Virus record (IMG/VR): IMGVR_UViG_3300017991_000048
Location: 124,001-188,000 of that record
Length of the DNA stretch: 64,000 bases
Reading direction: 5' to 3' (one strand)
The notes under the pieces were generated by a model. The model worked only from the letters and a program-made list of their open reading frames with translations. It did not search any database and was not told the origin of the DNA. The position numbers were made by a program, and so were the translations under genes. Shown one piece after another: positions 1-64,000 of this stretch; the stretch's first letter is position 1; each line of letters begins with the position of its first letter.

Positions 1-2
1 AC

Positions 3-485
3 ACTGTCAAGCTTTGTGAATCTATCAAGGAACTGGGTTTCAACCTTCGCCTCTCATTGAATATGTCGGACATCTATAACGAGGTAGCCCCGGAAAAGTT
101 TTTTGAGACCGCCAAAGAGCTTGACGCTGATCAGATAACATTCAGAGAGCTTTATGCTGCGGAGTCTGACTCAAAGCAAGCCGAGTGGGTAAAGGAACAT
201 TCTTATGCCCGGAACGCTTGCAAATACATGACAGTGAAAGAGCATGTTGAACGTTATGGTCGGAGGTTAGAACGGCTTTCTTTCGGCTCTGATCGGTATT
301 CACTGGACGGGCTATCGGTTGTTATTGACGATAACTGTATGGATAGGGAAAGGGCTAAACTTTTCTGGCCGGTACATCCTTTTCACGACTTTCCTTTCCC
401 CACCAAGACCTTACGTTATCTCATTCTCCGGGAAGACGGCAAACTCTACACAAAATGGGACGACAAAGGTTCCTTACTGTTTTAG
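3..485 (+). CDS. radical SAM-like protein, C-terminal part (5'-truncated by window edge)
   Basis: Frame is open from position 3 (TVKLCESIKELGFNLRLSLNM...). 'ADQITFRELY' and terminal 'YLILREDGKLYTKWD' resemble C-termini of phage radical SAM proteins; the CxxxCxxC motif is not in the window. Confidence 0.45.
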   Translation, partial: TVKLCESIKELGFNLRLSLNMSDIYNEVAPEKFFETAKELDADQITFRELYAAESDSKQAEWVKEHSYARNACKYMTVKEHVERYGRRLERLSFGSDRYSLDGLSVVIDDNCMDRERAKLFWPVHPFHDFPFPTKTLRYLILREDGKLYTKWDDKGSLLF

Positions 486-517
486 GATAGTTAATTCTGT
501 TGTATGTGCCGTAAGGT

Positions 518-916
518 ATGAGCTTACCTGAACGTATAGCCGAACGGTATCAAGCCGCCGCAGCCTCGAAATACGCCGTTATCCGTAAGGAAAAAGGCAA
601 ATACTGTGTCCGATCGCCCAACAACCCTGACTGGAATGGCGGATGTTTTGACTCAGAAGAAGAGGCCAAAAAACGGCTGCAACAGGTAGAGTTCTTCAAG
701 TCCAAAAAGGCATACTACTTAGAAGAAGACGATCCAGGCGATCCAAACGCTGATAAAGTCGAAATGGCACACGTCGTCGCACAAGCAGCCACCTCTTCCC
801 TAAAGAAACAAGTAGGGTACTTACGCGGTTTTCACATATCCCCTTCCGAACTTAGACGGTTTCAGAAAGTCATAGGGTCCGCTGTAGCCAAAGAGATTTG
901 GCGAATATGGCCTTAA
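518..916 (+). CDS. hypothetical protein with N-terminal RIAERY tag; putative internal virion protein
   Basis: N-terminus MSLPERIAERYQAAA followed by small domain IRKEKGKYCVRS...GCFDSEEEAKKRLQQVEFFK. Confidence 0.6.
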   Translation: MSLPERIAERYQAAAASKYAVIRKEKGKYCVRSPNNPDWNGGCFDSEEEAKKRLQQVEFFKSKKAYYLEEDDPGDPNADKVEMAHVVAQAATSSLKKQVGYLRGFHISPSELRRFQKVIGSAVAKEIWRIWP

Positions 917-1345
917 TCACTTCGGCCTCATTTTCACAACGCGCCTGATCTGAGACACCGTAAAGCCTTGAGGTTGCGGTTTGTTAACTTGATGCCAAGC
1001 GGAGAATGTGATCGGTTGTCCGGGCTGTGTCCATTGAACTGGTATGTAAGCCACGGTTTCAAAGTGCGGAACCTGGGGTTGAGCTTGTACTGTTGTTTTG
1101 TTCAGTTCTTCCAGTACGCGGCCCAACAAAAGCCAGAACTCCGTTTTGGCGGCATCCCCTTTGGTCTGATCTGGGTGGTACTCAAGAGCCAATCGTTTAT
1201 AGTTCCGGTGGGCTCTCGCCTTCAGGTCTTTTAGTAACGTTTTGGCCTCAGCTATTGGAACATTACGGATGGTGTCAAAGTCCGTTTGTGTAACCCCAAG
1301 AGCTTTCAGAGCTTTTTGGGACTGGTCTGGGGGAATTGCCGACAT
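917..1345 (-). CDS. J-domain (DnaJ-like) protein
   Basis: YKRLALEYHPDQTKGD: basic helix II plus HPD motif; GTGTA motif 6 nt upstream. Confidence 0.7.
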   Translation of the reverse strand: MSAIPPDQSQKALKALGVTQTDFDTIRNVPIAEAKTLLKDLKARAHRNYKRLALEYHPDQTKGDAAKTEFWLLLGRVLEELNKTTVQAQPQVPHFETVAYIPVQWTQPGQPITFSAWHQVNKPQPQGFTVSQIRRVVKMRPK

Positions 1346-1351
1346 CGGTGT

Positions 1352-1363
1352 ACTCTACACTTG
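1352..1363 (-). promoter_or_regulatory. putative phage promoter, GTGTA motif
   Basis: Minus strand CAAGTGTAGAGT, 6 nt before ATG 1345, no SD. Confidence 0.55.
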
Positions 1364-1391
1364 AAGATAACCCACACCAGGAGAATTACAA

Positions 1392-2111
1392 GTGCCGGTT
1401 ACGCCGTGCATTGGCGACGTTTGGGAGAATAAAGAAGTTGGTGTCGAGGGTATAGTAGTCAGTCTCAAAGGCACTCGTTTAACTCTCGTAAGCCTCACAG
1501 GGAATCGAGCGACCATCAACTATAATCCGGAAACACTGTTTGGAGCGGTATCAATTTGGTGCCGTAAGGAACAAGCACCTCTGTTCACAATGCCTTGCTC
1601 ACGGTTGACCTGCGATAACCCGGCATTTATCCAATACCGACGCCCTGACAGCACATTAGTTGAAGTGGTGTGCCCCTCTCACGTCCCTAAAAACATCGAA
1701 TCGTTTACAGGTATCCTTCCCGATGAAACAGAACGAAATCACTTTGGCGGCTCGAATTGCTGGACCCAAGGCTGTGGTCAGGATACCACAGAGGTCATTG
1801 GGGAGCTTCCATCCGGGGAAGGTTCCATGTGGAACTGCCAGACGTGCGGCAGTTGGTGGATTGTCAGAGTGCTTACTTTTGCAGAGTACGAGGATAGATT
1901 TGGGACACGCTCTCCGGACCGTATCTTAAAACCAAAGGCACTGGTAAGCGATCTTTCTGGGTATAAACTAATTGAAATAGAAGAAACTACGGATCTTCAA
2001 CGCCGTGAAATGCACTACAGAATCTCTATACAACCGAAAGGTAGCAAGCGTTTAAATGGTCCGCGCCCTCGTACCTTATATGATTACCTAAAGCTGCCCG
2101 ACGACTTTTAG
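1392..2111 (+). CDS. hypothetical Zn-finger-containing protein
   Basis: AGGAG SD before GTG; Cys pairs (CSRLTC..C.SH, CWTQGC, CQTC); C-terminal TLYDYL motif. Confidence 0.6.
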   Translation: MPVTPCIGDVWENKEVGVEGIVVSLKGTRLTLVSLTGNRATINYNPETLFGAVSIWCRKEQAPLFTMPCSRLTCDNPAFIQYRRPDSTLVEVVCPSHVPKNIESFTGILPDETERNHFGGSNCWTQGCGQDTTEVIGELPSGEGSMWNCQTCGSWWIVRVLTFAEYEDRFGTRSPDRILKPKALVSDLSGYKLIEIEETTDLQRREMHYRISIQPKGSKRLNGPRPRTLYDYLKLPDDF

Positions 2112-2143
2112 CCAGGATTTTCTTATGGGTGGCTTGTAATAAG

Positions 2144-3418
2144 ATGCCCACTGATCGCATGGCTAAGGTTGTAGTTTCTCGGTTCCTGGAAGCCCGTGCC
2201 ACCAAGAATTACGAGTTCCTGAACGGCCTCTTTAAGGATCTCAGAGAGGTCTGGCATAAACTTCCAAAAAGTAACTGGTGGGGTCCGGGCTATGCGAAGG
2301 TGTCTAAACCTGACTCCGAAATGTACGCGAAAGAGTTTGCCCGTGCGTCGGGTAAACTTCTCAAAGAACTTAAGTTTACAGCCGAAAACCCGTTCCTAGC
2401 CAAGGCGATAAAAAAGTACGAGGGTAAGCTTCGATTGCTCCGTAAGATGTTAAAAGCGTGGTCAGAGGCTAAAGATTATGAGGAACTTCAAGCGGTACTC
2501 GAAAGTCAGGGCACAAAGTCTAAGAATGCTTGGCAAAAATTCATTGAGTATGAAGATCGAGTGCTCGGTCTTATAAGAGGTCTTGACACTGAAGCTGAAA
2601 CCACCATCAACATGGGGCCATATCGAGTCACTTTGATGACCGCCCATCACGACGAGTGGGACGCGGAAAAAGTTAAGAGGCTACAATACGTTTTAGAAAA
2701 AGTAGACGGCACCTTATCCCGTATGGGCTTGAAGTCATTAGCCGGGGGTAAAGTGTTTGCTTTTCCATCCAAAAGAGTTCCAGGGAGTGGGGCTGCCTTG
2801 GCTACTTACCACACGCATCAAGGAGTATTTGAAATTGCCGCTGAAGGAAAAGTTGCTGACCTTATATCTGTTATGCTTCACGAGATGGGGCACAAGGCTT
2901 ATTACACTTTGGTTGAGGGGCGAGGGCGTACAGCGTGGTCAGACTTCTTTGAAGGCGGCTTGGGAACGCCTGACGTTGATTCCATTATCGAAACCTGGGA
3001 GCGTTCATTAGAAAAGATTGACAACGAACGCGATAGACATCGAGGGCGCTTTTTAGCTTACTATATGCAAGAGTTGATGCCAAAGGGTGATGAGGGGGAC
3101 GCCATGTGGCTGAACATGTTGGCCAGACAACTAGGTATCAAAGAAAAGTTCAATCCCTGGACCGGTGCAGTAAGTAAGAAGTCAGTTCCGGGTTTGGACC
3201 AACTCATAGCTAACCGACATAAGGCTAAAGTTTTCCTCTACCCTGTTACCGCGTACAGCGGCACCAACGCTTCAGAACTGTTTGCGGAGACGTTTATGGA
3301 TTATGCAACCGGAGGTGGTAGGCGTGTTCACCCTCTGGTCGCACATGCTTTCAGGATGACTTTGCCAAAGTTCAAAATGGCCCAGTTATTAAACGAGTTC
3401 CCATCCATTCGGGAATAA
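2144..3418 (+). CDS. zincin-like metallopeptidase-domain protein with N-terminal VVSRF tag
   Basis: MLHEMGH (HExxH) plus downstream YSGTNASELFAETF (third-ligand Glu motif); N-terminal KVVVSRFLEA; start ATG 2144 or GTG 2129. Confidence 0.65.
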   Translation: MPTDRMAKVVVSRFLEARATKNYEFLNGLFKDLREVWHKLPKSNWWGPGYAKVSKPDSEMYAKEFARASGKLLKELKFTAENPFLAKAIKKYEGKLRLLRKMLKAWSEAKDYEELQAVLESQGTKSKNAWQKFIEYEDRVLGLIRGLDTEAETTINMGPYRVTLMTAHHDEWDAEKVKRLQYVLEKVDGTLSRMGLKSLAGGKVFAFPSKRVPGSGAALATYHTHQGVFEIAAEGKVADLISVMLHEMGHKAYYTLVEGRGRTAWSDFFEGGLGTPDVDSIIETWERSLEKIDNERDRHRGRFLAYYMQELMPKGDEGDAMWLNMLARQLGIKEKFNPWTGAVSKKSVPGLDQLIANRHKAKVFLYPVTAYSGTNASELFAETFMDYATGGGRRVHPLVAHAFRMTLPKFKMAQLLNEFPSIRE

Positions 3419-3824
3419 AAAGTTCGGTTGTGAACCCAAACGACACCCAGTGACTGGGCTCTTCTGGAACCTGTGGCGGCTTGCCGACGAGTTTGATTTT
3501 GTTAAATAATAGACCACACTGTTTGGCTATTTTGGTTGGATCTGGCCATTTTTTGCACTCTTCAAAGATAACATCTGCAACTTTATTAAATTGTTCAACT
3601 ACCCAATCCTCATGGCCGCGAGGCGCAAAAAAGTAGACATGATCTTGCACTGTACCGAAAGTTAGGGCGGAAATGAGTACAGCTTCTAACAACTCAGAGT
3701 CTAAGGTTTGGTCTGAAACTCCCCGAAATTTTGGGAACTTTTCATAAAAGCTGAGTTGCTTTGGCGTGGCTTCCCTGCTCAATAAAATCTGATGCCTTTT
3801 GCGAATTGGTGTATTAGTTGCCAT
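3372..3824 (-). CDS. hypothetical protein
   Basis: About 150-aa ORF; GTGTA motif 6 nt before ATG 3824. Confidence 0.5.
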   Translation of the reverse strand: MATNTPIRKRHQILLSREATPKQLSFYEKFPKFRGVSDQTLDSELLEAVLISALTFGTVQDHVYFFAPRGHEDWVVEQFNKVADVIFEECKKWPDPTKIAKQCGLLFNKIKLVGKPPQVPEEPSHWVSFGFTTELFIPEWMGTRLITGPF

Positions 3825-3830
3825 GTTCAA

Positions 3831-3841
3831 ACCCTACACCA
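3831..3841 (-). promoter_or_regulatory. putative phage promoter, GTGTA motif
   Basis: Minus strand TGGTGTAGGGT, 6 nt before ATG 3824. Confidence 0.5.
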
Positions 3842-3955
3842 AATTGAAGTTCTTGTGATAATAAACCTCCAAAAACAGCAACTTTAACGTCAAGTGCTGA
3901 ACTTGAAAGGAGGGTGTGTTGATTCATGCACTGACGGTACAACATAGGAGACTAT

Positions 3956-4801
3956 ATGAGGTACTTAAACTTAATCCTGTTTTGTGTAATCGCGTGTTCC
4001 AGTTCCGTCGCTCAGGACGTGAACCCACCGGAGCCACGTCTAGTTAAAAGACAGGAACCGATATTGTTTGAACCCGAACCCGAACCTAAAGCACCCGAAC
4101 CTCGTAAATCAGTTAGAAAGAGCCAACTCGAACTTGAGTGGCTAACCAAGATTTGTGTAAGTGAGGGCGGCTTCAACTACGATGAATGTGAGAAGATTCT
4201 ACAGACGTTAGAAAACATGAAAGAAGAGCATGAGCGTTCTCTTTTATCTATCATGTATGCCCAGTCTTCCCGTGTCACTCGCCAGAAGCCATTTACAAGC
4301 ACCCGCCAAATTTGGGTAAGCCATCTGCCAATGCAAGGTAAGAAGCCACCAGAAAAGGGGTGGGTTGAGTGTAAAAAGAAAGGCGTTCCCAAAGGGTGTA
4401 CCGGCTCATGGTTCACCACATTGAAGAAATGGCTTCCGTTCCGGGATAAGGTTCGTGAGCTTTATTACAGCGAGATCGTTCCGGAGCCGATACCGGGCCG
4501 TCCCATTCAATGGGGTGGTAATATGGACTACTGGATCGGGGTTGGCCGTAATTTCTGTCCGTTGAACAAAGGTGGTCTGTGGAAAAATACTTACTGGGGG
4601 AACCCAGATGACCCTGCCAATGAGGGTAAATGCTTGCCTATTTGCCAAAAGAGGGTCAAAAGCAGTAGAGTGCTATCAGCGGCTATTGCCAGCGGGAGAG
4701 CCAAGCAAAAGCCTCGAATCCAACAGTTACTAAATGGTGATCCCTTTATCCAGGATCTCAATAAAGGAGGGGTTACTGATGACGGAACAAGAACTGACTG
4801 A
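3956..4801 (+). CDS. exported protein, possible SleB/Hydrolase_2-like cell-wall hydrolase
   Basis: AGGAG SD; hydrophobic signal peptide (LILFCVIACSSS); Pro/Glu linker; LTKICVSEGG resembles the L-x-x-I-x-x-E catalytic helix of SleB-like transglycosylases. Confidence 0.4.
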   Translation: MRYLNLILFCVIACSSSVAQDVNPPEPRLVKRQEPILFEPEPEPKAPEPRKSVRKSQLELEWLTKICVSEGGFNYDECEKILQTLENMKEEHERSLLSIMYAQSSRVTRQKPFTSTRQIWVSHLPMQGKKPPEKGWVECKKKGVPKGCTGSWFTTLKKWLPFRDKVRELYYSEIVPEPIPGRPIQWGGNMDYWIGVGRNFCPLNKGGLWKNTYWGNPDDPANEGKCLPICQKRVKSSRVLSAAIASGRAKQKPRIQQLLNGDPFIQDLNKGGVTDDGTRTD

Positions 4802-5240
4802 ACTCCAGGCTCGTTGTATCAGCGCCAGAGCATACGCACGTAAGATCGCCAACGCGGAATATTATGGTGCTGAGTTGGAGATGGAAACCGGACCGGTCCC
4901 ACCTCCGATTGGAAGCCCAAAGTATTCTGCCACCCATTTGCTTGTTCTTATAGACAGAGCTTTTAAGATCCGACAAGGCTTGGAGCAGAAGGCCCCAGAA
5001 CCTAAAGCTGAAAAGCCCAAGGCCAAACCCAAGCCTAAGAAAGCCCCGGAGAAAAAGGCTGCGGCTAAGAAAAAGCCCGAACCTAAGAAAAAAGCTGAAA
5101 AGAAGAAAGTAGCTGCCAAGGCTAAGAAAGCGGCTCCAGCTAAGAAGGCTGCGGCAAAAAAGAAGAAAGCTGCCAAGAAAGCGGCTCCAGCTAAGAAGAA
5201 AGCTGCACCTAAGAAGGCTGCCAAGAAGAAAAAGAAGTAA
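4779..5240 (+). CDS. histone H1-like Lys/Ala-rich DNA-binding protein
   Basis: AGGAGG SD before ATG 4779; C-terminal half is a K/A/P-rich tail (KKAAPAKKAAAKKKK), with a 24-nt direct repeat at 5124 and 5175. Confidence 0.75.
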   Translation: MTEQELTELQARCISARAYARKIANAEYYGAELEMETGPVPPPIGSPKYSATHLLVLIDRAFKIRQGLEQKAPEPKAEKPKAKPKPKKAPEKKAAAKKKPEPKKKAEKKKVAAKAKKAAPAKKAAAKKKKAAKKAAPAKKKAAPKKAAKKKKK

Positions 5241-5242
5241 CT

Positions 5243-5464
5243 TTAGTACCTATCGTAGTGGTACTCTTCCCACATTTCATCCCAGTGGGCATGATGCTCT
5301 GCGGCACATTCTCGGCAAAGTGGGATCGGGGCGTTGGGATCGGGTATCTTATCGTCATGGATAAGCGCCATCCAGAGAGTGTAAGGTTTCTGAGCATAGG
5401 CTGTGCGGGAATCTTCCAATCTAACATTTTTATCTGACCCGCATCCTCGACAAATCATCGTCAT
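5243..5464 (-). CDS. small Zn-finger protein
   Basis: CRGC...CREC...HH; ATGA overlap with upstream stop; contains TLWMAL. Confidence 0.55.
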   Translation of the reverse strand: MTMICRGCGSDKNVRLEDSRTAYAQKPYTLWMALIHDDKIPDPNAPIPLCRECAAEHHAHWDEMWEEYHYDRY

Positions 5465-5934
5465 TGCTGGCACCGGAGTCGAACCATCTCCATAGCAGCG
5501 GTGAGCGTTTCAATCAGAGAGTTGCCACCTGGAACCTGATATTTATTGGCGTAGTAACGTTGATACCTTACCTTTTCCGCATAATGAGGTGCCCCAAAGA
5601 CCACTTTTCCGGAGCGCTTCCAGGTTCCCCACTCGTCATTTGTGGTCAAACCCGGTAAGCTTTCCATGTTTCGAGGGAGCCAAAACAGTATACAACCCGC
5701 TTGGTCAAGAGCGGCCTCTTCCCATACTATTTGGGCTTCATAGTCCGTATCGCCCCAGTCCCCATCAGCCGGTTCAGGGATGAATACGTACCCGTCGTAC
5801 CCCATGCTTTTTAGTGCTTGGAGGGCATGTGGACGCCAGCTTTGGACACTTTCGTTACGGGGGGTGGGTCCAGCCAGGAATATGGACTTAACCGTCTCTG
5901 TCGGGAGAGGATCTTGGGCATAAACGGGGATCAT
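5461..5934 (-). CDS. nucleoside 2-deoxyribosyltransferase-like protein
   Basis: SIFLAGPTPR..SWR, QIVWEEAAL, ILFW, TTNDEWG motifs typical of the NDT/Rcl-like family. Confidence 0.75.
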   Translation of the reverse strand: MIPVYAQDPLPTETVKSIFLAGPTPRNESVQSWRPHALQALKSMGYDGYVFIPEPADGDWGDTDYEAQIVWEEAALDQAGCILFWLPRNMESLPGLTTNDEWGTWKRSGKVVFGAPHYAEKVRYQRYYANKYQVPGGNSLIETLTAAMEMVRLRCQQ

Positions 5935-5950
5935 AGGATTTCCTGTATAA

Positions 5951-5961
5951 ATATTACACCG
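5951..5961 (-). promoter_or_regulatory. putative phage promoter CGGTGTAATAT
   Basis: 16 nt before ATG 5934 with AGGA SD; divergent partner at 6015. Confidence 0.65.
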
Positions 5962-6014
5962 ATTGCTATAAAAGTGAGAAAAATAACGTGTTAGAATTGA
6001 GTTTTAAGGTTCTC

Positions 6015-6025
6015 CGGTGTAATAG
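6015..6025 (+). promoter_or_regulatory. putative phage promoter CGGTGTAATAG
   Basis: 17 nt before ATG 6043 with AGGAGG SD. Confidence 0.65.
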
Positions 6026-6042
6026 TTAGTAGGAGGTCAATT

Positions 6043-6993
6043 ATGCACGAAGTCGAAAATATGTTTTACTACAAGGAGGTGCCCTGGCACGGTTTGGGGA
6101 AGTCCCTGGACAATCCCCCATCCGTGGAAATGGGTATCCTTGAAGCGGGGCTGGACTGGGAAGTTGAGCGAATTCAGTTGGTTATGGAAGGAACAGACAT
6201 TCAGGTTCCAGCCTACGCCAATGTTCGGTCAACCGATCGTAAGGTGTTGGGTGTCGTTGGCCCCACCTACCGACCACTTCAGAACATCGATGCTTTTCAG
6301 TGGTTCCAGCCTTACCTGGATTCCGGTCAGGTTACCCTGGAGACAGCCGGTTCCCTCAGAGGCGGCAGGCACATCTGGGTTCTGGCACGAATTCAGCAAG
6401 ACCCGGTTGAGATTGTCAAGGGTGACCCGGTGGTTGCGTACATCCTGTTGTCAAACTCTCATAACGGGACTGCCAGCATTCGGGCCGGGTTTACCGGGAT
6501 TCGCGTGGTCTGTGCCAACACAGTGGAAGCGGCTCACAGTGCCGGTTCAAGCAAGCTGCTCAAGATTCGGCACACTGAAAACGCCAACGAAGCCCTGGTG
6601 AGCGTCCGTGAGTCCATGGACGTTGCCCGGAGGGAGTTTGTGGCTACCACCGAGAGTATGCAGCAGATGGCTCGTAAGGGCGTGACTGTTGATACCATAA
6701 AGGAATACGTCAAAGAGGTGTTCCAGCCCAAGTTGAGCCTTGCCAACGATGAAGAGGCTCAGGCCAAAATCGACCGTCAGGTTGACCGGCTTATGCCGCT
6801 GATCGAGTCCGGTCGAGGTGCCGATGTACCGGGTGTCAGAGGAACAATGTGGGGTGTCTACAACAGCGTAACCGAGTTTCTGACCTGGGAGCGCGGTCGC
6901 AGCACCGATACCCGCCTGGAAAGCCTCTGGCTCGGTGATGCCGGGAACATTGCTCGGAGAGCCTACGACGTAGCCGTCAGGATGGCTGCATAA
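6043..6993 (+). CDS. DUF932 / TIGR03299 phage-plasmid family protein
   Basis: PWHGLG, AGLDWEV, LGVVGPTYRPLQN, ETAGSLRGG, LLSNSHNG, RVVCANT, RHT, GTMWGVYNSVTEF. Confidence 0.9.
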   Translation: MHEVENMFYYKEVPWHGLGKSLDNPPSVEMGILEAGLDWEVERIQLVMEGTDIQVPAYANVRSTDRKVLGVVGPTYRPLQNIDAFQWFQPYLDSGQVTLETAGSLRGGRHIWVLARIQQDPVEIVKGDPVVAYILLSNSHNGTASIRAGFTGIRVVCANTVEAAHSAGSSKLLKIRHTENANEALVSVRESMDVARREFVATTESMQQMARKGVTVDTIKEYVKEVFQPKLSLANDEEAQAKIDRQVDRLMPLIESGRGADVPGVRGTMWGVYNSVTEFLTWERGRSTDTRLESLWLGDAGNIARRAYDVAVRMAA

Positions 6994-7005
6994 ACACCCA
7001 AAAAC

Positions 7006-7025
7006 CCCCCGTCTTCGGACGGGGG
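7006..7025. terminator. GC-rich hairpin with C(UUCG)G tetraloop
   Basis: CCCCCGTC-TTCG-GACGGGGG directly after the DUF932 stop; A-tract upstream (U-tail on minus strand), no U-tail on plus strand. Confidence 0.55.
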
Positions 7026-7041
7026 AGCAGGTTCAGGTTCC

Positions 7042-8460
7042 GTGAAAATCGATAATGTCAGATTCTGGTTTGCGTGTAACAGTAGCAGCGTCCATAGCGT
7101 TGTAAGGTATCCGACCGACTCCGAAATAACCGACGACCTCTGTGGCGGGGCTGACTATTTTGGGTGGGAGCCCTTTGTAGCCGCCTCAAACAGAACCAAA
7201 AGAAGCTACCTCAAAACTTTACTCTACGGTCGTATGTTACACCTGAGGGAAACCCTGGAGACAGCAACGGAGACTGCTCGTTTGGTTGCTGATCAGGTAT
7301 TCCCGGACACACCCACCGGACACATTGATCACCAGTCAGTGCCTTTGATTCCAAGAAAGTATGGCTCTCACGAGCCATGTTATGAATTTCTCCGCGAGAT
7401 GACCGACTACATTCTACAGGATGGAGTGGTCATTCATGGCGGTAATGATAACAATGACGGAGAGGATGACCCGGCATACCCCAAGGAATCTAATGTTGAC
7501 TGGTACAAAAACATCCCTCTCGACCAAACCGGTGCTAACTGGGTGTGTAGAAAAGAAGGGGATTGGTGGGTTTTGTTCAACCGAATGAGCGGCACCAAGG
7601 TCACCCTGTCCTTTAAAGATGATGCAGCGCCCCGCACAAGGGCTTCGGTCCCTGAACTGGTAGACCTCAAGATAACAGACTTCTGTCCATACGGGTGTGC
7701 TTGGTGTTACCAGGGAAGCACCCACCAGGGCCGTCATGCTGAGGGCACCCGTGAGTGGTTGAATCTACTTGCAGTTGCACAGGTGTTTGAAGTTGCTATT
7801 GGTGGTGGGGAGCCGACCTTGCACCCAGAGTTCAAGAATTTGTTAAGGACGGCACCCTCTGGTTTGAGTTTGAACTTCTCTACACGGAACCTCGATTGGG
7901 TTTGTTATAACGCCGATCTTATCCGAGAGAAGTGTGGGGGTTTTGCTGTCTCAATTAGTGGAAACTATGCTGAAACTGAGCGCGTCATCAAAGCCCTGGA
8001 TAAAGCGAACCTGCTAGAGAAGGCCACACTGCAATATGTAATGAGCACGGCAAGTGATTGGGACTTTGAGGAAACTGTCAAAACCTGCCACGACTCGCGG
8101 GTTCGCCTCACACTGCTTGGCTACAAGACCACAGGGCGTGGTAAAGCCGCAACAAACCGCTTTGAGACAGCCACTCAAGATCGAGACGGGTGGGTAGAAG
8201 TGATCAGTGACCACAGTTACTATATGGCCATTGACACAGCTTTAGCTGCACGGACACCAGAGGACGTGTTCGATGAAACTTTCTTGAGACGAACTGAAGG
8301 CACTCATAGCATGTATATAGATGCGGTGGCCTCAAAAGCCAGCATCAGCAGTTATTCAGACGCTGATATGGTATCTGTTGAGCCAAGCATGGAATCTTTG
8401 ATCAAGGTGTTCAATGGGTTTGGTGAAGCAGAGACTCTTTGGCGGCATCTAAAAGAGTAA
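7042..8460 (+). CDS. radical SAM protein with N-terminal NSSS domain
   Basis: ITDFCPYGCAWCYQ (CxxxCxxC), IGGGEPTLHP, N-terminal RFWFACNSSSVHS; C-terminal TLWRHL. Confidence 0.85.
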   Translation: MKIDNVRFWFACNSSSVHSVVRYPTDSEITDDLCGGADYFGWEPFVAASNRTKRSYLKTLLYGRMLHLRETLETATETARLVADQVFPDTPTGHIDHQSVPLIPRKYGSHEPCYEFLREMTDYILQDGVVIHGGNDNNDGEDDPAYPKESNVDWYKNIPLDQTGANWVCRKEGDWWVLFNRMSGTKVTLSFKDDAAPRTRASVPELVDLKITDFCPYGCAWCYQGSTHQGRHAEGTREWLNLLAVAQVFEVAIGGGEPTLHPEFKNLLRTAPSGLSLNFSTRNLDWVCYNADLIREKCGGFAVSISGNYAETERVIKALDKANLLEKATLQYVMSTASDWDFEETVKTCHDSRVRLTLLGYKTTGRGKAATNRFETATQDRDGWVEVISDHSYYMAIDTALAARTPEDVFDETFLRRTEGTHSMYIDAVASKASISSYSDADMVSVEPSMESLIKVFNGFGEAETLWRHLKE

Positions 8461-8471
8461 TGGAGATTAAA

Positions 8472-8638
8472 ATGAGTAGATAAGAGAGCTTCGGGGTCTT
8501 TGCGAAGCGTCTCGGATGACTATAAACAACGTTCACGATTACAAGTTGTCTCCGATGGATCGGGATCACATCAGCACAGCGCTCGCTCGTGCGGTAAAAA
8601 TTGCAGACAAGCTTTTGGAGGGTGAAGATGAAAAATGA
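8472..8638 (+). pseudogene. small ORF apparently broken by a 1-nt frameshift (or 40-aa ORF 8516..8638)
   Basis: GGAG SD + ATG AGT AGA TAA at 8472; the shifted frame continues IRELRGLCEASRMTINNVHDYKLSPMDRDHISTALARAVKIADKLLEGEDEK*. Confidence 0.3.
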
Positions 8639-8671
8639 TACGGCAACCAAGACCGACGTGAAGGCGATCCG

Positions 8672-8872
8672 ATGAAATGGGCCTTGGGTCTTTTTATACT
8701 TTTCGCCGTTGCTTGCCTCTGGGGAGCAGGCAGCGGATTAACTGTGACCGCTCAAGCAAAAATCAATGAGAATAGTTACCATCGACAAATGTTAAAAGCT
8801 GAGAAAGATCAAGCTAAAGCTCTCAAAGAGATAGCGGCGACTCTCAAAACCATTCAAAGGGAGTGCCGGTAA
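8672..8872 (+). CDS. small membrane/exported protein
   Basis: Hydrophobic N-terminus followed by a charged helix. Confidence 0.5.
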   Translation: MKWALGLFILFAVACLWGAGSGLTVTAQAKINENSYHRQMLKAEKDQAKALKEIAATLKTIQRECR

Positions 8873-8885
8873 GGAGAAATTCAAA

Positions 8886-9077
8886 ATGACCAAAACTGTG
8901 ACAACTACCAAAGACTTTACCGTAGCTCATCGTCAGGGTGGCGTGGTCATTACCAACGCCAAATTCAAATGCACCAAGTGCAAGAAATGGAAACCCGCTG
9001 CGGAGTTTGGGCTTCGCAAAATGGGGGATGGCAAGATCAGGAATCAGGCACAGTGTACTGTGTGTCGAGGTGAGTAA
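8886..9077 (+). CDS. small Zn-finger protein
   Basis: AGGAG SD; CTKC..KPAAEF...CTVC. Confidence 0.6.
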   Translation: MTKTVTTTKDFTVAHRQGGVVITNAKFKCTKCKKWKPAAEFGLRKMGDGKIRNQAQCTVCRGE

Positions 9078-9376
9078 TGGCGTTTGAAATGATCAGCTTC
9101 AAAATACCAAAGACAATCATTGTCTTTGGCGAAAAAGGGAAAGTTGTACCTCGTGGAGATCGTAACTGGACCATCGAACTCCCATTGAATAACACGGAGG
9201 TTTGTGTGCAACTTTCAGACCCTACGCTTGGTTGTGCTGGACAATATATCGCCAGCTTTGGCATGTGGCGTGGGTATAAATCTTCGTTTACCAAATCGGT
9301 ACGTGCTTTGGAAGCTCAGATGTTGAGGTCTTTCAAAATCCTCGGTGGTCTTATGGGATACGACGTGGAGGATTAG
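9077..9376 (+). CDS. hypothetical protein, paralog of 34197..34544
   Basis: Shares IPKTIxVxGxK, W-x-I, DPxxG and F...V..LE..M.R....LG with 34197..34544. Confidence 0.6.
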   Translation: MAFEMISFKIPKTIIVFGEKGKVVPRGDRNWTIELPLNNTEVCVQLSDPTLGCAGQYIASFGMWRGYKSSFTKSVRALEAQMLRSFKILGGLMGYDVED

Positions 9377-9991
9377 ATGACTTTTCCAAAAATGAGTGAA
9401 GTCCTGGCTGAGGGAACGAAAGGTGATGTGACAATAGAGCACTTCACGGTTTCTGATGAAGAATCTCAATTCACAGCTTTGCGTGGCGGAATGGGATACG
9501 TACCCGCTGGAGATTATGTCAGGCTACTCATTTCTGGTGCTGTAGTGATGAGTGACACTCGAATGGAACAGTTCACCAACTATGACGTGCTGCGTGAGTC
9601 CAAGGGGCGTGTGTTCATTGCCGGGTTGGGCCTGGGCATGATCTGTCACGGCATCGCGGCTAAACCTGAAGTGTCAAAGATTACTGTTCTCGAACTGAAT
9701 GAGAACGTAATCGATCTTGTGGCCCCGTCCCTGCCTGAGAAGGTAGAGGTCAATCAAGGGGATATTTTTGAGTACAAGCCCGGTCGGTGGGAGCAGTTTG
9801 ACACCATTTACTTTGATGTCTGGAATGATATCTGTACCGACAACCTTCCTCAAATGGGTAAGCTGTTTCGACGTTTTCGGAAACATTTGGCACCTAATGG
9901 TTGGATGGACTGCTGGTGCCGAGATTACCTGAAAAAACAACGTCGTAAGGAGCTACAGCAAGAACGTGAGTTGTCTGCTTGGAGACTGTGA
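9377..9991 (+). CDS. class I SAM-dependent methyltransferase / spermidine-synthase-like fold
   Basis: RVFIAGLGLG (motif I), VLELNENVIDLV, GDIF, FDTIYFDVW. Confidence 0.75.
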   Translation: MTFPKMSEVLAEGTKGDVTIEHFTVSDEESQFTALRGGMGYVPAGDYVRLLISGAVVMSDTRMEQFTNYDVLRESKGRVFIAGLGLGMICHGIAAKPEVSKITVLELNENVIDLVAPSLPEKVEVNQGDIFEYKPGRWEQFDTIYFDVWNDICTDNLPQMGKLFRRFRKHLAPNGWMDCWCRDYLKKQRRKELQQERELSAWRL

Positions 9992-9998
9992 TAAGTAA

Positions 9999-10442
9999 AT
10001 GACACAAGGAGTACCGCCATTAGAAGAAGTCTTGCAGCAAGACTTCGAGCAGCAAGAGGACAAGGATCTTTGGGATCACCTCGTAAATAGACACGACGGG
10101 TTTCTTTATCGGTACGAGGAAAGGCGCTATGTGGACCAGCCCATAGAAATCGAGCTACGGAAACTACGAGTGCTCAAACAAACGGCCAAAGGGATCTGGA
10201 TTCAAGATTGGTATCACAAAAAAGGAAAAAGGTTTGTACTGTTCAATTCTCGGAAGAAGTACGCTTGTCTAACAGAAGAGGAAGCGCTTGAGTCTTTCAA
10301 AGCACGTAAAAGCAGGCAGGTCAAAATATTACGAAAGCAGTTGAACTGTGCTGAGGTCGCATTAAGTATAGCCAAAGGCGAAACACCTAATGGACAGGCG
10401 TTCGCATTACCGCCCGTCTGTTTCCGGGAGGAAGAAACATGA
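9999..10442 (+). CDS. hypothetical protein
   Basis: AAGGAG-rich operon context; contains DLWDHL; ATGA overlap with next gene. Confidence 0.55.
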   Translation: MTQGVPPLEEVLQQDFEQQEDKDLWDHLVNRHDGFLYRYEERRYVDQPIEIELRKLRVLKQTAKGIWIQDWYHKKGKRFVLFNSRKKYACLTEEEALESFKARKSRQVKILRKQLNCAEVALSIAKGETPNGQAFALPPVCFREEET

Positions 10443-11578
10443 ATCAAAAGATACTGTTTGTAGGCGGCACATTCGATAAGACCGGCGGGAAGCCTTCCAA
10501 GATTGTTAGACAACTTGCATATGGCTTATACGAAACCGTCAATGGCGGGTCAGTCGCAGAACTGCGTGATCTGGTCAAGTCCTTTGATGACTATACACCC
10601 CCGACCTGCCACTGCCGTGCTCTCCGTCCTACTTATGATGCTATAATTTGGATGCCTAATATTTCCAACGATGAGGAAAAGCTGTTACCAAAGATTAAAA
10701 AGAAGTCGCCGCATACTGTTCTCATAAGTTCAAAGAGGAACACGCAAAACAAGTACTCCTATGTTGAGCTTGTTGACCGGGCGCTCAAATCCAAGTCACA
10801 GTTGCTTATAGAGATTTCCGACTCGGACAGTGGCTTGCGTTTCAGACTCGTCGATCCCTTGGGCAATGTGTCCAGGATCTTTTTCAAAGGGGAGCTACAA
10901 GATTTCAGAGACATGTTATATGAGAAGATTCAATTCTTATTAAGGATGAAACGAATTGGATCAGGGAATGATGCGGGATACTCTCATATTGATCCACCAG
11001 ACAAACCCCAGATCGATAGTAAGTTTTTGGAAGCCATCACGGGCTACGCTGACAAGTTCCATGATCTTATCCACGGAGAGAATGAAAACCCAAGGTTCAT
11101 GGGCAACGTTTCATTCCGTTGCACCAAAGGCGGTTTTCCTTCACAACGGAACGGAGATGCAATCTACGTCAGCAGGAGAAATGTTGACAAACGAAGCTTA
11201 GACGCTGAGAGCTTTGTAGCGGTAGCCCCCCATAAGATATGTGAGCGGTGGGGAGGTATTTTGTATTGGGGTGAGCATAAACCCTCTGTGGATACGCCGA
11301 TTCAGATTCAATTGTACGACGCTTTCCCCAAGATCAATTATATGCTTCACGCTCACGTTTATTACAAGGGTGCCACCATGACAAATCGATACGTGCCTTG
11401 TGGAGATACCCGTGAGGTGGCTGAAGTCGTGAACGTAGTGCCCAACCCCAAGGTTCGAGCGAAGTTTGCCGTAAACCTCAAAGGCCACGGGTGCTTGATC
11501 GCCAGTGCCAAGGTCAAGGATTTGCTCAACCTGGAAGATAAGTTCTACGCCAGACCGACACCGGAAGAGACATTATAA
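10439..11578 (+). CDS. class II aldolase/adducin-domain protein
   Basis: GNVSFR, KPSVDTPIQ, LHAH, NLKGHG metal-binding pattern. Confidence 0.75.
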   Translation: MNQKILFVGGTFDKTGGKPSKIVRQLAYGLYETVNGGSVAELRDLVKSFDDYTPPTCHCRALRPTYDAIIWMPNISNDEEKLLPKIKKKSPHTVLISSKRNTQNKYSYVELVDRALKSKSQLLIEISDSDSGLRFRLVDPLGNVSRIFFKGELQDFRDMLYEKIQFLLRMKRIGSGNDAGYSHIDPPDKPQIDSKFLEAITGYADKFHDLIHGENENPRFMGNVSFRCTKGGFPSQRNGDAIYVSRRNVDKRSLDAESFVAVAPHKICERWGGILYWGEHKPSVDTPIQIQLYDAFPKINYMLHAHVYYKGATMTNRYVPCGDTREVAEVVNVVPNPKVRAKFAVNLKGHGCLIASAKVKDLLNLEDKFYARPTPEETL

Positions 11579-11833
11579 ATGGCAAGCCTGGAAGCATACA
11601 AAGGCTTGTTAAAGCGTATCAAATGGCTGGCTGACGGGAACCCAGATCCAGATGAGTTCTTACAGTCTGTGCGGGGCGCTTTTGAGGATGATGAAAACGG
11701 AGTTTGGGAAGGTCTAATTGAACCGTCGCACAGAAATATAGTTCTGGAAGCGGCTATCGCTGAGATCAATTACCTAAAAGCTGAGATCGACCGGCTCAAA
11801 GAAAGATTAGCGGGAGTGCAATCTATAGACTAA
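11579..11833 (+). CDS. hypothetical protein
   Basis: Abuts upstream stop; coiled-coil C-terminus. Confidence 0.5.
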   Translation: MASLEAYKGLLKRIKWLADGNPDPDEFLQSVRGAFEDDENGVWEGLIEPSHRNIVLEAAIAEINYLKAEIDRLKERLAGVQSID

Positions 11834-12010
11834 TGTAGTTGTAAAAGGCCCACCGGTTGTTCTTACAAGAGTGTACCCATCGTTTTCTAGTTTCAGCTTC
11901 TTGCGCTCAGCTTTTTTAATACTCCCGGTATCATTCCAGTCCACCTTGACCAGTACTTCCTTAGCCGCTTGTTTCGCAAGAGCATTTTCAAACGCTTTTC
12001 TGGGATTCAT
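11807..12010 (-). CDS. small hypothetical protein
   Basis: GGAGG SD before ATG 12010. Confidence 0.5.
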   Translation of the reverse strand: MNPRKAFENALAKQAAKEVLVKVDWNDTGSIKKAERKKLKLENDGYTLVRTTGGPFTTTLVYRLHSR

Positions 12011-12021
12011 TTTGCCTCCAA

Positions 12022-12408
12022 TTACCGAAGCCGCCTCTTCAGTTCCTTTTTGATTTCCCTGGCTTCCGGACCTTTGAACCCACGGGCATTGGCTAGAAAA
12101 TAAGCCACAATCGAAGCGCCGGGGTCCATTCCATACATTGCATCATTTGGGTCCATTACGTTCAAGCTGTACATGGCTTGCAAGTAAGGCTTGGCACCGA
12201 AGTACACATTTCGCCAGAGGTCTGAAATCTCGTGGGCTATCTCAGAGAGGGTCATATGCCGGTAGTCCGATTGTGCTGTGCGAACGCGGTCAGCCAAAGC
12301 CATAAGCTTGGAAGCGATTTTTTCCCGACTGGGATGGGAGCTTTCAGCGTATCGGAGTAATGTTTGTAGCTCGTGAGCTAATTCTTCAGGTGTGGCTAGC
12401 TTTCTCAT
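12022..12408 (-). CDS. phage protein with shared 45-aa N-terminal leader
   Basis: Leader MRKLATPEELAHELQTLLRYA...LADRVRTA is homologous to the 12470 N-terminus; C-terminal domain EIAHEISDLWRNVYFGAKPYLQAM...YFLANA..FKG resembles a conserved small phage protein. Confidence 0.65.
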   Translation of the reverse strand: MRKLATPEELAHELQTLLRYAESSHPSREKIASKLMALADRVRTAQSDYRHMTLSEIAHEISDLWRNVYFGAKPYLQAMYSLNVMDPNDAMYGMDPGASIVAYFLANARGFKGPEAREIKKELKRRLR

Positions 12409-12469
12409 AGTCTGTTCCGTTCCTTTCACCAGCGTTTGTATCAAAAAAATACTTGTAAGCTGATAAGAT

Positions 12470-13183
12470 ATGGACAAAATTGCATCCCCCCGTGATTTGG
12501 CTTCAGAGCTAAAGAAACTTTTGGGTTACGCCGGTAGCCAATCTCCCAGTCGGGTCAAATTGGCAAACGATCTTCTGAGCTTAGCCAACCGTGTGGCTGT
12601 CGAAGGCCAGCACTGGAATTATTGGGATAAAAGCGCCCCTAGAACGCCGTGGGGGAGAGCGGATGCGGCTTACAATTTGGCAAGGGGCGTCACTTTTTAC
12701 GGTACGCCCTCCCACGGTGGTCTGAAAGTGTCAAGAGGGGCCGCAAGAAGTAAACTATCTCCAGCGGCAATAAAACAAGCGGATCAGTGGGGCGGAGCGT
12801 ATTGGTACGAAGAGGATGTGGCTATTGCGATCCCGTTATATGAAGTTCCCGAATGGAGGGAGCAGGCACGTCGAAAGATGGGCATGAAAAGTGAGTCAGA
12901 GCACAGTTTGGAACGAACAATCGAGAGATACTTTCCTGAATACTTCAAGCTCAAAGAAGAGAAGTACGAGTTGCCGCCTACCCCCAAAGTTGGCGAGATT
13001 TGGCAGTTTACCAAACCAGTTCAGTTCGGGTCTGGGTATGAGTTTGAAAAAGGCGACACCATTAGAATCTGGCGAGCTACTTCAGCAGGCGCTATCCAAT
13101 TCACGGCTGATCAGTACGGGCCAGTAAAGTTTAGACTGAGAGCATCGCAAGCCGACTACATCGAGCCATACAAGGGCAGGTAA
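12470..13183 (+). CDS. DUF7007-like protein with shared N-terminal leader
   Basis: Leader MDKIASPRDLASELKKLLGYA...LANRVA; core TPWG...GV.FYGTPSHGG..VS...WYEED. Confidence 0.6.
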   Translation: MDKIASPRDLASELKKLLGYAGSQSPSRVKLANDLLSLANRVAVEGQHWNYWDKSAPRTPWGRADAAYNLARGVTFYGTPSHGGLKVSRGAARSKLSPAAIKQADQWGGAYWYEEDVAIAIPLYEVPEWREQARRKMGMKSESEHSLERTIERYFPEYFKLKEEKYELPPTPKVGEIWQFTKPVQFGSGYEFEKGDTIRIWRATSAGAIQFTADQYGPVKFRLRASQADYIEPYKGR

Positions 13184-13217
13184 AGATCATCTAATCACCT
13201 CTCTTAGTACGGAGGGC

Positions 13218-13805
13218 GTGATTATGAGTGCCAGTTACGACAAACTCATGGCCGAAATGAAGGAGGAATTTCCTAAATTTCGGATTGTCGAGAAAAAAGA
13301 CAGCTTCCTGATGAAGGTCATCAACGTCTTTCTGAAAGTCATAACTTTCGGAAAAATGCGGACTTTTATGACCCGTTTCATTACCACTGTTCTCTATACG
13401 GTTTATGTGCCGCCCAACTGGGACGATACGGATAGGGTGGGCGTCCTCAAACATGAACGGGTACACATGAGGCAGATGCGTAAGTATGGCGTCATTTGGT
13501 TCGCTTTCTCTTATCTGTTTCTGTGGACGCCAGCCGTATTTGCTCGTTTCAGAAGAGTTTATGAGCAAGAGGCATATGAAGAAAGCATGAGACACGACGC
13601 GGCTGACCATGGAATCGAATCCATTGAGGAACCCGCGTATCGAAATCACACGATCAACCATTTCACTTCCGCTCAGTACTTCTGGACGTGGCCGTTTCGG
13701 AAGTCGATAGAGAAGTGGTACGACAGCACAGCACAACGAATCAGATTAGAGATGGGTCTTCCCCTTAAGGACAATAAACAACAGGAGCATAACAATGGCG
13801 GTTAA
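13218..13805 (+). CDS. HExxH zincin-like protein (DUF4157-like)
   Basis: VLKHERVHMRQ plus YEQEAY; GGAGG SD. Confidence 0.65.
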   Translation: MIMSASYDKLMAEMKEEFPKFRIVEKKDSFLMKVINVFLKVITFGKMRTFMTRFITTVLYTVYVPPNWDDTDRVGVLKHERVHMRQMRKYGVIWFAFSYLFLWTPAVFARFRRVYEQEAYEESMRHDAADHGIESIEEPAYRNHTINHFTSAQYFWTWPFRKSIEKWYDSTAQRIRLEMGLPLKDNKQQEHNNGG

Positions 13806-14082
13806 ACCCGGAACACCAGTATACATCATAATGAAAGCCAGAGGCGTTGCATCACCTAATGTGGTGTCAGCTTTGGCAAAAATACTAAAGGCAAGACGAG
13901 TAAAAGCCCATAAGAACATCTTAAATCTTGACCAGCCCAAAGAAAAACAGAGACAAATGATAAAGACTAGGTTTCAAACTATTGAGAAAAACCTAGAAAA
14001 ATGGTTGTTCGAAACCGGCTTTTCGTCTGCAAACGCAGAAACCATGATCAAGAGAGCAAAGGCCGAGTTGTCCCAGAAATAG
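13795..14082 (+). CDS. basic hypothetical protein
   Basis: AGGAG SD; 95 aa. Confidence 0.5.
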   Translation: MAVKPGTPVYIIMKARGVASPNVVSALAKILKARRVKAHKNILNLDQPKEKQRQMIKTRFQTIEKNLEKWLFETGFSSANAETMIKRAKAELSQK

Positions 14083-14093
14083 TGGTGTAATAG
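14083..14093 (+). promoter_or_regulatory. putative phage promoter TGGTGTAATAG
   Basis: 5 nt before ATG 14099. Confidence 0.6.
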
Positions 14094-14098
14094 ATGGA

Positions 14099-14764
14099 AT
14101 GCTTGGCATTCCCAACCATCTTATCCCTGATCGACTCGCTCGTGAGTTAGAAACCCACGACTTTATATGCGGATCAGACGAAGCCGGGTATGGAGCGTGG
14201 GCTGGACCTCTTGTGGTTTGCGCTGTAGTCGTACCTCGAACTTGGCTGTTAGAGGGCCTGACTGATTCTAAAAAGCTGTCCGCAACTGTGCGGGAACGTC
14301 TCTATGCCACTCTGGTCAAGACAGTTCCCCACTATATGGTAGAGGTGACTCCGGAAGAGATTGACGCGGAAGGAGTAGGGAAGGCTTGGCCCAAGGCTCA
14401 CGAAAAGGCTATTCAAGGGGCTCTGGACGCCCACAAAGGCGAGCAGCCCCTTGTCATCGTGGACGGGAACAGGAGCTTTTCAGGGGCCACTGCGCTGCCC
14501 AAAGCCGACTTACTGATTCCAGCGGTTTCCGCTGCTTCTGTCCTGGCCAAAGTCCACCGGGACCGAATTATGAGGGAAATGGACCTGGAATATCCGGGGT
14601 ACGCTTTCAAGAGCCATGTAGGCTATGGCACACAGAAACACAGAGCAGCATTGGAGCGTCTTGGTGTAACTCCGATCCATCGGAAAAGCTACTCCCCCAT
14701 TTCCAGTATGGTGGTAAACCCTGAAGCCCCAGACATTATGGAGTTGTTAGATAGCCTTGAATGA
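14099..14764 (+). CDS. rnhB: ribonuclease HII
   Basis: GSDEAGYGAWAGPLVV, LTDSKKL, IVDGN, KAD...SAASVLAKVHRD, HVGYGT..H, IHRKSY. Confidence 0.95.
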   Translation: MLGIPNHLIPDRLARELETHDFICGSDEAGYGAWAGPLVVCAVVVPRTWLLEGLTDSKKLSATVRERLYATLVKTVPHYMVEVTPEEIDAEGVGKAWPKAHEKAIQGALDAHKGEQPLVIVDGNRSFSGATALPKADLLIPAVSAASVLAKVHRDRIMREMDLEYPGYAFKSHVGYGTQKHRAALERLGVTPIHRKSYSPISSMVVNPEAPDIMELLDSLE

Positions 14765-15021
14765 TGACCCCGGAAGAAATCAAAGAAACGTTGGCCGAGT
14801 GTAATCCTGATGCTCTTCTGGCTGACGGATTCGACGATGCCTTGATAGGAATCGCCCAGAGGTGCGGACAGCCAGTTCTGGCTGTCTATGACATCGACAA
14901 GTGTGTTGACGTGCTAATGAAGCGTGATGCAATGACCTATGAAGAGGCGCGGGAATACCTGGAGTTCAATTCAATCGGGGCGTGGGTGGGGGAGCACACT
15001 CCCATATGGTTGGAGCGGTGA
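14761..15021 (+). CDS. conserved phage hypothetical protein
   Basis: ADGFDDALIG...VYD..K...MTYEEAREYLEFN..GAWVGEHTP. Confidence 0.7.
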   Translation: MMTPEEIKETLAECNPDALLADGFDDALIGIAQRCGQPVLAVYDIDKCVDVLMKRDAMTYEEAREYLEFNSIGAWVGEHTPIWLER

Positions 15022-15983
15022 AAGAGCGAACTTCACCCTTTCTCAAGTGGGTTGGGGGTAAGAGCCAACTGCTCCATGTTCTCTCCCGTCTCATAGCCAA
15101 AAAGAGCCTGACCTACTACGAGCCGTTCTTAGGCGGAGGGGCTATATTCTTCCATTTTGCCGACCGGCGTCGGTTCCGGAAAGCCGTTCTCAATGACAGC
15201 AACCCGGAGCTTATTAACTGTTATGAGGTCGTAAAAGACCGTCTCCCAGAGCTTCTCCAAAGGTTGGACACTTTCAAACAGGATTCCGATTGGAACACCA
15301 AACCTTACTTTGAACACATCCGGGCTCAGAGACTTTCTGATCCCGTGGAACAGGCTGCTCGTACTGTCTATTTGAACCGTACTTGCTTCAATGGCCTTTA
15401 TCGGACCAACCGGGCTGGTGAGTTCAACGCTCCTTTTGGGAAATACGACAACCCTCAACTTTACAATCTGGTAAACATTACAGCCTGTTCAGAGACTTTA
15501 CAACGCTTTGCCACATTACGGGTTGGAGACTTCTCTGAAGCTGTGGCAGACGCTCAAGCCGGTGACTTGGTTTACTTTGACCCTCCGTATGTTCCGTTGT
15601 CTAAGACCTCTAGCTTTACCTCGTACACAGGGGAGTTTGGGGTAGATCAACAAATATCCTTGGCCCAACTCTTCCAGGAACTGTTCGATCGCGGTGTTAT
15701 TGTCGTCCAGTCAAACTCCGATACCCCGTTCGTGCGGGAATTGTACGAGGCTTTTGACCTACATGTAGTAGAAGCCAAAAGGAGTGTGAACTCCAAAGGC
15801 GACAAGAGGGGAGAGGTCGATGAGCTTGTAATAGTAGGGCAGCCAAAGGATCTAAAAATCGACGTGGCTGCCGTATCATACGGCCCTGACGTTTTCCCTT
15901 TGGAGTGTGCTGACTGCGGGACTCTATACAGTTCCGCAGAAATTGTTTGTGTTGAATGTGGTTCGGCAGACGTTAAGGAATGA
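15018..15983 (+). CDS. dam: DNA adenine methyltransferase (Dam/D12 class) with C-terminal Zn ribbon
   Basis: FLKWVGGK, YYEPFLGGG, LNDSN, CFNGLYR.N, YFDPPY, SNS; terminal CADC/CVEC; GTGA overlap start. Confidence 0.92.
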   Translation: MKERTSPFLKWVGGKSQLLHVLSRLIAKKSLTYYEPFLGGGAIFFHFADRRRFRKAVLNDSNPELINCYEVVKDRLPELLQRLDTFKQDSDWNTKPYFEHIRAQRLSDPVEQAARTVYLNRTCFNGLYRTNRAGEFNAPFGKYDNPQLYNLVNITACSETLQRFATLRVGDFSEAVADAQAGDLVYFDPPYVPLSKTSSFTSYTGEFGVDQQISLAQLFQELFDRGVIVVQSNSDTPFVRELYEAFDLHVVEAKRSVNSKGDKRGEVDELVIVGQPKDLKIDVAAVSYGPDVFPLECADCGTLYSSAEIVCVECGSADVKE

Positions 15984-17699
15984 TCACGGAAACATCACTT
16001 CACACTCAAGCAACAGATCGGCACCTTTGTTGAAAGACTTAACCTTGGCTTTGAACCCGGACACTCCCCTGGTGTTCTTCTTTATGGAAGCTTCCATGAC
16101 CTTTTCAACAGCTTGACGGGCTTTACGAGCAGCGGTGGCGTCCTCAGAAGCTCCTTCGATGGTCAGATAAACAATGGGACCGGAGCCTGCTTTTGCGTCA
16201 GAGGAATAGCCCTCAACTTCAACTTTCTCAATTTCTTTTGCAAGGCTACGCATCCACTTTGCAAGCCACCCTTTATCTTTTTCCATTTCCGCCATTTGTG
16301 CCTCCAAATACCGATTGACAATCTGTTGGGCTGCGGTCTTTTTAGCCGCTGCTTTCGCTTGCCACCTCTGATAGTACTGCTTTTGTTGTGCCCACGGCAA
16401 CGACCGAACCTTGACCTGGGGAAACTGTTTCCGAGACTTTGGGTTGGGGTTCGGAACCATGCTATCCCCAACTTCACGAAGGAACCGCATCCGAGTTTTG
16501 TCTTTGTCAGGTTCTTTCTTCTTCGGCTCTTTCTCCGGTTCTGCCTTTTCCTTCGGCTTCTCTTTCTTTTTCTTGGGAGTCGCTCCTGTAGCTCTTTGGT
16601 GCGCCTCTTCATTCATGCTCTTCACAGCCGTGGCAATATCTCCCTCTTCCGGTTTCTTGGGCAAGCCGCTTAATGCATGACCGTATGAGGTAGGCTTATT
16701 TAGTTTATAAGGGGAAATAGCGTAAAGGATCTTATTGATCTCTTTTGTCGCTTTCTCTTTTTCATCTTCGGACATACCCGCGAGCTTGTTCATCAGGTCT
16801 TTGGCCTTGGCCCGAAGCTTACTGGCTTCTTCGGGCTTGTCGTGCGGCGGTCCTTTACGATAGTGGACGAAGTTATCGGGGGATGCTGATTGAATATCCT
16901 TCAGGGCCTCTTCATTTTTCTCGTACCAGTTAGAAATATCAAACTGGTCCACCATCCGTTTTCCCCGGACCTTGCCACGGGAAAGGTTAGATAGCTCCGT
17001 GTCAGCCTGTTCCGGGTGAAGGAAAATGACTGTAACCTCGTACCCGTTAGATTTGGCGTTATCGATCTGGCCTTTGAAGTCTTGAGCGTCAATATCTTCA
17101 CCAGCCGAGTCAACAATCAGTAAATCCTTGACCTTTTCTATCTTACTGCTAACCGACTCTTCAAACCGGTGACGGGCCTCATCTTTATAACGTTCTTTTG
17201 GTTTGCCCGTCTCTTCGTTCTTTTCTTTAGGATCATCATGCCAGCCACGCATGGACACATAGAAATCTTTGTTGGTTTTTCCGAAAAACTCATCGAAGTC
17301 ATCAGGGAAATCATCATGCCCTACGACTTTACTTAACTCTATACGCTCTCCGTCCTTGGTTTCATACCAGTGATCTGCCAACGCTTTCTTGAAAGTATCC
17401 TTGCCTTTTTCGTGGGCTTCTTTGAGAGCGTCAAAGTGTTTCTGAGCCTCTTCAAACTGGATAGCTCGCAAATGGTTATCTGACTCATCCTGCTCAGGAC
17501 GTTCTGGGATGTCCTCTTCTGTCAGTAAAGGGTTGCCTTCATCATCCACGAGCATCTGTGGCAACTTCCATCCGAACTTGGGTGGCGGCTCCCCTAAAAA
17601 GAAGCCTTTACCCGCTGCCGGTGGTCCCATCATTACCACCATTCGCTTCTTATCGCTTTTGGCGTTTAGATAACGAGCTATGATTCGCTGCCTATTCAT
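15984..17699 (-). CDS. P-loop kinase (zeta-toxin/AAA_33-like) multidomain protein with two RY tags
   Basis: VVMMGPPAAGKG, LIVDSAG, GYEVTVIFL, lid NLSRGKVRGKR; tags RIIARYLNA (N-terminal) and QIVNRYLEA (internal). Confidence 0.65.
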   Translation of the reverse strand: MNRQRIIARYLNAKSDKKRMVVMMGPPAAGKGFFLGEPPPKFGWKLPQMLVDDEGNPLLTEEDIPERPEQDESDNHLRAIQFEEAQKHFDALKEAHEKGKDTFKKALADHWYETKDGERIELSKVVGHDDFPDDFDEFFGKTNKDFYVSMRGWHDDPKEKNEETGKPKERYKDEARHRFEESVSSKIEKVKDLLIVDSAGEDIDAQDFKGQIDNAKSNGYEVTVIFLHPEQADTELSNLSRGKVRGKRMVDQFDISNWYEKNEEALKDIQSASPDNFVHYRKGPPHDKPEEASKLRAKAKDLMNKLAGMSEDEKEKATKEINKILYAISPYKLNKPTSYGHALSGLPKKPEEGDIATAVKSMNEEAHQRATGATPKKKKEKPKEKAEPEKEPKKKEPDKDKTRMRFLREVGDSMVPNPNPKSRKQFPQVKVRSLPWAQQKQYYQRWQAKAAAKKTAAQQIVNRYLEAQMAEMEKDKGWLAKWMRSLAKEIEKVEVEGYSSDAKAGSGPIVYLTIEGASEDATAARKARQAVEKVMEASIKKNTRGVSGFKAKVKSFNKGADLLLECEVMFP

Positions 17700-18351
17700 A
17701 TTGCTCCTTAAGTGCCTTTGCTCTCACCGCTCTATTAAGAACCTTACGAGTATCGTTGATGAGCTTATCAGGGTAATCAGGATCATCACCCATTTCAGCT
17801 TTCAGATCCTTGCCAAAAACTTCAACCTTCTTGGCAAGTGAACGAAGATGATCTCTTAAAGTGTTCTTCAATATTGGCTTTCCTTCGTCCCATGCCTTGA
17901 TTTGGGCTATTGTCCAGTCAATACCAAAAAACCCAGTCGTACCTTTGTCGAAATAGTGCCCCAAGTTAAATGATGTGAGCAAGGGGATAACCCGCTCTTC
18001 AAACTTTTCTAGTAGTTGACGAGTGTCTACTAATACAGCGGGGAGAGGTCCCATGTTAGCCTCTCCTTCGATCTTCAGTGTTGCCTTTACTTTAACAGAC
18101 CCGTCTCTATCCATGGTAAGAGACCCCTCTCCTGCAACTTTGCGCCCGTCTGTTGTGGCCATCTCAAGGGTAAAAGACCCTTTAGATTTCGGCTTGCACT
18201 TAATACTCCCTTTGGGTTCAGTGTTGTGCTTGTTCAATCTGAGCCACATGAGAATTTCATTACGAAAAGGCAAAAATTCATCGAATTCTATGCTGTCCTC
18301 TGTCGGCAGACCAGCGAAGCGTGTGACAACTCGATTTGTAATATCAGGCAT
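17692..18351 (-). CDS. hypothetical protein with N-terminal RVVTRF tag
   Basis: MPDITNRVVTRFAG; GAGGTG SD. Confidence 0.6.
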   Translation of the reverse strand: MPDITNRVVTRFAGLPTEDSIEFDEFLPFRNEILMWLRLNKHNTEPKGSIKCKPKSKGSFTLEMATTDGRKVAGEGSLTMDRDGSVKVKATLKIEGEANMGPLPAVLVDTRQLLEKFEERVIPLLTSFNLGHYFDKGTTGFFGIDWTIAQIKAWDEGKPILKNTLRDHLRSLAKKVEVFGKDLKAEMGDDPDYPDKLINDTRKVLNRAVRAKALKEQYE

Positions 18352-18354
18352 CGT

Positions 18355-21222
18355 TCACCTCTTTACATGAAACTTATCAATAATTGTTCCGTCTTTTAGG
18401 TAGCTACTTTCGAGTCCGGGAACAAGATATTGGGATTTTAATGTGCTGGCTTCATGCCCGACAGCTTTGGCTGTGTCCTCAAGAGCCTCTTTGAACTCAG
18501 CCTTGAGTTGGGTCTGACGTTCTTTACGGTCTGTGGGCAACTGTCCAGTTCTTACTTTCTTGAGCCTCTCTCGCATTTCATGGTTCGCGTGGAACCCCCT
18601 GATATCCTTGGCTGTGATTCCGAAAGGCTTCAGGTAAGCATTGACTTTCTCCGGTGTCACCCGACCGCTGTCCCACTGGAGAAGTCCCGCGCCGTTGTCT
18701 TTCATGGCATCATAAGCGTCCCGTAAGGCTTTTCGTATACTCTTGTCCGTGATTTTCTTCTCTTGTTTGACTCCTGACTTGCCCACGTACTTGATAAAGG
18801 CTGCGTCAGGCTGGAAACTCACGTGTTTACGTTTCCAGCCTGTGACGCCAAAATGACCGTCCTTGGCTGATAAGTCATTGCCCACTCGCTCATAGGTGTG
18901 ATCCATGAGAGCCACAGCGAGTGCTGTTCTTGCTATTTCCGGGTCTGAGGATCTAAGGTCTTTCTTAACTTTAGACCGGAGTTTCTTTATGGCTTGACCA
19001 AGCTTTTGGATACGTTCGGCTTTCTTACGGTTTCGATCGGCTACCTGACGTTCGGAGTAAACATATACCGTTGTCTTGCCCCCATCTTGAGAGGGAACCT
19101 GCTTCTTCTCTTTGTACTTGGCGGTCAGGTAGCGTTGAACAATTTGAGCAGCTATCAAAGTACGTCCTTTCAGACGGGCAAAAAGACGGTCCATCACAGG
19201 GCGAATCTCTGTATCAAAGCGTTCTTCTTCAACATAAGTGTCCGCGTCATAGCTCATTTGGGTAAGCCAGGGGTTAGAGATCCCGGCATCGATTAGCTTA
19301 TTATAAACGTACTGTTCGCACATACGCGCCCAGACTTCGGCGGTACTATGGTAATAGGTTAGCCTTCTATCATCGCCACCCATCATATTTTTGTACTGCT
19401 TTTGGACCTCTTCGTTTAATTCAGGTGGCAGTTCAGACCGGTACGCTGCCTCGTACATGGCATTATAGTAAGGGTGGTCCTTGGGTAAATCAAAATACTC
19501 CTTCCCCGTTAAGCTTTTGATCGCTTTTGGCATCGCCAAATCATAAGGTGAGCCGAGCTTGTCCTCCCACCTTTTGTAATCAGGCGTGGCTAATACAGCG
19601 TCAATAAATTCTACAAGCTCAGGAAATTCACTCTCATGTAGATAGTCTCGACGATACGCTAATGCCTCGCCTTCTCCAAGACGGCTCAACGGGACACCGG
19701 TCAGACCAAAGAGGTCACCAGGGCCACCTTTGATTCCCAACTCTTCTCGTTTCTTGGCTTGTTCAGGGTCTACTTGCTTTTGGATACGGTAAGCCAGTAA
19801 GTCTTCTAAGTAATGAGATAGCTCGTGGGCCAACAACCCCTCATAGTCATCACCAAATGTGACTCTGGGTTGCCACTCGCTTTTGTTATCCCAAACAAAA
19901 TAATGTGCCCTTGTCATGCCGCCTGAAAACTTATTGAATCGAAAGGCTAATTTTCTGTTATGTTTGCCGCAGAACCCTTTACCGAATACAGCTTCTAAAT
20001 CGGTTACGGCTCTAGACACGCGGCCAAGTATCTCTTTACGTTCCTCTTCTGTATAATCATGATCAAACTCTATATCGCCTGTGTCGTGCTTTACTTGAAA
20101 TTCCTCTTCAGTAACAGGTTCATATTGAAGCGGGACAAGAGGCTTCCCTTCTCGGACGGCTTTGTTTTTGGACGCTTGATCAATAATGGTATCAATGTCC
20201 TGGACCATCTCTCTCCCCACTATTTTACGTTCGACCGCTTCTTTAATGATCCGTTGCATTGTGGGAAAAGTTTTGGCTTTGCGTATAGAAGTAAGGAGTT
20301 TTTTCGTCTCACGGGGAAGTGTTTTGCGTGTTTTGTCAATACCTTCCCACCGCCCCACCTTGTTTATATATTCTTCGATCTTGAGGCGTGTAAATTCTGT
20401 GGGGCCGTCTGAATCAAGTTTAGCCTCACTGCGGAGTACCTTTTCAAGGGGAACTTCGTCCTTTCTTCTAATAATATTTAGGTTCGCACCGGCAATGTTT
20501 TGTACTTTTTGAAGACGTCTCGTGACATCTTTATAAGCTTCGAGACGTTCCTCTGGGTCGCTATCCTTATGTTTTTCCCAAACTTGATCTTGTTCAGCCT
20601 CAAGTTTATCAGCCAACTCTCTAAGGTTCTTTTTCTTGTCGGCTGGCATTTCGAACCAAGCGCCTGGATTGGCTGTCTCAGAGAGCGGGGCGTTTGGGGT
20701 CGGTAGCTTGATAACTTTACGGAATAAGGTTCGGAGTTTCGGAGGAATTGTTTTAACCTGGACAATAGTCTCCAGGAACTCTTTGACATCCCGCCCTTCT
20801 GTGCTGTCGAGGTTCCGGGCTATGTAGATGACTCTGAACAACTTGGGGTCGTCAATATCACGATAAGAGAGGTTTCTCAGCCCTCTGAAAGCAAGAGCCA
20901 ACTGCCGCAGAGCCTGTTGTTCCTGTCTTACATTCAAAGCGCCAATGGCTCGTAATGGTCTGATCGCAGGTTTTACAGCAGGGCCAAACCGCCCCTCTTC
21001 AAAAGCGTCTGCGAGGTCTAGACAGGCTTTGACAAAATCTGCATGAAAAGTTTTACGCAGTTGCAAATACTTTTTGATCTCGCTCTCATCGAAGAAAGGG
21101 TTGGTGACAATATAGTTTTGGGCCAACAGCATCGCGATACCGGCTGTTACGATTTCCAGGGTTTCTTCAGAATAAGCCGCTGTTAGATACCGGCCTACTA
21201 CGTTTTCAGAACGTGAAAGCAC
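18355..21222 (-). CDS. LPD1-like (HExxH) domain fused to DNA topoisomerase IB
   Basis: AHELSHYLED and YYHSTAEVWARMCEQY (LPD1-like). C-terminal ~250 aa carry topo IB catalytic residues: ERVGN, YVGKSG, VNAYLK..ITAKDIR, VGH, SQYL. Confidence 0.8.
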   Translation of the reverse strand: MLSRSENVVGRYLTAAYSEETLEIVTAGIAMLLAQNYIVTNPFFDESEIKKYLQLRKTFHADFVKACLDLADAFEEGRFGPAVKPAIRPLRAIGALNVRQEQQALRQLALAFRGLRNLSYRDIDDPKLFRVIYIARNLDSTEGRDVKEFLETIVQVKTIPPKLRTLFRKVIKLPTPNAPLSETANPGAWFEMPADKKKNLRELADKLEAEQDQVWEKHKDSDPEERLEAYKDVTRRLQKVQNIAGANLNIIRRKDEVPLEKVLRSEAKLDSDGPTEFTRLKIEEYINKVGRWEGIDKTRKTLPRETKKLLTSIRKAKTFPTMQRIIKEAVERKIVGREMVQDIDTIIDQASKNKAVREGKPLVPLQYEPVTEEEFQVKHDTGDIEFDHDYTEEERKEILGRVSRAVTDLEAVFGKGFCGKHNRKLAFRFNKFSGGMTRAHYFVWDNKSEWQPRVTFGDDYEGLLAHELSHYLEDLLAYRIQKQVDPEQAKKREELGIKGGPGDLFGLTGVPLSRLGEGEALAYRRDYLHESEFPELVEFIDAVLATPDYKRWEDKLGSPYDLAMPKAIKSLTGKEYFDLPKDHPYYNAMYEAAYRSELPPELNEEVQKQYKNMMGGDDRRLTYYHSTAEVWARMCEQYVYNKLIDAGISNPWLTQMSYDADTYVEEERFDTEIRPVMDRLFARLKGRTLIAAQIVQRYLTAKYKEKKQVPSQDGGKTTVYVYSERQVADRNRKKAERIQKLGQAIKKLRSKVKKDLRSSDPEIARTALAVALMDHTYERVGNDLSAKDGHFGVTGWKRKHVSFQPDAAFIKYVGKSGVKQEKKITDKSIRKALRDAYDAMKDNGAGLLQWDSGRVTPEKVNAYLKPFGITAKDIRGFHANHEMRERLKKVRTGQLPTDRKERQTQLKAEFKEALEDTAKAVGHEASTLKSQYLVPGLESSYLKDGTIIDKFHVKR

Positions 21223-21225
21223 TTG

Positions 21226-21501
21226 TTATTTCTTCTGCTCTTCCTTCTCGCGCCTTTTAGTTTCTTGCACATCCTCTGGAGACATTTTGCGGATTGTGTA
21301 AAGCCCCATGGTCCGATTCTTTTTACGTCCTTTGGGCACAGGCTCAATTTCTATGTAAGGGATACCCCTCTTGTCCAAGTATACCCTGACCACTTTGGCT
21401 CGTTTGTTCTTAAACTTGCCAAAAAGGACGTAATCCCCTGGTTTAAAATGTGCCGTCAGAAACCGGGCAGCTACCCGGTCAGATGAGACTTTTCGGTCCA
21501 T
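21226..21501 (-). CDS. small SH3/KOW-like protein with N-terminal RVAARF tag
   Basis: SSDRVAARFLTA followed by FKPGDYVLFGKFKNKRAKVVRV. Confidence 0.6.
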   Translation of the reverse strand: MDRKVSSDRVAARFLTAHFKPGDYVLFGKFKNKRAKVVRVYLDKRGIPYIEIEPVPKGRKKNRTMGLYTIRKMSPEDVQETKRREKEEQKK

Positions 21502-21526
21502 ACTACCTTGAGCTAATAAATATGGA

Positions 21527-22501
21527 TTAACCCTTCAGGGCTTGTTCATACTCGCTCAATAAACGCTGGAATTCGGAGTAGGGGTCATAAAAAGTCTTAC
21601 CCGGCTCGAACTTTACGGCAAACCCCGCAGCTTGAGTGTGACCACCGCCGCCCTTAGATTTGCAGAACTGGCCACAGTTAAAATCCGTATGGGAGCGGGT
21701 TGAAAAGCTCAGGGTGGCAAGCTCATTTGAGTCTACCCCAATGTACTCAAAACCTACTACTAAGTCGGCTTCATCGTGGAGAGCCTCAGCCGCATCGCTG
21801 CTGTATCTGGCTCCAGGGAAAAGGACGACTCTGGTGCCGAATGGGGTTGTGAACCTGTGAGCACCCTCAACAGCCTTTTCAACATCCCGTTCCAAGCGCT
21901 CTACAAGGATCTGCCCCACTGCCCGTCGATAGTCCCACCAGTCACAAAATTCCCGTGAAAATATCGGCTTTGAACCTGCTATAGTTAGCCACCCCTCTTC
22001 TGGGAAAAACCGTAATGTTTCAGAAAGGATGCAAGCCTTTTTCCAGTCCGGGCTCTGTCTCTGCCACGTGTCACGAATTCCTGTCAGATAGGCTAGCTCC
22101 CGTGCAAGGGAGCACTCATACCGGTTGTCCTGCAAAGGTAACCAAACTTCGTGGAAGGCCAAGACCGCCCCGCAGACCCCCGGCTGGAACAGTTCGTCTC
22201 CGAATACCCCATTCTCCCCGAACGCCTCAACAATCGGCTGTGCTGTCTTATGGTGGTCCAGGATCAGAGCGCCAGCTTCTATGAATTCCTTGTACCTGCT
22301 AGGGTGTGGGGAAAAGTCGCAGAATAACATACCCGGCTCTGGTTCCAACTCCAGGTGCTCCGGGGTATCGTATTGAATGAACCGGACCTCTACATGAGGC
22401 AGTGCGTTTTTACAGAATATGGCAGACGCAAGGCCATCAGCACATGAAGCATGTGAGACGACGATCTTGACTGCATTTAGTTTGTCCGTTGCTAAAGGCA
22501 T
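21527..22501 (-). CDS. DHH/DHHA1 family phosphoesterase
   Basis: HASCADG, FCDFS, LDHHKT, RDTW, STRS, GGGGHTQAAG. Confidence 0.88.
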   Translation of the reverse strand: MPLATDKLNAVKIVVSHASCADGLASAIFCKNALPHVEVRFIQYDTPEHLELEPEPGMLFCDFSPHPSRYKEFIEAGALILDHHKTAQPIVEAFGENGVFGDELFQPGVCGAVLAFHEVWLPLQDNRYECSLARELAYLTGIRDTWQRQSPDWKKACILSETLRFFPEEGWLTIAGSKPIFSREFCDWWDYRRAVGQILVERLERDVEKAVEGAHRFTTPFGTRVVLFPGARYSSDAAEALHDEADLVVGFEYIGVDSNELATLSFSTRSHTDFNCGQFCKSKGGGGHTQAAGFAVKFEPGKTFYDPYSEFQRLLSEYEQALKG

Positions 22502-22505
22502 GTCT

Positions 22506-22516
22506 ATATTACAGTT
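22506..22516 (-). promoter_or_regulatory. putative phage promoter variant AACTGTAATAT
   Basis: 4 nt before ATG 22501. Confidence 0.45.
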
Positions 22517-22531
22517 GAGCGCCCCGATCCT

Positions 22532-22759
22532 CTAGCCTATTAGATGATCCCAGAGAGTTTTTCTCGCGGCTCGCTTGAGAGGGATAATCAAAGTCGCTCC
22601 GTCAAGCATCTGATACAACAACTGTGTTTGTTCAGGATCAATCCAGGCACGATCAGCTTGACGAAGCGCCGTTAACCCTTCTGACGATACTCTTGACATA
22701 GGCACTGACATTTCAGGCTGATCGTGCCGGTCTTTAACTGTTTTCCATCCGGGCTTCAC
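22532..22759 (-). CDS. small hypothetical protein with C-terminal TLWDHL
   Basis: GTGA overlap; ends RKTLWDHLIG. Confidence 0.55.
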   Translation of the reverse strand: MKPGWKTVKDRHDQPEMSVPMSRVSSEGLTALRQADRAWIDPEQTQLLYQMLDGATLIIPLKRAARKTLWDHLIG

Positions 22760-23415
22760 AGGGCTTTCTTTTTCTCACGGATTCTATCCAGCAGTTCGTT
22801 TCGTAACTTCTGGCTCACGACCTGATCTCGCTGCTCTTTGGTCGAAGCATACCACTCATTCAGGGCTTCCAGGCTTTCAATGGATTCCAGTTCTTGTAAT
22901 AGCGACTGCTGAATGCCATCCTCCTGAAACTCAGCGGGTGGCTTTTTGAACTCCTGAGCCTCTTTGCCGGTCGCCGCTTCTGGCACCTCTTCCAGCTTAC
23001 TGGTAATTTCCGTGGCCTTTCTAGCCACGTCTATCGCCATTTCCAGGGCTTTCTGGGCCTTATCCTCTTGGGCCTTATCTTGTTCCATTATGGCGTTCAG
23101 AAGCAGCTTTAGGGCGTCCATGGCGGCAATAACAGCATTGTACTGGGCCTGTGTCTTTATTCCTGGTAACTGCTGGCGTAACAGGTTGACTATTGCATCT
23201 TCCGGTTCCGTCGATTTGGCTTCTGGTCCTTGTGCCACCTTCTTAAGTTCGCCCCAATCGAGCCACTCGTAATCTTTGGTCAACTCTCGCCAGAGGGCTT
23301 CATGTTCCGGACCGCCTACTTGAAGGGCGTGAATGGCCAGTCGTCTGACTTCCGCTTTCCACGCCTCTTCCCCTTTTGTTTCTCGGAACTGTCTCAGGTA
23401 TTGTGCAATTTCCAT
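22756..23415 (-). CDS. helical hypothetical protein
   Basis: 219-aa ORF in operon. Confidence 0.6.
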   Translation of the reverse strand: MEIAQYLRQFRETKGEEAWKAEVRRLAIHALQVGGPEHEALWRELTKDYEWLDWGELKKVAQGPEAKSTEPEDAIVNLLRQQLPGIKTQAQYNAVIAAMDALKLLLNAIMEQDKAQEDKAQKALEMAIDVARKATEITSKLEEVPEAATGKEAQEFKKPPAEFQEDGIQQSLLQELESIESLEALNEWYASTKEQRDQVVSQKLRNELLDRIREKKKAL

Positions 23416-23416
23416 A

Positions 23417-23704
23417 TTAGTGTAACTTTTCCTTGTCCTGTTTCAGGATCTCATAAAAGCGCTTCGACACACTCCGGATGTTAATCGGGGGTACACCGGC
23501 TGCCCTCAAGTGCATCTCGTAAAGTCCTTTGAGTAGCTGAGCGCCTGCCTCTCGGTCCTGCATAACCTTCAGGCAGGCGGAGCAGTAGTTCACTTCATCC
23601 GGGGCGCTATCCCCGATCGCTTTCTTTTCAGCGTCAGTCAGCGTGAAGGTTTCGCCAGTTGCATACGGCTTCTGGCATATGATACAAAGGATTTCTTCAG
23701 TCAC
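23417..23704 (-). CDS. Zn-finger hypothetical protein
   Basis: CIIC...YCSAC. Confidence 0.55.
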   Translation of the reverse strand: MTEEILCIICQKPYATGETFTLTDAEKKAIGDSAPDEVNYCSACLKVMQDREAGAQLLKGLYEMHLRAAGVPPINIRSVSKRFYEILKQDKEKLH

Positions 23705-24299
23705 TAAAACGATCTTTCATGTATTGGAAGCCCAGGTTTCCGACTTCCAAGGTTTCGGATTCCAAAGCTTCACTCAGAAGGATGGCCTCTGATAGAGGCA
23801 TGAGAACTTGTGCCGTTTCGAGACGTTCCAACTGATTTTGAAGGTTAATATTGAACTCTATGACGATCTCTGAGCCCTGTGTCAATCTTATGTTTTCGCT
23901 CAACTCATGGGGATGGCACAAAAGAGGATCGCCGGTTGAGAACGTAGCTCGACAATATAGCGGTCTTCTCTCGTATGCGACACACAACTTTTCTTCCAGC
24001 AGTGGGCATGGAATGTTGCTCAGTAGCCAAATGTCGAAGGACAACTTCAATGTTTTGTCCCGATCTGCTTTGAGCTTTTTCTGGAGAGAAGGCGTCCATT
24101 TACCACGCGCAGTCAAATGTCGATACAACAACAGCCCTTCAAGTATTGTGATGAGAAAAGGGTGGTGGCAGCAATAAGAGCAGCCTTTTGAACAGCTAAG
24201 AAGATTGGACCCCTGTCGCAACTGCTGCTCAAACTCTTGCCCCATCTGAGTTTGAAGAGCCTTGGTTTCGGCTAAAGCTTTCTCAAATGGAAGTTTCAT
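23697..24299 (-). CDS. YkgJ / CxxCxxCC Fe-S cluster family protein
   Basis: CSKGCSYCC and CPLL....C.AYERRPLYCR. Confidence 0.85.
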   Translation of the reverse strand: MKLPFEKALAETKALQTQMGQEFEQQLRQGSNLLSCSKGCSYCCHHPFLITILEGLLLYRHLTARGKWTPSLQKKLKADRDKTLKLSFDIWLLSNIPCPLLEEKLCVAYERRPLYCRATFSTGDPLLCHPHELSENIRLTQGSEIVIEFNINLQNQLERLETAQVLMPLSEAILLSEALESETLEVGNLGFQYMKDRFSD

Positions 24300-24793
24300 T
24301 CGTCTTCCAATAGATGGTCGTACAGGTTGGCGGAAGTCCTCTCCGGTGGCGGTCTTTCTCTCACTATCCTCTTCTGGCTCATTGGCTGAAAGTCTCTCGG
24401 TACTTTTATGGGAAAGTTCACCTCCCTGGTGAAAACCTGATACCGGAGAATAAGCTGATCACCGAAGCCCAACCGCAGTTCAGGGTTTAGGTAAAGCGTC
24501 CCGCCTATCTGGAATTCATCAATCTTGGCCCAGTCCAGGAGCCATTTTAAAATGACAACACCCCCAGAGGACGGCCTGTGGACTTCCAGCAACCGTCCTT
24601 TCCTTGGGGGTGTTGTAATAGCAGGCCAATCGCGGAGCGGGTTGCAGGGAATCGGGCAATCCGCTTCCACGCCTAGTATCTGTTTTTCTCTGTCCTGGGA
24701 TTCGATAAACGCCGTATCCGTAGCTGGATCTATTTTATGTACCAACCACAGCTTGGATTGTCGTTGTATCAAATCTCCAGTTTGGATTGCCAT
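24296..24793 (-). CDS. hypothetical protein with C-terminal NLYDHL
   Basis: Ends SANLYDHLLEDE; ATGA overlap. Confidence 0.55.
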   Translation of the reverse strand: MAIQTGDLIQRQSKLWLVHKIDPATDTAFIESQDREKQILGVEADCPIPCNPLRDWPAITTPPRKGRLLEVHRPSSGGVVILKWLLDWAKIDEFQIGGTLYLNPELRLGFGDQLILRYQVFTREVNFPIKVPRDFQPMSQKRIVRERPPPERTSANLYDHLLEDE

Positions 24794-24796
24794 TGC

Positions 24797-25741
24797 CTAA
24801 GAAGAAGGAATGCCAAGATCCTTAGGGTCCATGCCCAACTCAGAAAACATATCATCAGCCGGGGTTGAGCCAACGTCTATGGGTTCTGAAGAAGCGACAA
24901 CGGGTTCCTCCGTAGTAGTCGTCTCTGGTTCAGAAGTTTGAGCTTCTGGAGCTTCTGGTTCCGAAGGCGTGACTGTCTGCTCTGGGGCGGTCTTTACCTC
25001 AGTTGGAGTCGTCTCCTTGACAGTCTCTGGAGCCGTCTCCTTACGCTCTTTTGGGGATTTTGTCCCTTTCCGTACCCAGTCAGCAACCTTGAACCGACCA
25101 CGATCAACCGTTACGAAAATCTTGGCCTTTACAGGGTTACCGTTCTTGTCCTTGACAGTCTTACCTTTGTCGTCCACCTCGTTCGGGGCATCCTTACCAC
25201 CTCGCGCCCCACTGAAAATTGAACTCATGTAAGCTGGAAGATTGTTGCTTGGCGGAGCTTCACCTCTCTCTTCGAGAGCCGCTGCTATATCACGAGCGCC
25301 CATGACCTTTGCTCCCATTATGCGAATAATAGTCTCCGTCAAAGTTAGGCCACCCTTACGGGCGTTTGCGCCTTTCTTTTTCGCGTTGGTCTTGGTGCTC
25401 TTCTTTTTGCTATTACCGCCTGTCTTACGTGCTGACACAGCTTTACGTGCCGCTGGAGCCTTGGCAGGTGGTTTCGGTTCTGGCTTCTTCTCACCGATCA
25501 GCAGCGTTTCAGCTTCCTGCTTGACCTCCGCATATTCAGCGGCGGCTGCATCATACTCAGACTGCGCTACAGCGAGAGCTTTATCAGCTACATCCAGGCG
25601 TCCCTTTGCCTCTTTGAGAGCGGCTTGGACGATGCCCTTAAATTGGCCCTGTAATGTCAGGACCGCTTTTCGTAGCTGGTCTTTGGCTGTGGCGGGTTTC
25701 TTCTTTGCCGGTGCAGCCTTTTTACGTCTTCTATTTCCCAT
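24797..25741 (-). CDS. coiled-coil + winged-HTH-like putative DNA-binding protein
   Basis: AGGAG SD before ATG 25741 (MGNRRRK); basic linker; LTLTETIIRIM...MGARDIAAALEERG...F..VDRGRF; acidic tail. Confidence 0.55.
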   Translation of the reverse strand: MGNRRRKKAAPAKKKPATAKDQLRKAVLTLQGQFKGIVQAALKEAKGRLDVADKALAVAQSEYDAAAAEYAEVKQEAETLLIGEKKPEPKPPAKAPAARKAVSARKTGGNSKKKSTKTNAKKKGANARKGGLTLTETIIRIMGAKVMGARDIAAALEERGEAPPSNNLPAYMSSIFSGARGGKDAPNEVDDKGKTVKDKNGNPVKAKIFVTVDRGRFKVADWVRKGTKSPKERKETAPETVKETTPTEVKTAPEQTVTPSEPEAPEAQTSEPETTTTEEPVVASSEPIDVGSTPADDMFSELGMDPKDLGIPSS

Positions 25742-25903
25742 TTTATTTGGTTCTCCTTTTCCATTTGATACTAGGCTTCTGCCCGTCCCTTTTACATATA
25801 CACCTTTAATCGGTGTTTTGAATCTAACTTCTTTTAAAGTTACACGCAATTAAATTAGGTAAGATTCTGAATTTAGGTCTTAGCGTGTAAATAGTTAGAA
25901 TCG

Positions 25904-26149
25904 TTATGATTCTTTGGTGTTAGGAAATTCCCGGTCCAAATCTACCTCATGGATAATGCCGAGTCTCCGGAGGTGCTGCTCTACCTGATTCGAACTTAAG
26001 GCTTTGCGTAATCCCTCAACTCTCCGGTCTTGACTCTTCTCGGCCCTCAGGATTGCTTGGCGTAATAACTTCTTCCAGCCGTCCTGACGGGTCGGCGGCT
26101 GAATCTGACGTTGAGATCTCTGCGGTTTCTGAATTAGGTGTACGGGCAT
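25904..26149 (-). CDS. hypothetical protein
   Basis: GAGG SD; overlaps the 3' end of 26016..26474 by 134 nt. Confidence 0.45.
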   Translation of the reverse strand: MPVHLIQKPQRSQRQIQPPTRQDGWKKLLRQAILRAEKSQDRRVEGLRKALSSNQVEQHLRRLGIIHEVDLDREFPNTKES

Positions 26150-26474
26150 TTTCTACCTCATTCAATAATCGGGCTTCTATCGAAAGAACCTGATCTAAGG
26201 GGATATCCATCCCGGTTGCAAACAGCCGTAAAAAGACTTGGCGTTGTGTTTCCAGCATGTTCCGTAAGGCTGTGTTCTCAGCTTCGGCCTTTTGTAACGC
26301 TTCGTTTGCAGCTTCCAACTGGATCATCAATTGGTCAATCTTTTCAAGCTCTGGCTTGATCCGTTGAGCCAGTTCAACGACCTCTTGGAGAGGTCCAAGT
26401 GCCGAAAGAATCTGGGTCAACTCTTTTGGTACAGGCTTTTTCTTCTCTTTCGCTCTACGGGTAGCTCGATTCAT
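26016..26474 (-). CDS. coiled-coil hypothetical protein
   Basis: GAGGA SD; MNRATRR start; heptad pattern. Confidence 0.55.
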   Translation of the reverse strand: MNRATRRAKEKKKPVPKELTQILSALGPLQEVVELAQRIKPELEKIDQLMIQLEAANEALQKAEAENTALRNMLETQRQVFLRLFATGMDIPLDQVLSIEARLLNEVENARTPNSETAEISTSDSAADPSGRLEEVITPSNPEGREESRPES

Positions 26475-26480
26475 TATTCC

Positions 26481-26879
26481 TCATTGAGAGAAAGGCGGCT
26501 GCCCACGAAAGACTGCATAGAACGGGATTGAGCCAGGATTGTTAGGCTGATTGAATTGTGCCTGTTCTGCGTCCATCCGCTCCACTACCGGGAGCCGTGG
26601 GGTGGTCCTGGCCAGTTCTAACAGGTGAGGGTCGGAGGTAATTCTTATCAGGTCTTGACGGGCTTTCTCGTCACGCTGGAGAATGTATATAATCTGACAA
26701 TCTTCCAGAGTATCAAGCATACAGACCCCTGGAGCATCCCCATCGGAAGGGCCGTCACCTCTTTCCACCCAAACATTGTCCGAGCCGGGAACGTACAAAT
26801 CACATCGGCTGGTGGGTGCTTCACATTCAGGCAGTTCAGGGCAGACACACGGGGAAGTTTGACAGCTAACACAAGACAT
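26481..26879 (-). CDS. Cys-rich hypothetical protein
   Basis: GAGGTG SD; N-terminal CVSC..PCVC. Confidence 0.55.
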   Translation of the reverse strand: MSCVSCQTSPCVCPELPECEAPTSRCDLYVPGSDNVWVERGDGPSDGDAPGVCMLDTLEDCQIIYILQRDEKARQDLIRITSDPHLLELARTTPRLPVVERMDAEQAQFNQPNNPGSIPFYAVFRGQPPFSQ

Positions 26880-26905
26880 TTTTCACCTCTTAACTAAGCC
26901 GATTC

Positions 26906-27163
26906 TTAGGAGGATAACCAATCTGCCCGGAATATGATAGTGTGGGAGTGCTCTTTTTGACATTGGAGGTCCATCCGCGCATAAAGAAACGGCACTCTAC
27001 GCCTCAGAGCGTGAGCGAAGACTTCGATTTCCTTCTCACATTCAGGGCAGCGAGCATCACGCAGACGCTTTAGCATAGCGTCTACATTAGCTACTGCAAT
27101 GGCTGACTCGACCTCTTCGTCGGTTAGATCTTCTGAATCATCTTCAAGTTCTGGAATAAACAT
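26906..27163 (-). CDS. small Zn-finger protein
   Basis: CPEC...CQKEH. Confidence 0.5.
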   Translation of the reverse strand: MFIPELEDDSEDLTDEEVESAIAVANVDAMLKRLRDARCPECEKEIEVFAHALRRRVPFLYARMDLQCQKEHSHTIIFRADWLSS

Positions 27164-27984
27164 TATGTCGTATCACGTCTTTCGGGGGATAGCTTTTCAT
27201 CCCCGGCATAACAATAGGAACAGTTGTAAGCACATGCTTCATTGATTGTAAAAGGATCAACCATTTTGACACAGCCGCATTCTTCAGTAAGTAAAGGCTT
27301 AGTATCTGTCACGTGATCCCAAAGGTTTCGGTTTATAAAATCAGTTTCCGGGACACAAACCCCCGTCGAGAATAAACCATTCGCTTCTACTAAATCTTGA
27401 TCGTCAGCGCACAGAAAAAGCTGTATCTTACACTTCACAGCCTGTTCTGTCATTTTGTTCAGTATCTCTATTTTCTCTTCGGTAGAACGTGTCTCTGGCA
27501 CCCGGTCATTTTCCTGGAGAAAAGACACATACACGCTCTTTATCCCGGCTCTAACAGCGTAGGAAAGAAGGTCATAGAATCGCGAAAGTACGCTATGAAA
27601 TGGCAACAAGGGAACGGGGCTGAACCGCCAATAGACTTTCTCAAATGTTTCAGAGGCTTGAGACATTAGAATCCCGGCTTGTGTGCTATTTGGTGGGCCG
27701 TCCTCCGCTTCCGTCCATCCGGTAGCGGTCATTTGCACGACCACATTGTAAGGTTCCAGAAGTTTACTACTTTTAATCAAATTCGTAGGATCTTTGGTCC
27801 AGAAAACAAGCCCTAATGTATCTTTGGGGTCCAGGGACCAGATCTCAGGTACGGCTGTTTGAGGGTCAAAAGCCGTCATTTTCCCGGCCAATAGGCGGTC
27901 TATAAACCAGTCCCATTTCCCGGCACAAACATCAGTCCACCGGGAAAGGCTATATGGAAGCCGGGATATGACACCACTCCGCAT
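27163..27984 (-). CDS. DUF1848-like (radical SAM-related) protein
   Basis: SLSRWTD, VFWTKDP, WRFSPV, LCAD, CGC and terminal CAYNCSYCYA. Confidence 0.8.
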   Translation of the reverse strand: MRSGVISRLPYSLSRWTDVCAGKWDWFIDRLLAGKMTAFDPQTAVPEIWSLDPKDTLGLVFWTKDPTNLIKSSKLLEPYNVVVQMTATGWTEAEDGPPNSTQAGILMSQASETFEKVYWRFSPVPLLPFHSVLSRFYDLLSYAVRAGIKSVYVSFLQENDRVPETRSTEEKIEILNKMTEQAVKCKIQLFLCADDQDLVEANGLFSTGVCVPETDFINRNLWDHVTDTKPLLTEECGCVKMVDPFTINEACAYNCSYCYAGDEKLSPERRDTT

Positions 27985-27990
27985 ACCCTA

Positions 27991-28001
27991 GTATTACACC
28001 G
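27991..28001 (-). promoter_or_regulatory. putative phage promoter CGGTGTAATAC
   Basis: 6 nt before ATG 27984. Confidence 0.65.
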
Positions 28002-28021
28002 ATTCGAAGCTAAATCCAGAA

Positions 28022-28480
28022 CTATCTGAGAGGAAACTTCTTAGGTTTACGGACTTTCCTGAAACGGGTCTGCCGAACTTTGGGCCTGTACCCTCTTGAA
28101 ATTGGCTCCACGGTCATATCGAACTTCTTAGCAACCTGGGCCAACTCCGCCAAAGCCGTCCTCTCTGCTGTATCAACAGAGCCACCCTCGTCTACCGGGA
28201 CTTGCAGGTCCACCCGTGTTTCTGTGCGTAGGCCCTTTTCCTCATCAATCCGTGTCAGAAGACCCGATGATTGATGTCCGGTTACTTTCAAAAATATATC
28301 GTGGATCTCTCCGTCGTCGCCTATCACTGGCACAATGGTGCGATTGATAGCCCGAATAACATCGATGTTGAAAGGAATGAGCTTGCGCCCTTCCGCAAAT
28401 AAGACGCTCATCCTATCTACAGCATAGCTGAAGCCAGCAGTTTTGAGATAACGAGAAACAATCTGTTCTGCTGTTTTCAT
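28022..28480 (-). CDS. hypothetical protein with N-terminal QIVSRY tag
   Basis: GAGGA SD before ATG 28480: MKTAEQIVSRYLKTA. Confidence 0.6.
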   Translation of the reverse strand: MKTAEQIVSRYLKTAGFSYAVDRMSVLFAEGRKLIPFNIDVIRAINRTIVPVIGDDGEIHDIFLKVTGHQSSGLLTRIDEEKGLRTETRVDLQVPVDEGGSVDTAERTALAELAQVAKKFDMTVEPISRGYRPKVRQTRFRKVRKPKKFPLR

Positions 28481-28487
28481 AGTATCC

Positions 28488-29303
28488 TCAACGCCACACT
28501 GAGAAATGAGTGTCATATCCGATCTTGTTTTTCTTCAGCCACTCGTCAAACTTGGACCAACTCACATTTTTAAGAACTGTAGGATCGGCGTTTACTATTT
28601 TATAGAGCTTACGGGCTGCTGTTGGCGATGTTGACCCGTAATAAGTATAGTGAGGATCGGCCTGTTGGAAATCGGAACTAGGGCTATACGCTTTGAAGCC
28701 GGTCCACTTGGACATAAAGCTAAAGTCTTTGCCCTCAACTTCTATGGGATCTACATCCTCTGGGACTATGTTAAGATAAAACTCTGTTCTTTCGTGCCAA
28801 TCTTCTTTGCGAAGCCACTCTACATTTTCCTCTGAAACCCCTTTCTCAACACATCTGTCAGCCGCTTTTTCATAAGCGTCCAAAATCTTCTTTTTGATCC
28901 TTTCGTAGTTATCAGAGGAACTCAACTTTGCATCTCGAAGTATGTTTGAAGCGATGAAAGGATCAAACTCACCCATACCTCGACTACTGGGGTTCATCAA
29001 ATCCGCTACTTTGAGCTTTTTCTTACCTTTCTGGGGGAGTTCTTCTAAGAGCCATGTAGTTCTGCTCCAACGTAAGCGAGCATCACGACCCATAAACTTG
29101 CCATCCCAGTCATCCCAACGTCCAGTTCTCCCCTGGAAACGGGCCACAACTCGTTCAGCAGCCTCTTTGAACCGGTCCTTGTTCTTCTGATGCTCTTCGC
29201 GCCACTTCTTGGCGTCTTCAGGACTCATGTTTTCAGTGGGATCAGCGGGTTTACCCTCTTCAAACCGTGAAACTACATCTTCGCTTCGTTGCTCCGTCGC
29301 CAT
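28488..29303 (-). CDS. hypothetical protein with two RF tags
   Basis: AGGAG SD; SEDVVSRFEE and AERVVARFQG. Confidence 0.6.
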   Translation of the reverse strand: MATEQRSEDVVSRFEEGKPADPTENMSPEDAKKWREEHQKNKDRFKEAAERVVARFQGRTGRWDDWDGKFMGRDARLRWSRTTWLLEELPQKGKKKLKVADLMNPSSRGMGEFDPFIASNILRDAKLSSSDNYERIKKKILDAYEKAADRCVEKGVSEENVEWLRKEDWHERTEFYLNIVPEDVDPIEVEGKDFSFMSKWTGFKAYSPSSDFQQADPHYTYYGSTSPTAARKLYKIVNADPTVLKNVSWSKFDEWLKKNKIGYDTHFSVWR

Positions 29304-29316
29304 TATTGACTCCTAT

Positions 29317-30732
29317 CTAAGGCTGTCCCAAAAGTCCTTCAACCATCTTTACTGTTTTTTGATGCCGTCGTTTATCCCAATCTGAGAACTCTTCCGCAGA
29401 GAACTGCTTATCCGGATCAACGATAAACCAGTCAGGATGTATTTCCAGACCACCGGGTTGAGCATCAGCATCCCACCCCTTGGGAAGCAAGTCTCCCACT
29501 TCCCTGGCAATCTGGTTTAGAATAGAAGGGCTGGCTCCTTCGACTTCGATAAACGATCCGGGCCACTCTGAGCCAGCAGGGGTAAAAAGTGTGTCTCTCT
29601 TTATAACACCCCAAACCTTCGTGCTGTACGCAGCCTGACTGAAATCCTTGGTAAGCTGTTCCAGTTTCTTGGTAACAGCGGGAGTCCTACCCAAGCCCCT
29701 GGAAGCTTCACTCATTAGATCACACAAGGTTTCGAGGCTCTTGTACGCTTTGCCTGTATCTTTGGCATTTGTGGCTTTGAGCAGATCCTTTGCGTGACCG
29801 GGCATGTTCCTGGCAGCAAAAGACACAAGGTTCCAAACGACCTCTTTTGCGGTCTTCTGTTGCTCTTCATATCTCCTAACAACTGAAACAGCGGTGGTCA
29901 TATTCGCCTTCTTACTTACAGAACGCATAAGTTCTGACACAAGTTTAGCCTGCTCTGGCGCGTGTTTATGAAAACCTTTGGCGTCTCCTGTAAGTAACTC
30001 CACAAACGCTTCTGCAAATTGCTCACTGTGGTTCCCGGCAGGGTACATTGAAGCTGCGGGTTGATCGAAGCCCCACCCGTCCTTGTGCATCCAACCTTCC
30101 GGTGCCTTTTCTTCCAGGGCATGTCCAATTTCATGCAATAAGACCATCTCATTAGCGTATTCAGGCTCTCGCACCTGGATCTTTTTGAGCTTTGAGTTGT
30201 AGTCGGCTGTCCCTCTGGTTTCGCTCTTGTCGGTGGAAACAATGCCCTTGATGAGCTTTGCGTCTATCAAACCTTGCACCACTGGAAACTTCTTAGCCAG
30301 CCCTCCGAGAAGTTTCCCTATAGGTTCCAAGCCCTTACTGGTTTCGACGGGACTCTTGGCAGCGGGTTTGACTTGTAGCTCCTCACCCGCATGTAGAGCG
30401 CCTTTAAAAGCCAGACTCTTTTCCTTTTCCCACTCCTTTTTGGAACGTTCTCGCTCTTTTTCTTTCTGGCCACGGGTGATCTCGGCTTTGAGTTGATCAG
30501 CTTGATCAGGGCTAAGCTCAAAGCTTTTCATATATTCTCGCCACTTCTCAGGGCTGACTGAAACAGCCACATCCTCATACATCTGGAGCGACGTTTTATT
30601 CTCTACCCTTTTCCGCCACTCGCTCAGAAGGGTGCCCTTTTCCCGCTTTTGCTTGACCGTGTGCTTCTTGGGGTCAGCTTTGGGGTGCTCTTTGAAGTAC
30701 TCCCTCCGAGCCTCTTCTGACGGGAACTCCAT
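29317..30732 (-). CDS. zincin-like metallopeptidase-domain multidomain protein with internal RY tag
   Basis: LLHEIGHALE plus NHSEQFAEAF; internal KKANMTTAVSVVRRYEEQQKTA. Confidence 0.65.
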   Translation of the reverse strand: MEFPSEEARREYFKEHPKADPKKHTVKQKREKGTLLSEWRKRVENKTSLQMYEDVAVSVSPEKWREYMKSFELSPDQADQLKAEITRGQKEKERERSKKEWEKEKSLAFKGALHAGEELQVKPAAKSPVETSKGLEPIGKLLGGLAKKFPVVQGLIDAKLIKGIVSTDKSETRGTADYNSKLKKIQVREPEYANEMVLLHEIGHALEEKAPEGWMHKDGWGFDQPAASMYPAGNHSEQFAEAFVELLTGDAKGFHKHAPEQAKLVSELMRSVSKKANMTTAVSVVRRYEEQQKTAKEVVWNLVSFAARNMPGHAKDLLKATNAKDTGKAYKSLETLCDLMSEASRGLGRTPAVTKKLEQLTKDFSQAAYSTKVWGVIKRDTLFTPAGSEWPGSFIEVEGASPSILNQIAREVGDLLPKGWDADAQPGGLEIHPDWFIVDPDKQFSAEEFSDWDKRRHQKTVKMVEGLLGQP

Positions 30733-30735
30733 ACG

Positions 30736-31155
30736 TTACCCGAATATAGCTGTGATGTCGTACTTGTCTAAAGGATCGTCCACCGAACCGGCACCCGCCG
30801 CTGTGATCGTCCCGTAGATGGTGTCAGGACGTCCTCTTTGGTTAGTAAAAGGTATCTCAAATGTCCAGGTTTTGCTTGTGGGCATCTGTTGGCGATGATA
30901 GGGACCAGGGGCGTATTCCCGTGGGATTATATACTCTTCGTCGGTTAGCGTGAAAGGGATACCCTCTTTACGAAGTACATCAAAAATGCGATTAATCCCT
31001 ACCCAACTCTGGTCACTGTAAATGCCACGTGTGTACCTTTGGGTGAGCTTGTAAAGGTAATTGGTAGCCTTTTGTTTCCGCATCCCATCTAATGGGTTTG
31101 GAAGCTCCAGAGCAGCTTTATAACGAGTTACGATTCGGTCAGTTCTTGTGCCCAT
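30736..31155 (-). CDS. hypothetical protein with N-terminal RIVTRY tag
   Basis: MGTRTDRIVTRYKAA from ATG 31155. Confidence 0.6.
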   Translation of the reverse strand: MGTRTDRIVTRYKAALELPNPLDGMRKQKATNYLYKLTQRYTRGIYSDQSWVGINRIFDVLRKEGIPFTLTDEEYIIPREYAPGPYHRQQMPTSKTWTFEIPFTNQRGRPDTIYGTITAAGAGSVDDPLDKYDITAIFG

Positions 31156-31178
31156 GCCTTTATGAAAACACAAAAACT

Positions 31179-32432
31179 CTAGGCATTGCCCTCTGTCGCT
31201 CTCAGTACCAGAGCAGAGCCAGGATTTGTCACCGCTTCTGGTGTAATCTGGATAGTAGAAATATCTGAATTGTCTGGAGCTTCATAGGTGTACGGCTTCA
31301 GTACCTCTTCCATGATGGAACGTAGCGCCCTGGCACCAGTAAGCCGTTCCTTTGCCTTCTTTGCTATGGCCCGTAACGCTTCTGGGTCAAACTGTAGGTC
31401 GATACCATCAAGAGAAAACAGAGCCCGGAACTGCTTACAAATGGCATTCTTGGGCTCAATCAAGATCTGAACAAGCTCATCTTCACTTAGCTCATAAGTG
31501 GACGTAAGAATCGGGAGTCTGCCTACAATCTCAGGAATCAGCCCAAATTCCTCCACGTCCTCAGATGTAATGTTGGAGTAAATGTCCGTCTTATCCCGCT
31601 TGCTAGGTGCGGTTCGGCCAAAGCCCATACCAGTTGACTTATTGAGCCGCCCGTCAACTATTTCCTCAATACCAGCAAACGAACCGGCTGCTATAAACAG
31701 GATGTTTGTCGTATCGATTATGTCTGAGGAGGTCAGACCTGAGACAGCCTTTGTTCCCATGCCCCGTGGAACTGGAACCTTGTGCCCTTCTATGAGCTTG
31801 AGCAGCGCCTGTTGCACACCTTCGCCTGTTACATCCCGATACCCGGAAGGGCTGCGACCGGACTTACGTGCCAGCTTGTCGAACTCATCTAAGAAGATAA
31901 TGCCCCACTCGGCCCGTTCTATATTCTGTTGAGCATCTGCGAACAAACCCTGGAGTATAGCTTCTGGATCATCTCCAACATACCCGGCCTGAGTCAGTCT
32001 GTTACAATCAGCGACATAAAAAGGTACATCTAACATTCTGGCGATTGCTTTAGCAATCAAGGTCTTGCCAGAACCTGAAGGACCGGGGAGTAAGATGTTA
32101 GATTTCTCGATCTCAACTCTCTCGCCCTCTAACATTACACCCCCGCTTTTGCTCACCTCTCTACGCCTGTAATGTTTGTAAATAGCTATGGCCATATCTC
32201 TCTTGGCGTTCTCTTGGCCTATAACGATTTCGTTCAGTAAATCTGTGATTTCACGAGGTTTTTTGAGCGGGACTTCTGTCGCTTCCTGCTTCCGTTCAGT
32301 CTCTTCGATAGCTCTGGAAGTCTCTTCAATACAGCCATTACAGATATGAGTGCCGTCTTTAGCCCCTACAAGGTGCTTGACTTCATTACGGGGTCTTCCG
32401 CAAAAGTTACACTTTCGTGGTTCTTTAGACAT
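31179..32432 (-). CDS. clpX: ATP-dependent Clp protease ATP-binding subunit ClpX
   Basis: C4 Zn finger (CNFC..ICNGC), KSNILLPGPSGSGKT, GYVG pore loop, IIFLDEFDK, RDVTGEGVQQALLK, MGF loop, GARALR. Confidence 0.95.
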   Translation of the reverse strand: MSKEPRKCNFCGRPRNEVKHLVGAKDGTHICNGCIEETSRAIEETERKQEATEVPLKKPREITDLLNEIVIGQENAKRDMAIAIYKHYRRREVSKSGGVMLEGERVEIEKSNILLPGPSGSGKTLIAKAIARMLDVPFYVADCNRLTQAGYVGDDPEAILQGLFADAQQNIERAEWGIIFLDEFDKLARKSGRSPSGYRDVTGEGVQQALLKLIEGHKVPVPRGMGTKAVSGLTSSDIIDTTNILFIAAGSFAGIEEIVDGRLNKSTGMGFGRTAPSKRDKTDIYSNITSEDVEEFGLIPEIVGRLPILTSTYELSEDELVQILIEPKNAICKQFRALFSLDGIDLQFDPEALRAIAKKAKERLTGARALRSIMEEVLKPYTYEAPDNSDISTIQITPEAVTNPGSALVLRATEGNA

Positions 32433-32441
32433 GACCCTAAT

Positions 32442-32452
32442 ATATTACACCG
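32442..32452 (-). promoter_or_regulatory. putative phage promoter CGGTGTAATAT
   Basis: 9 nt before clpX ATG; embedded in inverted repeat ACACCG-N7-CGGTGT (32447-32465). Confidence 0.65.
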
Positions 32453-32488
32453 AAAAAGCCGGTGTCAAGATCATTACATCCGCTTTTA

Positions 32489-33265
32489 TTACACTTCCCC
32501 GAAAACTATACAGTCTTGATCCCAACGTAGTCCTTCGCTCTGCACACGGGCATCAGGGTATATGATACATATCCCGCCGTCTCCAAAGTCGTTGTTAGCT
32601 TCTTTGCCGTATCGGTTAGATACTATGAGCGTCGTGTCGTTCTCTTCCACAAATTCCATCCAAGCAGTAGCTGGAAAAGCACCCCTTCCCCAATTTGTAG
32701 ATAAGGCCACAACATCAGCGTCACCTTTTTCGTAAAAGTCTTTCCAGTCGCTGTTCTTCTTGTCTCGAATATCCCGGCAAAGTAATAAACCAACCTTATA
32801 CTCCTTACCGTCAACCACAATCTTTCTGATTGGAGGGTTGGCTCTGCCAGGAGTGCCCCATAAGAAGTCATTACCAAAGAAATTGATTTTACGAACAAAA
32901 TCAAAAGTACCGTCCGGACAAAGCATTACTTGGGTGTTATAAAGGTTTCCGGTGCCCTGGTCTTTTTCAACCAACCCCCAAACGATGTGCATGTTCCATT
33001 TGGCAGCCAGGACGTAAAAGACGTCCATACTCGAAAGCGTTGTTTTGAGGGGCTTCAGGTTCTTTGGATCGAACTCCGTAAGAACTTCTGACAGGGGCTC
33101 CGCTTCTTCTACATTCATAATTGAGTAGCCGGTGGTGGCAAGCTCTGGCAACACCACGAGCTTAGCTCCCAAATCAGCGGCTTGGTTGATTAAACTGATC
33201 ATCATCGTCAAGTTACCTTTACGGTACTTGAAATGCGGACGGAACTGGATAGCAGCTACTTTCAC
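32489..33265 (-). CDS. carbon-nitrogen hydrolase (nitrilase superfamily)
   Basis: VAAIQF, VVLPELATTGY (Glu), LYNT, RK (Lys), GLLLCRD (Cys), SNRYG. Confidence 0.9.
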   Translation of the reverse strand: MKVAAIQFRPHFKYRKGNLTMMISLINQAADLGAKLVVLPELATTGYSIMNVEEAEPLSEVLTEFDPKNLKPLKTTLSSMDVFYVLAAKWNMHIVWGLVEKDQGTGNLYNTQVMLCPDGTFDFVRKINFFGNDFLWGTPGRANPPIRKIVVDGKEYKVGLLLCRDIRDKKNSDWKDFYEKGDADVVALSTNWGRGAFPATAWMEFVEENDTTLIVSNRYGKEANNDFGDGGICIIYPDARVQSEGLRWDQDCIVFGEV

Positions 33266-33274
33266 AACGCCTCC

Positions 33275-33946
33275 TTACAAGGCTGCTTTCATAGGTGAAA
33301 GTTTAGCTTGTTCCTCTTTGAACTGGAATTTCCAGCGTTTGATCCGGGTTCCAGCGAAGGTTTGCCCCAAACCCATTCTAGGCGTGGCGCACATGGAGGA
33401 TGTTGAGTACTTGCCGCTTCGACCGGGTAACTGGGCTATATAAGCATCCCTTTCCTGGACGATGTGTGCTCGCCATGGTCCCTCCATCAACATGTAACCG
33501 ATTACTGCCTGAATGTCTTCTATGTCAGAACGAAAACGTACAAAAGACGTAGCTCCGATGGAGGGTAAATCCAAGACCTGGAGTTTACGAAACAGAACCC
33601 CGGTTCTTTCAGCAGCTTCCGTAACCAGATAAGCTACGTCTTTATAGTTCTCACCTCTCAAAAGCTGAATGCCGAAATAGGTGCCTAATTTAACATTCGC
33701 TTTTGATCGAATCGGGCTTTGTTTTGGAGGTGGGGGAAAGACAGGTATTGGAGTTTGAGGGATGTTGATGGACGCCATTTTTCTCGGTTTTGGTGGGATA
33801 ATTTCGTTGTTTTTAGGTTCTGACCTACGCAGTCGCCAAATGGTCTTTCTGCTAACGCCAAACTCTTGAGAGAGCTTAGTGTCAGAAGGTTCTTCCGGTA
33901 TCTTAGAAAGAATGCCTTGACGCAATTCGTTACTTAACTTTTGCAT
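33275..33946 (-). CDS. HTH-domain protein
   Basis: N-terminal DTKLSQEFGVSRKTIWRLRR. Confidence 0.6.
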   Translation of the reverse strand: MQKLSNELRQGILSKIPEEPSDTKLSQEFGVSRKTIWRLRRSEPKNNEIIPPKPRKMASINIPQTPIPVFPPPPKQSPIRSKANVKLGTYFGIQLLRGENYKDVAYLVTEAAERTGVLFRKLQVLDLPSIGATSFVRFRSDIEDIQAVIGYMLMEGPWRAHIVQERDAYIAQLPGRSGKYSTSSMCATPRMGLGQTFAGTRIKRWKFQFKEEQAKLSPMKAAL

Positions 33947-33972
33947 CTTTTGGAAAGGGAAACATAAGTAAG

Positions 33973-34176
33973 TTACTTTCCAGTATGCGCCTCAGAACCA
34001 TCAAGTCTGTTCAACGCATCTATACGAATTCCATCTGATTTCAACTGGTTTTTGAAGGTACTAATATCATCCGTTAGAACGGTAAAAACATTAATCCCTG
34101 GCTCAATGAAAATTACATTCGGTTCCTTGTATTGAACCGAAACTTTCGAGAAAGCGCAGATCGAGTAGTAAGGCAT
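33973..34176 (-). CDS. small hypothetical protein
   Basis: 67-aa ORF in operon orientation. Confidence 0.4.
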   Translation of the reverse strand: MPYYSICAFSKVSVQYKEPNVIFIEPGINVFTVLTDDISTFKNQLKSDGIRIDALNRLDGSEAHTGK

Positions 34177-34196
34177 CTACTTACTCACTTTCATAT

Positions 34197-34544
34197 TTAA
34201 ATCAAACGGCCTAGCGTTTCACCTAGATGTTGCCACAGTCGTTGCATTTCTTTTTCCAGGTCTTTAACAGCGCCCCGGAAATTCTTTGACTCCCCGCTTA
34301 TTCCTAAATAGGTCGCTTCAAAATACCCCGTCTTTTTCTCCACCACTATATCATCCATCCTGCCGACCTCTGGATCAGCATAGCCATAAAACACATTCAC
34401 ATCTTTGTCTTTCATCAGGCTGGTACGGACTGGTATGTGCCATAGAGGGTAGTTTGGGTTATCGGACCCTCTTTCCACTCTCAGTTTTTTACCACCGACC
34501 GTAATGGTCTTTGGGATATAACCCCATCGAGTATTCTTTTTCAT
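34197..34544 (-). CDS. hypothetical protein, paralog of 9077..9376
   Basis: IPKTITVGGKK...F.GAVKDLEKEMQRLWQHLG; ATGA overlap. Confidence 0.6.
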   Translation of the reverse strand: MKKNTRWGYIPKTITVGGKKLRVERGSDNPNYPLWHIPVRTSLMKDKDVNVFYGYADPEVGRMDDIVVEKKTGYFEATYLGISGESKNFRGAVKDLEKEMQRLWQHLGETLGRLI

Positions 34545-35689
34545 ATCACTTCTGCCACAAGCTCTGGCCCCGGTACGTCCTTAAGGTTATACACCGAAAG
34601 GGCGATGGGCCTGACATAAAGCGTATACTCAAACTCAGCCGCTACTTCCCATCGGCTCAAGAGTTCACGGGACTGGCAATCATAAGAGTGAGGGTGGACG
34701 TGGATACATGCTACCGGCTTCAGCCAGCTATGGAGTAACACTGTCTTAATGTCTTGTATTGGCAGGACTCTTTGGGATGTGAGGGCCATAGCCACATTCG
34801 GCTCAGCTAACCAAAAGCTATTGGGTAAACTATCCAAGATCGAAGCGTCGATTTGTTCACACCTGGAACACGCCTCTTCCGCCATGATTCGACCAATGCT
34901 CCTGGCCCACTGAGCGGTGATCTGTTGCTTGAGCAATGTGTAAGGATCGTGTCGAAGATTGGATGAGAGAGCGTCTGTAATTGGGGTGGCTACAGTGGCT
35001 CTGTTTTTGAACGTCCCGCATTTTTCATAATCGGTACATTCAGGCAACTCAGGTGTGCAAAAAAGGAACAGGTCAAAGAAGTCCCTCACTATACCGGTTT
35101 CAGGCGGAATGAGTTGATCCAGCTCATCACGCAGCATTTCGACTATCTTTTTACGACCGGAACGTGTCGCTCTCAGGAGCCGGTTATCACCCTCCTGGAT
35201 TTGTAGCTCAGATTGGGGTAGGCGCTCTGCCAGCTTTTGGACAATCTGTTCATCTCGTTTCTTCTCGTGCTGCCACTGGACGATGGTTCCTTCCAAGTGA
35301 GGCTTCAGACGTGGTAGTGGTTGGGCCAGATTCCCGGATTCACGCAGCACAGGCTCAGGCTGGTACATATCGTCGTCTGTGATCTCACAGATAGCCATGC
35401 CTGTTTCACGTGAAACAAGCAATATCTTGTCTCCGTGCTGCATGAATTCATCGGCCAGATACAGGGCCGTTTCCCAAAGGTTCTCAGTCTCTATTACATA
35501 CTCTGGCAGACGCACGTGTAATGCATCCGCCAGTTTTTCTGAGGGCCAACCTTCGGCTTTAGCCTGTTGGAATAGCTTTTGAAGTTCCGGACGAACTCGA
35601 ATGGCTGTCCGGGCAGCCATTAAAGAGTCAGAGGTAGGCTTCGCGAGAGAGTCTACCTCTACCTCAATACGGGCGAGTTCATCGGACAT
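34541..35689 (-). CDS. hypothetical protein
   Basis: 382-aa ORF directly after the AAA gene. Confidence 0.6.
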   Translation of the reverse strand: MSDELARIEVEVDSLAKPTSDSLMAARTAIRVRPELQKLFQQAKAEGWPSEKLADALHVRLPEYVIETENLWETALYLADEFMQHGDKILLVSRETGMAICEITDDDMYQPEPVLRESGNLAQPLPRLKPHLEGTIVQWQHEKKRDEQIVQKLAERLPQSELQIQEGDNRLLRATRSGRKKIVEMLRDELDQLIPPETGIVRDFFDLFLFCTPELPECTDYEKCGTFKNRATVATPITDALSSNLRHDPYTLLKQQITAQWARSIGRIMAEEACSRCEQIDASILDSLPNSFWLAEPNVAMALTSQRVLPIQDIKTVLLHSWLKPVACIHVHPHSYDCQSRELLSRWEVAAEFEYTLYVRPIALSVYNLKDVPGPELVAEVI

Positions 35690-35690
35690 G

Positions 35691-37253
35691 TCATCCTACA
35701 GAGAATTTACGGTCTGACCCATTTGGATCAGCGGCGTATCTGGCTCGTACTCCGTCATCGGCATCAGGATCAAATCCAACCCAATCAAGAGTTTCCTTGA
35801 TTTCATCCTGCATGGTATGAACGATGCGAGGCTTACGTTCCAGTGCTTTCAGGAAAATATCTTCCCCTACGCAATCCAAACCGTCTTCAAAGCTCTCTGT
35901 CATAGACGACTTCAGGCACTGCTCTATCTCCCGGCCCACCATACTTTTGGCAGCTTCCGACAGTTGAGCGAGATTATAATCGGCGGGTTTTTGCCCTCGT
36001 TTCTTCAGATGGATCTTGATAATGTCAATCCTATCTTCAACAGAAGGCAGATCAAAGAACCAACGCTCATCGGCTCTGTTCACCAACTCAACGGGTAACG
36101 TCTTCAGAGAATTAGCGGTCATCGCCAAACAAACAGGTGCTTTGGTTTCCTGCAACCATGTGGACAGGATACCGATCATGCGACTTGTGGTTCCAGCGTC
36201 GGTATGAGACGATGAGTGACCGCCTGCAAAGCTCTTTTCGGCTTCATCAGTCCACACCACACAAGGTGCCACGGACTCAATGATCTTGAGAGCATGATAG
36301 ACGTTGGACTCAGAATCCCCGACTCCTGACTGGCGTAAACTGCCCAGGTCGAACTGAATCAAGGGTAGACCCCAAGCATTACCCAGAGCCTTGATAGACA
36401 ACGATTTACCGGTGCCCCAAACACCAACCGCCAAAACACCACGAGGTGGCTCCAGACCGAACTCACGTCCTTCTGGGCTCCAGGCGGCAGCGGTACGCTG
36501 TGCCCAGGTTTTGAAACGTCCCGCCCCACCGATTTGGTCAAATGTGAAATCTGCGGTATCGATGTATCGGACAAGGGTGGTTTTTTTAAGTTGTTTGAAA
36601 CGGTACTGGGTGAGTACCTTCGGATCGGCGTGTCCTTGGGTTTTCTTGTAGGTTTGAATGAGGGCCGACTGGACTTCAAACGAGGTCAGACCTCTAAAGT
36701 GCGACTCCGGGTTTTCCGGAGCGTCCATTTTCAGGTTTGAACAGGTTTCGTTCACGACCTCTTCGATTTCTTCGACGGTAAGGCCGGTGTCATGGACAAC
36801 TTCAGTGTAACGGGCCAGCTTCTGTGGGACATACTGCATACTGCCCACGCAGATCAGAACCTTAACGGTTCCCACATCATTGTGGACTTGGTGCAGGATA
36901 TTCAGTATACGCCTTTGAACATGGGCATCTTTTAACCACCGCTCCGGGTCAGTGATTACATAAAATTGCCGCTCTTTCGGCGTTTGATCCTTGTAGATAG
37001 TGATCAGGGCATCATGGATACCCTGAGTCTTACCGTCCGTCGAATGCCCCTTGGACTTCCAATCTGATATAAGGTCGGAAAGTGGCACAAGCCCAAAAGC
37101 AGCATTGTAGACTTTGACAAAGGTTACTTTATCCTTCATCGCAGCCTGAAGCTGGACCAGAAAACGATCCTCTTCTTCAGTCACAAAGTAAATCAACCTT
37201 GTGACTGCCCGGAGGTGAAATGCAAGTTCAGGAAACATTATGCCATATGCCAC
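35691..37253 (-). CDS. Ycf46-like AAA+ ATPase
   Basis: N-terminal TEEEDR domain, IGGAGRFKTW, PPRGVLAVGVWGTGKS, VGDSE, APCVVWTDEAEK, TWLQE, MTAN, R.DE.WFFDLP. Confidence 0.88.
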   Translation of the reverse strand: MAYGIMFPELAFHLRAVTRLIYFVTEEEDRFLVQLQAAMKDKVTFVKVYNAAFGLVPLSDLISDWKSKGHSTDGKTQGIHDALITIYKDQTPKERQFYVITDPERWLKDAHVQRRILNILHQVHNDVGTVKVLICVGSMQYVPQKLARYTEVVHDTGLTVEEIEEVVNETCSNLKMDAPENPESHFRGLTSFEVQSALIQTYKKTQGHADPKVLTQYRFKQLKKTTLVRYIDTADFTFDQIGGAGRFKTWAQRTAAAWSPEGREFGLEPPRGVLAVGVWGTGKSLSIKALGNAWGLPLIQFDLGSLRQSGVGDSESNVYHALKIIESVAPCVVWTDEAEKSFAGGHSSSHTDAGTTSRMIGILSTWLQETKAPVCLAMTANSLKTLPVELVNRADERWFFDLPSVEDRIDIIKIHLKKRGQKPADYNLAQLSEAAKSMVGREIEQCLKSSMTESFEDGLDCVGEDIFLKALERKPRIVHTMQDEIKETLDWVGFDPDADDGVRARYAADPNGSDRKFSVG

Positions 37254-37564
37254 ATCAGAACGATGCTACCCTCTTCGTCGGTGGTTTCTTCATCGATCAC
37301 TGTGCCGGTCTTCAGGAACTCTGCCTTGACCTTGGCCGAACTGTAGTGCTGACGCAGAACGCCGAACCTATCCTGCTTGTGTCCATAGTCACTGTCGCCC
37401 TCGATGTTTCCGGTGCTCAGATCCAGGGAAGCGTTTTTGAAGTCACCGGAACTCATGTAAATCATGTTTCCCCGAACTTCGTGCATAATCCCCGCCTGAT
37501 TCAGAGCCTGGATTGCCAGATCCTTGTCAGTGATATCTGTGGTTTGGTGTATTCGCCGTGACAT
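37238..37564 (-). CDS. DUF1257 / Ycf35-like protein
   Basis: MS..I..TTDITDKDLAIQAL..., LRQHY, G.V.DEET.EEGSIVL; canonical neighbour of Ycf46-type AAA. Confidence 0.65.
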   Translation of the reverse strand: MSRRIHQTTDITDKDLAIQALNQAGIMHEVRGNMIYMSSGDFKNASLDLSTGNIEGDSDYGHKQDRFGVLRQHYSSAKVKAEFLKTGTVIDEETTDEEGSIVLMWHMA

Positions 37565-37582
37565 TAGTAGTTGTCCCTTTCT

Positions 37583-37756
37583 CTAGTTAAGAGTAGTTTC
37601 GTGAACGTCGTCGCAATCAGGACCGGTGACCTCTTCATCAACGGTCTTCCCAACATTGGATGTTACCTTATGAACATCCTTACAGTCTTGCCCTTCACGG
37701 TCAAGAACCTCTGTTACAATCTTTCCATCCTTCTTAATAATGGTTTTACCTTTCAT
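37583..37756 (-). CDS. DUF2997-like small protein (57 aa; absent from ORF track)
   Basis: AGGAGG SD; MKGKTIIKKDGKIVTEVLDREGQDCKDVHKVTSNVGKTVDEEVTGPDCDDVHETTLN; I..DG.I..EV....G..C pattern. Confidence 0.7.
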   Translation of the reverse strand: MKGKTIIKKDGKIVTEVLDREGQDCKDVHKVTSNVGKTVDEEVTGPDCDDVHETTLN

Positions 37757-37772
37757 GGTAACCTCCTGTCTG

Positions 37773-37783
37773 TTATTACACCG
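37773..37783 (-). promoter_or_regulatory. putative phage promoter CGGTGTAATAA
   Basis: 16 nt before ATG 37756 with AGGAGG SD. Confidence 0.65.
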
Positions 37784-37785
37784 TT

Positions 37786-38358
37786 TTACCCTATTTTGAT
37801 TTTTTCTCCAGGTTTTATTACACGGGCATTGGTATCAATAGGGGCCGCAGGAGCGTCCCAGGCATCTTTTTGAGGTTTACTTTTCGCCCCGGAAATCATC
37901 TGGCCTTGTTTTGTCGGAGTGTTAGAATAGGCTAAATCACGGGATAATTGCCCTTTTTCTTGAGGCGGAGGTGGCGGGGGTGGGTCCAGAATCTTAGGGG
38001 GTGTCTCTTCAGGAAGGGGCTCAGACTTAGATTCAATTTTTGTTTCAATTTTAGGTTCTGGAACCGGGGCAGGCAGATCTTTAGGCTCCGTCCAGTCAGA
38101 ATTTACGGCAACGGGCTCTTCAGCAGGCATAAACTTCTGGGCTGCAATCTTCTCATAGTTAGGATCATCGGGGTCCATCTTAGGGACTTCTGAGAATAAC
38201 CGCTCATACCAACTGCCTGTGCGAATCTCAAATTTAGACTTCCCGAAGAAGCTCCGGGTACACCTGGGGCTCACGCAACGCATACAACACTCCGCCGTGA
38301 ACTCATCCACCGGAATGTTATCCATATTACATTCGCCGTATTGGTCTGTCCGTTCCAT
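37786..38358 (-). CDS. hypothetical protein, Cys-cluster N-terminus and Pro-rich tail
   Basis: ECN...CCMRCVSPRC; poly-Pro segment. Confidence 0.55.
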   Translation of the reverse strand: MERTDQYGECNMDNIPVDEFTAECCMRCVSPRCTRSFFGKSKFEIRTGSWYERLFSEVPKMDPDDPNYEKIAAQKFMPAEEPVAVNSDWTEPKDLPAPVPEPKIETKIESKSEPLPEETPPKILDPPPPPPPQEKGQLSRDLAYSNTPTKQGQMISGAKSKPQKDAWDAPAAPIDTNARVIKPGEKIKIG

Positions 38359-38367
38359 CTGAGTTCT

Positions 38368-41304
38368 CTAAGGAATTAGGTTATGCTCCTGAAGGTGAGC
38401 CATTAGCTTTTCTTTGTTGACCTTAAACTCAAGCGTCATATCTGGCGACAAAGGTAAAGATGACGGAACAAGGGTGGTTCCCACAATATCAGTTAAATGC
38501 AAGGGAACTCCCTCAGTCATTAGACTATCCATTATGGCATCAAATACCTGTTGTACGGTTTGTTCATTGAGTTGGTTAATACTTAATACCAGAGTTTCAG
38601 CCTCTGCGACAGGCTTTTCCACCTCAGTCTTAGACTCAATCTGAGGTTTCGCCTCAATCTTAGATTCCGTCTTAGGTTCTGTTGTATTCTTAGACTCGAC
38701 CTCAGGTTCTGGCTTCATCTCAAGTTTCGGTGTCTCAGGTGTCTCAGAAACTATATTAGATACACTCCCCGGCTTGTGTCCCATCAACCACGGAGCATCC
38801 ACAATCCGGAATACCTTCCCGTCCTGGACCTCATTCTGATCCAGAGGCTCTACAACGTCGCCCTTATCATTAACACGTGGTTGTCGAACGGTACTGTACA
38901 CGAAACCATTAAGAACAACCTCATTGCCCTTGGGCTTGTAATCTTTAGGGACTCGCCTCGCGTCGTAGCCAGAACCCCAGTTGAACCCAATCAAGGGCTC
39001 CACTACCAGGGGAACCTTCCATGGCGGCGTAGTAGGCATCCTCCAAGGCATCTCCATCTTACTGACAATTATCGGAACAGCCTCAGCCACGAGGTCGTGT
39101 CGGACCTCGAATACAACTTCATCGTGTACTGTAAGAAGCATCCGGATTGAATCGTCTCCGCCGTTCTTGAGCCATCCTTTTTCATGGAAAATCTTGTGTA
39201 ACCTGATCATGGCAATCTTCATTATATCAGCCCCGGAACCCTGAATCACGTAATTGACAGAGTAACGCTCACAGGCTGCTCTAACCTTATTTTCATCGCT
39301 GTTGGCATCTGGAATGGGAAGCCATCTGCCAAACGCTGTATAAACCCCCAACTCCTTTTTGACACGCTTATGCTGACTTTTGATCCAGCTAGCAAAGGTG
39401 GGCACGGCTTTATCAAACGCCTGTTTACGGCGTCGGGCCTCAACCTCACTACAGCCGGTCGCTCTTACTATGGTCCTTGGGCCACCCCCGTAAAGCAGAG
39501 AAAAGTTCGCTGTTTTCCCCGCACTGCGTTCCTTCTTGGTGATATCCTTCTTTCCGAACAGGGCTCTGGCAGTGATTGAATGAAGGTCGCCGCTGCCCTG
39601 TAGAAACTCGTGAATCCAGACGCTTTCCCCGGAAACGTTGGCCGCGATACGCAACTCTTCCCCGGCATAATCAGCCTTTATCATTGTGTAGCCGGGTCGG
39701 GCTATGAACACTCTTCTGACATCTGAACCGTTGGGAATACCATGTACCGGGATGCCTGAATAGCCGTGCTCAGGGTTTCCAGCCGGGGCAGAAAACCTCC
39801 CGCTGGCAGCGCCGGTCTGTTTGAAGCTAACTCTCAACTCATCGTTTTCATCCGGGTTGTTGGCCAAACCTAACAAGTAAGTCCCTATGAACTTCTCAAC
39901 TTCTCGGAATTTAACAATGTCCTTTAGGATGGGGGGAGCGCTTTCAGCTTTTGCCAACCTCTCTAAGGTGTCTGCATCTGTCTTATACTGACCGCTGGCA
40001 ATGTTCTTGTCGGGCTTGGGAGAGATATCTAAGCCTTTGGGAGCAGGACCGAAAAGGAATGATGAAAGCTGCTTTGGGGAGTTGGGGTCCAGTTCTTCAG
40101 AGCGTCCGTTAGCCTTGGCGAACTTCTGAATCTTCCCATAAATCTGCTCACGCTTCTTTTCTTGTTCAGCTAACGTTTCACGGACCGCTTCTCGTTCGAT
40201 CCGGACGCGGTTCCTCTCCATAACCCGGACCACACAAGTGGTCTGCTTCTCAATCTTATACGTTACTGCGTGTTTGGCGTGACACCGAGGCACCAAATCT
40301 GGAATAGTGCATAACTTGTACGTGCAGATGGCGTCCGACCCTGTGTAGCGCAGCACTCCCGGCTCATCCGGAGCCAAGGTCTGGAATCTAATGTTCTTGG
40401 TCTTACCGAAGAATAACTCCTTCAACTCGATCATCTCATAGGGGTTGCCGTCTGGATCGTGAAGCAACTCCTTGGATTTAGCTTTCAGACCAAACCGCTT
40501 GGCTCCTGCAAAAACTGTAAAAGCGGCAAGCATTCCATCTTCAAAAGAATCAGGATGCCACCAGTCGATACCCGTCACCGGGTAAAGGAACTCCTGGTCA
40601 AACTGAGCATTCCAAAATGCTATGACAAGGTTAGGGTTTTCTGCGGGGCGCTCGACTTTGTAAGAAAGCGGGTCTTTTTTGATAGCTTCCGGAGTCCCTT
40701 CCGGAATCGCGGCATGGCAAAGCCGTGAAATGGCTTCATCTACTTCCTTGACGCTGACATTGAGATTAGGCCCACCGTCAGCCGGTTGGTGACGAACGGG
40801 GATATAAAACCCCTCTTCCCCATCATAAGATATACAGTACCCTACGATTTTGTGTACCGTTTCGGGCTTGCCGTCTTTGTAAATGATTCGATTATCGAGC
40901 CCTTCACATTCCAAGTCCAGCGAGCAAAACTTTCGCTTGATACATTCATCTACGATTTGATTGACTTGTGCTACAGATTCTACCCTGGTGAATGTGTGGT
41001 GCTTCATCCAGGGGTACATGATATCTGGCACTTCCCGATCCCGTTCGAGCCCGGAGTTGTCCATAAAAACCGAAAGGGCATCCAGGTTTTCTTCGGACTT
41101 TTCTTCAGGTTTCAACTCGACTTTGGGTTTCTGAGAACCGCCCAGATCAATGGCATCGAGCACCTCTTCCACACTGGCGTCAAGGTCAATAATCTCCTGC
41201 TCCGAGACAGGTGTTTTAACGTCCTCTTTCTTTGGCTCAGGTTCTTGTTTGGGCTTCTGGCCATTGAGGAATTCATCGAGAAAGTCATTAATATCATCAG
41301 GCAT
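38368..41304 (-). CDS. polA: family A DNA polymerase with 3'-5' exonuclease domain
   Basis: Exo I DLECEG, Exo II NAQFD, Exo III YTGSDA; TGAASGRFS; motif A KADYAGEELR; motif B RSAGKTANFSLLYG; motif C LTVHDE. Confidence 0.95.
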   Translation of the reverse strand: MPDDINDFLDEFLNGQKPKQEPEPKKEDVKTPVSEQEIIDLDASVEEVLDAIDLGGSQKPKVELKPEEKSEENLDALSVFMDNSGLERDREVPDIMYPWMKHHTFTRVESVAQVNQIVDECIKRKFCSLDLECEGLDNRIIYKDGKPETVHKIVGYCISYDGEEGFYIPVRHQPADGGPNLNVSVKEVDEAISRLCHAAIPEGTPEAIKKDPLSYKVERPAENPNLVIAFWNAQFDQEFLYPVTGIDWWHPDSFEDGMLAAFTVFAGAKRFGLKAKSKELLHDPDGNPYEMIELKELFFGKTKNIRFQTLAPDEPGVLRYTGSDAICTYKLCTIPDLVPRCHAKHAVTYKIEKQTTCVVRVMERNRVRIEREAVRETLAEQEKKREQIYGKIQKFAKANGRSEELDPNSPKQLSSFLFGPAPKGLDISPKPDKNIASGQYKTDADTLERLAKAESAPPILKDIVKFREVEKFIGTYLLGLANNPDENDELRVSFKQTGAASGRFSAPAGNPEHGYSGIPVHGIPNGSDVRRVFIARPGYTMIKADYAGEELRIAANVSGESVWIHEFLQGSGDLHSITARALFGKKDITKKERSAGKTANFSLLYGGGPRTIVRATGCSEVEARRRKQAFDKAVPTFASWIKSQHKRVKKELGVYTAFGRWLPIPDANSDENKVRAACERYSVNYVIQGSGADIMKIAMIRLHKIFHEKGWLKNGGDDSIRMLLTVHDEVVFEVRHDLVAEAVPIIVSKMEMPWRMPTTPPWKVPLVVEPLIGFNWGSGYDARRVPKDYKPKGNEVVLNGFVYSTVRQPRVNDKGDVVEPLDQNEVQDGKVFRIVDAPWLMGHKPGSVSNIVSETPETPKLEMKPEPEVESKNTTEPKTESKIEAKPQIESKTEVEKPVAEAETLVLSINQLNEQTVQQVFDAIMDSLMTEGVPLHLTDIVGTTLVPSSLPLSPDMTLEFKVNKEKLMAHLQEHNLIP

Positions 41305-41719
41305 CGGGACAGGGCTCCTGTACTGTCACTACATACACCTCTTGACGCCATAATTTGATGATATCGGCAGCGAGACTTCCGGGCACAATCCCATCTGGCT
41401 CAAAACACCACGGCATCTTGGAAAAAAGAACGCCACATCGACGCGGCATATAAAAAGGACAGGGGTCTTCATGGGCACATCTTTGAGCTTGTTTCGACAG
41501 CTTACGCAGCATTCCTTTGGGCGGTGGTCCCAAGTTGTCTACAAGAGGGCGAGTCCACCCTCGTAAGGCGTGATCCATTGTCTCTTTGGCCACTGACGGG
41601 ATATCCATCACTCCTTGTAAAGGCTGCCACGTTTCTTCCCACGTCCCGCCTACGTCATAGATAAGGTACAGTTCAACCTCCCCCATCTCAGCGGTAGACA
41701 GTTTCAATCGCCTTGGCAT
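41297..41719 (-). CDS. hypothetical protein with Cys cluster
   Basis: CAHEDPCPFY..RRC......PWCF. Confidence 0.55.
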   Translation of the reverse strand: MPRRLKLSTAEMGEVELYLIYDVGGTWEETWQPLQGVMDIPSVAKETMDHALRGWTRPLVDNLGPPPKGMLRKLSKQAQRCAHEDPCPFYMPRRCGVLFSKMPWCFEPDGIVPGSLAADIIKLWRQEVYVVTVQEPCPDA

Positions 41720-42342
41720 TTCTTATTCCGTACCTTTTCTCCTATCTTATTTAACACCTGTTCCAGATTCTTTTTAATCGCCTCTAAGGGAAGAGCTTCA
41801 TTGTCTGAAACATAATGAAGCTGGTCCAAAATTGCCCCCAGTTTCAAATGAGCTTCCATCTCAAAGTACTCCCGCTCTTCTCTTAAGCGGTTTTCACAAG
41901 CTTCAAACAAAGAAGCGACCTCATCCTTAAGAGGGTTATATTCATCTTCGATATGAATAGAAGACTGCGGTTCCGGGACCGGAAGCCCAAAAGCTTTCTC
42001 TATTTGGAACAGCAACTCTGAAAACTTGACTTCTCCGTTAAACTTTTGCCACAACCGGATGGCATCCCATTGTTCACGACAAACAAAACACCAGACGGCA
42101 GAAATTCCGTTCTTATTCTGAGGGTAATAACGCGCACTGGGTTTCGCGTCATCACCATGAAAAGGACATGAAAACTGCTCTTCTTGGGCTCCGCTTTTGT
42201 GGAGCGTGATTCCGTGTCGGCCAAGAACGTCTGCCGCTGTGATGTTGCTGTGGATGTTTGCCACCCGTTCTTTTATCCACTGTCGGATGGCCACGCCGCG
42301 TTCATGTTCCGCGTAGGCTTCCTGTTGGTAGTTTCGAGCCAT
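41704..42342 (-). CDS. stand-alone primase-type CHC2 zinc-binding domain protein
   Basis: CPFHGDDAKPSA...WCFVC...WDAI; no TOPRIM domain. Confidence 0.8.
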   Translation of the reverse strand: MARNYQQEAYAEHERGVAIRQWIKERVANIHSNITAADVLGRHGITLHKSGAQEEQFSCPFHGDDAKPSARYYPQNKNGISAVWCFVCREQWDAIRLWQKFNGEVKFSELLFQIEKAFGLPVPEPQSSIHIEDEYNPLKDEVASLFEACENRLREEREYFEMEAHLKLGAILDQLHYVSDNEALPLEAIKKNLEQVLNKIGEKVRNKKCQGD

Positions 42343-43823
42343 TAGACATCCATAGCTTCGATGTACTCATTGTACTCATCAAGGGTTTCAACGGAGATCC
42401 CTTTAGGTTCCACCTTTTGGGGCGAGAGGATACGACGGCAAGGGAATAATATATGCGCCTCAAAGGGGTCAAAAAGCGGGTTGTCTCGATTTTTAAGGTT
42501 TGTGAACTTTGTCCGTCCTGCTGTCCTCAAGGCATCGTTCAAATAAGTTGTCGTGATAACATCAGCGCTTTTCTCAGCGGCGTTGGCATAAGTAAGTGCT
42601 TTGATCTTATAAACCCCCTCGTTTTTATCGGCATCGTCTTTTCCTTGTCGGTTGATCTGGAAAAGCATAAGCACTGGGACGCCATTATTATGATCAAAAT
42701 GCAATGCGAATTGCTTGGCATCGTTTATAACGGAGTTAAGTTCGATCGTGTAGTCTTTATTTCGACGGCTTTTCCGGGCCTCGATCCATTGCCCGTGGTC
42801 CAATATAACCATACCCACTTCGAACTCTTTGTGTAATAATTCGATTTGAGCCGCCACATCTTCCATATCCCACGGACGGTCAGGAGTCACCACCTCATAG
42901 GTAGTGTAGTTGGGGTTACTTTCCCAGTCCGGTTTTACGTGGTTAAAGTAAAAGTCCTTTTCTTCCGTGGTAAGCTTCCCGTCACGGATACCTTCATAAT
43001 CTAGAGGCTTGAACCCTTTCAAAGCAAACTTGGCATTCGCACTATGAACCGTAAAAATGTTACGGCGGATCTGAGCGTAGGGCATCTCAAAGGAAACATA
43101 GACCACATTTTTCTTGAATCTGGTAACAGCCTCGTAGCCCCAGTTCACTGCAAAGGTGGTTTTAAGTTCTGAAGGAAAGGCCGCGTGTATCCATAACTCA
43201 CCCTTCTTGACTCCTTTACAAGCGTCGTCTATTTCATTGATCCCTGAAAGCACCCCATAAACACGACTCTTGTCGCTTTCAGCAGCTTCATACTCTTCCA
43301 CCATCTCCTGGCCGTCTTTACGGACATCCCCATGAACTCTCACATTCGTGTCTACAACCCGGATCTCCTGAGAGCGTTTGGTAAAATGCAGGATGGCGTC
43401 TTCCAATCCCTTACGGACCGTTTTCTTTTTCTTGTCCTCAACGCCTTTGATGAGAATATCATGTGTCTCTTTGAGGAGAGCTACAGCTTTAACTTTGGCT
43501 TGGCTCTCCTGTAATGTACGCAACAGGTGAACAAAGTTTGTACGAGCGTAAGGGCGGTAGGTTTGGACATCTTTTAAGCGCTCAACAGCCTCTACTCCGC
43601 TGTTTTCCACAAAGTAGTCGAGGACGGTTTGAGCAGACGGCATCTCAAAATGCTGAATGAAGAAACCTAATATGTATTTGAAAATCTGGTCATCTTCCGG
43701 ACGGCTCCATTCAAATTGCCCTATATCAACCGCTTTACGAAGAAGTTGAAAATTGCGAACGAGGTTTTCCGGGGAAACCTCTTTGTCAAACTCTATAACA
43801 GATCGTAATAATCGTGTGGGCAT
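42342..43823 (-). CDS. DnaB-like replicative helicase
   Basis: SGINEIDDACKG.KKGEL, AAFPSELKTT (variant Walker A), YVSFEM, VILDH, LFQINRQG, AEKSADVI, LKNRD. Confidence 0.85.
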   Translation of the reverse strand: MPTRLLRSVIEFDKEVSPENLVRNFQLLRKAVDIGQFEWSRPEDDQIFKYILGFFIQHFEMPSAQTVLDYFVENSGVEAVERLKDVQTYRPYARTNFVHLLRTLQESQAKVKAVALLKETHDILIKGVEDKKKKTVRKGLEDAILHFTKRSQEIRVVDTNVRVHGDVRKDGQEMVEEYEAAESDKSRVYGVLSGINEIDDACKGVKKGELWIHAAFPSELKTTFAVNWGYEAVTRFKKNVVYVSFEMPYAQIRRNIFTVHSANAKFALKGFKPLDYEGIRDGKLTTEEKDFYFNHVKPDWESNPNYTTYEVVTPDRPWDMEDVAAQIELLHKEFEVGMVILDHGQWIEARKSRRNKDYTIELNSVINDAKQFALHFDHNNGVPVLMLFQINRQGKDDADKNEGVYKIKALTYANAAEKSADVITTTYLNDALRTAGRTKFTNLKNRDNPLFDPFEAHILFPCRRILSPQKVEPKGISVETLDEYNEYIEAMDV

Positions 43824-44674
43824 TATACGTCCGGTAAACCATTCTTACGCTTTTTATACTGCTCGTAGGGCTTACGCTGCTTTTCAGGGATTTCGATAGT
43901 GTCTGCATCCAACATACGAGATCCCTTTTCCAAAGTTTCACTCTTGGTTACTTCTATCCCAGGCCCCATGGCAATTTCATTGTCAAAAGCCTCTTGCGCC
44001 TCAACCTTCTTTATCTCCCGTAGCTCTTCTACGTTCCCACCCAAATCAATAATGTCGAAGTTCTCGCCTATATAACTGTTTACTTTCTCACTATATGTAG
44101 CGCTATCATGCGAAAACCCGTCATCTCCTGCAATGATCCAGGTAGCTTTACGGCGGCGTCTACGAATTGTAAGGGCTTCATATAATACATCTGGCATCGC
44201 TCTATTTCGTTTTACTGCTCCCAGGTACAAAATTACCAAATCAGGGTCGGAAAGTAAGTCGGAAAGACAGTTATTGGTTTCAATAACGTTTCGAACCCCC
44301 GATGGTCTAAGGTCGTATCTCTCTTTGCCAAGCCAAACATTGAGCAGACGATCATCATCCATAATTTTGAAAGCAAATTCGGGAGAGTATAAATACTTGC
44401 CCGACAATACCCAACGAAGGTGTCGGCAAACGATTTCCCATGTTCCTTTGAGAAATAAGTCGTCCGTTGTTCTATCTACTGGGTCGTTTTCACTGGGAGC
44501 ATAGAGCGGAGACTTTTTTACCCATTTAGCATTATAAACATCAGAGTTACCGATGTACTCTTGAAATAGTTTCTTCTCCAAGCACTTACAGCGCTTAGGA
44601 ACAACCACTTCATCCTTGCACTCGTAAAGCCACTGTTTTCCTTTACACAGTGGGCAAGTTTTTTCTTTAGTCAC
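43823..44674 (-). CDS. DnaC/IstB-like helicase loader, degenerate ATPase
   Basis: N-terminal CPLCKG..W...CKC; DLVILYLG and RRRRKATWI match the DnaC layout, but Walker A/B are lost; directly upstream of DnaB. Confidence 0.55.
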   Translation of the reverse strand: MTKEKTCPLCKGKQWLYECKDEVVVPKRCKCLEKKLFQEYIGNSDVYNAKWVKKSPLYAPSENDPVDRTTDDLFLKGTWEIVCRHLRWVLSGKYLYSPEFAFKIMDDDRLLNVWLGKERYDLRPSGVRNVIETNNCLSDLLSDPDLVILYLGAVKRNRAMPDVLYEALTIRRRRRKATWIIAGDDGFSHDSATYSEKVNSYIGENFDIIDLGGNVEELREIKKVEAQEAFDNEIAMGPGIEVTKSETLEKGSRMLDADTIEIPEKQRKPYEQYKKRKNGLPDV

Positions 44675-46445
44675 GGGTACTTTCTACACCAGAACGCAAG
44701 CGTTTAATTAGCTGCTTGGCGAAGCTGCCCTCCTCTTCGAAGTCAAGAGCGCCGACAGCGGACTCGCCTAAAACCTTGTCTATCAAGGCTTTCTTGCGTT
44801 GGAGAATCTCCAATGTGTAGTGGTCGATAGTTTTCTTCGGGTTTCCGGGACGTTCCGCAACAAGATGGATGGCAACTACGTGCTGATGGGGAGAGCCTAT
44901 TCGAATCGGACGCCCTAATAACTGGACATAATTTCCCCATGACCACGGGGCGTTATAGGCGATCAGAACCTTGGCGGCTTGGAGATTGATAGACTCTGAG
45001 CCAGCATCAGAGATAAAGATAACCCGAACCTTTGATTTCAAGTCCTGGAAGGCTTCCATGGCTTTTTGTCGGGCCGGGTTTTTCTTGGTGTCTACAACCT
45101 TTCCAGTGATAGCGGTGGACTCGATCCCGGCCTTTTTGCAAAGCTGTTGAAGTCTCGGAACCAGAGAGGCAAAGCGTGTATACACAATTACCTTCTCTTC
45201 ATCGAACTCGCCTGTCAGAAGGTCCATGAGCGCCTGTTCCTTTGAACTAAGCTCAGTGACTTTCGCCTGCTCATCATGGTACATATCAACATCGATAAGA
45301 TCCCCCTCTTCATAACGAAGCAAATGCAAGGAATCCACAGTCTGCTGACAATAGATAAGGGCTACGAGTTTCTTATGTTCTTCATAATCCCTGACCTCAC
45401 CGTCGCCAAGTTCCAAAATACCAGTCAGAGCCTCATCGTACTTGGCGTCTTCGGCGGCTGTTAGCTCAATCAGCACCTCTCTTGTGATAAGCTTTGGCAA
45501 CTCGTTAGAAATGAGATGCTTGGCGCGGCCCAAAAAGAACGGGTCAATACGTTTACGGAAAAGTTCCAGGTTTTTGTAACCGGTAATAATCGGAATCTGG
45601 CGTCGTGTTCCAGTCTTTGTGACTACCGGCTGCATCCTTGTGGTGCAGAACTGGCCCATGAACTTTGTCTTGGTGGTGAAGACACCAGGGTAGATACACT
45701 TATAAATGGCGAAGCCTTCGATCAGGTTGTTTTTCAGAAGGGTTGCCGTCATCCCATAACAGCGATTGGAACGATCCGCCAACTCCCAACACACTTGCCA
45801 AGTCTTGGTCCTCTCGTTCTTGAACGCAGTGCATTCATCATAAGTAATGCTAAGGGCCGGTATGCCTTTGGTGATCCCGTCCAGCAAACCAGGAGTAGCT
45901 GGAGCTTTCATATCCGGTTGTCCGTTTGCTTTTAACGGTCTTTTGGCTCCTTTGCCCCAGTCCCGGACCAGTGAAGCATAACCTATGACCATAATGGCTT
46001 TTTCGTCTCCACTGTGGGCTGCAAAAGCCTTATATGTTGCTTTTCGTTCCTCTGCGGTCCCTTCTACTAGATAAACCTTGATCCCTGTTGTAAACCTGTA
46101 AATCTCGGCTCTCCACTGTCTGAGAGCACTTTTAGGGGCTACCACTATGACTTTATTCTCTGGTTCCTTCTGCCACGCATAACAATGAGAGGCGATTGCG
46201 ATTATGGTTTTACCGGTCCCGGTGTCGTCTCCCAGAACAAACCGCTTCATTGAGATCAGGTGGAAAACCGCCTGAACTTGATAATACCGGAGCTTGAAAG
46301 GCTTCTCGTCTCCGTTCAAATCGACAAACTCTGACCGGAGCATTGAGGTCGGCTTCAGAGAAACCTTCGTACTGGCGCGAACCTTTTGGAGAAGTTCATA
46401 AACCTTCGCGTGTTTAGCCAGTAAGTCTTCTTTTTTGGAGGCCAT
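44667..46445 (-). CDS. SNF2-family helicase/ATPase
   Basis: LRYYQ, LGDDTGTGKT, VVAPKS..QW..E, YDEC, MTATLLKN, SKEQAL, DAGSESINLQAA, QLLGRPIRIG. Confidence 0.9.
   Translation of the reverse strand: MASKKEDLLAKHAKVYELLQKVRASTKVSLKPTSMLRSEFVDLNGDEKPFKLRYYQVQAVFHLISMKRFVLGDDTGTGKTIIAIASHCYAWQKEPENKVIVVAPKSALRQWRAEIYRFTTGIKVYLVEGTAEERKATYKAFAAHSGDEKAIMVIGYASLVRDWGKGAKRPLKANGQPDMKAPATPGLLDGITKGIPALSITYDECTAFKNERTKTWQVCWELADRSNRCYGMTATLLKNNLIEGFAIYKCIYPGVFTTKTKFMGQFCTTRMQPVVTKTGTRRQIPIITGYKNLELFRKRIDPFFLGRAKHLISNELPKLITREVLIELTAAEDAKYDEALTGILELGDGEVRDYEEHKKLVALIYCQQTVDSLHLLRYEEGDLIDVDMYHDEQAKVTELSSKEQALMDLLTGEFDEEKVIVYTRFASLVPRLQQLCKKAGIESTAITGKVVDTKKNPARQKAMEAFQDLKSKVRVIFISDAGSESINLQAAKVLIAYNAPWSWGNYVQLLGRPIRIGSPHQHVVAIHLVAERPGNPKKTIDHYTLEILQRKKALIDKVLGESAVGALDFEEEGSFAKQLIKRLRSGVESTRD
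44681..44691 (-). promoter_or_regulatory. putative phage promoter TGGTGTAGAAA
   Basis: 6 nt before GTG 44674, inside the 3' end of the SNF2 gene. Confidence 0.45.
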
Positions 46446-46453
46446 ATCGGTGG

Positions 46454-46464
46454 ATCTTACACCG
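46454..46464 (-). promoter_or_regulatory. putative phage promoter CGGTGTAAGAT
   Basis: 8 nt before ATG 46445, at the head of the replication operon. Confidence 0.6.
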
Positions 46465-46478
46465 ACAATCGGATAAGT

Positions 46479-47519
46479 CTATCTCATCTGGGCTTCAGCG
46501 GCTTTCAGAATCTCAACAGCGTCTTCCGGTAGGTCTTTCATATACTCTACCAGCCAGCCGATGATCTTCTTCCCGTTTCTAATCCGGGTGAGCATCTTCT
46601 TAGACCCTCTGTAGTGGTAACGGCCAAAAATGAGTCGCAGAAGTTCCTGACCTCCGAAACGGGCACGGTTGAACTTATCGTAATCTCTGTCGGAAAGCGT
46701 GTATGCGCGGCCATTCAAAATAAGGTCCAACTCTGGCTTGTCATAACTACCACCGATTTCCAGTTGGACAGTTTGCTTACGTCCAGCAACAGAGGGGTCC
46801 GTTCCTGAGACTTGACCGCTGTTTACGAGCCAGTGTTTGATAGACGTGGGCGAACCAGAAGGCTCTCGCTCTCCGAGTCTCCACCCTTTGGCGTCCAACA
46901 CCTTGGAATTGAACCGGCCTTTGAATCCCAGAGCCTTGAGAGCCTTGACTACATTACCATACAACCATCTCGGCTGTACCCCTTCATCCTTTTTAATAGG
47001 TATTTCTATGGACTTCACGGTCCATATGTTCTCATCGTGAGTACCACCTATGAAATAGTCGTGCCTTGTGTAATGACGTGCGGCCACAAAAACGTGCTCT
47101 CTGTCCGTTCTGCCGTAGGCTACAAAGTTAGAATCTCCCTGACTGGACTCGTCTGAACTCCAGCGAGGACCGTACTGTCTTGGAGTGACAAAAAACCACT
47201 CGACCCCGCCTGGAATCCCTGCTCTGGATTCCGCTTGGTCAAATGTAACCTCCGTCTTCTTCGGGGGTTCCCATTTCCTTACCGGGGTATCTCGTCTGTC
47301 ATAACTGGGACGGGCTTTACCCTCCAAGATGTCCTTGGCAACGTTAACTTCTTCCATCTCTCTGTCAGTCCCGCCTACATCCGGGTGTAGCTTTAGCGCT
47401 TTTTGACGGTAAGCCTCTTTAATCTCTCTGGGGCTTGGATCACTGTCAGGCGGAAAGCCAAGCTTTTCCTTGGCTTCGGACATTGACATGGCGGCTAATA
47501 AGAAGGCGTAACGGTCCAT
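46479..47519 (-). CDS. J-domain (DnaJ-like) protein with large C-terminal domain
   Basis: EAKEKLGF...EIKEAYRQKALKLHPDVGG...MEEVNVAKDIL; probable start ATG 47519. Confidence 0.8.
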   Translation of the reverse strand: MDRYAFLLAAMSMSEAKEKLGFPPDSDPSPREIKEAYRQKALKLHPDVGGTDREMEEVNVAKDILEGKARPSYDRRDTPVRKWEPPKKTEVTFDQAESRAGIPGGVEWFFVTPRQYGPRWSSDESSQGDSNFVAYGRTDREHVFVAARHYTRHDYFIGGTHDENIWTVKSIEIPIKKDEGVQPRWLYGNVVKALKALGFKGRFNSKVLDAKGWRLGEREPSGSPTSIKHWLVNSGQVSGTDPSVAGRKQTVQLEIGGSYDKPELDLILNGRAYTLSDRDYDKFNRARFGGQELLRLIFGRYHYRGSKKMLTRIRNGKKIIGWLVEYMKDLPEDAVEILKAAEAQMR

Positions 47520-47523
47520 ATTA

Positions 47524-47964
47524 CTAACTGCAAATAATAAGAGACTTAACTTTGGGCGGCTGGCGCTTTTTCCGCTCCATAATGGTAACACTGGCAGTTC
47601 TGATACCCATCCGACCTTTGACCGTATCAATGGCTTCTTCAGGGTCATACTTCCCACAGGAAAATATGTCCATACTAAAGAACGACTGAAGAGGCCATGC
47701 GTGGAGACTGATATGGCTTTTCGTAATAACACAAAAAGCTGTCAAGCCACCTTCGTCATGGAACTCGCCAGTTTCTTCCGATTTACGTAATATCTCCGGA
47801 TCGATTGGGACTTCATAAAAACGTGGGCGAGCCAAGAACTCCGATTTCAGAATCTGGACCAGATCATCGAAAAGGATGTATAAAGTATCCTCATTAAAGA
47901 CATCAACATCTCTCACAAAGGCGTCAATTGTGACATGCGTTCCCGCGCTCTCGATCATCTTCAA
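47524..47964 (-). CDS. speD: S-adenosylmethionine decarboxylase proenzyme (class 1b fold)
   Basis: GTHVTID, GGLTAFCVITKSHISLHAWP...MDIFSCG. Confidence 0.8.
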   Translation of the reverse strand: MKMIESAGTHVTIDAFVRDVDVFNEDTLYILFDDLVQILKSEFLARPRFYEVPIDPEILRKSEETGEFHDEGGLTAFCVITKSHISLHAWPLQSFFSMDIFSCGKYDPEEAIDTVKGRMGIRTASVTIMERKKRQPPKVKSLIICS

Positions 47965-48115
47965 ATCTCTTACGTCTGTAATCTAGGTATTCACAGGTGC
48001 AGGCATAAGTGAATCCACACACCCAGAAAACGGCGAAACAAGTGAGTATTACCCACGCTGTTATATTAAGGATCTCTACCACTATGGCCTCAGAAAGCGA
48101 AGTAAACCGCCACAA
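47924..48115 (-). CDS. small single-TM protein
   Basis: Hydrophobic ITAWVILTCFAVFWVCGF; start uncertain. Confidence 0.35.
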   Translation of the reverse strand: MWRFTSLSEAIVVEILNITAWVILTCFAVFWVCGFTYACTCEYLDYRRKRFEDDRERGNACHN

Positions 48116-48743
48116 AGGGATTAGAGCGCCATGCGGTCCAGGTAAGGCTATACCCGGCGTACAGGCCGAAGTTGGTGGTCAGATCAGCAGCCAGACCAGC
48201 CCCTAAGGACCTGACTCCGACATAGGCATTCAGGTTTGCCCAATGGAAGTAGAACAACTCCATCAGAAGTCCACCATCTAATACTTCCTGGAACTCCTTG
48301 GCCTGGAAAGCATCGGCCACTAGAAAGCCAAATACAGCCTTTATCCTGAGTCGGAAACCGGCTTTTGGTTCCACACGTTGTGCTACTTGTAGTTCTATGT
48401 CGGATTTGGCTGTGATTTGGTAATTGCACCAATTTATCTGCAACTCATAAGGCTTCGGGCCAGACCCGGAACCGTAGACCCGCCCTTTTCGGTCAACCAT
48501 GATCTTGACGGAATCGGACGTGACTTTAGGAGCTTCATCCATCCGACATTTGTGTTGCTTCAAGAGCTTGAGGAACAAGTCCAAATCTTCAGTTTTTACA
48601 CAGGTGCCGCCTGGACAAGATGCCGGTCCTGTGGATGCCATAGGTGGTTCCACGGTCACTGTAGACTCTTCCACAGTTGGAACGGGCTTGGCATTCGCAG
48701 TGGTGGTCACGAAAAGCAATAGAAATGGCAAAAACAGACGCAT
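48090..48743 (-). CDS. exported protein with C-terminal beta-strands (outer-membrane-like); possible lysis accessory
   Basis: Signal peptide ..TTTANA; alternating hydrophobic strands ending VAVYFAF. Confidence 0.5.
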   Translation of the reverse strand: MRLFLPFLLLFVTTTANAKPVPTVEESTVTVEPPMASTGPASCPGGTCVKTEDLDLFLKLLKQHKCRMDEAPKVTSDSVKIMVDRKGRVYGSGSGPKPYELQINWCNYQITAKSDIELQVAQRVEPKAGFRLRIKAVFGFLVADAFQAKEFQEVLDGGLLMELFYFHWANLNAYVGVRSLGAGLAADLTTNFGLYAGYSLTWTAWRSNPFVAVYFAF

Positions 48744-48758
48744 TATGTTCCTTGAGTC

Positions 48759-49412
48759 TTACGGCATATCATTAAATTTTTGCTTGTACTCTTGCCTGAT
48801 CTCGTCAGTTATCTCATCAAACTCGCTATTAGTAGCCTTGGTCAGATTTCTAAGTAGATCTATTACCTTAGTCCCACGACTACAAACGTTAGACATATCT
48901 GACAGTATATCGTCCTCACCCTTTACAACCTGCTGTAAAGTATCCACATTGACAGACAACACTGCTAGACCATTGGAAAGCTCATGCACAATTAGACGAG
49001 TCAGTTCTTTACATATATCTACACGTTTTATCTGTTCCTGTTGGGCAAAAATCATCTTCTCAGCTTCGACCAAAGCCTTGTCGGAGGTAATATCTCTAGC
49101 CAAGATCAGTACTTTGCCATCACCCAGAGAACTGACAGTGCTTTGGTATATTCGCTTCTTTCCTTCCGCATCAACCCTGGAAGTTTCGTATTTGGTAATA
49201 GACCCGTTTTTGGCTTGTCGAATAGAGGTACTCATTATACCTCTATGCTCATCTTCCATCCAATCCATAGCGGATGTACCAATCACTTCTTCCCTGGTCG
49301 TATTTATTCCCTCTTCAAGAAGATTGATGTACTCAATCTTCCCGTCGTTGTCTGTTATTATTACCATCTCAGGGATGCTGTCTAAGACACGTTCCCAGTT
49401 TTCGTCAGACAT
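48759..49412 (-). CDS. PAS + HisKA-like protein lacking the HATPase domain
   Basis: VLDSIPEMVIITDNDGKIEYIN...EEVIG...RDITS.K..E (PAS), then LIVHELSNGLAVL (H-box), then stop. Confidence 0.75.
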   Translation of the reverse strand: MSDENWERVLDSIPEMVIITDNDGKIEYINLLEEGINTTREEVIGTSAMDWMEDEHRGIMSTSIRQAKNGSITKYETSRVDAEGKKRIYQSTVSSLGDGKVLILARDITSDKALVEAEKMIFAQQEQIKRVDICKELTRLIVHELSNGLAVLSVNVDTLQQVVKGEDDILSDMSNVCSRGTKVIDLLRNLTKATNSEFDEITDEIRQEYKQKFNDMP

Positions 49413-49420
49413 TATAAACC

Positions 49421-49993
49421 TTAATTATATTTGTTGAGCAAGGCGTCGATCTCTTCGGCTTCGATACCGGAAGTGTCTTTGACCGTAACGGCAAATTTCT
49501 TGGGCTTTACCACTATAACTTTGTCAACATCCTTGGCTTTTACACCGGTAGGTAGTTTGACCTTTACAGACTTATCTTCACCAGGAGGGGTGAACTCAAC
49601 CACGTCAGGATTCGAGAAAATGCCCGGTTTCTTAATCGGCACAACCACAGCCTGAGTGTTTCCCTCAGAATCAGCTTCACCCGGTTTGATAATCTTGCCA
49701 TCTTTGTCTACCCGGTCCTCAGGCACCGTATTGGCTGTATCTATTGCATTGTCGTCAGGGTCTTTTTTACCGAACAACCGCCCCAGGATTCCACCTACCT
49801 GTATGTTTTTGAACCCAAATATTATCAGAAGGACGGCTACCGCTACTACAATTAAAGCCACGCCAGGGGCCACAAAAACCTTAGCCAACCACTTGCCGAT
49901 ATCTATGGTTTTAGCCTTTACCGTCTGCCAGAACGTAGGTTTCTCCTCTGGCTTCGGTAGCGGAGGTGGCTCCGCTTTAGGTGTGTCGCACAT
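49421..49993 (-). CDS. single-TM membrane protein (spanin-like position)
   Basis: One long TM (GVALIVVAVAVLLIIFGF) followed by a soluble domain; follows the holin-like gene. Confidence 0.5.
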   Translation of the reverse strand: MCDTPKAEPPPLPKPEEKPTFWQTVKAKTIDIGKWLAKVFVAPGVALIVVAVAVLLIIFGFKNIQVGGILGRLFGKKDPDDNAIDTANTVPEDRVDKDGKIIKPGEADSEGNTQAVVVPIKKPGIFSNPDVVEFTPPGEDKSVKVKLPTGVKAKDVDKVIVVKPKKFAVTVKDTSGIEAEEIDALLNKYN

Positions 49994-50394
49994 TAGTCAT
50001 TACCGTTGGGCGTAAGATCCTTGGGATCAACACCAAGCTTCTTAGCAAAACCCATGCGTAACCCCTTGTAAAGCATGCCGCTGAACCAGCCGATAACGCT
50101 GCCAAAAAGACAACGAGCCGCTGTCGTTTTGAGGTCTTCCCCAAAAATGAACGGCATATCGATCAGCCCTGACAGCGCTCCAGTGACCACGGGGATAAGG
50201 TAAAGGATGAACTTGTTCCACCATCTGGCGAACGGAGTCTCATAGGTTGCATCCTTATGATTTTCGTCAGCTTTTTTCGCCAGAGAAGGTCTGGCTGTCT
50301 CTACGGCTCGACGGATAAACCATGTCACGATGTAACACGCCAGTGCCAGAATCACCGCACCGGTTGATATAAACTGTTGTACTATTTCATCCAT
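49993..50394 (-). CDS. putative holin
   Basis: 133 aa, three hydrophobic segments, charged C-terminus; follows the virion gene block. Confidence 0.5.
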   Translation of the reverse strand: MDEIVQQFISTGAVILALACYIVTWFIRRAVETARPSLAKKADENHKDATYETPFARWWNKFILYLIPVVTGALSGLIDMPFIFGEDLKTTAARCLFGSVIGWFSGMLYKGLRMGFAKKLGVDPKDLTPNGND

Positions 50395-50396
50395 CT

Positions 50397-50678
50397 TTAA
50401 CTCCCCTCGATTGTTGCTTTAGTCAGTTCTTTCACCTTTTCAATAAGCGCTGGATTCACCGCTTCTGAGACAGGCGGTAGCTTCCCGAAAGAAGGACGTT
50501 CAGCAGCCCCTCTTTCCCACAGGTCTATCTTTTTGAGTTGGTTGTGAAGCTGTTGAATCTGTTCAGGCGCAAGATCGGGGTTTGATAAAGACGCCTGAAT
50601 GCGATCCTTGACAGCTTTCGCGCCTTTCTTCCGTTGTTCCGGAGAAAGATCTAAATAACTCATGCGAATAACCGACAT
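50397..50678 (-). CDS. hypothetical protein
   Basis: 93-aa ORF in operon. Confidence 0.5.
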   Translation of the reverse strand: MSVIRMSYLDLSPEQRKKGAKAVKDRIQASLSNPDLAPEQIQQLHNQLKKIDLWERGAAERPSFGKLPPVSEAVNPALIEKVKELTKATIEGS

Positions 50679-50682
50679 AAAA

Positions 50683-53600
50683 CTAAACCTTTCTAGCTAA
50701 CTGGATCGTGGACGGATCGATAAGCATCTTGACATTATTACTTACCATCGGGTGTCCCTCGATACGGTACAGATCCGCTGCTGAGTATCCTTCACCATCA
50801 CCATTGGTTCCGATGAGAATGGTGGAAGGGTCATTCGCAACTGAAGGAGGTCGCGTTACATTTGTTATCACCAACAACATTAGCTCATCGCCAGCCGATA
50901 CCTCATTGGAACCGACATTCGTAACAGTGTTACGGACTAACATGGCTCTACCTTGTATTGCGTTTACATTGGTTGAAACCACGTTACTCATTGCGTTTTG
51001 CAATGAAACAGAGCCGCCAGGATGAGGCCCAGAAGCTGTAAACACAGAGCCGCCCCGGAGCACACGGAAGTTGGTTAGCAGCGAGTAGTTGCCCTGCTCC
51101 CCGTCCACATGAACCAGAACATCACCAGGATCTCCGATCCCTGAAGACGCTGTGCTCAGATTGACTTCATCTTGCTCTATTTGGCTATCAGCCGCCAATC
51201 CTGTCGAGCTACCGCTTCCCACAACATCCTCAAGTACCAGTGTTGCAGGCATCAAAGACGAGTGGATTTTACCGCGAAAATCTTTGTCACGCCAAAGCGC
51301 TCCCAAAGGTAGCCGTTCAGAACAGCCAAGATACTCCGTTCCGATGTTAAGAGCGTCACCAGAAACAAAGTTCTTGGGCAGCGACTTGGGCCTGTCAGCA
51401 ATTGCTGTGCTTGGCGGGTAGACCGTGGGGTCTTCATAAGCCACATTGGTGAAGGTGCCCAACTCTCCAGGCAGTGCAGCGTAGGAAGCATCCCCGGAAT
51501 ACCGTCCGGTGCCAAGGGTTGTGGAAAACCCTACAGACGCCAGTATTTCTAACACCTTCTCATTGGGCCGCGTGAGGGTATCATAATCCAAGTCTGTAGA
51601 ATCAATCTCATACGCTGTGCCTGACGTTAACGGCCCCGGCGCATAAGGTATGTCAATGTAACTCGTCTGACTGCCCCAAGCGTCTCCTTGGTACGGAGTC
51701 CGAGAGTAATTGATCAGGATCTGATCCGATTGCTCAGCAGGCCCCGGCAAAACACAAGTAGGCAACGGAACCACCTTATTAATGTTATCTTCGCGGTTCG
51801 GGTTGGTCTGAGGATCAGTGCCGTCTCCAACAAGATTCCAACCATTGAGATTTCCCGGACGGGTCATCACCAAACGAAATTCTGAGTCTAGGTCAAACGA
51901 GCCACGATCAAACCCAAAGATCACCGCTTCGACAACATATTCTCCCGACTGGAAATCAGCGATCGGCACGGGAGATTTTGTAATATCGATTGCATTCGCA
52001 TTAAGAATGAACGTCGAGTCTCCGTCGTCATCGATTTCAACCCATAAAGGTGGACCGTCCGACTGAGGCACTGATTGGCGAAGTAAATTTACAGCCGTAC
52101 CCGTGCCGCCCGTGTCACGTTGTAAAGTAAATGGGCTGTCATTGGTTGTGTAATCAGAGGCTTCATACACGCCGAAAATCCGAGCGACCCCATAAAACGG
52201 CGGGAACTCCAACCCCTCCCGATCATAACCTCGCGTGTCGGTAAAGAATCGAATACCACACCAATCGTTACCCCCGATGCCAGTCCCGATAGTATTATAT
52301 GGAATAGGCGTGGAAGCATTGTCCACCTGACTGAAGATAGAATACTCTCTTGTGCCGCCTGCATTTCCGTTAAAATAAGCAGCATATGTAAACTGTTCAG
52401 CCGTTGGCGTACCGGGAAGACTTCTGATCATAAAGTCGATGCCACTTGCAAACGTTGTAGTTCCAACGGTACGAATTGGAACCTGTACTTCTCCCCACCC
52501 CGGCATTAGATGACGAGGTAAGGACACATAAATGTTCTTCTGTGTCGCGATGCTGTGAGTTTCACCACAGAACAAGCCCAAAGGATCAGTAGTTGCCCAC
52601 TTTGGAGTTACGCCATCCGGTTCGAAGAGAGGCATAACTCCTTGCGCGTCGTGGACTGTATACGAAACAGCAACCCCTGCTTGAGCGCGGATAGGACGAT
52701 CCAACGTGTAAGCCGTTGGAGCCACAGATAGAATTGTATACCGACCGGCACCCGGCCCTGACGGAATAACTAAAGCGTCTCCCCCGGCAGCGGGGGCTGT
52801 CCCACTACCGTCATTCAGGATGGGATCATTGAGTCCGTTAGTAACTCCTGTAGCGCTGGTCTTTTTCGCAGTTGGGACAGGGTTCGCAGCGTCTCCATCA
52901 ACTGTTAACGGACCTGTGAAATCCAAACGGCGGAAAGGAGTGACTAAAACAGTCTTGCTTCCAAGGTCTGCGTACATCTCAGAAGTCACAGGAAGCAGGT
53001 TGTTGAATGTGGCCGAGCGGTACTTGCTCCATAAAGGAGCCCAGGCCACTCTTGCCCCTAAATTACTAGAAGGAGCACCCCACTGTTGGGTGAGTATGTC
53101 TGCTCCTGGATTAAGATATGAAATCGAATGCAGCGAATCAGGTCGGCGGGACAAGCCGCGTCCCGGACCATACACCGCGTGAACCTTAATATGCAAATAA
53201 GTTGGGGCGGCAGTTGTCGTGGTTTGTGTTGGAAAGTCTGGACCCAATGTAATGGTCAAATCATCATTTGGACCTGGAACTGCGGGGGTTACCGTGTACA
53301 TCGAAGGCGGCAAATCGCCTGTCTCACCGTCAAGCCGAAGAGACACAGACCCAGACAAACTGTCATATAGCCATCGTACCTGATCTGTTGCTCCAGCCTG
53401 AAACCCCGTCTTGAGCTGGTTTACGGGGATTACAATTATGTCACCGCTTTGAAAGGCGTTAGCCGCCTGTTGGTTTATCGTTTGAACTGTCAAACCAAGG
53501 GACCAATTTACGTCAATGTCAACACCGGGACCAGGAGGTACGATACCGGTACTTGGTTCAACCACGCACTCAATAGGCTGAAGAGTAGCCGCGTCTGAAA

Positions 53601-55038
53601 ACACCATACGAATGTTGTCCGGTGCATCTAACTGAGTGACGCCCAGAGACACCGCAGCCGACTGAATCGCATCTTGATAATGGACAAAAGAGCCTTGAGG
53701 ACCAGCACCAGTGCGCTTCCAGTTAGCTCTAAGCTGCCCACGCAGAAGCTTGTCGAGGTTGTTTCTAAGAAGCGCCGTATAATCCATACCGTTAGGATTA
53801 ACCAAATGCCTAAGGTCTAAGATATCCGTATTGGCAACCTGATCTGCATACAACCCATCTGGACGACCTGACACCACTGTAATCACGGACCCTGCCGTAT
53901 GTGCTTCCGCGAGAGTTCCGTTAGCACCACGAGTTATGCCACTTATAGTGGTTCCCGTGATTGAGGTATAGGTCATAATCTCGTCGTTGATCTTGATCGT
54001 AACCGCTGTTGCGGGTGTGGTGGGCAACGGTATATCGGTTGCCGACACAAGGGTTGCCGACGTGTCAGAATCCGTCATCGCGGCGTCTAACGTAGGAACT
54101 GTCGAAAAAGTGGCGACCCCTGTGCGATCGACCGCTGTAGGATTTCGGTCAAAACTGCCATTAAGATTCTGAGAAGGGGTGCCATTCCATACGACTGTAT
54201 TACGACGGAAAACAACACAGATAGGAACGGCGTAAGAATAACCATCCACAGTGCCCAGATCATTCTGACTACCATCACCGGCTCTCCATAGCCCTGGATC
54301 ACCAAGTGTCTCTCTCATGTTCTCAAAAACATAAGCGGTAGGAGCAGAAGCCGCACCCTGAGCCTTAACAACAACAGGATCAAACCCATCGGGATTTGTT
54401 GTCAACCCTACTAACCCTTTGACAACACGAATGCGATATTGAATCTGAACTCTTTGCTCAGTCTCAAACCCCAACGCCGGGTCAATAAGGTCGTCAGATA
54501 GGAAGCTGTAACCACCTTCGACATTCCCATACTTATAAATAGCGCTCGCAGATGGCTTATTAGTAGTAGACGGGTCAGGTTGAATCCGAGCTTTCCAAAC
54601 TTCCAGGAAAGCAAAGTCGATACGGAAATCCCCTGAATTCTCCGGAGGTGGGTCCAGAGCTATGACATTAGTCGTATCGGTATCATCAGGTGACCCCGGA
54701 GGTGTTCCCGTCCGAGTCCCTGTAACCGGAATAAGCCATCCATTGACGTTAGCCCACATGATGGACTTCTGCTCGCCGGTTCTTTGTGGGCCAAACTTAA
54801 ACCAATTTGACCAGATGGAACTTGTAAGAAAGTCGGCCTGCGGGTTGGTTTCATTACCCAAGAATCCTGAAGGCATGTCACGCAAAAGAGCCGCCTGTAC
54901 GGACCTACCCGCCAACTGTTGCATTAGATTCAATGCTGCGTCAGTCGGTGGCTTCCCTTCTTGCCAAATAGCGAGTTGGTACGCCGTTTCATCAGCCAAA
55001 AGAACTCTGGATACCCCGGAACCAAAATTGTCTGTCAT
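50683..55038 (-). CDS. large virion structural protein (tail/baseplate-associated)
   Basis: 1451 aa, G/T/P/D-rich beta-type composition; N-terminal WQEGKPP.DA.LN..Q and DFAFLEVW pattern, plus TIKINDEIMTY..RGANGT.A.AH.AG module seen in tail proteins. Confidence 0.65.
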   Translation of the reverse strand: MTDNFGSGVSRVLLADETAYQLAIWQEGKPPTDAALNLMQQLAGRSVQAALLRDMPSGFLGNETNPQADFLTSSIWSNWFKFGPQRTGEQKSIMWANVNGWLIPVTGTRTGTPPGSPDDTDTTNVIALDPPPENSGDFRIDFAFLEVWKARIQPDPSTTNKPSASAIYKYGNVEGGYSFLSDDLIDPALGFETEQRVQIQYRIRVVKGLVGLTTNPDGFDPVVVKAQGAASAPTAYVFENMRETLGDPGLWRAGDGSQNDLGTVDGYSYAVPICVVFRRNTVVWNGTPSQNLNGSFDRNPTAVDRTGVATFSTVPTLDAAMTDSDTSATLVSATDIPLPTTPATAVTIKINDEIMTYTSITGTTISGITRGANGTLAEAHTAGSVITVVSGRPDGLYADQVANTDILDLRHLVNPNGMDYTALLRNNLDKLLRGQLRANWKRTGAGPQGSFVHYQDAIQSAAVSLGVTQLDAPDNIRMVFSDAATLQPIECVVEPSTGIVPPGPGVDIDVNWSLGLTVQTINQQAANAFQSGDIIVIPVNQLKTGFQAGATDQVRWLYDSLSGSVSLRLDGETGDLPPSMYTVTPAVPGPNDDLTITLGPDFPTQTTTTAAPTYLHIKVHAVYGPGRGLSRRPDSLHSISYLNPGADILTQQWGAPSSNLGARVAWAPLWSKYRSATFNNLLPVTSEMYADLGSKTVLVTPFRRLDFTGPLTVDGDAANPVPTAKKTSATGVTNGLNDPILNDGSGTAPAAGGDALVIPSGPGAGRYTILSVAPTAYTLDRPIRAQAGVAVSYTVHDAQGVMPLFEPDGVTPKWATTDPLGLFCGETHSIATQKNIYVSLPRHLMPGWGEVQVPIRTVGTTTFASGIDFMIRSLPGTPTAEQFTYAAYFNGNAGGTREYSIFSQVDNASTPIPYNTIGTGIGGNDWCGIRFFTDTRGYDREGLEFPPFYGVARIFGVYEASDYTTNDSPFTLQRDTGGTGTAVNLLRQSVPQSDGPPLWVEIDDDGDSTFILNANAIDITKSPVPIADFQSGEYVVEAVIFGFDRGSFDLDSEFRLVMTRPGNLNGWNLVGDGTDPQTNPNREDNINKVVPLPTCVLPGPAEQSDQILINYSRTPYQGDAWGSQTSYIDIPYAPGPLTSGTAYEIDSTDLDYDTLTRPNEKVLEILASVGFSTTLGTGRYSGDASYAALPGELGTFTNVAYEDPTVYPPSTAIADRPKSLPKNFVSGDALNIGTEYLGCSERLPLGALWRDKDFRGKIHSSLMPATLVLEDVVGSGSSTGLAADSQIEQDEVNLSTASSGIGDPGDVLVHVDGEQGNYSLLTNFRVLRGGSVFTASGPHPGGSVSLQNAMSNVVSTNVNAIQGRAMLVRNTVTNVGSNEVSAGDELMLLVITNVTRPPSVANDPSTILIGTNGDGEGYSAADLYRIEGHPMVSNNVKMLIDPSTIQLARKV

Positions 55039-55185
55039 ATCTTTTACCTTCTGATTTAATCCTGACGAAAGCCTGTCGAAAGGGTTAAATTATAGGGACT
55101 TTCGCAATAGGGGTTGTGCTCCTGGTACACCAACCTCAAAAGTGTTATTTAAAAAGGGGGAAATTCTAGAGTTTTTACCCCTCTC

Positions 55186-55196
55186 AAGTGTAATAT
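55186..55196 (+). promoter_or_regulatory. putative phage promoter AAGTGTAATAT
   Basis: 4 nt before ATG 55201, no SD. Confidence 0.55.
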
Positions 55197-55200
55197 CTTC

Positions 55201-57540
55201 ATGGAAAGATTTTTTCTCGTTTTTACCCTAATCGTGGCGACAGCCTGCGGGACTAGCGCCACCCCTCCCTCTGGGTCAAAATCTGGCGATCCGACGTCTG
55301 TTACAAGCGGTGAAACCGACGATGCTGAAAAGCCAGACGACACCTCTACTCAAGATGCTGGAGTGTTGGATAGTGCTTCTGAGGTATTGGACAGTGGCTC
55401 TGAGCCCTTAGATTCCAGTGTTGATGCTAGTATAGAAGACTCAGGCACTGGTGCTTCAGACACTGGTATAGGAGACTCAGGCACTGATAGCGGGGCAATT
55501 GACGCTGGCTCCGATACGGCTACAGACACTTCTGTCCCAGATTGCACCACAGGAACTAAGTGCGTCGATCTTAAGGTCTTTGCCTGTGTTAGCGGCTCCT
55601 GGGTAGAGCAGAGCACCTGTCCCTACGTGTGTGACAACGGAGCTTGCACTGGGGTCTGCACCCCCTCTGACAAGCGGTGCAACGATAAGAATTTAGAGGT
55701 TTGCGATCTAAACGGGCAATGGGAAATCTCCACTACATGCCCCTACATTTGTTCAGGTACTGCCTGTGCTGGAAGTTGTGTTCCAGACGACAAAGACTGC
55801 TCAGGAACTACGTCCCGGACCTGTAACAACTCTGGCGAATGGGTCAATGGTTCGGCCTGTCCTTATGTATGTTCAGACGGAGACTGTACAGGTGTGTGTG
55901 TCCCAACTACTCGTCAATGCGATGGATTAAAATCTCAGACCTGTAGTGCTCAGGGGCAATGGGAAACAGACCAAACCTGTCCTTACGTTTGCTCAGGTAA
56001 TGGAAACTGTACAGGCGAGTGTGTTCCTACCACTAAACAGTGTGATGGCTCTACGCCTCAAGTATGTGACGGTGACGGCTTTTGGGCTTCTGGATCAGCT
56101 TGTGGCTATGTATGCTCACAGGGGGATTGTACGGGGGTCTGTGTCCCAGAAACTGATCGATGCGAGGGCAAGAAGTCTCAGACTTGTAACGCTCAAGGTC
56201 AATGGGCGACAAATCAAACCTGTCCCTATGTCTGCACAGGGGCCGGGAACTGTACCGGTGAGTGTGTCCCTGAGAGTGAGGACTGTCAGGGAGATACCCC
56301 ACGGTCTTGTAATGCTCAAGGTCAATGGATAAGCGGCTCAGAGTGCCCGTTTGTGTGCTTAGATGGCGATTGTACCGGTGTCTGTGAGCCTGAAGATACC
56401 CAGTGCTCTGACGAACAAATTCAGGACTGCAACGCTCTAGGCCAATGGAACACGCCTGTTGATTGTGAGGCTGTTGACGGAGCCGAGTCCTACTGTGAAA
56501 CAGGTGAATGCACCTATGCTTGTAAGCTAGATTTTGATGATTGTGACAGCAATCCTAACAACGGTTGCGAAGCCGATCTAAATGCCGATCCTGATAACTG
56601 TGGCTATTGTGGGCATTGGTGTTGTGGCGGAGCTTGCGGGGATGGAACATGCGAAGTTTACACTTCAGGTATCTACCCTTCGTTAGGTCCGTGGCCCCAG
56701 ATAGACAGTTACGATGTAAGTCAAACGGACATCTACTGGACTACTGGCACTGATCTCAAAAAACAGTCTCGCTCAGGTGGGGGAACCACAACGCTTGTTT
56801 CCGGAGAAACCAACCTCCGGGCTGTAACAGTTTATGAGTCGGAAGTGTTTTGGACTTCCGATAGCCCTTCTACTCGTATATATTCTCTCACCACTCCGGA
56901 AGGCATCAGCACCTTTACCAGCATCGCCAATCAACTCGTCGTGACTTCTACCGATATTTTTTATGCTGTTGGCAACCGAAGTGTTATAAATTACGTCCTA
57001 CGTTCTAATAATCACGTTGATAGCGTAATGAGTGGCGGTTTAACCAACGCATACGCAGAGCCAATCGTAACAGATGGCACTTATGTATATGCCGCCCGTC
57101 AGATGTACTCTTCAAACCAAACCCCTATTGTAAGAGCCCCAATCCATGGTGATACGGAAGCGGTCTTTGTCGATTACTCACCAACAATACCAACCGCAGC
57201 ATACAGTTTCAGGCATCTGGCAATAGACGACGCTAACTTATATTATGTCTTCTATATAGGCGCTGAGCCTGCTTCAAACGGTATTTACAAAAAGCCGCTT
57301 GCAGGCGGGGATGCAGTGCAACTTCTATCTAGCTCTACCTCGTATGCGCTTGCTACCGATGGTCTGAACATCTACTACGCCAACTCTCCTCCTGGTCCCG
57401 ACTCAATTCAGAAAATCAGTGTAGATGGAGGATCAGCGACAACCTTACACACGGGCGACAACTTCCGAGATATAAAAGTTGTAGACCAATGTGTGTACTT
57501 TTATGGCAATGGAGTCCAAGCCATTGCAGTGGAGCCCTAG
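55201..57540 (+). CDS. myxobacterial-type Cys-rich repeat lipoprotein with C-terminal beta-propeller (DUF5050-like)
   Basis: Lipobox VATAC; DAG/DSG linker; 7+ Cys repeats; NGCEADLNADPDNCGYCG module; blades LAIDDANLYY, LATDGLNIYYAN, IVTDGTYVY. Confidence 0.8.
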   Translation: MERFFLVFTLIVATACGTSATPPSGSKSGDPTSVTSGETDDAEKPDDTSTQDAGVLDSASEVLDSGSEPLDSSVDASIEDSGTGASDTGIGDSGTDSGAIDAGSDTATDTSVPDCTTGTKCVDLKVFACVSGSWVEQSTCPYVCDNGACTGVCTPSDKRCNDKNLEVCDLNGQWEISTTCPYICSGTACAGSCVPDDKDCSGTTSRTCNNSGEWVNGSACPYVCSDGDCTGVCVPTTRQCDGLKSQTCSAQGQWETDQTCPYVCSGNGNCTGECVPTTKQCDGSTPQVCDGDGFWASGSACGYVCSQGDCTGVCVPETDRCEGKKSQTCNAQGQWATNQTCPYVCTGAGNCTGECVPESEDCQGDTPRSCNAQGQWISGSECPFVCLDGDCTGVCEPEDTQCSDEQIQDCNALGQWNTPVDCEAVDGAESYCETGECTYACKLDFDDCDSNPNNGCEADLNADPDNCGYCGHWCCGGACGDGTCEVYTSGIYPSLGPWPQIDSYDVSQTDIYWTTGTDLKKQSRSGGGTTTLVSGETNLRAVTVYESEVFWTSDSPSTRIYSLTTPEGISTFTSIANQLVVTSTDIFYAVGNRSVINYVLRSNNHVDSVMSGGLTNAYAEPIVTDGTYVYAARQMYSSNQTPIVRAPIHGDTEAVFVDYSPTIPTAAYSFRHLAIDDANLYYVFYIGAEPASNGIYKKPLAGGDAVQLLSSSTSYALATDGLNIYYANSPPGPDSIQKISVDGGSATTLHTGDNFRDIKVVDQCVYFYGNGVQAIAVEP
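55543..56466 (+). repeat. tandem ~40-aa six-Cys repeats (7 full + 1 partial)
   Basis: C.P....C.G.....C...G.W.....CPYVC..G.C.G.; units alternate (GDCTGV / GNCTGE), giving a higher-order ~81-aa repeat. Confidence 0.85.
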
Positions 57541-57541
57541 A

Positions 57542-57775
57542 ATGCCTGGAACACCATCTATTGCGTCCCGACGAGTAATCTTGCTCATCGACGACAATAA
57601 GGACACCGAAAGAGCCAGAAGCCTGCTCAAAAACCGGCGTATCAAGTTTTCTGAAGTAAGTGACGCCACTATCCGTGGGCCAAAACCACCTTATCCGCGC
57701 CCATCACTGATAGCTGGCGGAGTGGTCTACAAAGGCTTGAACGAAATCAGATTTGGCGTCAACTTTGTTCTATAG
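57542..57775 (+). CDS. small glutaredoxin-like protein lacking CxxC
   Basis: GGAG SD; VILL......ERARSLLKNRRIKFSEV...PSLIAGGVVYKGLNEI. Confidence 0.4.
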   Translation: MPGTPSIASRRVILLIDDNKDTERARSLLKNRRIKFSEVSDATIRGPKPPYPRPSLIAGGVVYKGLNEIRFGVNFVL

Positions 57776-58024
57776 TGATTTAATTATCCATACAGCCAAC
57801 GCTATAAGAACCGGGATAGCCCCACCCATCAGACCCCAGACGTGAGATTTAACCTTTAGAACACCGATCTCGACCTTAATGTCCGTCTGGTCACTTTGGA
57901 TCTTCTCTACCGTCTGATTTATTCTCTTAATCTCCTTGAGCACGTGAATAGTGTACTCGCTAACGTCTCTCTGAGAGCTAGGAGTGCGCGGAGGTGTGAG
58001 GCTATCATCATCATAGATTCCCAT
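57770..58024 (-). CDS. small coiled-coil + C-terminal TM protein (holin/XhlA-like)
   Basis: Heptad helix followed by WGLMGGAIPVLIALAVWII. Confidence 0.5.
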   Translation of the reverse strand: MGIYDDDSLTPPRTPSSQRDVSEYTIHVLKEIKRINQTVEKIQSDQTDIKVEIGVLKVKSHVWGLMGGAIPVLIALAVWIIKSL

Positions 58025-58226
58025 CTAAGTTTCTTTCTCGTGCTATAATCCTAGTCGCAAGCTTTTCTATTTCTTCCAGTTCCCCGTTCTGGCCATTTCC
58101 CCCATTCACACGTTCCTCTTCCTCTATTACACCGTTTTTCTTTTGAACCTCCATCGCGTAAACAACGCCCACGCTGGCTATAACTGAGATGCAAACAGTG
58201 AGCATGATTAAAAACGCGGTTTCCAT
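58011..58226 (-). CDS. small N-terminal TM protein
   Basis: AGGAGG SD; hydrophobic N-terminus. Confidence 0.5.
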   Translation of the reverse strand: METAFLIMLTVCISVIASVGVVYAMEVQKKNGVIEEEERVNGGNGQNGELEEIEKLATRIIARERNLDGNL

Positions 58227-58315
58227 CTTAACACACCTCCTAGAGGCTAAACGGCTTCTTACTATATAATAACAGTAATAATAAGATCTTCATTCCTATT
58301 TTACAGTTTTTCCAA

Positions 58316-59167
58316 CTAAGCTCTTTCCTCCAAATAAACGCTAAGAGCCTCTTCCCAAGGAATTAAACGGTCCAACCCTATCGTTTTCAAACCCTTATTT
58401 TCCAAAACCGAGTAAGAAGGCCGAGTAGCCTTGGCTCCAGACTCCGCTGTTGTTTGTGGGCTCACGTCAGGTTCGAGCCCTTTTTGCCTGAAGATTTCCA
58501 GGGCAAACTCGTACCAGGAGCACTGACCCTGACATGTAGCATGGTAAAGCCCGTAACTCTCTGTCCGAATCAGAACTCCTATTTGCTGTGCCAAGCCTTT
58601 AGTTGAGGTAGGCGTTAAAACCTGATCGTCAACCACTTTTATAGGCTTTCCTGATTCAGCCAATCTTAACATTGTTTCAACAAAGTTACCCCCTTTGCCA
58701 GATGAGCCTGCTAACCCGTACAGCCCACTGGTCCTGACAATGAAATGCCTGTGCCACGAAAGCTGAATGTCAAGTTCCCCTGCTACCTTGCTAGACCCAT
58801 ATACATTCACTGGGTCTACTTCATCCGCCTCTATGTATGGTTCGCCTTTCTTCCCTGAGAAGACATAATCTGTGCTCAGATGTACCAGAGCGGCGTTCAA
58901 GTTGTTGCATACTCTCGCAAGATTAGAAGCTCCATCAGCATTCACTTTAGTGGCCAAATCAGGATGCTCTTCGGCTTCATCAACTCGGTGGTATGCCGCT
59001 GTGTTTATTACGACTTCTGGCTCTAGAGGCTCTAATACGGTCTTAACGGACTCATATTGACTCACCTCTATGTCTCTGTGAGTGAGCTTGGAAACCGTGT
59101 CCTCGTTCAATGTCAGAATGAGGTCGTGAGCCAGTTGCCCGTTTGCCCCAATCAAAGCAATCCGCAC
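58316..59167 (-). CDS. rmlD: dTDP-4-dehydrorhamnose reductase
   Basis: GANGQL, INTAAY, STDYVF.G, YGSSK..GE, GNFV.TM, VV.DQ..TPT, SWYEFA, RP.YSVL. Confidence 0.95.
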   Translation of the reverse strand: MRIALIGANGQLAHDLILTLNEDTVSKLTHRDIEVSQYESVKTVLEPLEPEVVINTAAYHRVDEAEEHPDLATKVNADGASNLARVCNNLNAALVHLSTDYVFSGKKGEPYIEADEVDPVNVYGSSKVAGELDIQLSWHRHFIVRTSGLYGLAGSSGKGGNFVETMLRLAESGKPIKVVDDQVLTPTSTKGLAQQIGVLIRTESYGLYHATCQGQCSWYEFALEIFRQKGLEPDVSPQTTAESGAKATRPSYSVLENKGLKTIGLDRLIPWEEALSVYLEERA

Positions 59168-59168
59168 G

Positions 59169-60206
59169 TCAAAAAACCGATCCAGTCACCTTGATAACGC
59201 CACTAGCCTCTTCCAAAAGCCTCATCCAATTAATATTATAGTATCGAGGGTTCTCAAAATCCATATAATTATATTCTTTGATCTTCTCGACTATAGTCAC
59301 AACGGATTCCTCGATCGTAACCTTTGGTTTGATGCCCAAAACTTTTTCCATCTTGGTGGTTTCAACTCTGTAACTCCGTACTCCTTTGTAGGAGTATACC
59401 GGTTCGATATCTACCTGTATGTTCAACTGAGACAGTGCCTCTTTCGTTCTAAGAGCCAGTTCAGATATACGCATGTTTTCAGATGAGATATTAAAGATCT
59501 CACCCCTAACTTTTTCAGCCGGTGCTTCGATGCTGGCTATATAGGCTCTGGCTACATCTCGTACACTAATCAAGGGACGCCACATTTCCCCGCCATAATG
59601 TAAAACCAACTTGCCCTTTGTCAGAGCATCTTTGACAAAGGTGTTGACTACCAAGTCGTAACGCATCCTGGGCGAGAAACCAAATATAGTACCTTTACGT
59701 AAAAGCACAGGACAGAAATCTCCATCCACCATCTCAAGCAAGAGCTTTTCGGCTTCCAGTTTGGAACTTGAGTAAGCTGAACGAGAAACTACGTCAGCCT
59801 CTTCATCCTGAAGCATGTCTTGTTCATCATCCCCAACTCCTTTGTCGTAGATCGAACAAGTGGACGCAAGGACGTACCTCTGCACCCCGGCTTCTTTACA
59901 CAGTCGTGCCAATGTTACCGTGGCGTCCGTGTTCATCTCGTGGTTGGCTTTTGGATTGAACTCAGCAGTCGGATCGTTTGAAAGACCGCCAATATTTATA
60001 ACAGCGCTTACCCCCTCAAAAGCTTCAGGGCCGACTGAACGCATATCTTCAACGATGAGTTCAACTCTGTCCCGAAATTCGCGTAAACCGTAATCCCCAA
60101 AGTAAAGCCTGTCCACAATCTTTACAGAGTAGCCTCGCTCCAATAGCTCTTCTGTCAAGACGGACCCAACATACCCCGCTCCGCCAACAAGTAGGACTTT
60201 CTTCAC
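59169..60206 (-). CDS. NAD-dependent sugar epimerase/dehydratase (extended SDR)
   Basis: GGAGYVGS, LSNDP, ASTCSIY, YSSSK, SPRMRYDLVVN, WRP. Confidence 0.92.
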   Translation of the reverse strand: MKKVLLVGGAGYVGSVLTEELLERGYSVKIVDRLYFGDYGLREFRDRVELIVEDMRSVGPEAFEGVSAVINIGGLSNDPTAEFNPKANHEMNTDATVTLARLCKEAGVQRYVLASTCSIYDKGVGDDEQDMLQDEEADVVSRSAYSSSKLEAEKLLLEMVDGDFCPVLLRKGTIFGFSPRMRYDLVVNTFVKDALTKGKLVLHYGGEMWRPLISVRDVARAYIASIEAPAEKVRGEIFNISSENMRISELALRTKEALSQLNIQVDIEPVYSYKGVRSYRVETTKMEKVLGIKPKVTIEESVVTIVEKIKEYNYMDFENPRYYNINWMRLLEEASGVIKVTGSVF

Positions 60207-60668
60207 TTACTTGCCTTTCACCGTCCAAAGGCCGCCATAAAAGTTCGGCGGAATCCGAACTTCGTCGGGCTGCTCAGGATTGTAACAATGGCTGGCTACG
60301 CTGATCATCTGAGTATCGTCCTCAAGAGACATCCAGCCGTGGTATACACCGGGGGGTACAACAACCAGCCGGGGCCTTCTGGAACTGGCAATGATTGTCA
60401 TCTTTTCGTCCTTGGTAGGCCCTTCACGATCATCGACAAGCACAAATTTGGCGGTGCCGTGGCTGATAAAGAACCAGTCCCAAAGCTCTTCATGTTTATG
60501 AAACGCCCGAATGGTCCCGCGTACAGGGTCGCCTACCAAATAAACTTGGCCGAACTTATGAACCACACCATGCGGCATGGAGTCTTCGGCATGACGGACG
60601 ATTTCAATGAGATAACCTCTGTCGTCCTCGTGGCAAGTTAGATCTATTATTTTCACATCTGTAATCAT
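60207..60668 (-). CDS. rmlC: dTDP-4-dehydrorhamnose 3,5-epimerase-like (cupin)
   Basis: HEDDRG.L.E, GTIRAFHKH, LVDDRE, VPPGVYHG, YNPEQPDE.R. Confidence 0.85.
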   Translation of the reverse strand: MITDVKIIDLTCHEDDRGYLIEIVRHAEDSMPHGVVHKFGQVYLVGDPVRGTIRAFHKHEELWDWFFISHGTAKFVLVDDREGPTKDEKMTIIASSRRPRLVVVPPGVYHGWMSLEDDTQMISVASHCYNPEQPDEVRIPPNFYGGLWTVKGK

Positions 60669-61355
60669 CTATATATCCTCATTAGGTAAATCAAACTCTG
60701 CGAAGAGAGATGCGACATACACATTCTCAACAGAATAATTATCAGTAATTTGAACTTCCAAGCGATAAGGGTGGGGGAACATATGTGAAAAGAATGTGTC
60801 TGAGAAAATGTTTCCTACCGACTTGGCCGGTACGTGATCTTCGGCTGTTAGTACAACCTCATTACCGTCCTCACCTACCAACAAACAGTCCACGGTATGA
60901 TCAACCGGATCGTTGTTAAACAGAACAAAACTAGCGCCACAAGGGTAGAAACTTGTTACCGGGACTTGCCACATCTTTCCTGGAGGCGGCGCGGCTACCA
61001 CGGTTCGTCCGGGACCAATACGAACTCTTGGGCTGACACAAGACTTGTCTACGTGAATCTTATCTGGGGTAAAAACCAGATCGTCTTTTTCTGTTTGTAA
61101 TATGATTTTTTCATTTGCCACAAGACCGAACGTAGCGGAAGCTGGATTAGGGGACGGCACATTCGCAGATTCATCTTTCCCCAAAACCCCATCAGCTAAT
61201 GCCAATTCATTGCCGTGAGTATCGATATACAAGATCTTATATTCAACCGGATCACTGCCTTTGTTGTGTATAGCCCCGACATTGACCGCCTCGCCTACAT
61301 TACAGACAATCCTGATCTCATCCTCAGCCCCTTCAACGAGCACACGGTTTACCAT
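60669..61355 (-). CDS. hypothetical beta-rich protein
   Basis: 228-aa ORF within the sugar cluster; two similar halves (HNKGSDPV / NNDPVDH). Confidence 0.55.
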   Translation of the reverse strand: MVNRVLVEGAEDEIRIVCNVGEAVNVGAIHNKGSDPVEYKILYIDTHGNELALADGVLGKDESANVPSPNPASATFGLVANEKIILQTEKDDLVFTPDKIHVDKSCVSPRVRIGPGRTVVAAPPPGKMWQVPVTSFYPCGASFVLFNNDPVDHTVDCLLVGEDGNEVVLTAEDHVPAKSVGNIFSDTFFSHMFPHPYRLEVQITDNYSVENVYVASLFAEFDLPNEDI

Positions 61356-61993
61356 TTAACTAGATCCTCAAACTGTAAAAACGCTGGTTTTTTTGGATAC
61401 CCTTCTTTGGTGGCGTCTTCAACTAACATGGGAAGCCCTGGAGAAACGAGGCCAGTAGAAGCCACATTTGTTCTTGGGTACGGAATGCGTTTCCCTAAAA
61501 ACTTAGCCAAGTCCTCCATCTTGGTAGTTGATTCCAACGGAAGAACAAGAAGTTGTTTCGTTCCAGCAAAATAATCTCGTACTCCTTCTTCATGTTCTAA
61601 AAAGACACGCTTGAAATGAGCCTCATGGTATCCCTCGATATTACAAGGACACCCGAAGATTTTGGATGAACGCCAATCGAGAAGCTTTTGTAATCTCGGT
61701 GGCCAGACGGTCTTCATGTGCTTCTGTATTGACACTAACCACTTGTCCACATTCCGTGTGGTCAGTATGAATTTACTGTCAGGGTACGTCTTATCACACA
61801 ACTCGTATTCGACCTCATTCATATTACTGATTGAATCCCAAGGTCTGGCGTCCCAGTAAACATCTCCGGTTTCCTGAAGATGTTCCGCATATTTCAACGG
61901 GAAGTGTATATCGACCAGCCCCATCATTCGTACAGCAAACGAGTAAGAAGTTGTTCCGGTTTTGAAATGGCCTATGGCAAAAATCTTAGACAT
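61349..61993 (-). CDS. sulfotransferase family protein
   Basis: KIFAIGHFKTGTTS (PAPS loop), YPDSKFILTTR..KW..S, H...V.DYF. Confidence 0.85.
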   Translation of the reverse strand: MSKIFAIGHFKTGTTSYSFAVRMMGLVDIHFPLKYAEHLQETGDVYWDARPWDSISNMNEVEYELCDKTYPDSKFILTTRNVDKWLVSIQKHMKTVWPPRLQKLLDWRSSKIFGCPCNIEGYHEAHFKRVFLEHEEGVRDYFAGTKQLLVLPLESTTKMEDLAKFLGKRIPYPRTNVASTGLVSPGLPMLVEDATKEGYPKKPAFLQFEDLVKW

Positions 61994-62747
61994 CGAAATA
62001 AGTTTCTATAAGTTTGTCCACAGCATTTTCCTTAATCACATCTTTCGGAATGTGACGTCCTGGCCATGTTTTCTCAAGCTCGATCAAATCTTCGTATAGA
62101 GGGAAGTAATCTACACCATTATTTTCCTCGGCCAATTCCTTACACGCTGTTACCAATATAGCTTTCGATTCGGGTGTGGTTGCAGTGTTCACTGGAGCAA
62201 GAGGGGATACCATCAATATGAACGATGTATCGGCTTTCACTGATCGGAGGGTGTTTATTGAATCTTGTATATAACTTTTGCATTCTGGCACCGATAACAT
62301 TTTCGCTGTGGTATTGGCTTTCTTAAACCCTCTAGCTGGCACTTGCCAAAAACAATCATCAGCGTCTTGCCAAACTTCTGCCATACCGAAAATGAATATT
62401 ATGTTTTGAGCATCAAACATATGCCGCAAAACATTATTGTAAAGCCATCGCCTACGGTCAAAGAAATGCTCTTTTGTGAACGGCATGAGGCCAGCTAATT
62501 GTATATCAATATACTGCCCCAAGTAGCTGCGGCAAAACTTTTCATAATCTTCATCGTGAACGACTCCGCCTCGATGATAAATTTTCGTCGCTATCTCTAT
62601 TTCACAGTAAATACCGGGCGGAGAATATTTATTGAAGTCGCCTGGGGTTTTCACTACTTTGAGAACCCCATCTAAATGGTTTTCCATCTGTCTTGCTATA
62701 CAACTCCCGAACAAAAATAGCTTTGTGTCTTGAAAATCAGTAGCCAT
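61986..62747 (-). CDS. GSCFA-domain protein
   Basis: FGSCIA, IFIFGMAEVW, ILMVSP, SKAIL, YFP.YE, RH. Confidence 0.8.
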   Translation of the reverse strand: MATDFQDTKLFLFGSCIARQMENHLDGVLKVVKTPGDFNKYSPPGIYCEIEIATKIYHRGGVVHDEDYEKFCRSYLGQYIDIQLAGLMPFTKEHFFDRRRWLYNNVLRHMFDAQNIIFIFGMAEVWQDADDCFWQVPARGFKKANTTAKMLSVPECKSYIQDSINTLRSVKADTSFILMVSPLAPVNTATTPESKAILVTACKELAEENNGVDYFPLYEDLIELEKTWPGRHIPKDVIKENAVDKLIETYFDV

Positions 62748-63435
62748 ACTTCTTCGCCAGTGTTTTCAGGCCCTCTTGTAGTGGCGCACTCAGACCGCTC
62801 AAACTCAGCCCCTCAACAGTGTTTTTCAGATCAGGGTCTGAGTGCCACCATCCTATATTTACAGTGGTCGGGGTACTATCTAATGCTTTCCTTGCGTCAT
62901 CCAATGATCTATGGTGCCCTACCAAATCAGCTATCTTTGTCAGTTTTTCAGCACTAAGAGTTTCTAATTGGTATCTAAAATGTGCGTGGTCTTCTATTTG
63001 TTTGTTCCAATCCAGCCAAAACGCGACGGATTTAGATACCTCGTCAGTGTAGTTATGAACACCAAGCGCGTACTCTTCAATCACATCGATGTACCCCTTA
63101 TTTCGTGGGTTCCCGGTAAATAGTTCTCTGCCTACCAGCGACTTTAAAGCTGCCATTGGGTGTCGCACTTGGTGGATAACGATCACGTCTTTCGGAAGTA
63201 CGGGTAGAAAAGGAACGGCGAGCCAAGACGAATCTCCAAGGGTATCAGGCAGAGAAAGGTCCGCACCGGCCTCTAAAGAACCTCTGAACCGCCCTCGTGC
63301 CTCTCCAAGCCCAAACACCGACTCATGCCCACAAGGTATACCAAGATTTGTGAGAAGTTTTGCTATATATCCTGTGCCGCTTCTAGGCACAGCGCATATC
63401 AGAAACCGTTTCATCCGACTGGACAGATCGCGCAA
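62737..63435 (-). CDS. sulfotransferase-like protein
   Basis: ICAVPRSGTGY, CGHE, IHQVRHP...LKS. Confidence 0.75.
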   Translation of the reverse strand: MRDLSSRMKRFLICAVPRSGTGYIAKLLTNLGIPCGHESVFGLGEARGRFRGSLEAGADLSLPDTLGDSSWLAVPFLPVLPKDVIVIHQVRHPMAALKSLVGRELFTGNPRNKGYIDVIEEYALGVHNYTDEVSKSVAFWLDWNKQIEDHAHFRYQLETLSAEKLTKIADLVGHHRSLDDARKALDSTPTTVNIGWWHSDPDLKNTVEGLSLSGLSAPLQEGLKTLAKKYGY

Positions 63436-63998
63436 TAAGGGTACTTTTTCCGACCACCGGGTTTCCCTAAAGTTAGTATTATCTCCTGGTGCTTTTCGCT
63501 ATACCACAAATCTTCTACTGAAGTGTCTGAGACACTGCCCAAATCAAACTCGCCAAGAGGGTCTTGACAGCACAATCGCATCTTGCCGTCAAATCCGATG
63601 ATCATGTTTTGCCGACATCCAGCAAAGCAAGGCTTCGAACTTTGACGCCTGATCGCCTCATTCAAAGTCTCTCTGGGGTCATAATGAGTCAGATGATGTA
63701 CACTTCTAAAGGCTACTTTAGCCGACTTGAACAGGCCACCAATGTATTTTCTACGCTTAAAAGCTGCTTGGTCATTTAAAGAGATATTCAATTGATGGAA
63801 ATATGGGTCAATACTCTCCGCTATTTCTGGAGTCAGAATATCTCCATTGCTACATGCTACCACCGGGTCAAAGCCCTTTTCCATTGCATACTTTGCGAAA
63901 TCTGGAAGACGTTTATCAAACAATGGCTCATTGAAGAACTGTAGGACAACCATCTTCCGGTGTCCCATGTCCCAAGCCTGATCTAAGATGTCATACAC
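63411..63998 (-). CDS. radical SAM/SPASM protein (5'-truncated by window edge)
   Basis: FFNEPLFD, SNGDIL, PC....NMIIGFDG.MRLCC.D....LG.V...SVEDLW, C..CP. Confidence 0.8.
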   Translation of the reverse strand: MYDILDQAWDMGHRKMVVLQFFNEPLFDKRLPDFAKYAMEKGFDPVVACSNGDILTPEIAESIDPYFHQLNISLNDQAAFKRRKYIGGLFKSAKVAFRSVHHLTHYDPRETLNEAIRRQSSKPCFAGCRQNMIIGFDGKMRLCCQDPLGEFDLGSVSDTSVEDLWYSEKHQEIILTLGKPGGRKKYPYCAICPVG

Positions 63999-64000
63999 CA

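What the first reader, a model, noticed from the sequence alone, without database searches (positions are those of the whole stretch)
12022..13183. Divergent gene pair sharing a homologous ~43-aa leader fused to unrelated domains
Seen: MRKLATPEELAHELQTLLRYAESSHPSREKIASKLMALADRVRTA (12408, minus) aligns without gaps to MDKIASPRDLASELKKLLGYAGSQSPSRVKLANDLLSLANRVA (12470, plus). After it the two proteins are unrelated (a small conserved phage domain versus a DUF7007-like domain). The leader itself has an internal repeat (K-[LI]-A...L..L twice) and ends in RVRTA/RVA, echoing the short tag. Inference: a second, longer form of targeting propeptide grafted onto captured genes.
Basis: partly seen in the sequence, partly recalled or inferred. 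Interest (0 to 1): 0.62.

Follow-up and report, generated by a model that had tools for sequence, protein, structure and literature searches.

The report
Swappable helical tag on megaphage proteins
Two back-to-back genes of a 398-kb phage related to phage G start with the same 44-residue two-helix module joined to unrelated domains; it belongs to a large undescribed family of swappable end tags that probably deliver small proteins to one shared partner, most plausibly the assembling phage head.

Summary
P0001 (window 12025-12408, minus) and P0002 (12470-13180, plus) share 23 of 42 N-terminal residues without gaps (E 7e-12) and nothing else. The genome has seven such proteins. Close relatives (capsid protein 88-99% identical) have 1 to 14. 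A profile search of 1.84 billion proteins finds 706 cluster representatives.

The module is a confident two-helix hairpin (pLDDT 89). It sits at residues 1-45 in 173 of 178 proteins examined and is fused to at least 136 unrelated cargo clusters. It matches no Pfam, PHROG or PDB family. Both cargo domains of the pair occur elsewhere without it, so "grafted" is right.

"Targeting" has only indirect support. Homologous cargo carries this module in one phage and a different short N-terminal tag in another. One copy lies in an array of tagged genes beside the major capsid gene. A conserved protein of the head gene block holds a hairpin like the module.

"Propeptide" has no support. No cleavage motif follows the module, no head protease was found, and some proteins carry the module at the C-terminus or in tandem.

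Best reading: a position-tolerant docking tag, most likely for loading cargo into the procapsid. Function is inferred, not shown.

The parts
12025..12408 (-). P0001 coding sequence, 128 aa (stop codon at 12022-12024): leader plus a small helical cargo domain
12277..12408 (-). Leader module of P0001, residues 1-44 (MRKLATPEEL...LADRVRT): predicted helix 7-21, loop, helix 28-45
   Evidence: AlphaFold2 model pLDDT 89
12034..12261 (-). Cargo domain of P0001, residues 50-125, matching phrog_13953. Elsewhere it is mostly a stand-alone protein of 76-90 aa
12409..12469 (.). 61-bp divergent intergenic region between the two start codons. No sigma-70-like promoter was found in it
12470..13183 (+). P0002 coding sequence, 237 aa plus stop codon: leader, DUF7007 domain and an SH3-like C-terminal domain
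12470..12601 (+). Leader module of P0002, residues 1-44 (MDKIASPRDL...LANRVAV): predicted helix 7-21, loop, helix 28-42
12641..12952 (+). DUF7007 domain of P0002, residues 58-161
   Evidence: 65.9 bits against a cut-off of 27; homologs
12998..13168 (+). C-terminal beta domain of P0002, residues 177-233, with a weak SH3-like fold match
   Evidence: Foldseek E about 4e-3, TM by target 0.63-0.75
11807..12010 (-). Neighbouring 67-aa gene that carries a different N-terminal tag (MNPRKAFENAL). It shows that tagged genes cluster together

Best explanation
The shared leader is a self-contained two-helix hairpin domain of about 44 residues. Its consensus is MxKIASPxELxxELRRLLAYxxxxxPSRxxLAxxLxxLAxRVA. 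In phage G-like megaphages it works as a modular docking tag: it is recombined onto many unrelated small cargo domains and brings them to one conserved partner. Shown here: the fold prediction, the family size, the near-exclusive terminal position, the cargo diversity, the protein-level selection, and the interchange with other tags. Inferred: the partner is most likely inside the assembling procapsid, either the inner shell surface or the conserved helical protein P0200 encoded beside the capsid gene. Cargo would then be packed with the DNA and delivered into the next host. This would resemble cargo loading by the T4 capsid targeting sequence or by the helix-turn-helix of the P22 scaffolding protein. 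Cleavage of the tag is not required by the data and is not supported. P0001 and P0002 would be two such cargo proteins of unknown activity.
For: The genome has seven copies, all starting at Met1. Five relatives with 88-99% identical capsid protein have 1 to 14 copies. A profile search gives 706 cluster representatives at E<=1e-3 and 514 at E<=1e-10. In 173 of 178 proteins the module lies at residues 1-45, and the cargo falls into 136 clusters, 115 of them singletons. Charged and polar residues are nearly invariant across saturated divergence: K3 95%, E13 95%, S27 95%, R28 100%, R41 89%. That pattern suggests a conserved binding interface. AlphaFold2 predicts a hairpin in both the isolated module and the P0002 model (pLDDT 89 and 93.5). 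Tags swap on homologous cargo. The G003 leader protein, residues 45-234, is 50% identical (E 2e-63) to a G000 protein that starts MYSYDHRKTAYRP instead. Further swaps involve the NPRKAFE, YSYK and VVSRF tags. The leader gene at genome 300667-301176 lies in an array of tagged small genes between P0200 and the capsid gene. That capsid gene matches phage G gp27, PDB 6wkk, at E 1e-63. P0200 homologs lie 2-6 kb from the capsid gene in all five relatives. P0200 has an internal leader-like hairpin (hhalign 74%), and its last 38 residues are 89% identical to the N-terminal tag of another protein. Precedents exist: the T4 capsid targeting sequence (PMC5694885), the P22 scaffold helix-turn-helix that anchors to the procapsid and is used to load cargo (PMC9965877, PMC9962691), and phage G particle proteomics that detect many enzymes (PMC12484599). 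A DUF7007 homolog lies near an ArdC-N/MPTase-PolyVal gene. ArdC belongs to the class of proteins transferred together with mobile DNA (PMC5512222).
Against: There is no direct evidence that any leader protein is in a virion. Six of the seven G000 copies lie far from the head genes, among small genes that look early or accessory. No cleavage motif and no head protease were found. P0200 has no annotated function, so calling it a scaffold is inference from gene position and composition. Its hairpin match is moderate. Another tag of this genome sits on a tRNA nucleotidyltransferase, which is not an obvious virion protein. Hairpin fold matches are generic.
Confidence: 0.42

Rival explanations
1. 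The hairpin is a self-association module. Two hairpins pair into a four-helix bundle, which dimerises small effector domains in the cytoplasm or links different ones together. No targeting is involved.
For: Some proteins carry two copies. P0051 and P0061 have one at each end, and P0099 has a C-terminal tandem pair. An isolated two-helix hairpin usually needs a partner surface. The best fold matches include dimerisation hairpins such as CsoR, GLD-1 and CheA.
Against: The homodimer prediction gave no verdict, so it counts neither way. The fold matches are generic. Self-association does not explain why short, non-helical tags replace the hairpin on homologous cargo. It also does not explain the near-exclusive N-terminal position.
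Confidence: 0.25
2. The hairpin docks cargo onto some other hub: a host machine such as RNA polymerase, the ribosome or the membrane, or a phage-built intracellular compartment.
For: The surface-exposed residues are conserved. Most copies lie among small accessory genes. Other tags of the genome sit on a tRNA nucleotidyltransferase and on an ORF whose N-terminus shows a HAD-phosphatase-like DFDG motif (recognised by eye only), which points to intracellular work.
Against: No candidate hub was identified. The links to P0200 and to the capsid-adjacent gene array favour the head.
Confidence: 0.2
3. The leader is a ribbon-helix-helix-like DNA-binding domain, so these proteins are a family of transcription regulators with variable sensor domains.
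For: The pattern 'PxELxxELxxL...SRxxL' superficially resembles CopG/Arc-type motifs. This is a resemblance from memory, a lead only.
Against: No ribbon-helix-helix family appears in Pfam even at E<=1. The profile search of PDB sequences finds none. AlphaFold2 predicts an antiparallel hairpin with no strand. Only about five residues precede helix 1.
Confidence: 0.05
4. The similarity is a chance match, a full-length paralogy, or a conserved DNA or RNA regulatory element at the 5' ends of the genes.
For: None beyond the first impression that the two genes are adjacent.
Against: The leader match has E 7e-12 and nothing after it is similar. There are hundreds of family members. Third codon positions are randomised while second positions are conserved. 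The upstream regions share no motif on visual comparison.
Confidence: 0.01

Closest known systems
T4 capsid targeting sequence (CTS) on the internal proteins IPI, IPII, IPIII and Alt; the identical N-termini of SPN3US gp53/gp54
   Same: A conserved N-terminal tag on otherwise unrelated or diverged proteins, several per genome in a large phage. In T4 it is enough to load foreign cargo into the head (PMC5694885).
   Different: The T4 tag is 10-20 residues long and ends in a protease site (L/I-x-E). The leader here is a folded hairpin of 44 residues with no conserved cleavage motif. It sometimes sits at the C-terminus or in tandem, and no prohead protease was found. There is no sequence similarity.
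C-terminal helix-turn-helix of the P22 scaffolding protein gp8 (residues about 268-303), which binds the coat protein
   Same: Two amphipathic helices joined by a short turn, of similar size. It anchors to the inner procapsid surface, and cargo fused to it is encapsidated (PMC9965877, PMC9962691). A leader-like hairpin lies inside P0200, a protein of the head gene block.
   Different: No detectable sequence homology: the PDB profile search finds nothing. The fold match is generic. The P22 element is part of the scaffold itself, whereas here the module is copied onto at least 136 cargo types.
Polymorphic effector and polyvalent-protein logic: a conserved trafficking module joined to variable effector domains (Iyer et al. 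2017, PMC5512222)
   Same: A constant terminal module with hypervariable cargo. Cargo types overlap the gene neighbourhoods of mobile elements: a DUF7007 homolog lies near an ArdC-N/MPTase-PolyVal gene, and one G000 cargo has a sub-threshold YodL-like hit.
   Different: The proteins here are small and carry one cargo each, rather than being giant multidomain proteins. No MuF or portal fusion is present. No toxin or enzyme domain was recognised in 148 members.
Encapsulation peptides of bacterial microcompartments and cargo-loading peptides of encapsulins
   Same: Short terminal helical tags, at the N- or C-terminus and followed by a variable linker, that recruit diverse cargo into a protein shell. 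This comparison rests on general knowledge.
   Different: A different shell system with no homology. Those tags are single helices or short linear motifs.

Membership tests
T4-type capsid targeting sequence / cleaved head propeptide | A conserved tag at the extreme N-terminus of otherwise unrelated proteins | tested here: met
   In 173 of 178 family members the module lies at residues 1-45. Post-leader regions are unrelated. Exceptions with C-terminal or tandem copies exist.
T4-type capsid targeting sequence / cleaved head propeptide | A conserved prohead-protease cleavage motif at the end of the tag (for example L/I-x-E or A/S/G-x-E) | tested here: not met
   After R41-V42-A43, position 44 is Gly or Ala in 102 of 173 proteins. 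Later positions show no conserved residue and no Glu motif.
T4-type capsid targeting sequence / cleaved head propeptide | A prohead maturation protease encoded by the phage | tested here: inconclusive
   PF03420, PF04586, PF14550 and PF00574 find nothing in the genome. A divergent protease cannot be excluded.
T4-type capsid targeting sequence / cleaved head propeptide | The tagged proteins are found in virions, with the tag removed | not testable with these tools
   The phage is uncultivated and comes from a sediment metagenome. No RNA or proteome data are available.
P22-like scaffold helix-turn-helix that binds the coat protein | Two amphipathic helices joined by a short turn, about 35-45 residues in all | tested here: met
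   AlphaFold2 predicts helix 7-21, a six-residue loop and helix 28-45 (pLDDT 89). Both helices show heptad-like spacing of hydrophobic residues.
P22-like scaffold helix-turn-helix that binds the coat protein | Sequence or specific structural homology to a known scaffold helix-turn-helix | tested here: not met
   The PDB profile search gives no relevant hit. Foldseek and VIA-align return only generic hairpins, with Z of 6 or less.
P22-like scaffold helix-turn-helix that binds the coat protein | The element belongs to the phage's scaffolding protein and binds the capsid interior | tested here: inconclusive
   P0200, encoded beside the capsid gene in six phages, has a leader-like hairpin (hhalign 74%). 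Its role as a scaffold is inferred only.
Ribbon-helix-helix DNA-binding domain | An N-terminal beta strand followed by two helices that form an intertwined dimer, detectable by ribbon-helix-helix profiles | tested here: not met
   No Pfam ribbon-helix-helix hit at E<=1. No PDB hit. The predicted structure is an antiparallel hairpin with no strand. The dimer job gave no verdict.
Pfam DUF7007 (cargo of P0002) | A score above Pfam's gathering threshold | tested here: met
   65.9 bits against a cut-off of 27, residues 58-161. The invariant core PWG...HGG...EED is shared with P0005-P0013.
phrog_13953 (cargo of P0001) | A significant match to the family profile | tested here: met
   E 1e-19, residues 50-125 against profile positions 62-134. 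The cargo is 50-55% identical to proteins of Gordonia phages.

The most novel reading that the evidence does not exclude
Phage G-like megaphages may run a virus-encoded protein-sorting code. It would consist of several interchangeable terminal tags: this 44-residue hairpin, the N-terminal RV[AV]xR[FY], MNPRKAFE, MxYSYDxR, MDxxRWK and MTYDRRY tags, and a C-terminal LWDHL tag. By my rough count about 90 of the roughly 560 predicted proteins carry one. The tags would be derived from segments of a hub or scaffold protein encoded in the head gene block, and different tags would send cargo to different destinations or loading steps.
Probability: 0.2. Interest if true: 0.85.

Novelty: new variant of a known kind. 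Interest (0 to 1): 0.62.

Why it matters
If the hairpin is a cargo-loading tag, it marks which proteins of uncultivated megaphages are packed into the head and injected. That would flag hundreds of unknown small domains as candidate early-acting effectors. It would also give a natural, compact tag for loading proteins into very large capsids. Whatever its function, it is a sizeable domain family (706 cluster representatives) absent from Pfam and PHROGs. The way it swaps with other short tags on homologous cargo shows an unusually modular way of building proteins in giant phages.

Tried and rejected
- **Homodimer prediction.** The job on the leader (two copies, alignment A3) scored 0.17 against a mark of 0.42. 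The tool returned no verdict, so it is not evidence either way.
- **Structure and sequence look-ups for the leader.** A PDB sequence search with the leader profile found nothing relevant. Foldseek against the PDB, VIA-align wide and the ESM Atlas returned only generic helical hairpins.
- **Word-index protein search on the leader.** It found one outside relative. This was a sensitivity limit, since the exhaustive profile search found 706.
- **Other collections.** GenBank phages gave no leader match. The pattern scan of GTDB genomes gave none, but it is a low-sensitivity method.
- **Family scans of 148 members.** Pfam and PHROG scans gave almost nothing for the cargo.
- **Regulatory signals.** Upstream regions and a promoter and terminator scan showed no shared motif.
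- **Sequencing runs.** No RNA sequencing run holds the locus.
- **Alignment A4.** P0001 plus cargo homologs was misaligned by MAFFT and was not used for folding.
- **Ribbon-helix-helix idea.** Considered and rejected; see the rival explanations.
- **C-terminal LWDHL tag as a DNA motif.** Rejected, because synonymous codon positions vary.
- **Other notes.** No other genetic code was used.

Full report
**Setting.** The window is bases 124001-188000 of a single 398,071-bp virus record with direct terminal repeats and 48% GC. The only run holding the whole stretch is a sediment metagenome, probably the sample the record was assembled from. The record encodes phage replication proteins. Its major capsid protein, at genome 305834-306712, matches phage G gp27 (PDB 6wkk) over its full length at E 1e-63. 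So this is a megaphage related to phage G. Five IMG/VR records of 241-448 kb, called G001-G005 here, have capsid proteins 88-99% identical to it.

**Observation.**
- P0001 is window 12025-12408 (minus strand), 128 aa.
- P0002 is window 12470-13180 (plus strand), 237 aa.
- Their start codons are 61 bp apart.
- BLASTP aligns residues 1-42 without gaps, 23/42 identical, E 7e-12. Nothing after that is significantly similar.
- P0001 residues 50-125 match phrog_13953. P0002 residues 58-161 match DUF7007.
- The AlphaFold2 model of P0002 (pLDDT 93.5) adds a weakly SH3-like C-terminal domain.

**Extent of the family.**
- A profile of the two leaders finds five more ORFs in this genome, each with the module starting at Met1. 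They lie at genome 33294-33653, 26712-27293, 300667-301176 and 25225-25662, plus a shortened form at 24220-24540 that lacks helix 1.
- Their post-leader parts are unrelated to one another.
- Conservation is at the protein level. Third codon positions are 16-58% identical and second positions 60-84%, with dS saturated. These are old duplications under purifying selection, not a DNA-level element.
- The relatives G001-G005 carry 1, 14, 1, 3 and 1 copies.
- An exhaustive profile search of 1.84 billion cluster representatives gives 706 hits at E<=1e-3 and 514 at E<=1e-10.
- Of 178 proteins examined, 173 have the module at residues 1-45.
- Their cargo (median 92 aa) falls into 136 BLAST clusters, 115 of them singletons. 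Almost none is known to Pfam or PHROGs.
- The module matches no Pfam, PHROG or PDB sequence family. It was not found in GenBank phages.

**Anatomy of the module.**
- AlphaFold2 (pLDDT 89) predicts six extended residues, helix 7-21, a six-residue loop and helix 28-45. The same hairpin appears in the full P0002 model.
- Near-invariant positions are M1, K3, I4, A5, P7, L10, E13, L14, P26, S27, R28 (100%), A32, L35, L38, A39 and R41.
- Both helices have heptad-like spacing of hydrophobic residues. The conserved charged residues suggest a specific interface.
- The two halves resemble each other only weakly (SPxxLxxELxxL against SRxxLAxELxxL; hhalign probability 34%).
- Nothing is conserved after R41-V42-A43 and a Gly or Ala at position 44.

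**Is it grafted?** Yes.
- Most of the 35 homologs of P0001's cargo are stand-alone proteins of 76-90 aa.
- Phage DSL-LC05 has an 80-aa version, and Gordonia phage MinecraftSteve gp96 carries a different N-terminal domain.
- DUF7007 homologs mostly lack the leader or have other N-termini. The ortholog in G002 keeps the leader.

**Is it an obligate N-terminal propeptide?** Probably not.
- P0099 has two tandem copies at its C-terminus, neither starting with Met. Its cargo is homologous to that of L010 and L028, where the module is N-terminal.
- P0051 (from G002) and P0061 carry one copy at each end. The C-terminal copy of P0051 matches the leader profile with hhalign probability 93.8%.
- No cleavage motif follows the module.
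- Four Pfam models of head or Clp proteases find nothing in the genome.

**Evidence on function.**
- *Several tag families.* The genome holds other short N-terminal tags on otherwise unrelated proteins: RV[AV]xR[FY] (17 proteins), MNPRKAFE (8, one of them the gene next to P0001), MxYSYDxR (8), MDxxRWK (3) and MTYDRRY (2). About 53 ORFs end in a C-terminal LWDHL tag.
- *Tags swap on homologous cargo.* The leader protein of G003, residues 45-234, is 50% identical (E 2e-63) to G000 protein 300022-300651, which starts MYSYDHRKTAYRP instead. Other leader proteins match G000 proteins that carry YSYK, NPRKAFE or VVSRF tags. Paralogs within G000 also differ only in their tag. This is the strongest argument that these tags form one functional class.
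- *Position next to the capsid gene.* The leader gene at about 300.7 kb sits in a 9-kb array of tagged small genes between P0200 (294865-296484) and the capsid gene.
- *A candidate hub.* P0200 is a 539-aa acidic protein (24% Ala plus Glu) with no known family. Its homolog lies 2-6 kb from the capsid gene in all five relatives. It contains an internal leader-like hairpin (hhalign 74%). Its last 38 residues are 89% identical to the N-terminal tag of another G000 protein.
- *No built-in scaffold.* The capsid protein aligns with phage G gp27 from residue 1, so it has no N-terminal scaffolding (delta) domain and needs a separate scaffold. P0200 is a candidate by position and composition only.

**Published precedents.**
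- The T4 capsid targeting sequence loads the internal proteins and foreign cargo into the head. The paralogs SPN3US gp53 and gp54 share identical N-termini (PMC5694885).
- The C-terminal helix-turn-helix of the P22 scaffolding protein anchors to the inner procapsid surface and is used to load fused cargo (PMC9965877, PMC9962691).
- Particle proteomics of phage G detect many non-structural enzymes (PMC12484599).
- Phages and plasmids deliver effector proteins together with their DNA (PMC5512222). A DUF7007 homolog lies near an ArdC-N/MPTase-PolyVal gene.

**Verdict.** The module is a new, large family of hairpin domains used as a swappable tag. The best-supported mechanism is docking to a common partner, most likely in the procapsid (confidence about 0.4). 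Rivals are plain self-association and targeting to some other hub. Every functional statement is inference. The predicted homodimer gave no verdict, and no expression or proteome data exist.

**Not done.** Read laying was not used. No alternative genetic code was used.

Noticed in passing
Genome 22-104 kb (outside the window; L001 holds examples). In the window: 22532-22759 (minus strand) ends ...KTLWDHLIG, and possibly 34197-34544 (minus strand): About 53 ORFs end in a C-terminal tag [TDN]-L-W-[DE]-H-[LV] followed by 1-10 residues. The motif occurs 58 times in ORF tails and 11 times in 254,000 body residues. Synonymous codon positions vary, so it is a protein-level tag. Relative G001 has 42 DNA-pattern hits, while G002-G005 have 0-1. 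None of the seven leader proteins carries this tag.
   Followed up: partly
Window 17692-18351 (-), 21226-21501 (-), 518-916 (+), 28022-28516 (-), 28488-29303 (-), 30736-31173 (-); elsewhere in the genome, for example 248288-249712: Seventeen proteins carry a short N-terminal tag RV[AV]xR[FY], for example MDRKVSSDRVAARFL. One tagged protein is a tRNA nucleotidyltransferase (phrog_2244, E 2e-57), whose enzyme domain starts at residue 41.
   Followed up: partly
Window 11807-12010 (-); genome 249901-250653, 251198-251554, 267774-268939, 273204-273874, 371205-371492: Eight proteins start with MNPRKAFE(E/N)A(L/I). The A-F-E would fit the A-x-E cleavage motif of giant-phage prohead proteases described for SPN3US. 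This is a resemblance only.
   Followed up: no
Genome 26134-26699, 107719-108339, 263684-265367, 298380-302828, 310226-310758, 381881-389196: There are further N-terminal tags: MxYSYDxR (8 proteins), MDxxRWK (3) and MTYDRRY (2). Paralogs differ only in which tag they carry, for example 300022-300651 against 302493-302828, and 263916-265367 against 93733-95981.
   Followed up: partly
Genome 294865-296484 (-) = L041:2868-4484: P0200 is a 539-aa acidic protein with no Pfam, PHROG or PDB match. It is conserved next to the capsid gene in all six phages. Its C-terminal module of about 45 aa is repeated several times in the relatives, and it holds an internal leader-like hairpin. It is a candidate scaffold or hub protein.
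   Followed up: partly
Genome 305834-306712 (-) = L057:837-1712: The major capsid protein is homologous to phage G gp27 (PDB 6wkk, E 1e-63) and aligns from residue 1, so it has no N-terminal scaffolding (delta) domain. This places the phage among relatives of phage G.
   Followed up: yes
P0012, P0013 (DUF7007 homologs) and genome 24220-24540: Some proteins carry only the second helix of the module. The clearest is the G000 protein at 24220-24540 (MKKIAESPNPSRQELASSLKKLARRI). P0013 (MNRDKVASELVRLAKEL) is a looser, by-eye likeness, and P0012 weaker still. This suggests half-modules or decay of the tag.
   Followed up: no
L010:2654-3121, L028:1096-1629, P0099 and eight other proteins of that cluster: The most common cargo (11 of 175 proteins) is an uncharacterised domain with the motif 'LRDGDWGL...GD.V.V', followed in L010, L028 and P0099 by a Gly/Ser linker and a Cys-rich segment. 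It occurs with the module either in front of it or behind it.
   Followed up: no

What the first reader, a model, noticed from the sequence alone, without database searches (positions are those of the whole stretch)
15984..30732. Internal tags mark gene-fusion seams in three further proteins
Seen: in 15984- the internal tag (KKTAAQQIVNRYLEA, about 16300-16340) precedes a distinct ~100-aa C-terminal domain. In 29317- it follows KKAN-M, a Met with an AAGAAGG upstream (about 29900), right after the zincin domain. In 28488- it follows a 40-aa micro-domain. Inference: cargo proteins are assembled like beads on a string from tagged modules that were once separate genes, and are separated by proteolysis or internal translation starts.
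Basis: partly seen in the sequence, partly recalled or inferred. Interest (0 to 1): 0.6.

Follow-up and report, generated by a model that had tools for sequence, protein, structure and literature searches.

The report
Shared peptide tags mark protein seams
In a 398-kb environmental phage, a short peptide found at the start of about two dozen unrelated proteins also sits at the joints of several multi-part proteins. Related phages cut or join their genes at those same joints, so the tag marks real module boundaries, though its function is still only inferred.

Summary
The window lies in a complete 398,071-bp huge-phage genome. A peptide tag (core [VI][VA]xR[YF]L) sits within the first ~30 residues of 23 ORFs.

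**Tag strength.** A matrix built only from those N-terminal copies re-finds internal copies in the 571-aa protein (16.1 bits) and the 271-aa protein (19.1 bits). No shuffled proteome reached 15 bits. The 471-aa copy is weak (5.5 bits) and looks like a hybrid with a second leader class.

**Position in the fold.** Structure models place the 571-aa and 471-aa copies in lower-confidence helices between confident folds, not inside domains.

**Comparison with relatives.** Across seven related huge phages and metagenomic homologues, gene starts or ends map onto tags:
- The 271-aa C-module is a stand-alone tagged ORF in three relatives.
- The 571-aa protein is split just after its tag in one contig.
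- Zincin-only homologues end where the 471-aa tag begins, and its C-module is a separate ORF in one relative.

So "beads on a string" is well supported.

**Not supported.** An internal translation start has no support. Proteolysis, and the idea that these proteins are capsid cargo, remain inference. Tags also occur at C-termini, so I read the tag as a position-independent docking or address helix, closest to the T4 capsid-targeting sequence and to polyvalent proteins.

The parts
15984..17699 (-). 571-aa protein: tag, P-loop (zeta-toxin-like) kinase, disordered linker, PNPNP/SLPW segment, tag, alpha/beta domain
   Evidence: ORF. Pfam Zeta_toxin at residues 164-272, E 6.4e-6. AF2 model. Orthologues at 68-70% identity in G001 and G002.
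17658..17696 (-). N-terminal tag of the 571-aa protein (residues 2-14, NRQRIIARYLNAK)
   Evidence: 26.5 bits; seed of the matrix.
16506..16724 (-). Disordered K/E/P-rich linker (residues ~326-398)
   Evidence: pLDDT below 50. Length-variable in the alignment.
16344..16505 (-). Conserved pre-tag segment (residues 399-452). It is a separable module.
   Evidence: pLDDT ~80. It occurs at the C-end of an unrelated tagged 177-aa ORF in G007, which stops exactly where the tag would begin.
16296..16343 (-). Internal tag of the 571-aa protein (residues 453-468)
   Evidence: 16.1 bits. The R and Y are kept in all 5 homologues. It lies in helix 436-473 at pLDDT 54-58. In L057 the gene is split 8 codons after it.
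15987..16268 (-). C-terminal alpha/beta domain (residues 478-571)
   Evidence: pLDDT 73-89. It is a separate 123-aa ORF (P0001) whose ATG overlaps the upstream stop in L057.
28488..29303 (-). 271-aa protein: micro-domain, tag, C-module
   Evidence: ORF. Comparisons with relatives.
29166..29288 (-). Micro-domain (residues 6-46, starting with a tag-like VVSRFEEGK). It is a mobile ~40-aa unit.
   Evidence: 89% identity to the C-end of genome ORF 294865-296484. There are 1-3 copies in other proteins of G001-G007. Foreign contigs in three runs match nt 29166-29264 only.
29124..29162 (-). Internal tag of the 271-aa protein (residues 48-60)
   Evidence: 19.1 bits. It is the N-terminal tag of the stand-alone orthologues in G001 (233 aa), G002 (226 aa) and G003 (232 aa).
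28491..29123 (-). C-module of the 271-aa protein
   Evidence: 55-59% identical stand-alone ORFs in relatives. There is a weak language-model lead to muramidase or lytic transglycosylase (score 0.90, lead only).
29317..30732 (-). 471-aa protein: 28-aa repeat motif, zincin, Met plus weak tag, helical C-module
   Evidence: ORF. AF2 model. Exhaustive HMMER search. The gene is absent from G001 and G002, lying between the J and H orthologues.
29908..30630 (-). Zincin metallopeptidase-like module (residues ~35-275, HEIGH at 200-204)
   Evidence: pLDDT above 90. H200, E201 and H204 are at least 90% conserved. Solo homologues of 282-333 aa end at positions equivalent to 272-279. Weak fold likeness to M34-type zincins, E ~4e-3.
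29857..29901 (-). Met278 plus the tag-like peptide (residues 278-292)
   Evidence: Only 5.5 bits. pLDDT falls to 59-66 here. Contigs from independent runs X3 and X4 are identical across 29820-30038.
29907..29913 (-). AAGAAGG upstream of Met278. It is the Lys-Lys-Ala codons, not a demonstrated ribosome-binding site.
   Evidence: Sequence. 0 of 354 gene starts have it upstream, and only ~20% carry GGAG or AGGA.
29320..29856 (-). Helical C-module of the 471-aa protein
   Evidence: 36% identity over 59 aa (E 4e-11) to a stand-alone 107-aa ORF of G003. That ORF's likely start Met (an internal Met10 of the called ORF) would lie within 3 residues of Met278. Its leader belongs to the NPRKAYEEA class.
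18355..21222 (-). 955-aa protein (context): tag, N-part with HExxH and LPD1, tag (residues 690-702, nt 19117-19155), topoisomerase IB
   Evidence: Pfam LPD1 31.9 bits and Topoisom_I E 6e-26. Internal tag 21.5 bits. The TopoIB module starts with the tag in 8 genomes, with varying upstream partners.
21226..21501 (-). 91-aa tagged KOW-like protein (context). It stands alone here and is fused through a tag in relatives.
   Evidence: It is the N-module of G002_101831 (tag at 91), G001_187598 (tag at 86) and the G003 414-aa KOW-tag-TopoIB protein.
28022..28516 (-). 164-aa tagged protein (context; likely start at 28480). It stands alone here and is the C-terminal module of large proteins in relatives.
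   Evidence: 59-62% identity to the C-ends of G001_296775 and G002_88268, with no tag at that seam. G003 has a tag directly before it.
30736..31173 (-). 145-aa tagged protein (context)
   Evidence: Tag 25.2 bits. Tagged orthologues in G001 and G003.
31179..32432 (-). Phage ClpX-like ATPase heading the run of tagged genes (context)
   Evidence: ClpX-like by sequence reading (zinc-finger CxxC motifs, Walker A GPSGSGKT); not scanned against any family library. Same neighbourhood in G001, G003 and G007. No ClpP family match in the genome.

Best explanation
The tag is a short amphipathic helix, roughly (K-x-A-A)-x-x-[VI]-[VA]-x-R-[YF]-L-x-A. It works as a position-independent address or docking peptide. 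It is carried by a set of about 25-30 accessory and effector proteins of this huge phage, including a zeta-like kinase, topoisomerase IB, zincins, a CCA-adding enzyme and a KOW protein.

The most likely function is to recruit these proteins to one common phage-encoded receptor. My best guess is the assembling capsid interior or scaffold, so that the proteins are packaged and injected with the DNA. This would resemble the T4 capsid-targeting sequence and the virion-borne 'polyvalent proteins'.

Because the tag is a self-contained helix outside the folded domains, in-frame gene fusions and fissions at the tag are tolerated. Modules are therefore strung together or separated at tags as the phage lineage diversifies, and internal tags are kept under selection.

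Shown here: the tag family is real, it is conserved as a peptide and not as DNA, it sits between folds, and gene boundaries in relatives fall on it. Inferred: the receptor, the capsid destination, and any later proteolytic release of the modules, possibly by the zincin modules that sit directly upstream of the tag in several proteins or by the head protease.
For: Tag family and specificity:
- 23 N-terminal tags were found. Non-seed copies score 16-23 bits, against none at 15 bits or more in 20 shuffled proteomes.
- Conservation is at the peptide level only: identical residues share a codon 30% of the time versus 27.5% expected.

Position relative to folds:
- Tags lie in helices at confidence dips between folds.

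Seams:
- The solo tagged H-module occurs in G001, G002 and G003.
- The C571 homologue is split after its tag in L057, and the pre-tag module ends at the tag position in G007.
- Zincin-only homologues end at I471 positions 272-279.
- The I471 C-module is a solo ORF in G003.
- The TopoIB module starts with the tag in 8 genomes with 5 different upstream arrangements.
- The joint chance of 10 such coincidences is about 1.5e-9.

Label-per-polypeptide behaviour:
- G164 gains its own tag when it stands alone.
- One orthologue pair carries the tag at opposite ends.

Selection and content:
- Internal tags are conserved among orthologues.
- The domain content matches polyvalent proteins, with LPD1 above its Pfam cut-off plus zincins (PMC5512222).
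- The T4 capsid-targeting sequence is a precedent (PMC5694885).
- An unrelated phage protein (P0010) repeats its own, different N-terminal motif after the same zincin module.
Against: - No tool result places any tagged protein in a virion.
- The one complex prediction (capsid protein plus scaffold plus tagged protein) gave no verdict.
- Tagged genes are scattered over the genome, not clustered with head genes.
- At least three other leader classes and a C-terminal LWDHL tag exist in the same genome. A single 'capsid' destination may therefore be too simple.
- One solo module (P0001) has no tag.
- Two fused relatives lack a tag at one seam.
- The 471-aa copy is statistically weak.
- The closest cultured relative, Tunturi_5, has no such tags, so there is no experimental anchor.
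Confidence: 0.55

Rival explanations
1. The tag is mainly a recognition or cleavage signal for a phage protease, either the head maturation protease or the zincin modules. On this view the multi-module proteins are polyproteins cut at each tag, and N-terminal tags are short propeptides.
For: - A head maturation protease gene exists.
- Zincin modules sit directly upstream of the tag in E955, I471, G002_33255 and P0010.
- K-x-A-A lies within 8 residues upstream of 9 of 24 internal tags, against 0.7% of background windows.
- Precedent: propeptides cleaved at a motif in T4 and SPN3US (PMC5694885), and autoproteolysis proposed for polyvalent proteins (PMC5512222).
Against: - KTA sites are conserved between orthologues no better than any tripeptide (7 of 24 versus 29%).
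- C-terminal tags followed by 2-8 residues make little sense as cleavage sites.
- G003 joins KOW and TopoIB through a tag with no zincin in the chain.
- There are no mass-spectrometry data.
Confidence: 0.2
2. The tag is a handle for the phage-encoded ClpX-like unfoldase or another chaperone, such as the phage GroEL. It would mark proteins for timed unfolding, remodelling or degradation rather than for packaging.
For: - A ClpX-like gene heads the operon of tagged genes, and this neighbourhood is kept in G001, G003 and G007.
- ClpX is known (from my own knowledge) to read short terminal peptide motifs at either end of a substrate.
Against: - The genome has no ClpP.
- Most tagged genes are far from clpX.
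- No interaction test was run.
Confidence: 0.1
3. Internal tags are neutral relics. The peptide matters only at the N-terminus, or is merely a common linker helix. After a fusion it lingers without function and the modules are never separated.
For: - Relic Met residues precede some internal leaders: I471, G001_289930, and 3 of 5 internal NPRKAFEEAL copies.
- Two fused relatives have lost the tag before the G164 module.
Against: - The internal tags of C571 and of the TopoIB module keep R and Y across 5-8 genomes in which the proteins are otherwise 55-70% identical and the flanks vary.
- Tags occur at C-termini.
Confidence: 0.1
4. The modules are made separately by internal translation initiation at the tag, as proposed for Met278 near nt 29900.
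For: - Met278 has AAGG five bases upstream.
- The likely start Met of the solo G003 homologue (an internal Met10 of the called 107-aa ORF) would lie within 3 residues of it.
Against: - The other internal tags have no Met.
- AAGAAGG is the Lys-Lys-Ala codons and is found upstream of 0 of 354 gene starts. Shine-Dalgarno use is weak genome-wide.
- No RNA run holds the locus.
Confidence: 0.05

Closest known systems
T4 capsid-targeting sequence (CTS) of internal proteins IPI-III and Alt (Mullaney and Black 1996, as reviewed in PMC5694885)
   Same: A 10-20-residue peptide shared at the N-terminus of otherwise unrelated proteins of a large phage. It acts as an address that is transferable between proteins.
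   Different: The sequence is unrelated. Here the peptide also occurs internally and at C-termini. Packaging and removal by the head protease are not shown. About 25 carriers here, against a handful in T4.
Polyvalent proteins of phages and conjugative elements (Iyer, Burroughs, Anand, de Souza, Aravind 2017; PMC5512222)
   Same: Multi-domain effector chains with zincin peptidase and LPD domains. The same domains also occur solo in related elements. They are predicted to travel with the DNA and perhaps to be autoprocessed.
   Different: That work does not describe a shared peptide at each junction (a text search for 'linker' and 'N-terminal signal' gave 0 hits). Here the chains are short (2-4 modules), and every seam examined but one carries the same tag.
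Encapsulin cargo-loading peptides
   Same: A short peptide on diverse cargo enzymes docks to the inner face of an HK97-fold shell. It tolerates fusion to foreign proteins (from my own knowledge).
   Different: This is a tailed phage with portal, terminase and protease genes. The motif is unrelated, and binding to the shell was not shown (one search gave no verdict).
Propeptides and cleaved inner-body or ejection proteins of phiKZ and SPN3US giant phages (PMC5694885, PMC10052503)
   Same: Giant-phage heads carry many ejection proteins. Their N-terminal regions are thought to target them to the prohead and are cut at a short motif.
   Different: Those propeptides are long (often over 100 aa) and are defined by an AXE or SXE cleavage motif. 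No conserved cleavage motif was found here.

Membership tests
T4-type capsid-targeting sequence | Short peptide shared at the N-terminus of several unrelated proteins of one phage | tested here: met
   23 ORFs carry it within the first ~30 residues, far above shuffles.
T4-type capsid-targeting sequence | Strictly N-terminal propeptide | tested here: not met
   Internal and C-terminal copies score 16-24 bits.
T4-type capsid-targeting sequence | Removed by the prohead protease at a consensus site | tested here: inconclusive
   A protease gene is present. K-x-A-A is enriched before internal tags, but KTA is not preferentially conserved.
T4-type capsid-targeting sequence | Necessary and sufficient for incorporation into proheads; carriers present in virions | not testable with these tools
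   This needs virion proteomics or a reporter-packaging assay. The complex prediction gave no verdict.
Polyvalent proteins (Iyer et al. 2017) | Two or more unrelated effector domains in one phage polypeptide | tested here: met
   Kinase plus alpha/beta domain; zincin plus helical module; HExxH/LPD1 plus TopoIB.
Polyvalent proteins (Iyer et al. 2017) | Hallmark domains (zincin peptidase, LPD families) | tested here: met
   LPD1 scores 31.9 bits against a cut-off of 27 in the 955-aa protein. HEIGH zincin with conserved H200, E201 and H204 in the 471-aa protein. None was found in the 271-aa protein.
Polyvalent proteins (Iyer et al. 2017) | The same domains occur solo in related elements | tested here: met
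Polyvalent proteins (Iyer et al. 2017) | Encoded with virion or packaging genes and delivered with the DNA | tested here: inconclusive
   Some tagged genes flank the head module (genome 298933, 301191, 320934, 321335). Those in the window sit beside clpX and replication genes.
Encapsulin cargo-loading peptide | An encapsulin shell gene without portal or tail genes, with the cargo peptide docking to the shell interior | tested here: not met
   The genome has portal, terminase, protease and tail genes. Docking is untested (one search gave no verdict).
Protease-processed viral polyprotein | A conserved cleavage site at every module junction, with products seen separately | tested here: inconclusive
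   The tag is present at most junctions, but no conserved scissile motif was found. There are no protein-level data.

The most novel reading that the evidence does not exclude
This clade of huge phages runs a peptide 'zip-code' system. It has several classes of short terminal peptides: the RVVxRYL class, an NPRKAFEEAL class, an MDKIASP..L class, a YSYDxRKTA class and a C-terminal LWDHL class. Each class would address dozens of accessory proteins to a distinct receptor or compartment. Because the codes are autonomous helices, they would double as evolutionary joints where genes are fused, split and re-addressed in frame (for example, the leader swap seen in the 471-aa protein). If so, the tags are both a sorting system and the grammar by which polyvalent proteins are built.
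Probability: 0.3. Interest if true: 0.8.

Novelty: new variant of a known kind. Interest (0 to 1): 0.6.

Why it matters
Huge phages carry hundreds of unexplained accessory genes. A readable peptide label shared by about 25 of them would sort that dark matter into one functional class, probably proteins that travel to one place and possibly into the host with the DNA. It would also give a transferable handle for loading foreign proteins, as the T4 capsid-targeting sequence did.

The comparative result also shows how multi-domain 'polyvalent' proteins are assembled. Fusion and fission take place at autonomous tag helices. This is a concrete rule that can be tested across the roughly 580 related contigs in IMG/VR.

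The practical value is limited for now because no tagged phage of this clade is in culture.

Tried and rejected
- **DNA-level repeat or recombination site.** Rejected. Tag copies are 45% identical as DNA, and codon sharing is at expectation.
- **KTA as a conserved protease site.** No support. The tripeptide is only 1.7-fold enriched.
- **Shine-Dalgarno-led internal start at 29900.** No support.
- **Complex prediction (capsid protein + scaffold + 91-aa tagged protein).** No verdict, score 0.22 against a mark of 0.34. This is not evidence either way.
- **PHROGs.** Gave nothing for any tagged protein.
- **Searches for the 471-aa protein.** The viral-contig scan found nothing, and the word search with its C-module found nothing. 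I therefore used the one exhaustive search on it.
- **Foldseek against PDB.** Only weak rows: zincin versus M34-type peptidases at E ~4e-3, and kinase versus PezT/adenylate kinases.
- **Atlas lead.** Muramidase or SLT for the 271-aa C-module is at the noise border.
- **Cultured relative Tunturi_5.** No TopoIB homologue, no tag, and no enriched N-terminal motif.
- **RNA evidence.** No RNA run holds the locus.
- **Literature.** Searches found no description of this motif.

Compliance: only table 11 was used. Read laying was given 3,201 letters.

Full report
**Setting.**
- The window is bases 124,001-188,000 of a 398,071-bp IMG/VR virus record with direct terminal repeats, rated complete.
- The genome encodes DNA polymerase, helicases and tail proteins in the window.
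- Elsewhere it encodes a 292-aa major head protein, a Q-rich 399-aa scaffold-like protein, a head maturation protease, a portal and a terminase.
- The head protein has 581 relatives in IMG/VR; the 80 loci kept are at least 90% identical.
- Named relatives are an uncultured 485-kb phage (84% identity), Tunturiibacter phage Tunturi_5 (48%) and Bacillus phage G (40%).
- Identical DNA occurs in sediment and seawater metagenome runs.

**The tag.**
- A regular-expression scan, followed by a position matrix, found 23 ORFs with the core [VI][VA]xR[YF] plus flanks within the first ~30 residues.
- The matrix was built from those N-terminal copies only. Scanned over the whole proteome, it returned four further copies at 16 bits or more:
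  - residue 690 of the 955-aa protein (21.5 bits);
  - residue 48 of the 271-aa protein (19.1 bits);
  - residue 456 of the 571-aa protein (16.1 bits);
  - a C-terminal copy in genome ORF 52-441 (23.2 bits).
- Twenty shuffled proteomes gave no hit at 15 bits or more, 0.8 per proteome at 12 or more, and 4.2 at 9 or more.
- The copy in the 471-aa protein scores 5.5 bits, so it is not significant by motif alone.
- The tag is conserved as protein, not as DNA. Copies are 45% identical in nucleotides, and identical residues use the same codon 30% of the time against 27.5% expected.
- Carriers include a zeta-toxin-like P-loop kinase, an LPD1-plus-topoisomerase IB protein, a KOW-like protein (all), a CCA-adding/poly(A)-polymerase-HD enzyme and a DUF5662 protein.
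- The tag is absent from the capsid protein, the portal, the terminase and the ClpX-like protein, and only faint matches (6.3 bits or less) occur in the scaffold-like protein and the protease.

**Where the internal copies sit in the fold.**

*571-aa protein* (6-sequence alignment, mean pLDDT 57):
- residues 326-399 are disordered;
- a conserved segment at 399-450 is modelled at pLDDT ~80;
- a long helix at 436-473 has its confidence dip (54-58) exactly over the tag;
- an alpha/beta domain follows at 478-571 (pLDDT 73-89).

*471-aa protein* (14-sequence alignment, mean pLDDT 75):
- the zincin fold spans 35-270 at pLDDT above 90;
- confidence falls to 59-66 over 271-290, which holds Met278 and the tag-like peptide;
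- the remainder is a lower-confidence helical module.

Neither copy lies inside a confident globular fold.

**Are the modules found apart?** I fetched two relatives in full (G001, 411,618 bp; G002, a 208,486-bp fragment). I probed five more (G003-G007).

*271-aa protein.*
- Residues 51-271 form a stand-alone ORF whose N-terminus is the tag in G001 (233 aa), G002 (226 aa) and G003 (232 aa).
- The 40-aa micro-domain is a separate mobile unit. It recurs at the C-end of a 539-aa protein of the same genome at 89% identity, and in 1-3 copies in other proteins of every relative.
- Foreign contigs in three runs match only nt 29166-29264, which is the micro-domain up to the tag.

*571-aa protein.*
- It is fused, with the tag kept, in G001, G002 and a JGI fragment.
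- In an 11-kb Logan contig (L057) the gene is split. The upstream ORF ends 8 codons after the tag, and the ATG of the downstream ORF overlaps the stop (ATGCCTAG). The downstream product, P0001, is the alpha/beta domain.
- In G007 the pre-tag segment ends a different tagged protein, which stops where the tag would start.

*471-aa protein.*
- It is absent from G001 and G002, where the J and H orthologues are adjacent.
- The exhaustive HMMER search found the zincin module alone in proteins of 282-333 aa whose ends map to residues 272-279. It also found the module embedded in 449-1100-aa proteins.
- The C-module matches a 107-aa stand-alone ORF of G003 at 36% identity over 59 residues (E 4e-11). 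That ORF's likely start Met (an internal Met10 of the called ORF) would lie within 3 residues of Met278.
- That ORF's leader belongs to a second class (NPRKAYEEA). The 471-aa 'tag' therefore looks like a hybrid of the two classes.

**Further seams.**
- The topoisomerase IB module begins with the tag in all eight genomes, while what precedes it varies:
  - nothing in G004, G005 and G006;
  - a second tag in G001;
  - the KOW module in G003;
  - a ~470-aa part in G007;
  - the HExxH/LPD1 part in G000 and G002.
- The 91-aa KOW protein stands alone here but is followed by a tag and a zincin in G001 and G002.
- The 164-aa protein stands alone with its own tag here. It is the C-terminal module of large proteins elsewhere, with a tag directly before it in G003 but none in G001 and G002.
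- The orthologue of ORF 52-441 in G001 carries the tag at the N-terminus instead of the C-terminus.
- G002 has proteins that end right after a tag.
- Ten breakpoints fall within 12 residues of a tag. A rough uniform null gives 1.5e-9. There are two clear misses.

**What this means.**
It behaves as an autonomous unit that may stay with either neighbour. It also behaves as a per-polypeptide label, because solo modules almost always carry one.
- This pattern, the amphipathic helix prediction and the conservation of internal copies together point to a docking or address function.
- The capsid destination rests on analogy with the T4 capsid-targeting sequence (PMC5694885) and with polyvalent proteins (PMC5512222). 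The latter share the LPD1 and zincin content and the solo-versus-fused pattern seen here.
- An independent parallel supports function at the junction. A metagenomic homologue (P0010) repeats its own, different N-terminal motif directly after the same zincin module, again preceded by Met.

**How the modules might be separated.**
- An internal start has no support.
- Proteolysis is plausible. Zincins lie immediately upstream of tags in four proteins. K-x-A-A precedes 9 of 24 internal tags against 0.7% of background windows. However, the simplest candidate site is not preferentially conserved, and C-terminal tags argue that cleavage is not the tag's primary role.
- The complex prediction for a capsid or scaffold receptor gave no verdict.
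- A ClpX-like gene heads the tagged operon in several relatives, but there is no ClpP in the genome.

**Novelty.**
- I found no description of this motif or of junction tags in the literature searched.
- The principle (address peptides and domain accretion from solo genes) is known. The combination, with the same address peptide marking the seams of polyvalent-like proteins in a large uncultured clade, is a new variant.

Noticed in passing
Genome-wide. In the window: 22532-22759(-) and 24296-24793(-). Most copies lie at genome 27-105 kb.: 32 proteins end with (T/N)LWDH(L/V) within 10 residues of the C-terminus. The tripeptide WDH occurs 37 times against 2.5 expected. This is a C-terminal shared tag. 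One protein (genome 36201-36884) carries both this tag and the N-terminal tag.
   Followed up: partly
Genome ORFs 273204, 273491, 371205, 267774 and 249901 (N-terminal); 267956 position 177 and 268949 positions 503 and 621 (internal): A second leader class, M-NPRKAFEEAL, shows the same behaviour. It is N-terminal in small proteins and internal in larger ones, where it is often preceded by a relic Met (KTAM-, ETSM-). It is also present in G001 and G003.
   Followed up: partly
Window 12470-13183(+) and 12022-12477(-); genome 25225, 26709, 33291 and 300664: A third shared N-terminal module of ~42 residues (MDKIASPxDLAxELxxLL...) is 45-65% identical among six otherwise different proteins.
   Followed up: no
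Genome 298380, 299548, 300022 and 301699 (next to the head module): Small proteins share the N-terminus M-x-YSYDxRKTA or DxNRWKTA. This may be a propeptide class of head-associated proteins.
   Followed up: no
Window 30649-30732(-); genome 268949-271990 (3 copies); G002_160377; database proteins P0016-P0032: A ~28-aa motif, FPSEEARxxYLxEHPKADPKKHTV, opens the 471-aa protein. It is repeated 2-3 times in other proteins here and in many metagenomic proteins. Its function is unknown.
   Followed up: partly
Genome 305834-306712 (major head protein), residues ~10-22: The capsid protein N-arm reads QQVISEYIKTAAG. This resembles the tag (compare EQIVSRYLKTAG of the 164-aa protein) but has Glu in place of the invariant Arg. 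It may be coincidence, or a hint at how tags dock.
   Followed up: no
Window 31179-32432(-): A phage ClpX-like gene sits directly upstream of the tagged genes. This neighbourhood is conserved in G001, G003 and G007, and there is no ClpP anywhere in the genome.
   Followed up: partly
Genome 248288-249712(-): A tagged CCA-adding/poly(A)-polymerase enzyme with an HD domain. It is 69% identical to, and also tagged in, its G001 counterpart.
   Followed up: no
P0007 (1100-aa metagenomic homologue of the zincin module): The zincin module is flanked on both sides by a repeated ~35-aa motif (GW..IP......G.RK....GWDYWYPDQHE.HH). This is another case of a short repeat bracketing a module in a polyvalent-type protein.
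   Followed up: no
Window, upstream of many gene starts: GGTGTA and GTGTAA pentamers are 5-9-fold enriched 5-20 nt upstream of starts, alongside weak Shine-Dalgarno use. This may be a phage promoter or translation signal.
   Followed up: no

Follow-up and report, generated by a model that had tools for sequence, protein, structure and literature searches.

A recurrent short peptide delimits a zincin-like/LPD1 module and a topoisomerase IB module in a protein of a huge phage

The type IB topoisomerase of poxviruses is carried inside the virion. It is a small, ATP-independent enzyme which, like bacterial counterparts, joins a DNA-binding beta-sheet domain at the N-terminus, some 80 aa long in the poxviral proteins, to a catalytic fold with an R-K-R-H-Y pentad; the structures used here for comparison are those of the variola virus (PDB: 2h7f) and Deinococcus radiodurans (PDB: 2f4q) enzymes. 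Short terminal peptides borne by unrelated proteins are known from the T4 capsid-targeting sequence (internal proteins, Alt), from the cargo-loading peptides of encapsulins and from the encapsulation peptides of bacterial microcompartments, the last of which are also found N-terminally, C-terminally or between domains. Polyvalent proteins, described from phages and conjugative elements (Iyer et al. 2017), carry several unrelated enzyme domains per polypeptide, extensively shuffled between relatives, and their repertoire includes Zeta-like kinase, NUDIX, GNAT, metallopeptidase and LPD1 domains (PMC5512222). It has been proposed that the metallopeptidase domains autoprocess the proteins that contain them (PMC5512222). 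That work does not list topoisomerase IB as one of its domains, 'topoisomerase' occurring in the references only, nor does it describe a conserved delimiting peptide ('linker' has 0 occurrences).

We analysed a window of 64,000 nucleotides (positions 124,001 to 188,000 of virus record IMGVR_UViG_3300017991_000048) from a phage genome of 398 kb. It contains an open reading frame for a 955-residue protein, P0001, whose features are collected in the table; a stop codon two codons upstream of the GTG start rules out a longer reading. The gene lies at 142-145 kb of the genome, ~17 kb from the genes for DNA polymerase A, DnaB and an SNF2 helicase and ~170 kb from the head module (305-320 kb), and among its neighbours are replication genes and genes that encode AAA+ proteins and a DnaJ-domain protein. 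No PHROGs family was matched by P0001. The sequence-only reading had recognised an LPD1-like domain fused to an intact topoisomerase IB, and Pfam matches both families in the one protein. An AlphaFold2 (AF2) model of the whole chain has a pLDDT of 90.6, with low confidence confined to two short peptides, hereafter tags, which are both predicted as free helices.

Coordinates of P0001, its parts and other tagged or related genes in the window (aa, residue positions or length)
Feature	Position	Strand	Remarks
P0001 ORF, 955 aa, GTG start	18355..21222	(-)	tag, helical, zincin-like/LPD1, tag, topoisomerase IB
N-terminal tag NVVGRYLTA, aa 7-15	21178..21204	(-)	predicted free short helix in AF2 model, pLDDT <50
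All-helical N-terminal domain, aa 16-370	20113..21177	(-)	conserved in N-module family
Zincin-like domain, aa 371-686, with Pfam LPD1 inside	19165..20112	(-)	VIA, AFDB and Atlas matches
HELSH (HExxH), aa 466-470	19813..19827	(-)	invariant in 35 homologues
Pfam LPD1 region, aa 620-685	19168..19365	(-)	invariant E629, W631, A632, R633, E636
Junction tag IAAQIVQRYLTA, aa 690-701	19120..19155	(-)	pLDDT <50 at aa 697-701
Topoisomerase IB module, aa 702-955	18358..19119	(-)	catalytic R779, K815, R875, H923, Y932
Upstream gene, 91 aa, KOW-like	21226..21501	(-)	N-terminal tag RVAARFLTA, 21451-21474
Downstream gene, 219 aa	17692..18351	(-)	N-terminal tag-like RVVTRFAGL, 18307-18330
Zeta-toxin-like P-loop kinase, 571 aa	15984..17699	(-)	N-terminal tag 17661-17684; internal tag 16299-16322
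ORF, 164 aa	28022..28516	(-)	N-terminal tag QIVSRYLKT, 28439-28462
ORF, 145 aa, directly downstream of clpX	30736..31173	(-)	tag RIVTRYKAA
Phage ClpX, full-length	31179..32432	(-)	zinc-binding N-domain, GYVG pore loop, MGF loop; candidate receptor
ORF, 429 aa	2129..3418	(+)	N-terminal tag VVVSRFLEA, 2171-2194

The C-terminal module of ~255 aa is, judged by its residues, a catalytically complete type IB topoisomerase. Pfam Topoisom_I (PF01028) matches aa 729-930 (E 6e-26, 91.6 bits, cut-off 23.7), and a six-frame search with the same profile returned 96.6 bits for the topoisomerase IB. The fold, too, is that expected from the earlier assignment of this domain, since the model matches variola topoisomerase IB 2h7f (Foldseek E 8e-9, TM by target 0.61), with further matches to 3m4a, 2f4q and human topoisomerase I. 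All of the catalytic positions picked out beforehand are present: R779 (ERVGN), K815 (VGKSG), R875 (KDIRG), H923 (VGHEA) and Y932 (SQYL) align in the same order with variola R130/K167/R223/H265/Y274, and they are 98-100% conserved across 58-59 homologues. The module shares the catalytic fold and pentad with the poxvirus and bacterial enzymes and would likewise be small and independent of ATP, but most of their N-terminal DNA-binding domain is absent from it. Alignments to 2h7f start at residue 67 and those to 2f4q at residue 65, and only one beta-hairpin (aa 705-721) lies ahead of the P0001 catalytic domain. It further differs from those enzymes in being bordered by tags and joined to other domains, with an identity of only ~20-23%.

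The N-terminal ~690 residues (the N-module), in which a helical domain precedes an HExxH zincin-like domain with LPD1 as its C-terminal part, are probably a zinc metalloprotease. Both of the motifs noted at the outset, HExxH and EVWAR, were borne out, as HELSH and as AEVWAR at aa 628-633, the latter being, like the former, invariant in 35 homologues. The LPD1 match exceeds the Pfam cut-off (E 1.4e-7, 31.9 bits, cut-off 27), Atlas neighbours are 76-97% LPD1, and AFDB clusters titled 'Large polyvalent protein-associated domain' match with E values of 2e-5 to 1e-3. VIA matches to M34-type zinc peptidases cover model residues ~355-679, and the Z scores against zincin structures over 147-180 residues are 8.8 (1yqy), 7.7 (6fpc), 7.3 (3dl1), 7.2 (9g0j) and 6.5 (8t41), values which lie where perhaps only a shared arrangement is meant. 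The best of them belong to the catalytic domain of anthrax lethal factor (1yqy) and to Pro-Pro endopeptidases (6fpc, 9g0j). P0001 has in common with these zincins an HExxH motif followed by an invariant Glu-containing helix (AEVWARMCEQY), in which the invariant E629 and E636 are candidate third zinc ligands; it differs from them in a ~160-aa insertion between HExxH and the downstream Glu, and no match to them is seen at the sequence level. None of the Pfam peptidase families was matched in P0001, a Foldseek search of the N-module against the PDB gave no match with E below 0.05, and a profile of it run against PDB sequences found only formin INF2 (E 0.04), a weak and probably chance hit. The likeness to M34 enzymes, as modelled, is one of fold only and does not imply a toxin function. 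P0001 does suggest that LPD1 may form part of a zincin-like protease.

The peptide at the junction between the two modules is present as IAAQIVQRYLTA, and its position agrees with the earlier reading except at one edge, which had been put at about 19120-19157 and now lies at 19120-19155. The earlier view that this peptide repeats the N-terminal tag exactly did not survive alignment: RSENVVGRYLTA and IAAQIVQRYLTA agree at 6/12 residues, namely one V and RYLTA. These five shared residues are encoded by CGG TAT CTA ACA GCG in one tag and CGC TAC CTG ACC GCC in the other, so that the codons differ at all five positions and the tag is conserved at the level of protein and not of DNA. Synonymous variation at every position likewise rules out a DNA repeat or recombination site. 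Across the family the tag is a basic amphipathic peptide of ~12 residues with the consensus (L)xxR-[VI]-[AV]-x-R-[YF]-L-x-A. It is also carried by unrelated proteins, which excludes its being a part of the topoisomerase fold, and a Tat-type signal was rejected because no hydrophobic stretch follows the tag and because the tag also occupies C-terminal and junctional sites.

Comparison with relatives indicates that P0001 is a fusion of two modules which related phages encode as separate genes. A search proposed in the sequence-only reading turned up the tag at the start of 104 of 117 stand-alone topoisomerase IB genes; one such protein, of 269 aa and 75% identical (P0122), begins MRERVLYRYLTAKYKEKK. 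The N-module is also found alone, with the tag at its end. The junction tag of P0001 matches the tag that ends stand-alone N-modules, merged with the one that starts stand-alone topoisomerases; its TAKYKEKK resembles their AARYKEKK. Where a topoisomerase domain is present, the tag stands directly ahead of it in 180/206 cases. The order of the modules is reversed in seven proteins (P0007, P0009, P0010, P0013, P0014, P0017 and P0018), and elsewhere the P0001 modules are fused to GNAT, NUDIX, HD, PAP2, carbonic anhydrase plus RNA ligase, or DUF5662 domains. A KOW-like domain is fused to the topoisomerase in P0123, and has its tag at the C-terminus in L024 and at the N-terminus in the gene upstream of P0001. 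In relatives the tag is found at either terminus and where domains meet; of 239 homologues, 155 carry it N-terminally (8 expected) and 90 C-terminally (5 expected). By these sequence comparisons the fusion in P0001 is one among many interchangeable arrangements, and the tag supplies a concrete rule for module boundaries.

In these respects P0001 resembles the polyvalent proteins, with several unrelated enzyme domains in one extensively shuffled polypeptide, LPD1 in both, and fusion partners that overlap their repertoire in Zeta-like kinase, NUDIX, GNAT and metallopeptidase. A place beside the portal and terminase genes, expected of such proteins, is seen for the topoisomerase module in two relatives; in the present genome the gene is far from the head genes, and, unlike in polyvalent proteins, a MuF domain was not found here. 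With P0001, topoisomerase IB joins the set of modules known from polyvalent proteins. We read P0001 as a modular cargo protein of the polyvalent type whose delimiting tag has not been described before, and give this reading, together with the role proposed for the tag below, an even chance.

The same arrangement could instead be that of a true polyprotein, as first suggested, in which the junction tag is a cleavage site and a free topoisomerase is released; the zincin domain of P0001 itself could make the cut, or else the head maturation protease that the genome encodes. The module boundaries that fall at tags, with the modules occurring as separate genes elsewhere, would suit such cleavage, as would an HExxH domain in cis, a junction that is flexible and exposed in the AF2 model, and the autoprocessing proposed for polyvalent proteins. 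Yet a tag that forms the very end of a single-domain protein can release nothing, and with such C-terminal tags in 90 of the 239 homologues a docking peptide fits better than a mere cleavage site. Furthermore, AF2 docked neither tag into the zincin cleft, and no conserved P1/P1' signature was found beyond the tag. A single one of 30 related large contigs has the N-module, whereas tags are widespread, which counts against the polyprotein and rules out the N-module as a general tag-processing peptidase. We regard processing of this kind as unlikely, if still a serious competitor.

The tag is far from confined to P0001. Searching with the pattern [IVL][IVA]xR[YF](L)x(A), and counting enrichment on the core [IVL][IVA]xR[YF] within the first 30 aa, we found the core in 23 of the 567 ORFs that the genome contains, where 200 shuffles gave 2.8 +/- 1.8 (maximum 9), an N-terminal excess that is far above chance. 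The further carriers include a Zeta-like kinase, a CCA-adding/HD enzyme, DUF5662 and a GNAT-like protein, whereas DNA polymerase A, DnaB and SNF2 have no tag. In the 571-aa Zeta-toxin-like kinase the internal tag precedes a C-terminal domain of ~100 aa, making this a second two-module tagged protein within the gene row of P0001. The presence of the tag on so many phage proteins points to a common system that sorts or docks enzymes of the phage. Huge phages have hundreds of genes of unknown purpose, of which the tag would make a testable subset; here it comprises at least 23 proteins, mostly conflict- or take-over-type enzymes.

Capsid loading is the most likely role for such a docking tag, and we hold the explanation, taken as a whole, to be evenly poised. 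The tag would dock enzymes to a common receptor and so have them loaded into the capsid, from which they would enter the host together with the DNA. In the cell the topoisomerase could, needing no ATP, relax a genome of great length as it enters or is transcribed, and the putative protease could act upon host or phage targets; cleavage at the junction tag would be possible and not required. Virion delivery gains contextual support from two relatives (G025 and LR745208) in which the topoisomerase module lies within a protein encoded between the portal and the head protease. In G029 a tag ends the post-portal protein, and in G000 an 899-aa post-portal protein has an internal tag, small tagged ORFs flank the terminase gene and are also found close to that of the major capsid protein. 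G025 also has an ORF of 2493 aa. When the 292-aa major capsid protein was modelled in complex with residues 1-30 of the tagged 91-aa protein the score was 0.00, which speaks neither for nor against binding. The tag resembles the T4, encapsulin and microcompartment peptides in being short, amphipathic, unstructured relative to its cargo and present at the termini of unrelated proteins. Its sequence is unrelated to theirs, its carriers are far more numerous (at least 23 in a genome), its positions include C-termini and junctions, and packaging here is a prediction by analogy. Counting against capsid loading are the CCA-adding enzyme and some other tagged enzymes, which are not obvious virion cargo, and the position of the P0001 gene far from the head module and near replication genes, together with its status as the only recognisable topoisomerase gene of the phage.

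These last observations are what would be expected if P0001 were an ordinary intracellular swivelase used in replicating and transcribing the 398-kb genome, its LPD1 fusion incidental and its tags serving an intracellular complex or a chaperone and not the virion. Neither type IA nor type IIA topoisomerases were detectable in the genome, and being the sole recognisable topoisomerase of the phage fits a housekeeping role, as do the neighbouring replication, DnaJ-domain and AAA+ genes. Among related large contigs 22/30 have the topoisomerase IB module, as do 8/10 of the complete ones, and topoisomerase I-type enzymes are known in jumbo phages (PMC7824862). Against a purely intracellular role stand the lack of tags on DNA polymerase A, DnaB and SNF2, the two lineages that place the topoisomerase module inside the post-portal head-gene slot, and fusion partners that are typical of conflict or effector domains. 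We consider this explanation improbable.

A docking tag calls for a receptor, and a full-length phage ClpX, with its zinc finger, GYVG and MGF (IGF-like) loops, is encoded among the tagged genes. The tag might then be a tether to the zinc-binding N-domain of ClpX, of the phage or of the host, comparable to the XB peptide of SspB, with its carriers handed over to ClpX(P) to be removed at a set time, remodelled or unfolded. The XB peptide, RGGRPALRVVK (PMC3983244), shares with the family-wide tag (L)ALRV[AV]A[RK]Y an LRV[VA] core and the basic residue after it, and binds irrespective of its position in the polypeptide (PMC12373786), paralleling the N-terminal, C-terminal and internal sites of the tag. 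Many proteins carry two tags, like the two XB tails of the bivalent SspB dimer, and a tagged ORF stands right downstream of clpX here as well as in L055 and L057. The tag index is 13.3 in ClpX-positive relatives (control 4.9) against 6.3 in ClpX-negative ones (control 4.1), but this correlation tracks phylogeny. Tags occur without a phage ClpX in G025, which is complete, and in LR745208, while Bacillus phage G, Atu_ph07 and L058 have ClpX and no excess of tags; since across relatives tags neither require a phage ClpX nor always accompany one, the phage ClpX was ruled out as an obligatory receptor. Moreover, the resemblance to XB is limited to 4-5 residues, the additional invariant R-[YF]-L of the tag, with its second Arg and aromatic residue, has no counterpart in XB, and ClpP was not found in the phage genome. 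A ClpX tether thus appears very improbable, although it would explain why the largest phages frequently have a ClpX of their own.

Returning to capsid loading, a broader form of the proposal makes the tag an address peptide that is universal in a huge-phage clade, works at any position and loads dozens of enzymes into the capsid or onto a single receptor; this we put forward tentatively, as possible though falling short of probable. Such an address would allow modules to be fused, split or reordered while their destination is kept. If so, it would constitute a natural plug-and-play cargo system, whose carriers include topoisomerase, protease, kinase, tRNA-repair and nucleotide-hydrolysing enzymes. 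The proteins that uncultured huge phages inject could then be read straight from sequence, and the peptide could be reused for loading foreign proteins into phage heads. As a capsid-loading signal the tag would define the broadest such phage system known and a practical tool for protein packaging.

The motif appears to be undescribed in the searchable literature, where RVAARY and RVAARF have no occurrences, and the passages searched of a 2026 jumbo-phage review do not mention such a tag. The nearest isolate, Tunturi_5 (large terminase 28% identical), shows no tag excess (3 vs control 5), and the topoisomerases of Xanthomonas and Erwinia jumbo phages (31% identical) are free of tags at the N-terminus and around the topoisomerase domain. 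The tag-poor relatives G027 and G029 still keep one or two tagged proteins.

The window covers positions 124001–188000 of a 398,071-bp virus record whose direct terminal repeats indicate that it derives from a complete huge phage. We prefer the GTG start for P0001 (955 aa), one codon past the stop of the preceding gene, because the next ATG (codon 31) would cut off a conserved N-terminal peptide. The sequence-only reading, an LPD1-like domain joined to a topoisomerase IB, had correctly named the parts of a real and unusual protein: Pfam places LPD1 at aa 620–685 (31.9 bits; cut-off 27) and Topoisom_I at aa 729–930 (E 6e-26), and PHROGs gave no match. The AlphaFold2 model, built from 84 sequences, has a mean pLDDT of 90.6. 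P0001 shares its architecture with the polyvalent proteins; what is new is the topoisomerase IB module and the delimiting tag, a short basic peptide with the core [IVL][IVA]xR[YF]. This tag is a weightier discovery than the fusion protein itself: it is a conserved, position-independent peptide, lying at termini and at junctions, and it marks the bounds of enzyme modules that are shuffled within one clade of huge phages.

Residues 67–287 of variola topoisomerase IB (2h7f) and 65–308 of Deinococcus TopIB (2f4q) can be aligned to the last 266 aa, and the modelled domain resembles 2h7f (E 8e-9). Alignment to these solved structures bears out the catalytic positions claimed earlier (R779, K815, R875, H923 and Y932), each 98–100% conserved among 58–59 homologues. 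Only a beta-hairpin (aa 705–721) precedes the catalytic domain, so that most of the DNA-binding domain with which poxviral and bacterial enzymes begin is missing.

The N-terminal 690 residues (the N-module) form a separate family in which H466-E-x-x-H470, D474, H421 and the block E629-x-W-A-R-x-x-E636-Q-Y are invariant across 35 homologues. A Foldseek search of the PDB with a separate model of the N-module (pLDDT 86.7) gave nothing significant. In an exhaustive structural comparison, zinc peptidases took four of the top five ranks over model residues ~355–679, with Z scores of 8.8 for the anthrax lethal factor catalytic domain, 7.7 and 7.2 for Pro-Pro endopeptidases and 7.3 for a putative metal-dependent hydrolase; aminopeptidase N (6.5) came at rank 34. 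Matches in AlphaFold DB were clusters named 'Large polyvalent protein-associated domain-containing protein' (E 2e-5 to 1e-3), and the Atlas neighbours are LPD1 clusters. From these moderate fold scores we read Pfam LPD1 as the C-terminal part of a zincin-like domain and the N-module as probably a metalloprotease, its likeness to lethal factor being confined to the fold. The N-module profile also met the FH2 region of formin INF2 (AGxNLxIIxxE...L.KvL..E.K) at E 0.04, below significance and probably by chance (aa ~207–305, window ~20308–20604).

The junction tag had been described as an exact repeat of the N-terminal one, which does not hold: RYLTA and one valine are common (6 of 12 positions), and all five RYLTA codons differ. 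Such synonymous variation is found in tag codons throughout and points to selection on the peptide. Of the 567 ORFs in the genome, 23 have the core in their first 30 residues (small HMM plus regular expression), against a residue-shuffle expectation of 2.8 ± 1.8 (maximum 9); further copies are internal in three other proteins and C-terminal in one. With its hydrophobic residues spaced at i, i+4 and i+8 and both arginines turned to a different face, the tag is predicted to be a basic amphipathic helix, and the two P0001 tags, drawn as free helices, are the sole segments of the full-length model with pLDDT <50. Among the tagged proteins, an identity could be given to a Zeta-toxin-like kinase, a 91-aa KOW-like protein, a CCA-adding/poly(A) polymerase-HD enzyme (L011, elsewhere in this genome; genome 248288–249712), DUF5662 and a GNAT-like protein. 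P0001 stands in a row of four closely packed tagged genes (91, 955, 219 and 571 aa), the last encoding the kinase, a second two-module tagged protein in which a long lysine/glutamate-rich stretch lies between the N-terminal tag and an internal tag, with a ~100-aa C-terminal domain after the latter. RNA ligase and kinase modules are fused to the topoisomerase in relatives and, with the CCA-adding enzyme, hint at tRNA-repair functions within the tagged set. An untagged block of replication and chaperone genes at 35691–47732 (minus strand) encodes an AAA ATPase, DNA polymerase A, a DnaB-like helicase, an SNF2 helicase and a DnaJ-domain protein.

Positions of the principal features (window coordinates unless a contig or genome is named)
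Feature	Position	Strand	Remark
Dam-type methyltransferase	14982-15983	plus	
Zeta-toxin-like P-loop kinase, 571 aa	15984-17699	minus	N-terminal tag; internal tag 16299-16322
P0001 ORF, 955 aa	18355..21222	minus	
N-terminal tag NVVGRYLTA		minus	P0001 aa 7-15
Junction tag IAAQIVQRYLTA	19120-19155	minus	P0001 aa 690-701
Complete ClpX	31179-32432	minus	zinc-binding domain (zinc finger), GYVG loop, MGF loop
Major capsid protein	L021:13834-14712; genome 305834-306712		
MxYSYDHR-type ORFs	L021:6380-6922, 7548-8012, 8022-8651, 9699-10463, 10493-10828, 18226-18471, 18480-18758		outside window
TnpB / Cas12f1-like_TNB genes	L024:11404-12810, L002:1517-2800, L026:11446-12885		related phages
Enlarged ClpX ORFs	G006:C1:280067-282370, G016:C1:215744-218050, L057:8573-10894		relatives

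Of 239 homologues, 155 are tagged at the N-terminus, where 8 were expected, and 90 at the C-terminus, where 5 were expected. Stand-alone N-modules (690–760 aa, on contigs up to 570 kb) end in the tag, for example ...LKERTLLARIVARFSESKGS. Stand-alone topoisomerases that begin with it, as the sequence-only reading envisaged, are common (104 of 117; 260–300 aa) and include the 75% identical P0122, which opens with MRERVLYRYLTAKYKEKK; within longer proteins the tag lies ahead of the topoisomerase domain in 76 of 89 cases. At the junction, the closest full-length relatives have a tandem pair of tags (RERLADRFLLVARVAARYKEKK), so the lone tag there in P0001 looks like a merger of two, the one that ends the N-module and the one that opens the following module. 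Seven proteins show the reversed order (tag-topoisomerase...N-module-tag), and other fusion partners of the topoisomerase are GNAT, NUDIX, HD, PAP2, carbonic anhydrase plus RNA ligase, DUF5661 and DUF5662. Elsewhere the partner is the KOW-like protein, here the upstream neighbour, which is tagged at its N-terminus in the present phage and at its C-terminus in the syntenic contig L024, where four successive genes open with M[RK]E[RH][VI]LQRYL. This position independence on one domain is the strongest argument for a docking peptide rather than a cleavage site alone, and we give cleavage at the tag lower odds than the overall model. The zincin was rejected as a general tag-processing enzyme, since among 30 relatives the N-module occurs in one and the topoisomerase in 22. 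Tunturi_5, the nearest isolate, has no tag excess. In three related phages, TnpB / Cas12f1-like_TNB (IS605-type) genes lie a few kb from the topoisomerase gene.

A free tagged topoisomerase could conceivably also arise by internal initiation at L689. The K-G-R-T-L codons before the junction tag (19156–19173, minus strand) read AAAGGACGTACTTTG, with a Shine-Dalgarno-like AAGGA six bases ahead of the in-frame TTG just before the tag; LKGR is also conserved in stand-alone N-modules, so the AAGGA may be coincidence.

The best-supported reading is that tagged proteins would be loaded into the capsid and then co-injected; to the overall model of P0001 and its tag we assign an even chance. The head module (major capsid protein, head maturation protease, portal, large terminase) lies at genome 305–320 kb, distant from P0001. 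The slot after the portal usually encodes head-internal, injected multidomain proteins. In the 485-kb related phage LR745208, a topoisomerase fused to a HAD-like domain follows the portal and a 134-aa ORF; in contig G025, a 2493-aa protein whose gene lies between those of the portal and the head protease contains the topoisomerase as residues 1438–1692; and the post-portal protein of contig G029 ends ...LIQRVVDRYLSH. The present genome has an internal tag in its 899-aa post-portal protein and small tagged ORFs flanking the terminase gene. These gene positions lend contextual support to loading of the topoisomerase module into the virion, short of proof for P0001 itself, and phage polyvalent proteins have been tied to portal-terminase systems (Iyer et al., PMC5512222). 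A housekeeping topoisomerase is a live rival to virion delivery, and possible because searches of the phage genome detected no topoisomerase of type IA or IIA. The major capsid protein is 84–85% identical across the present phage, LR745208, G027 and G029, whereas terminase and portal are only 46–53% identical and G+C ranges from 31% to 55%; conservation of the capsid protein is thus unusually strong.

The window also encodes a complete ClpX (E 2e-104 against E. coli ClpX), and no ClpP was found in the phage genome. The tag might instead tether proteins to the zinc-binding domain of ClpX, of phage or host, in the manner of the SspB XB peptide (RGGRPALRVVK; PMC3983244), which is active at any polypeptide position (PMC12373786) and which the family-wide tag ...ALRV[AV]A[RK]Y resembles. 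The next ORF downstream of clpX bears a tag in this phage, as it does in two relatives. In 30 large terminase-related contigs, ClpX occurs in 16, all of the closer clade, and the tag index of these is 13.3 (control 4.9), against 6.3 (control 4.1) in the others. However, tags occur in G025 and LR745208, which lack ClpX, and ClpX occurs in Bacillus phage G, Agrobacterium phage Atu_ph07 and contig L058, which lack tags. We hold the tether as a minority hypothesis, though a live rival to the overall model. The ClpX homologue of Bacillus phage G directly follows a ClpP-like gene whose annotation is head maturation protease. An enlarged ClpX ORF of ~775 aa is present in three relatives, an insertion of ~350 aa, which looks like an intein or similar, splitting the match at ~residue 120 near Walker A.

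A different N-terminal motif (MxYSYDHR / MTYDRRY / MDHNRWK) opens ~12 small ORFs at genome 298–311 kb, mostly inside or adjoining the head-gene module, and may represent another class of address peptide.
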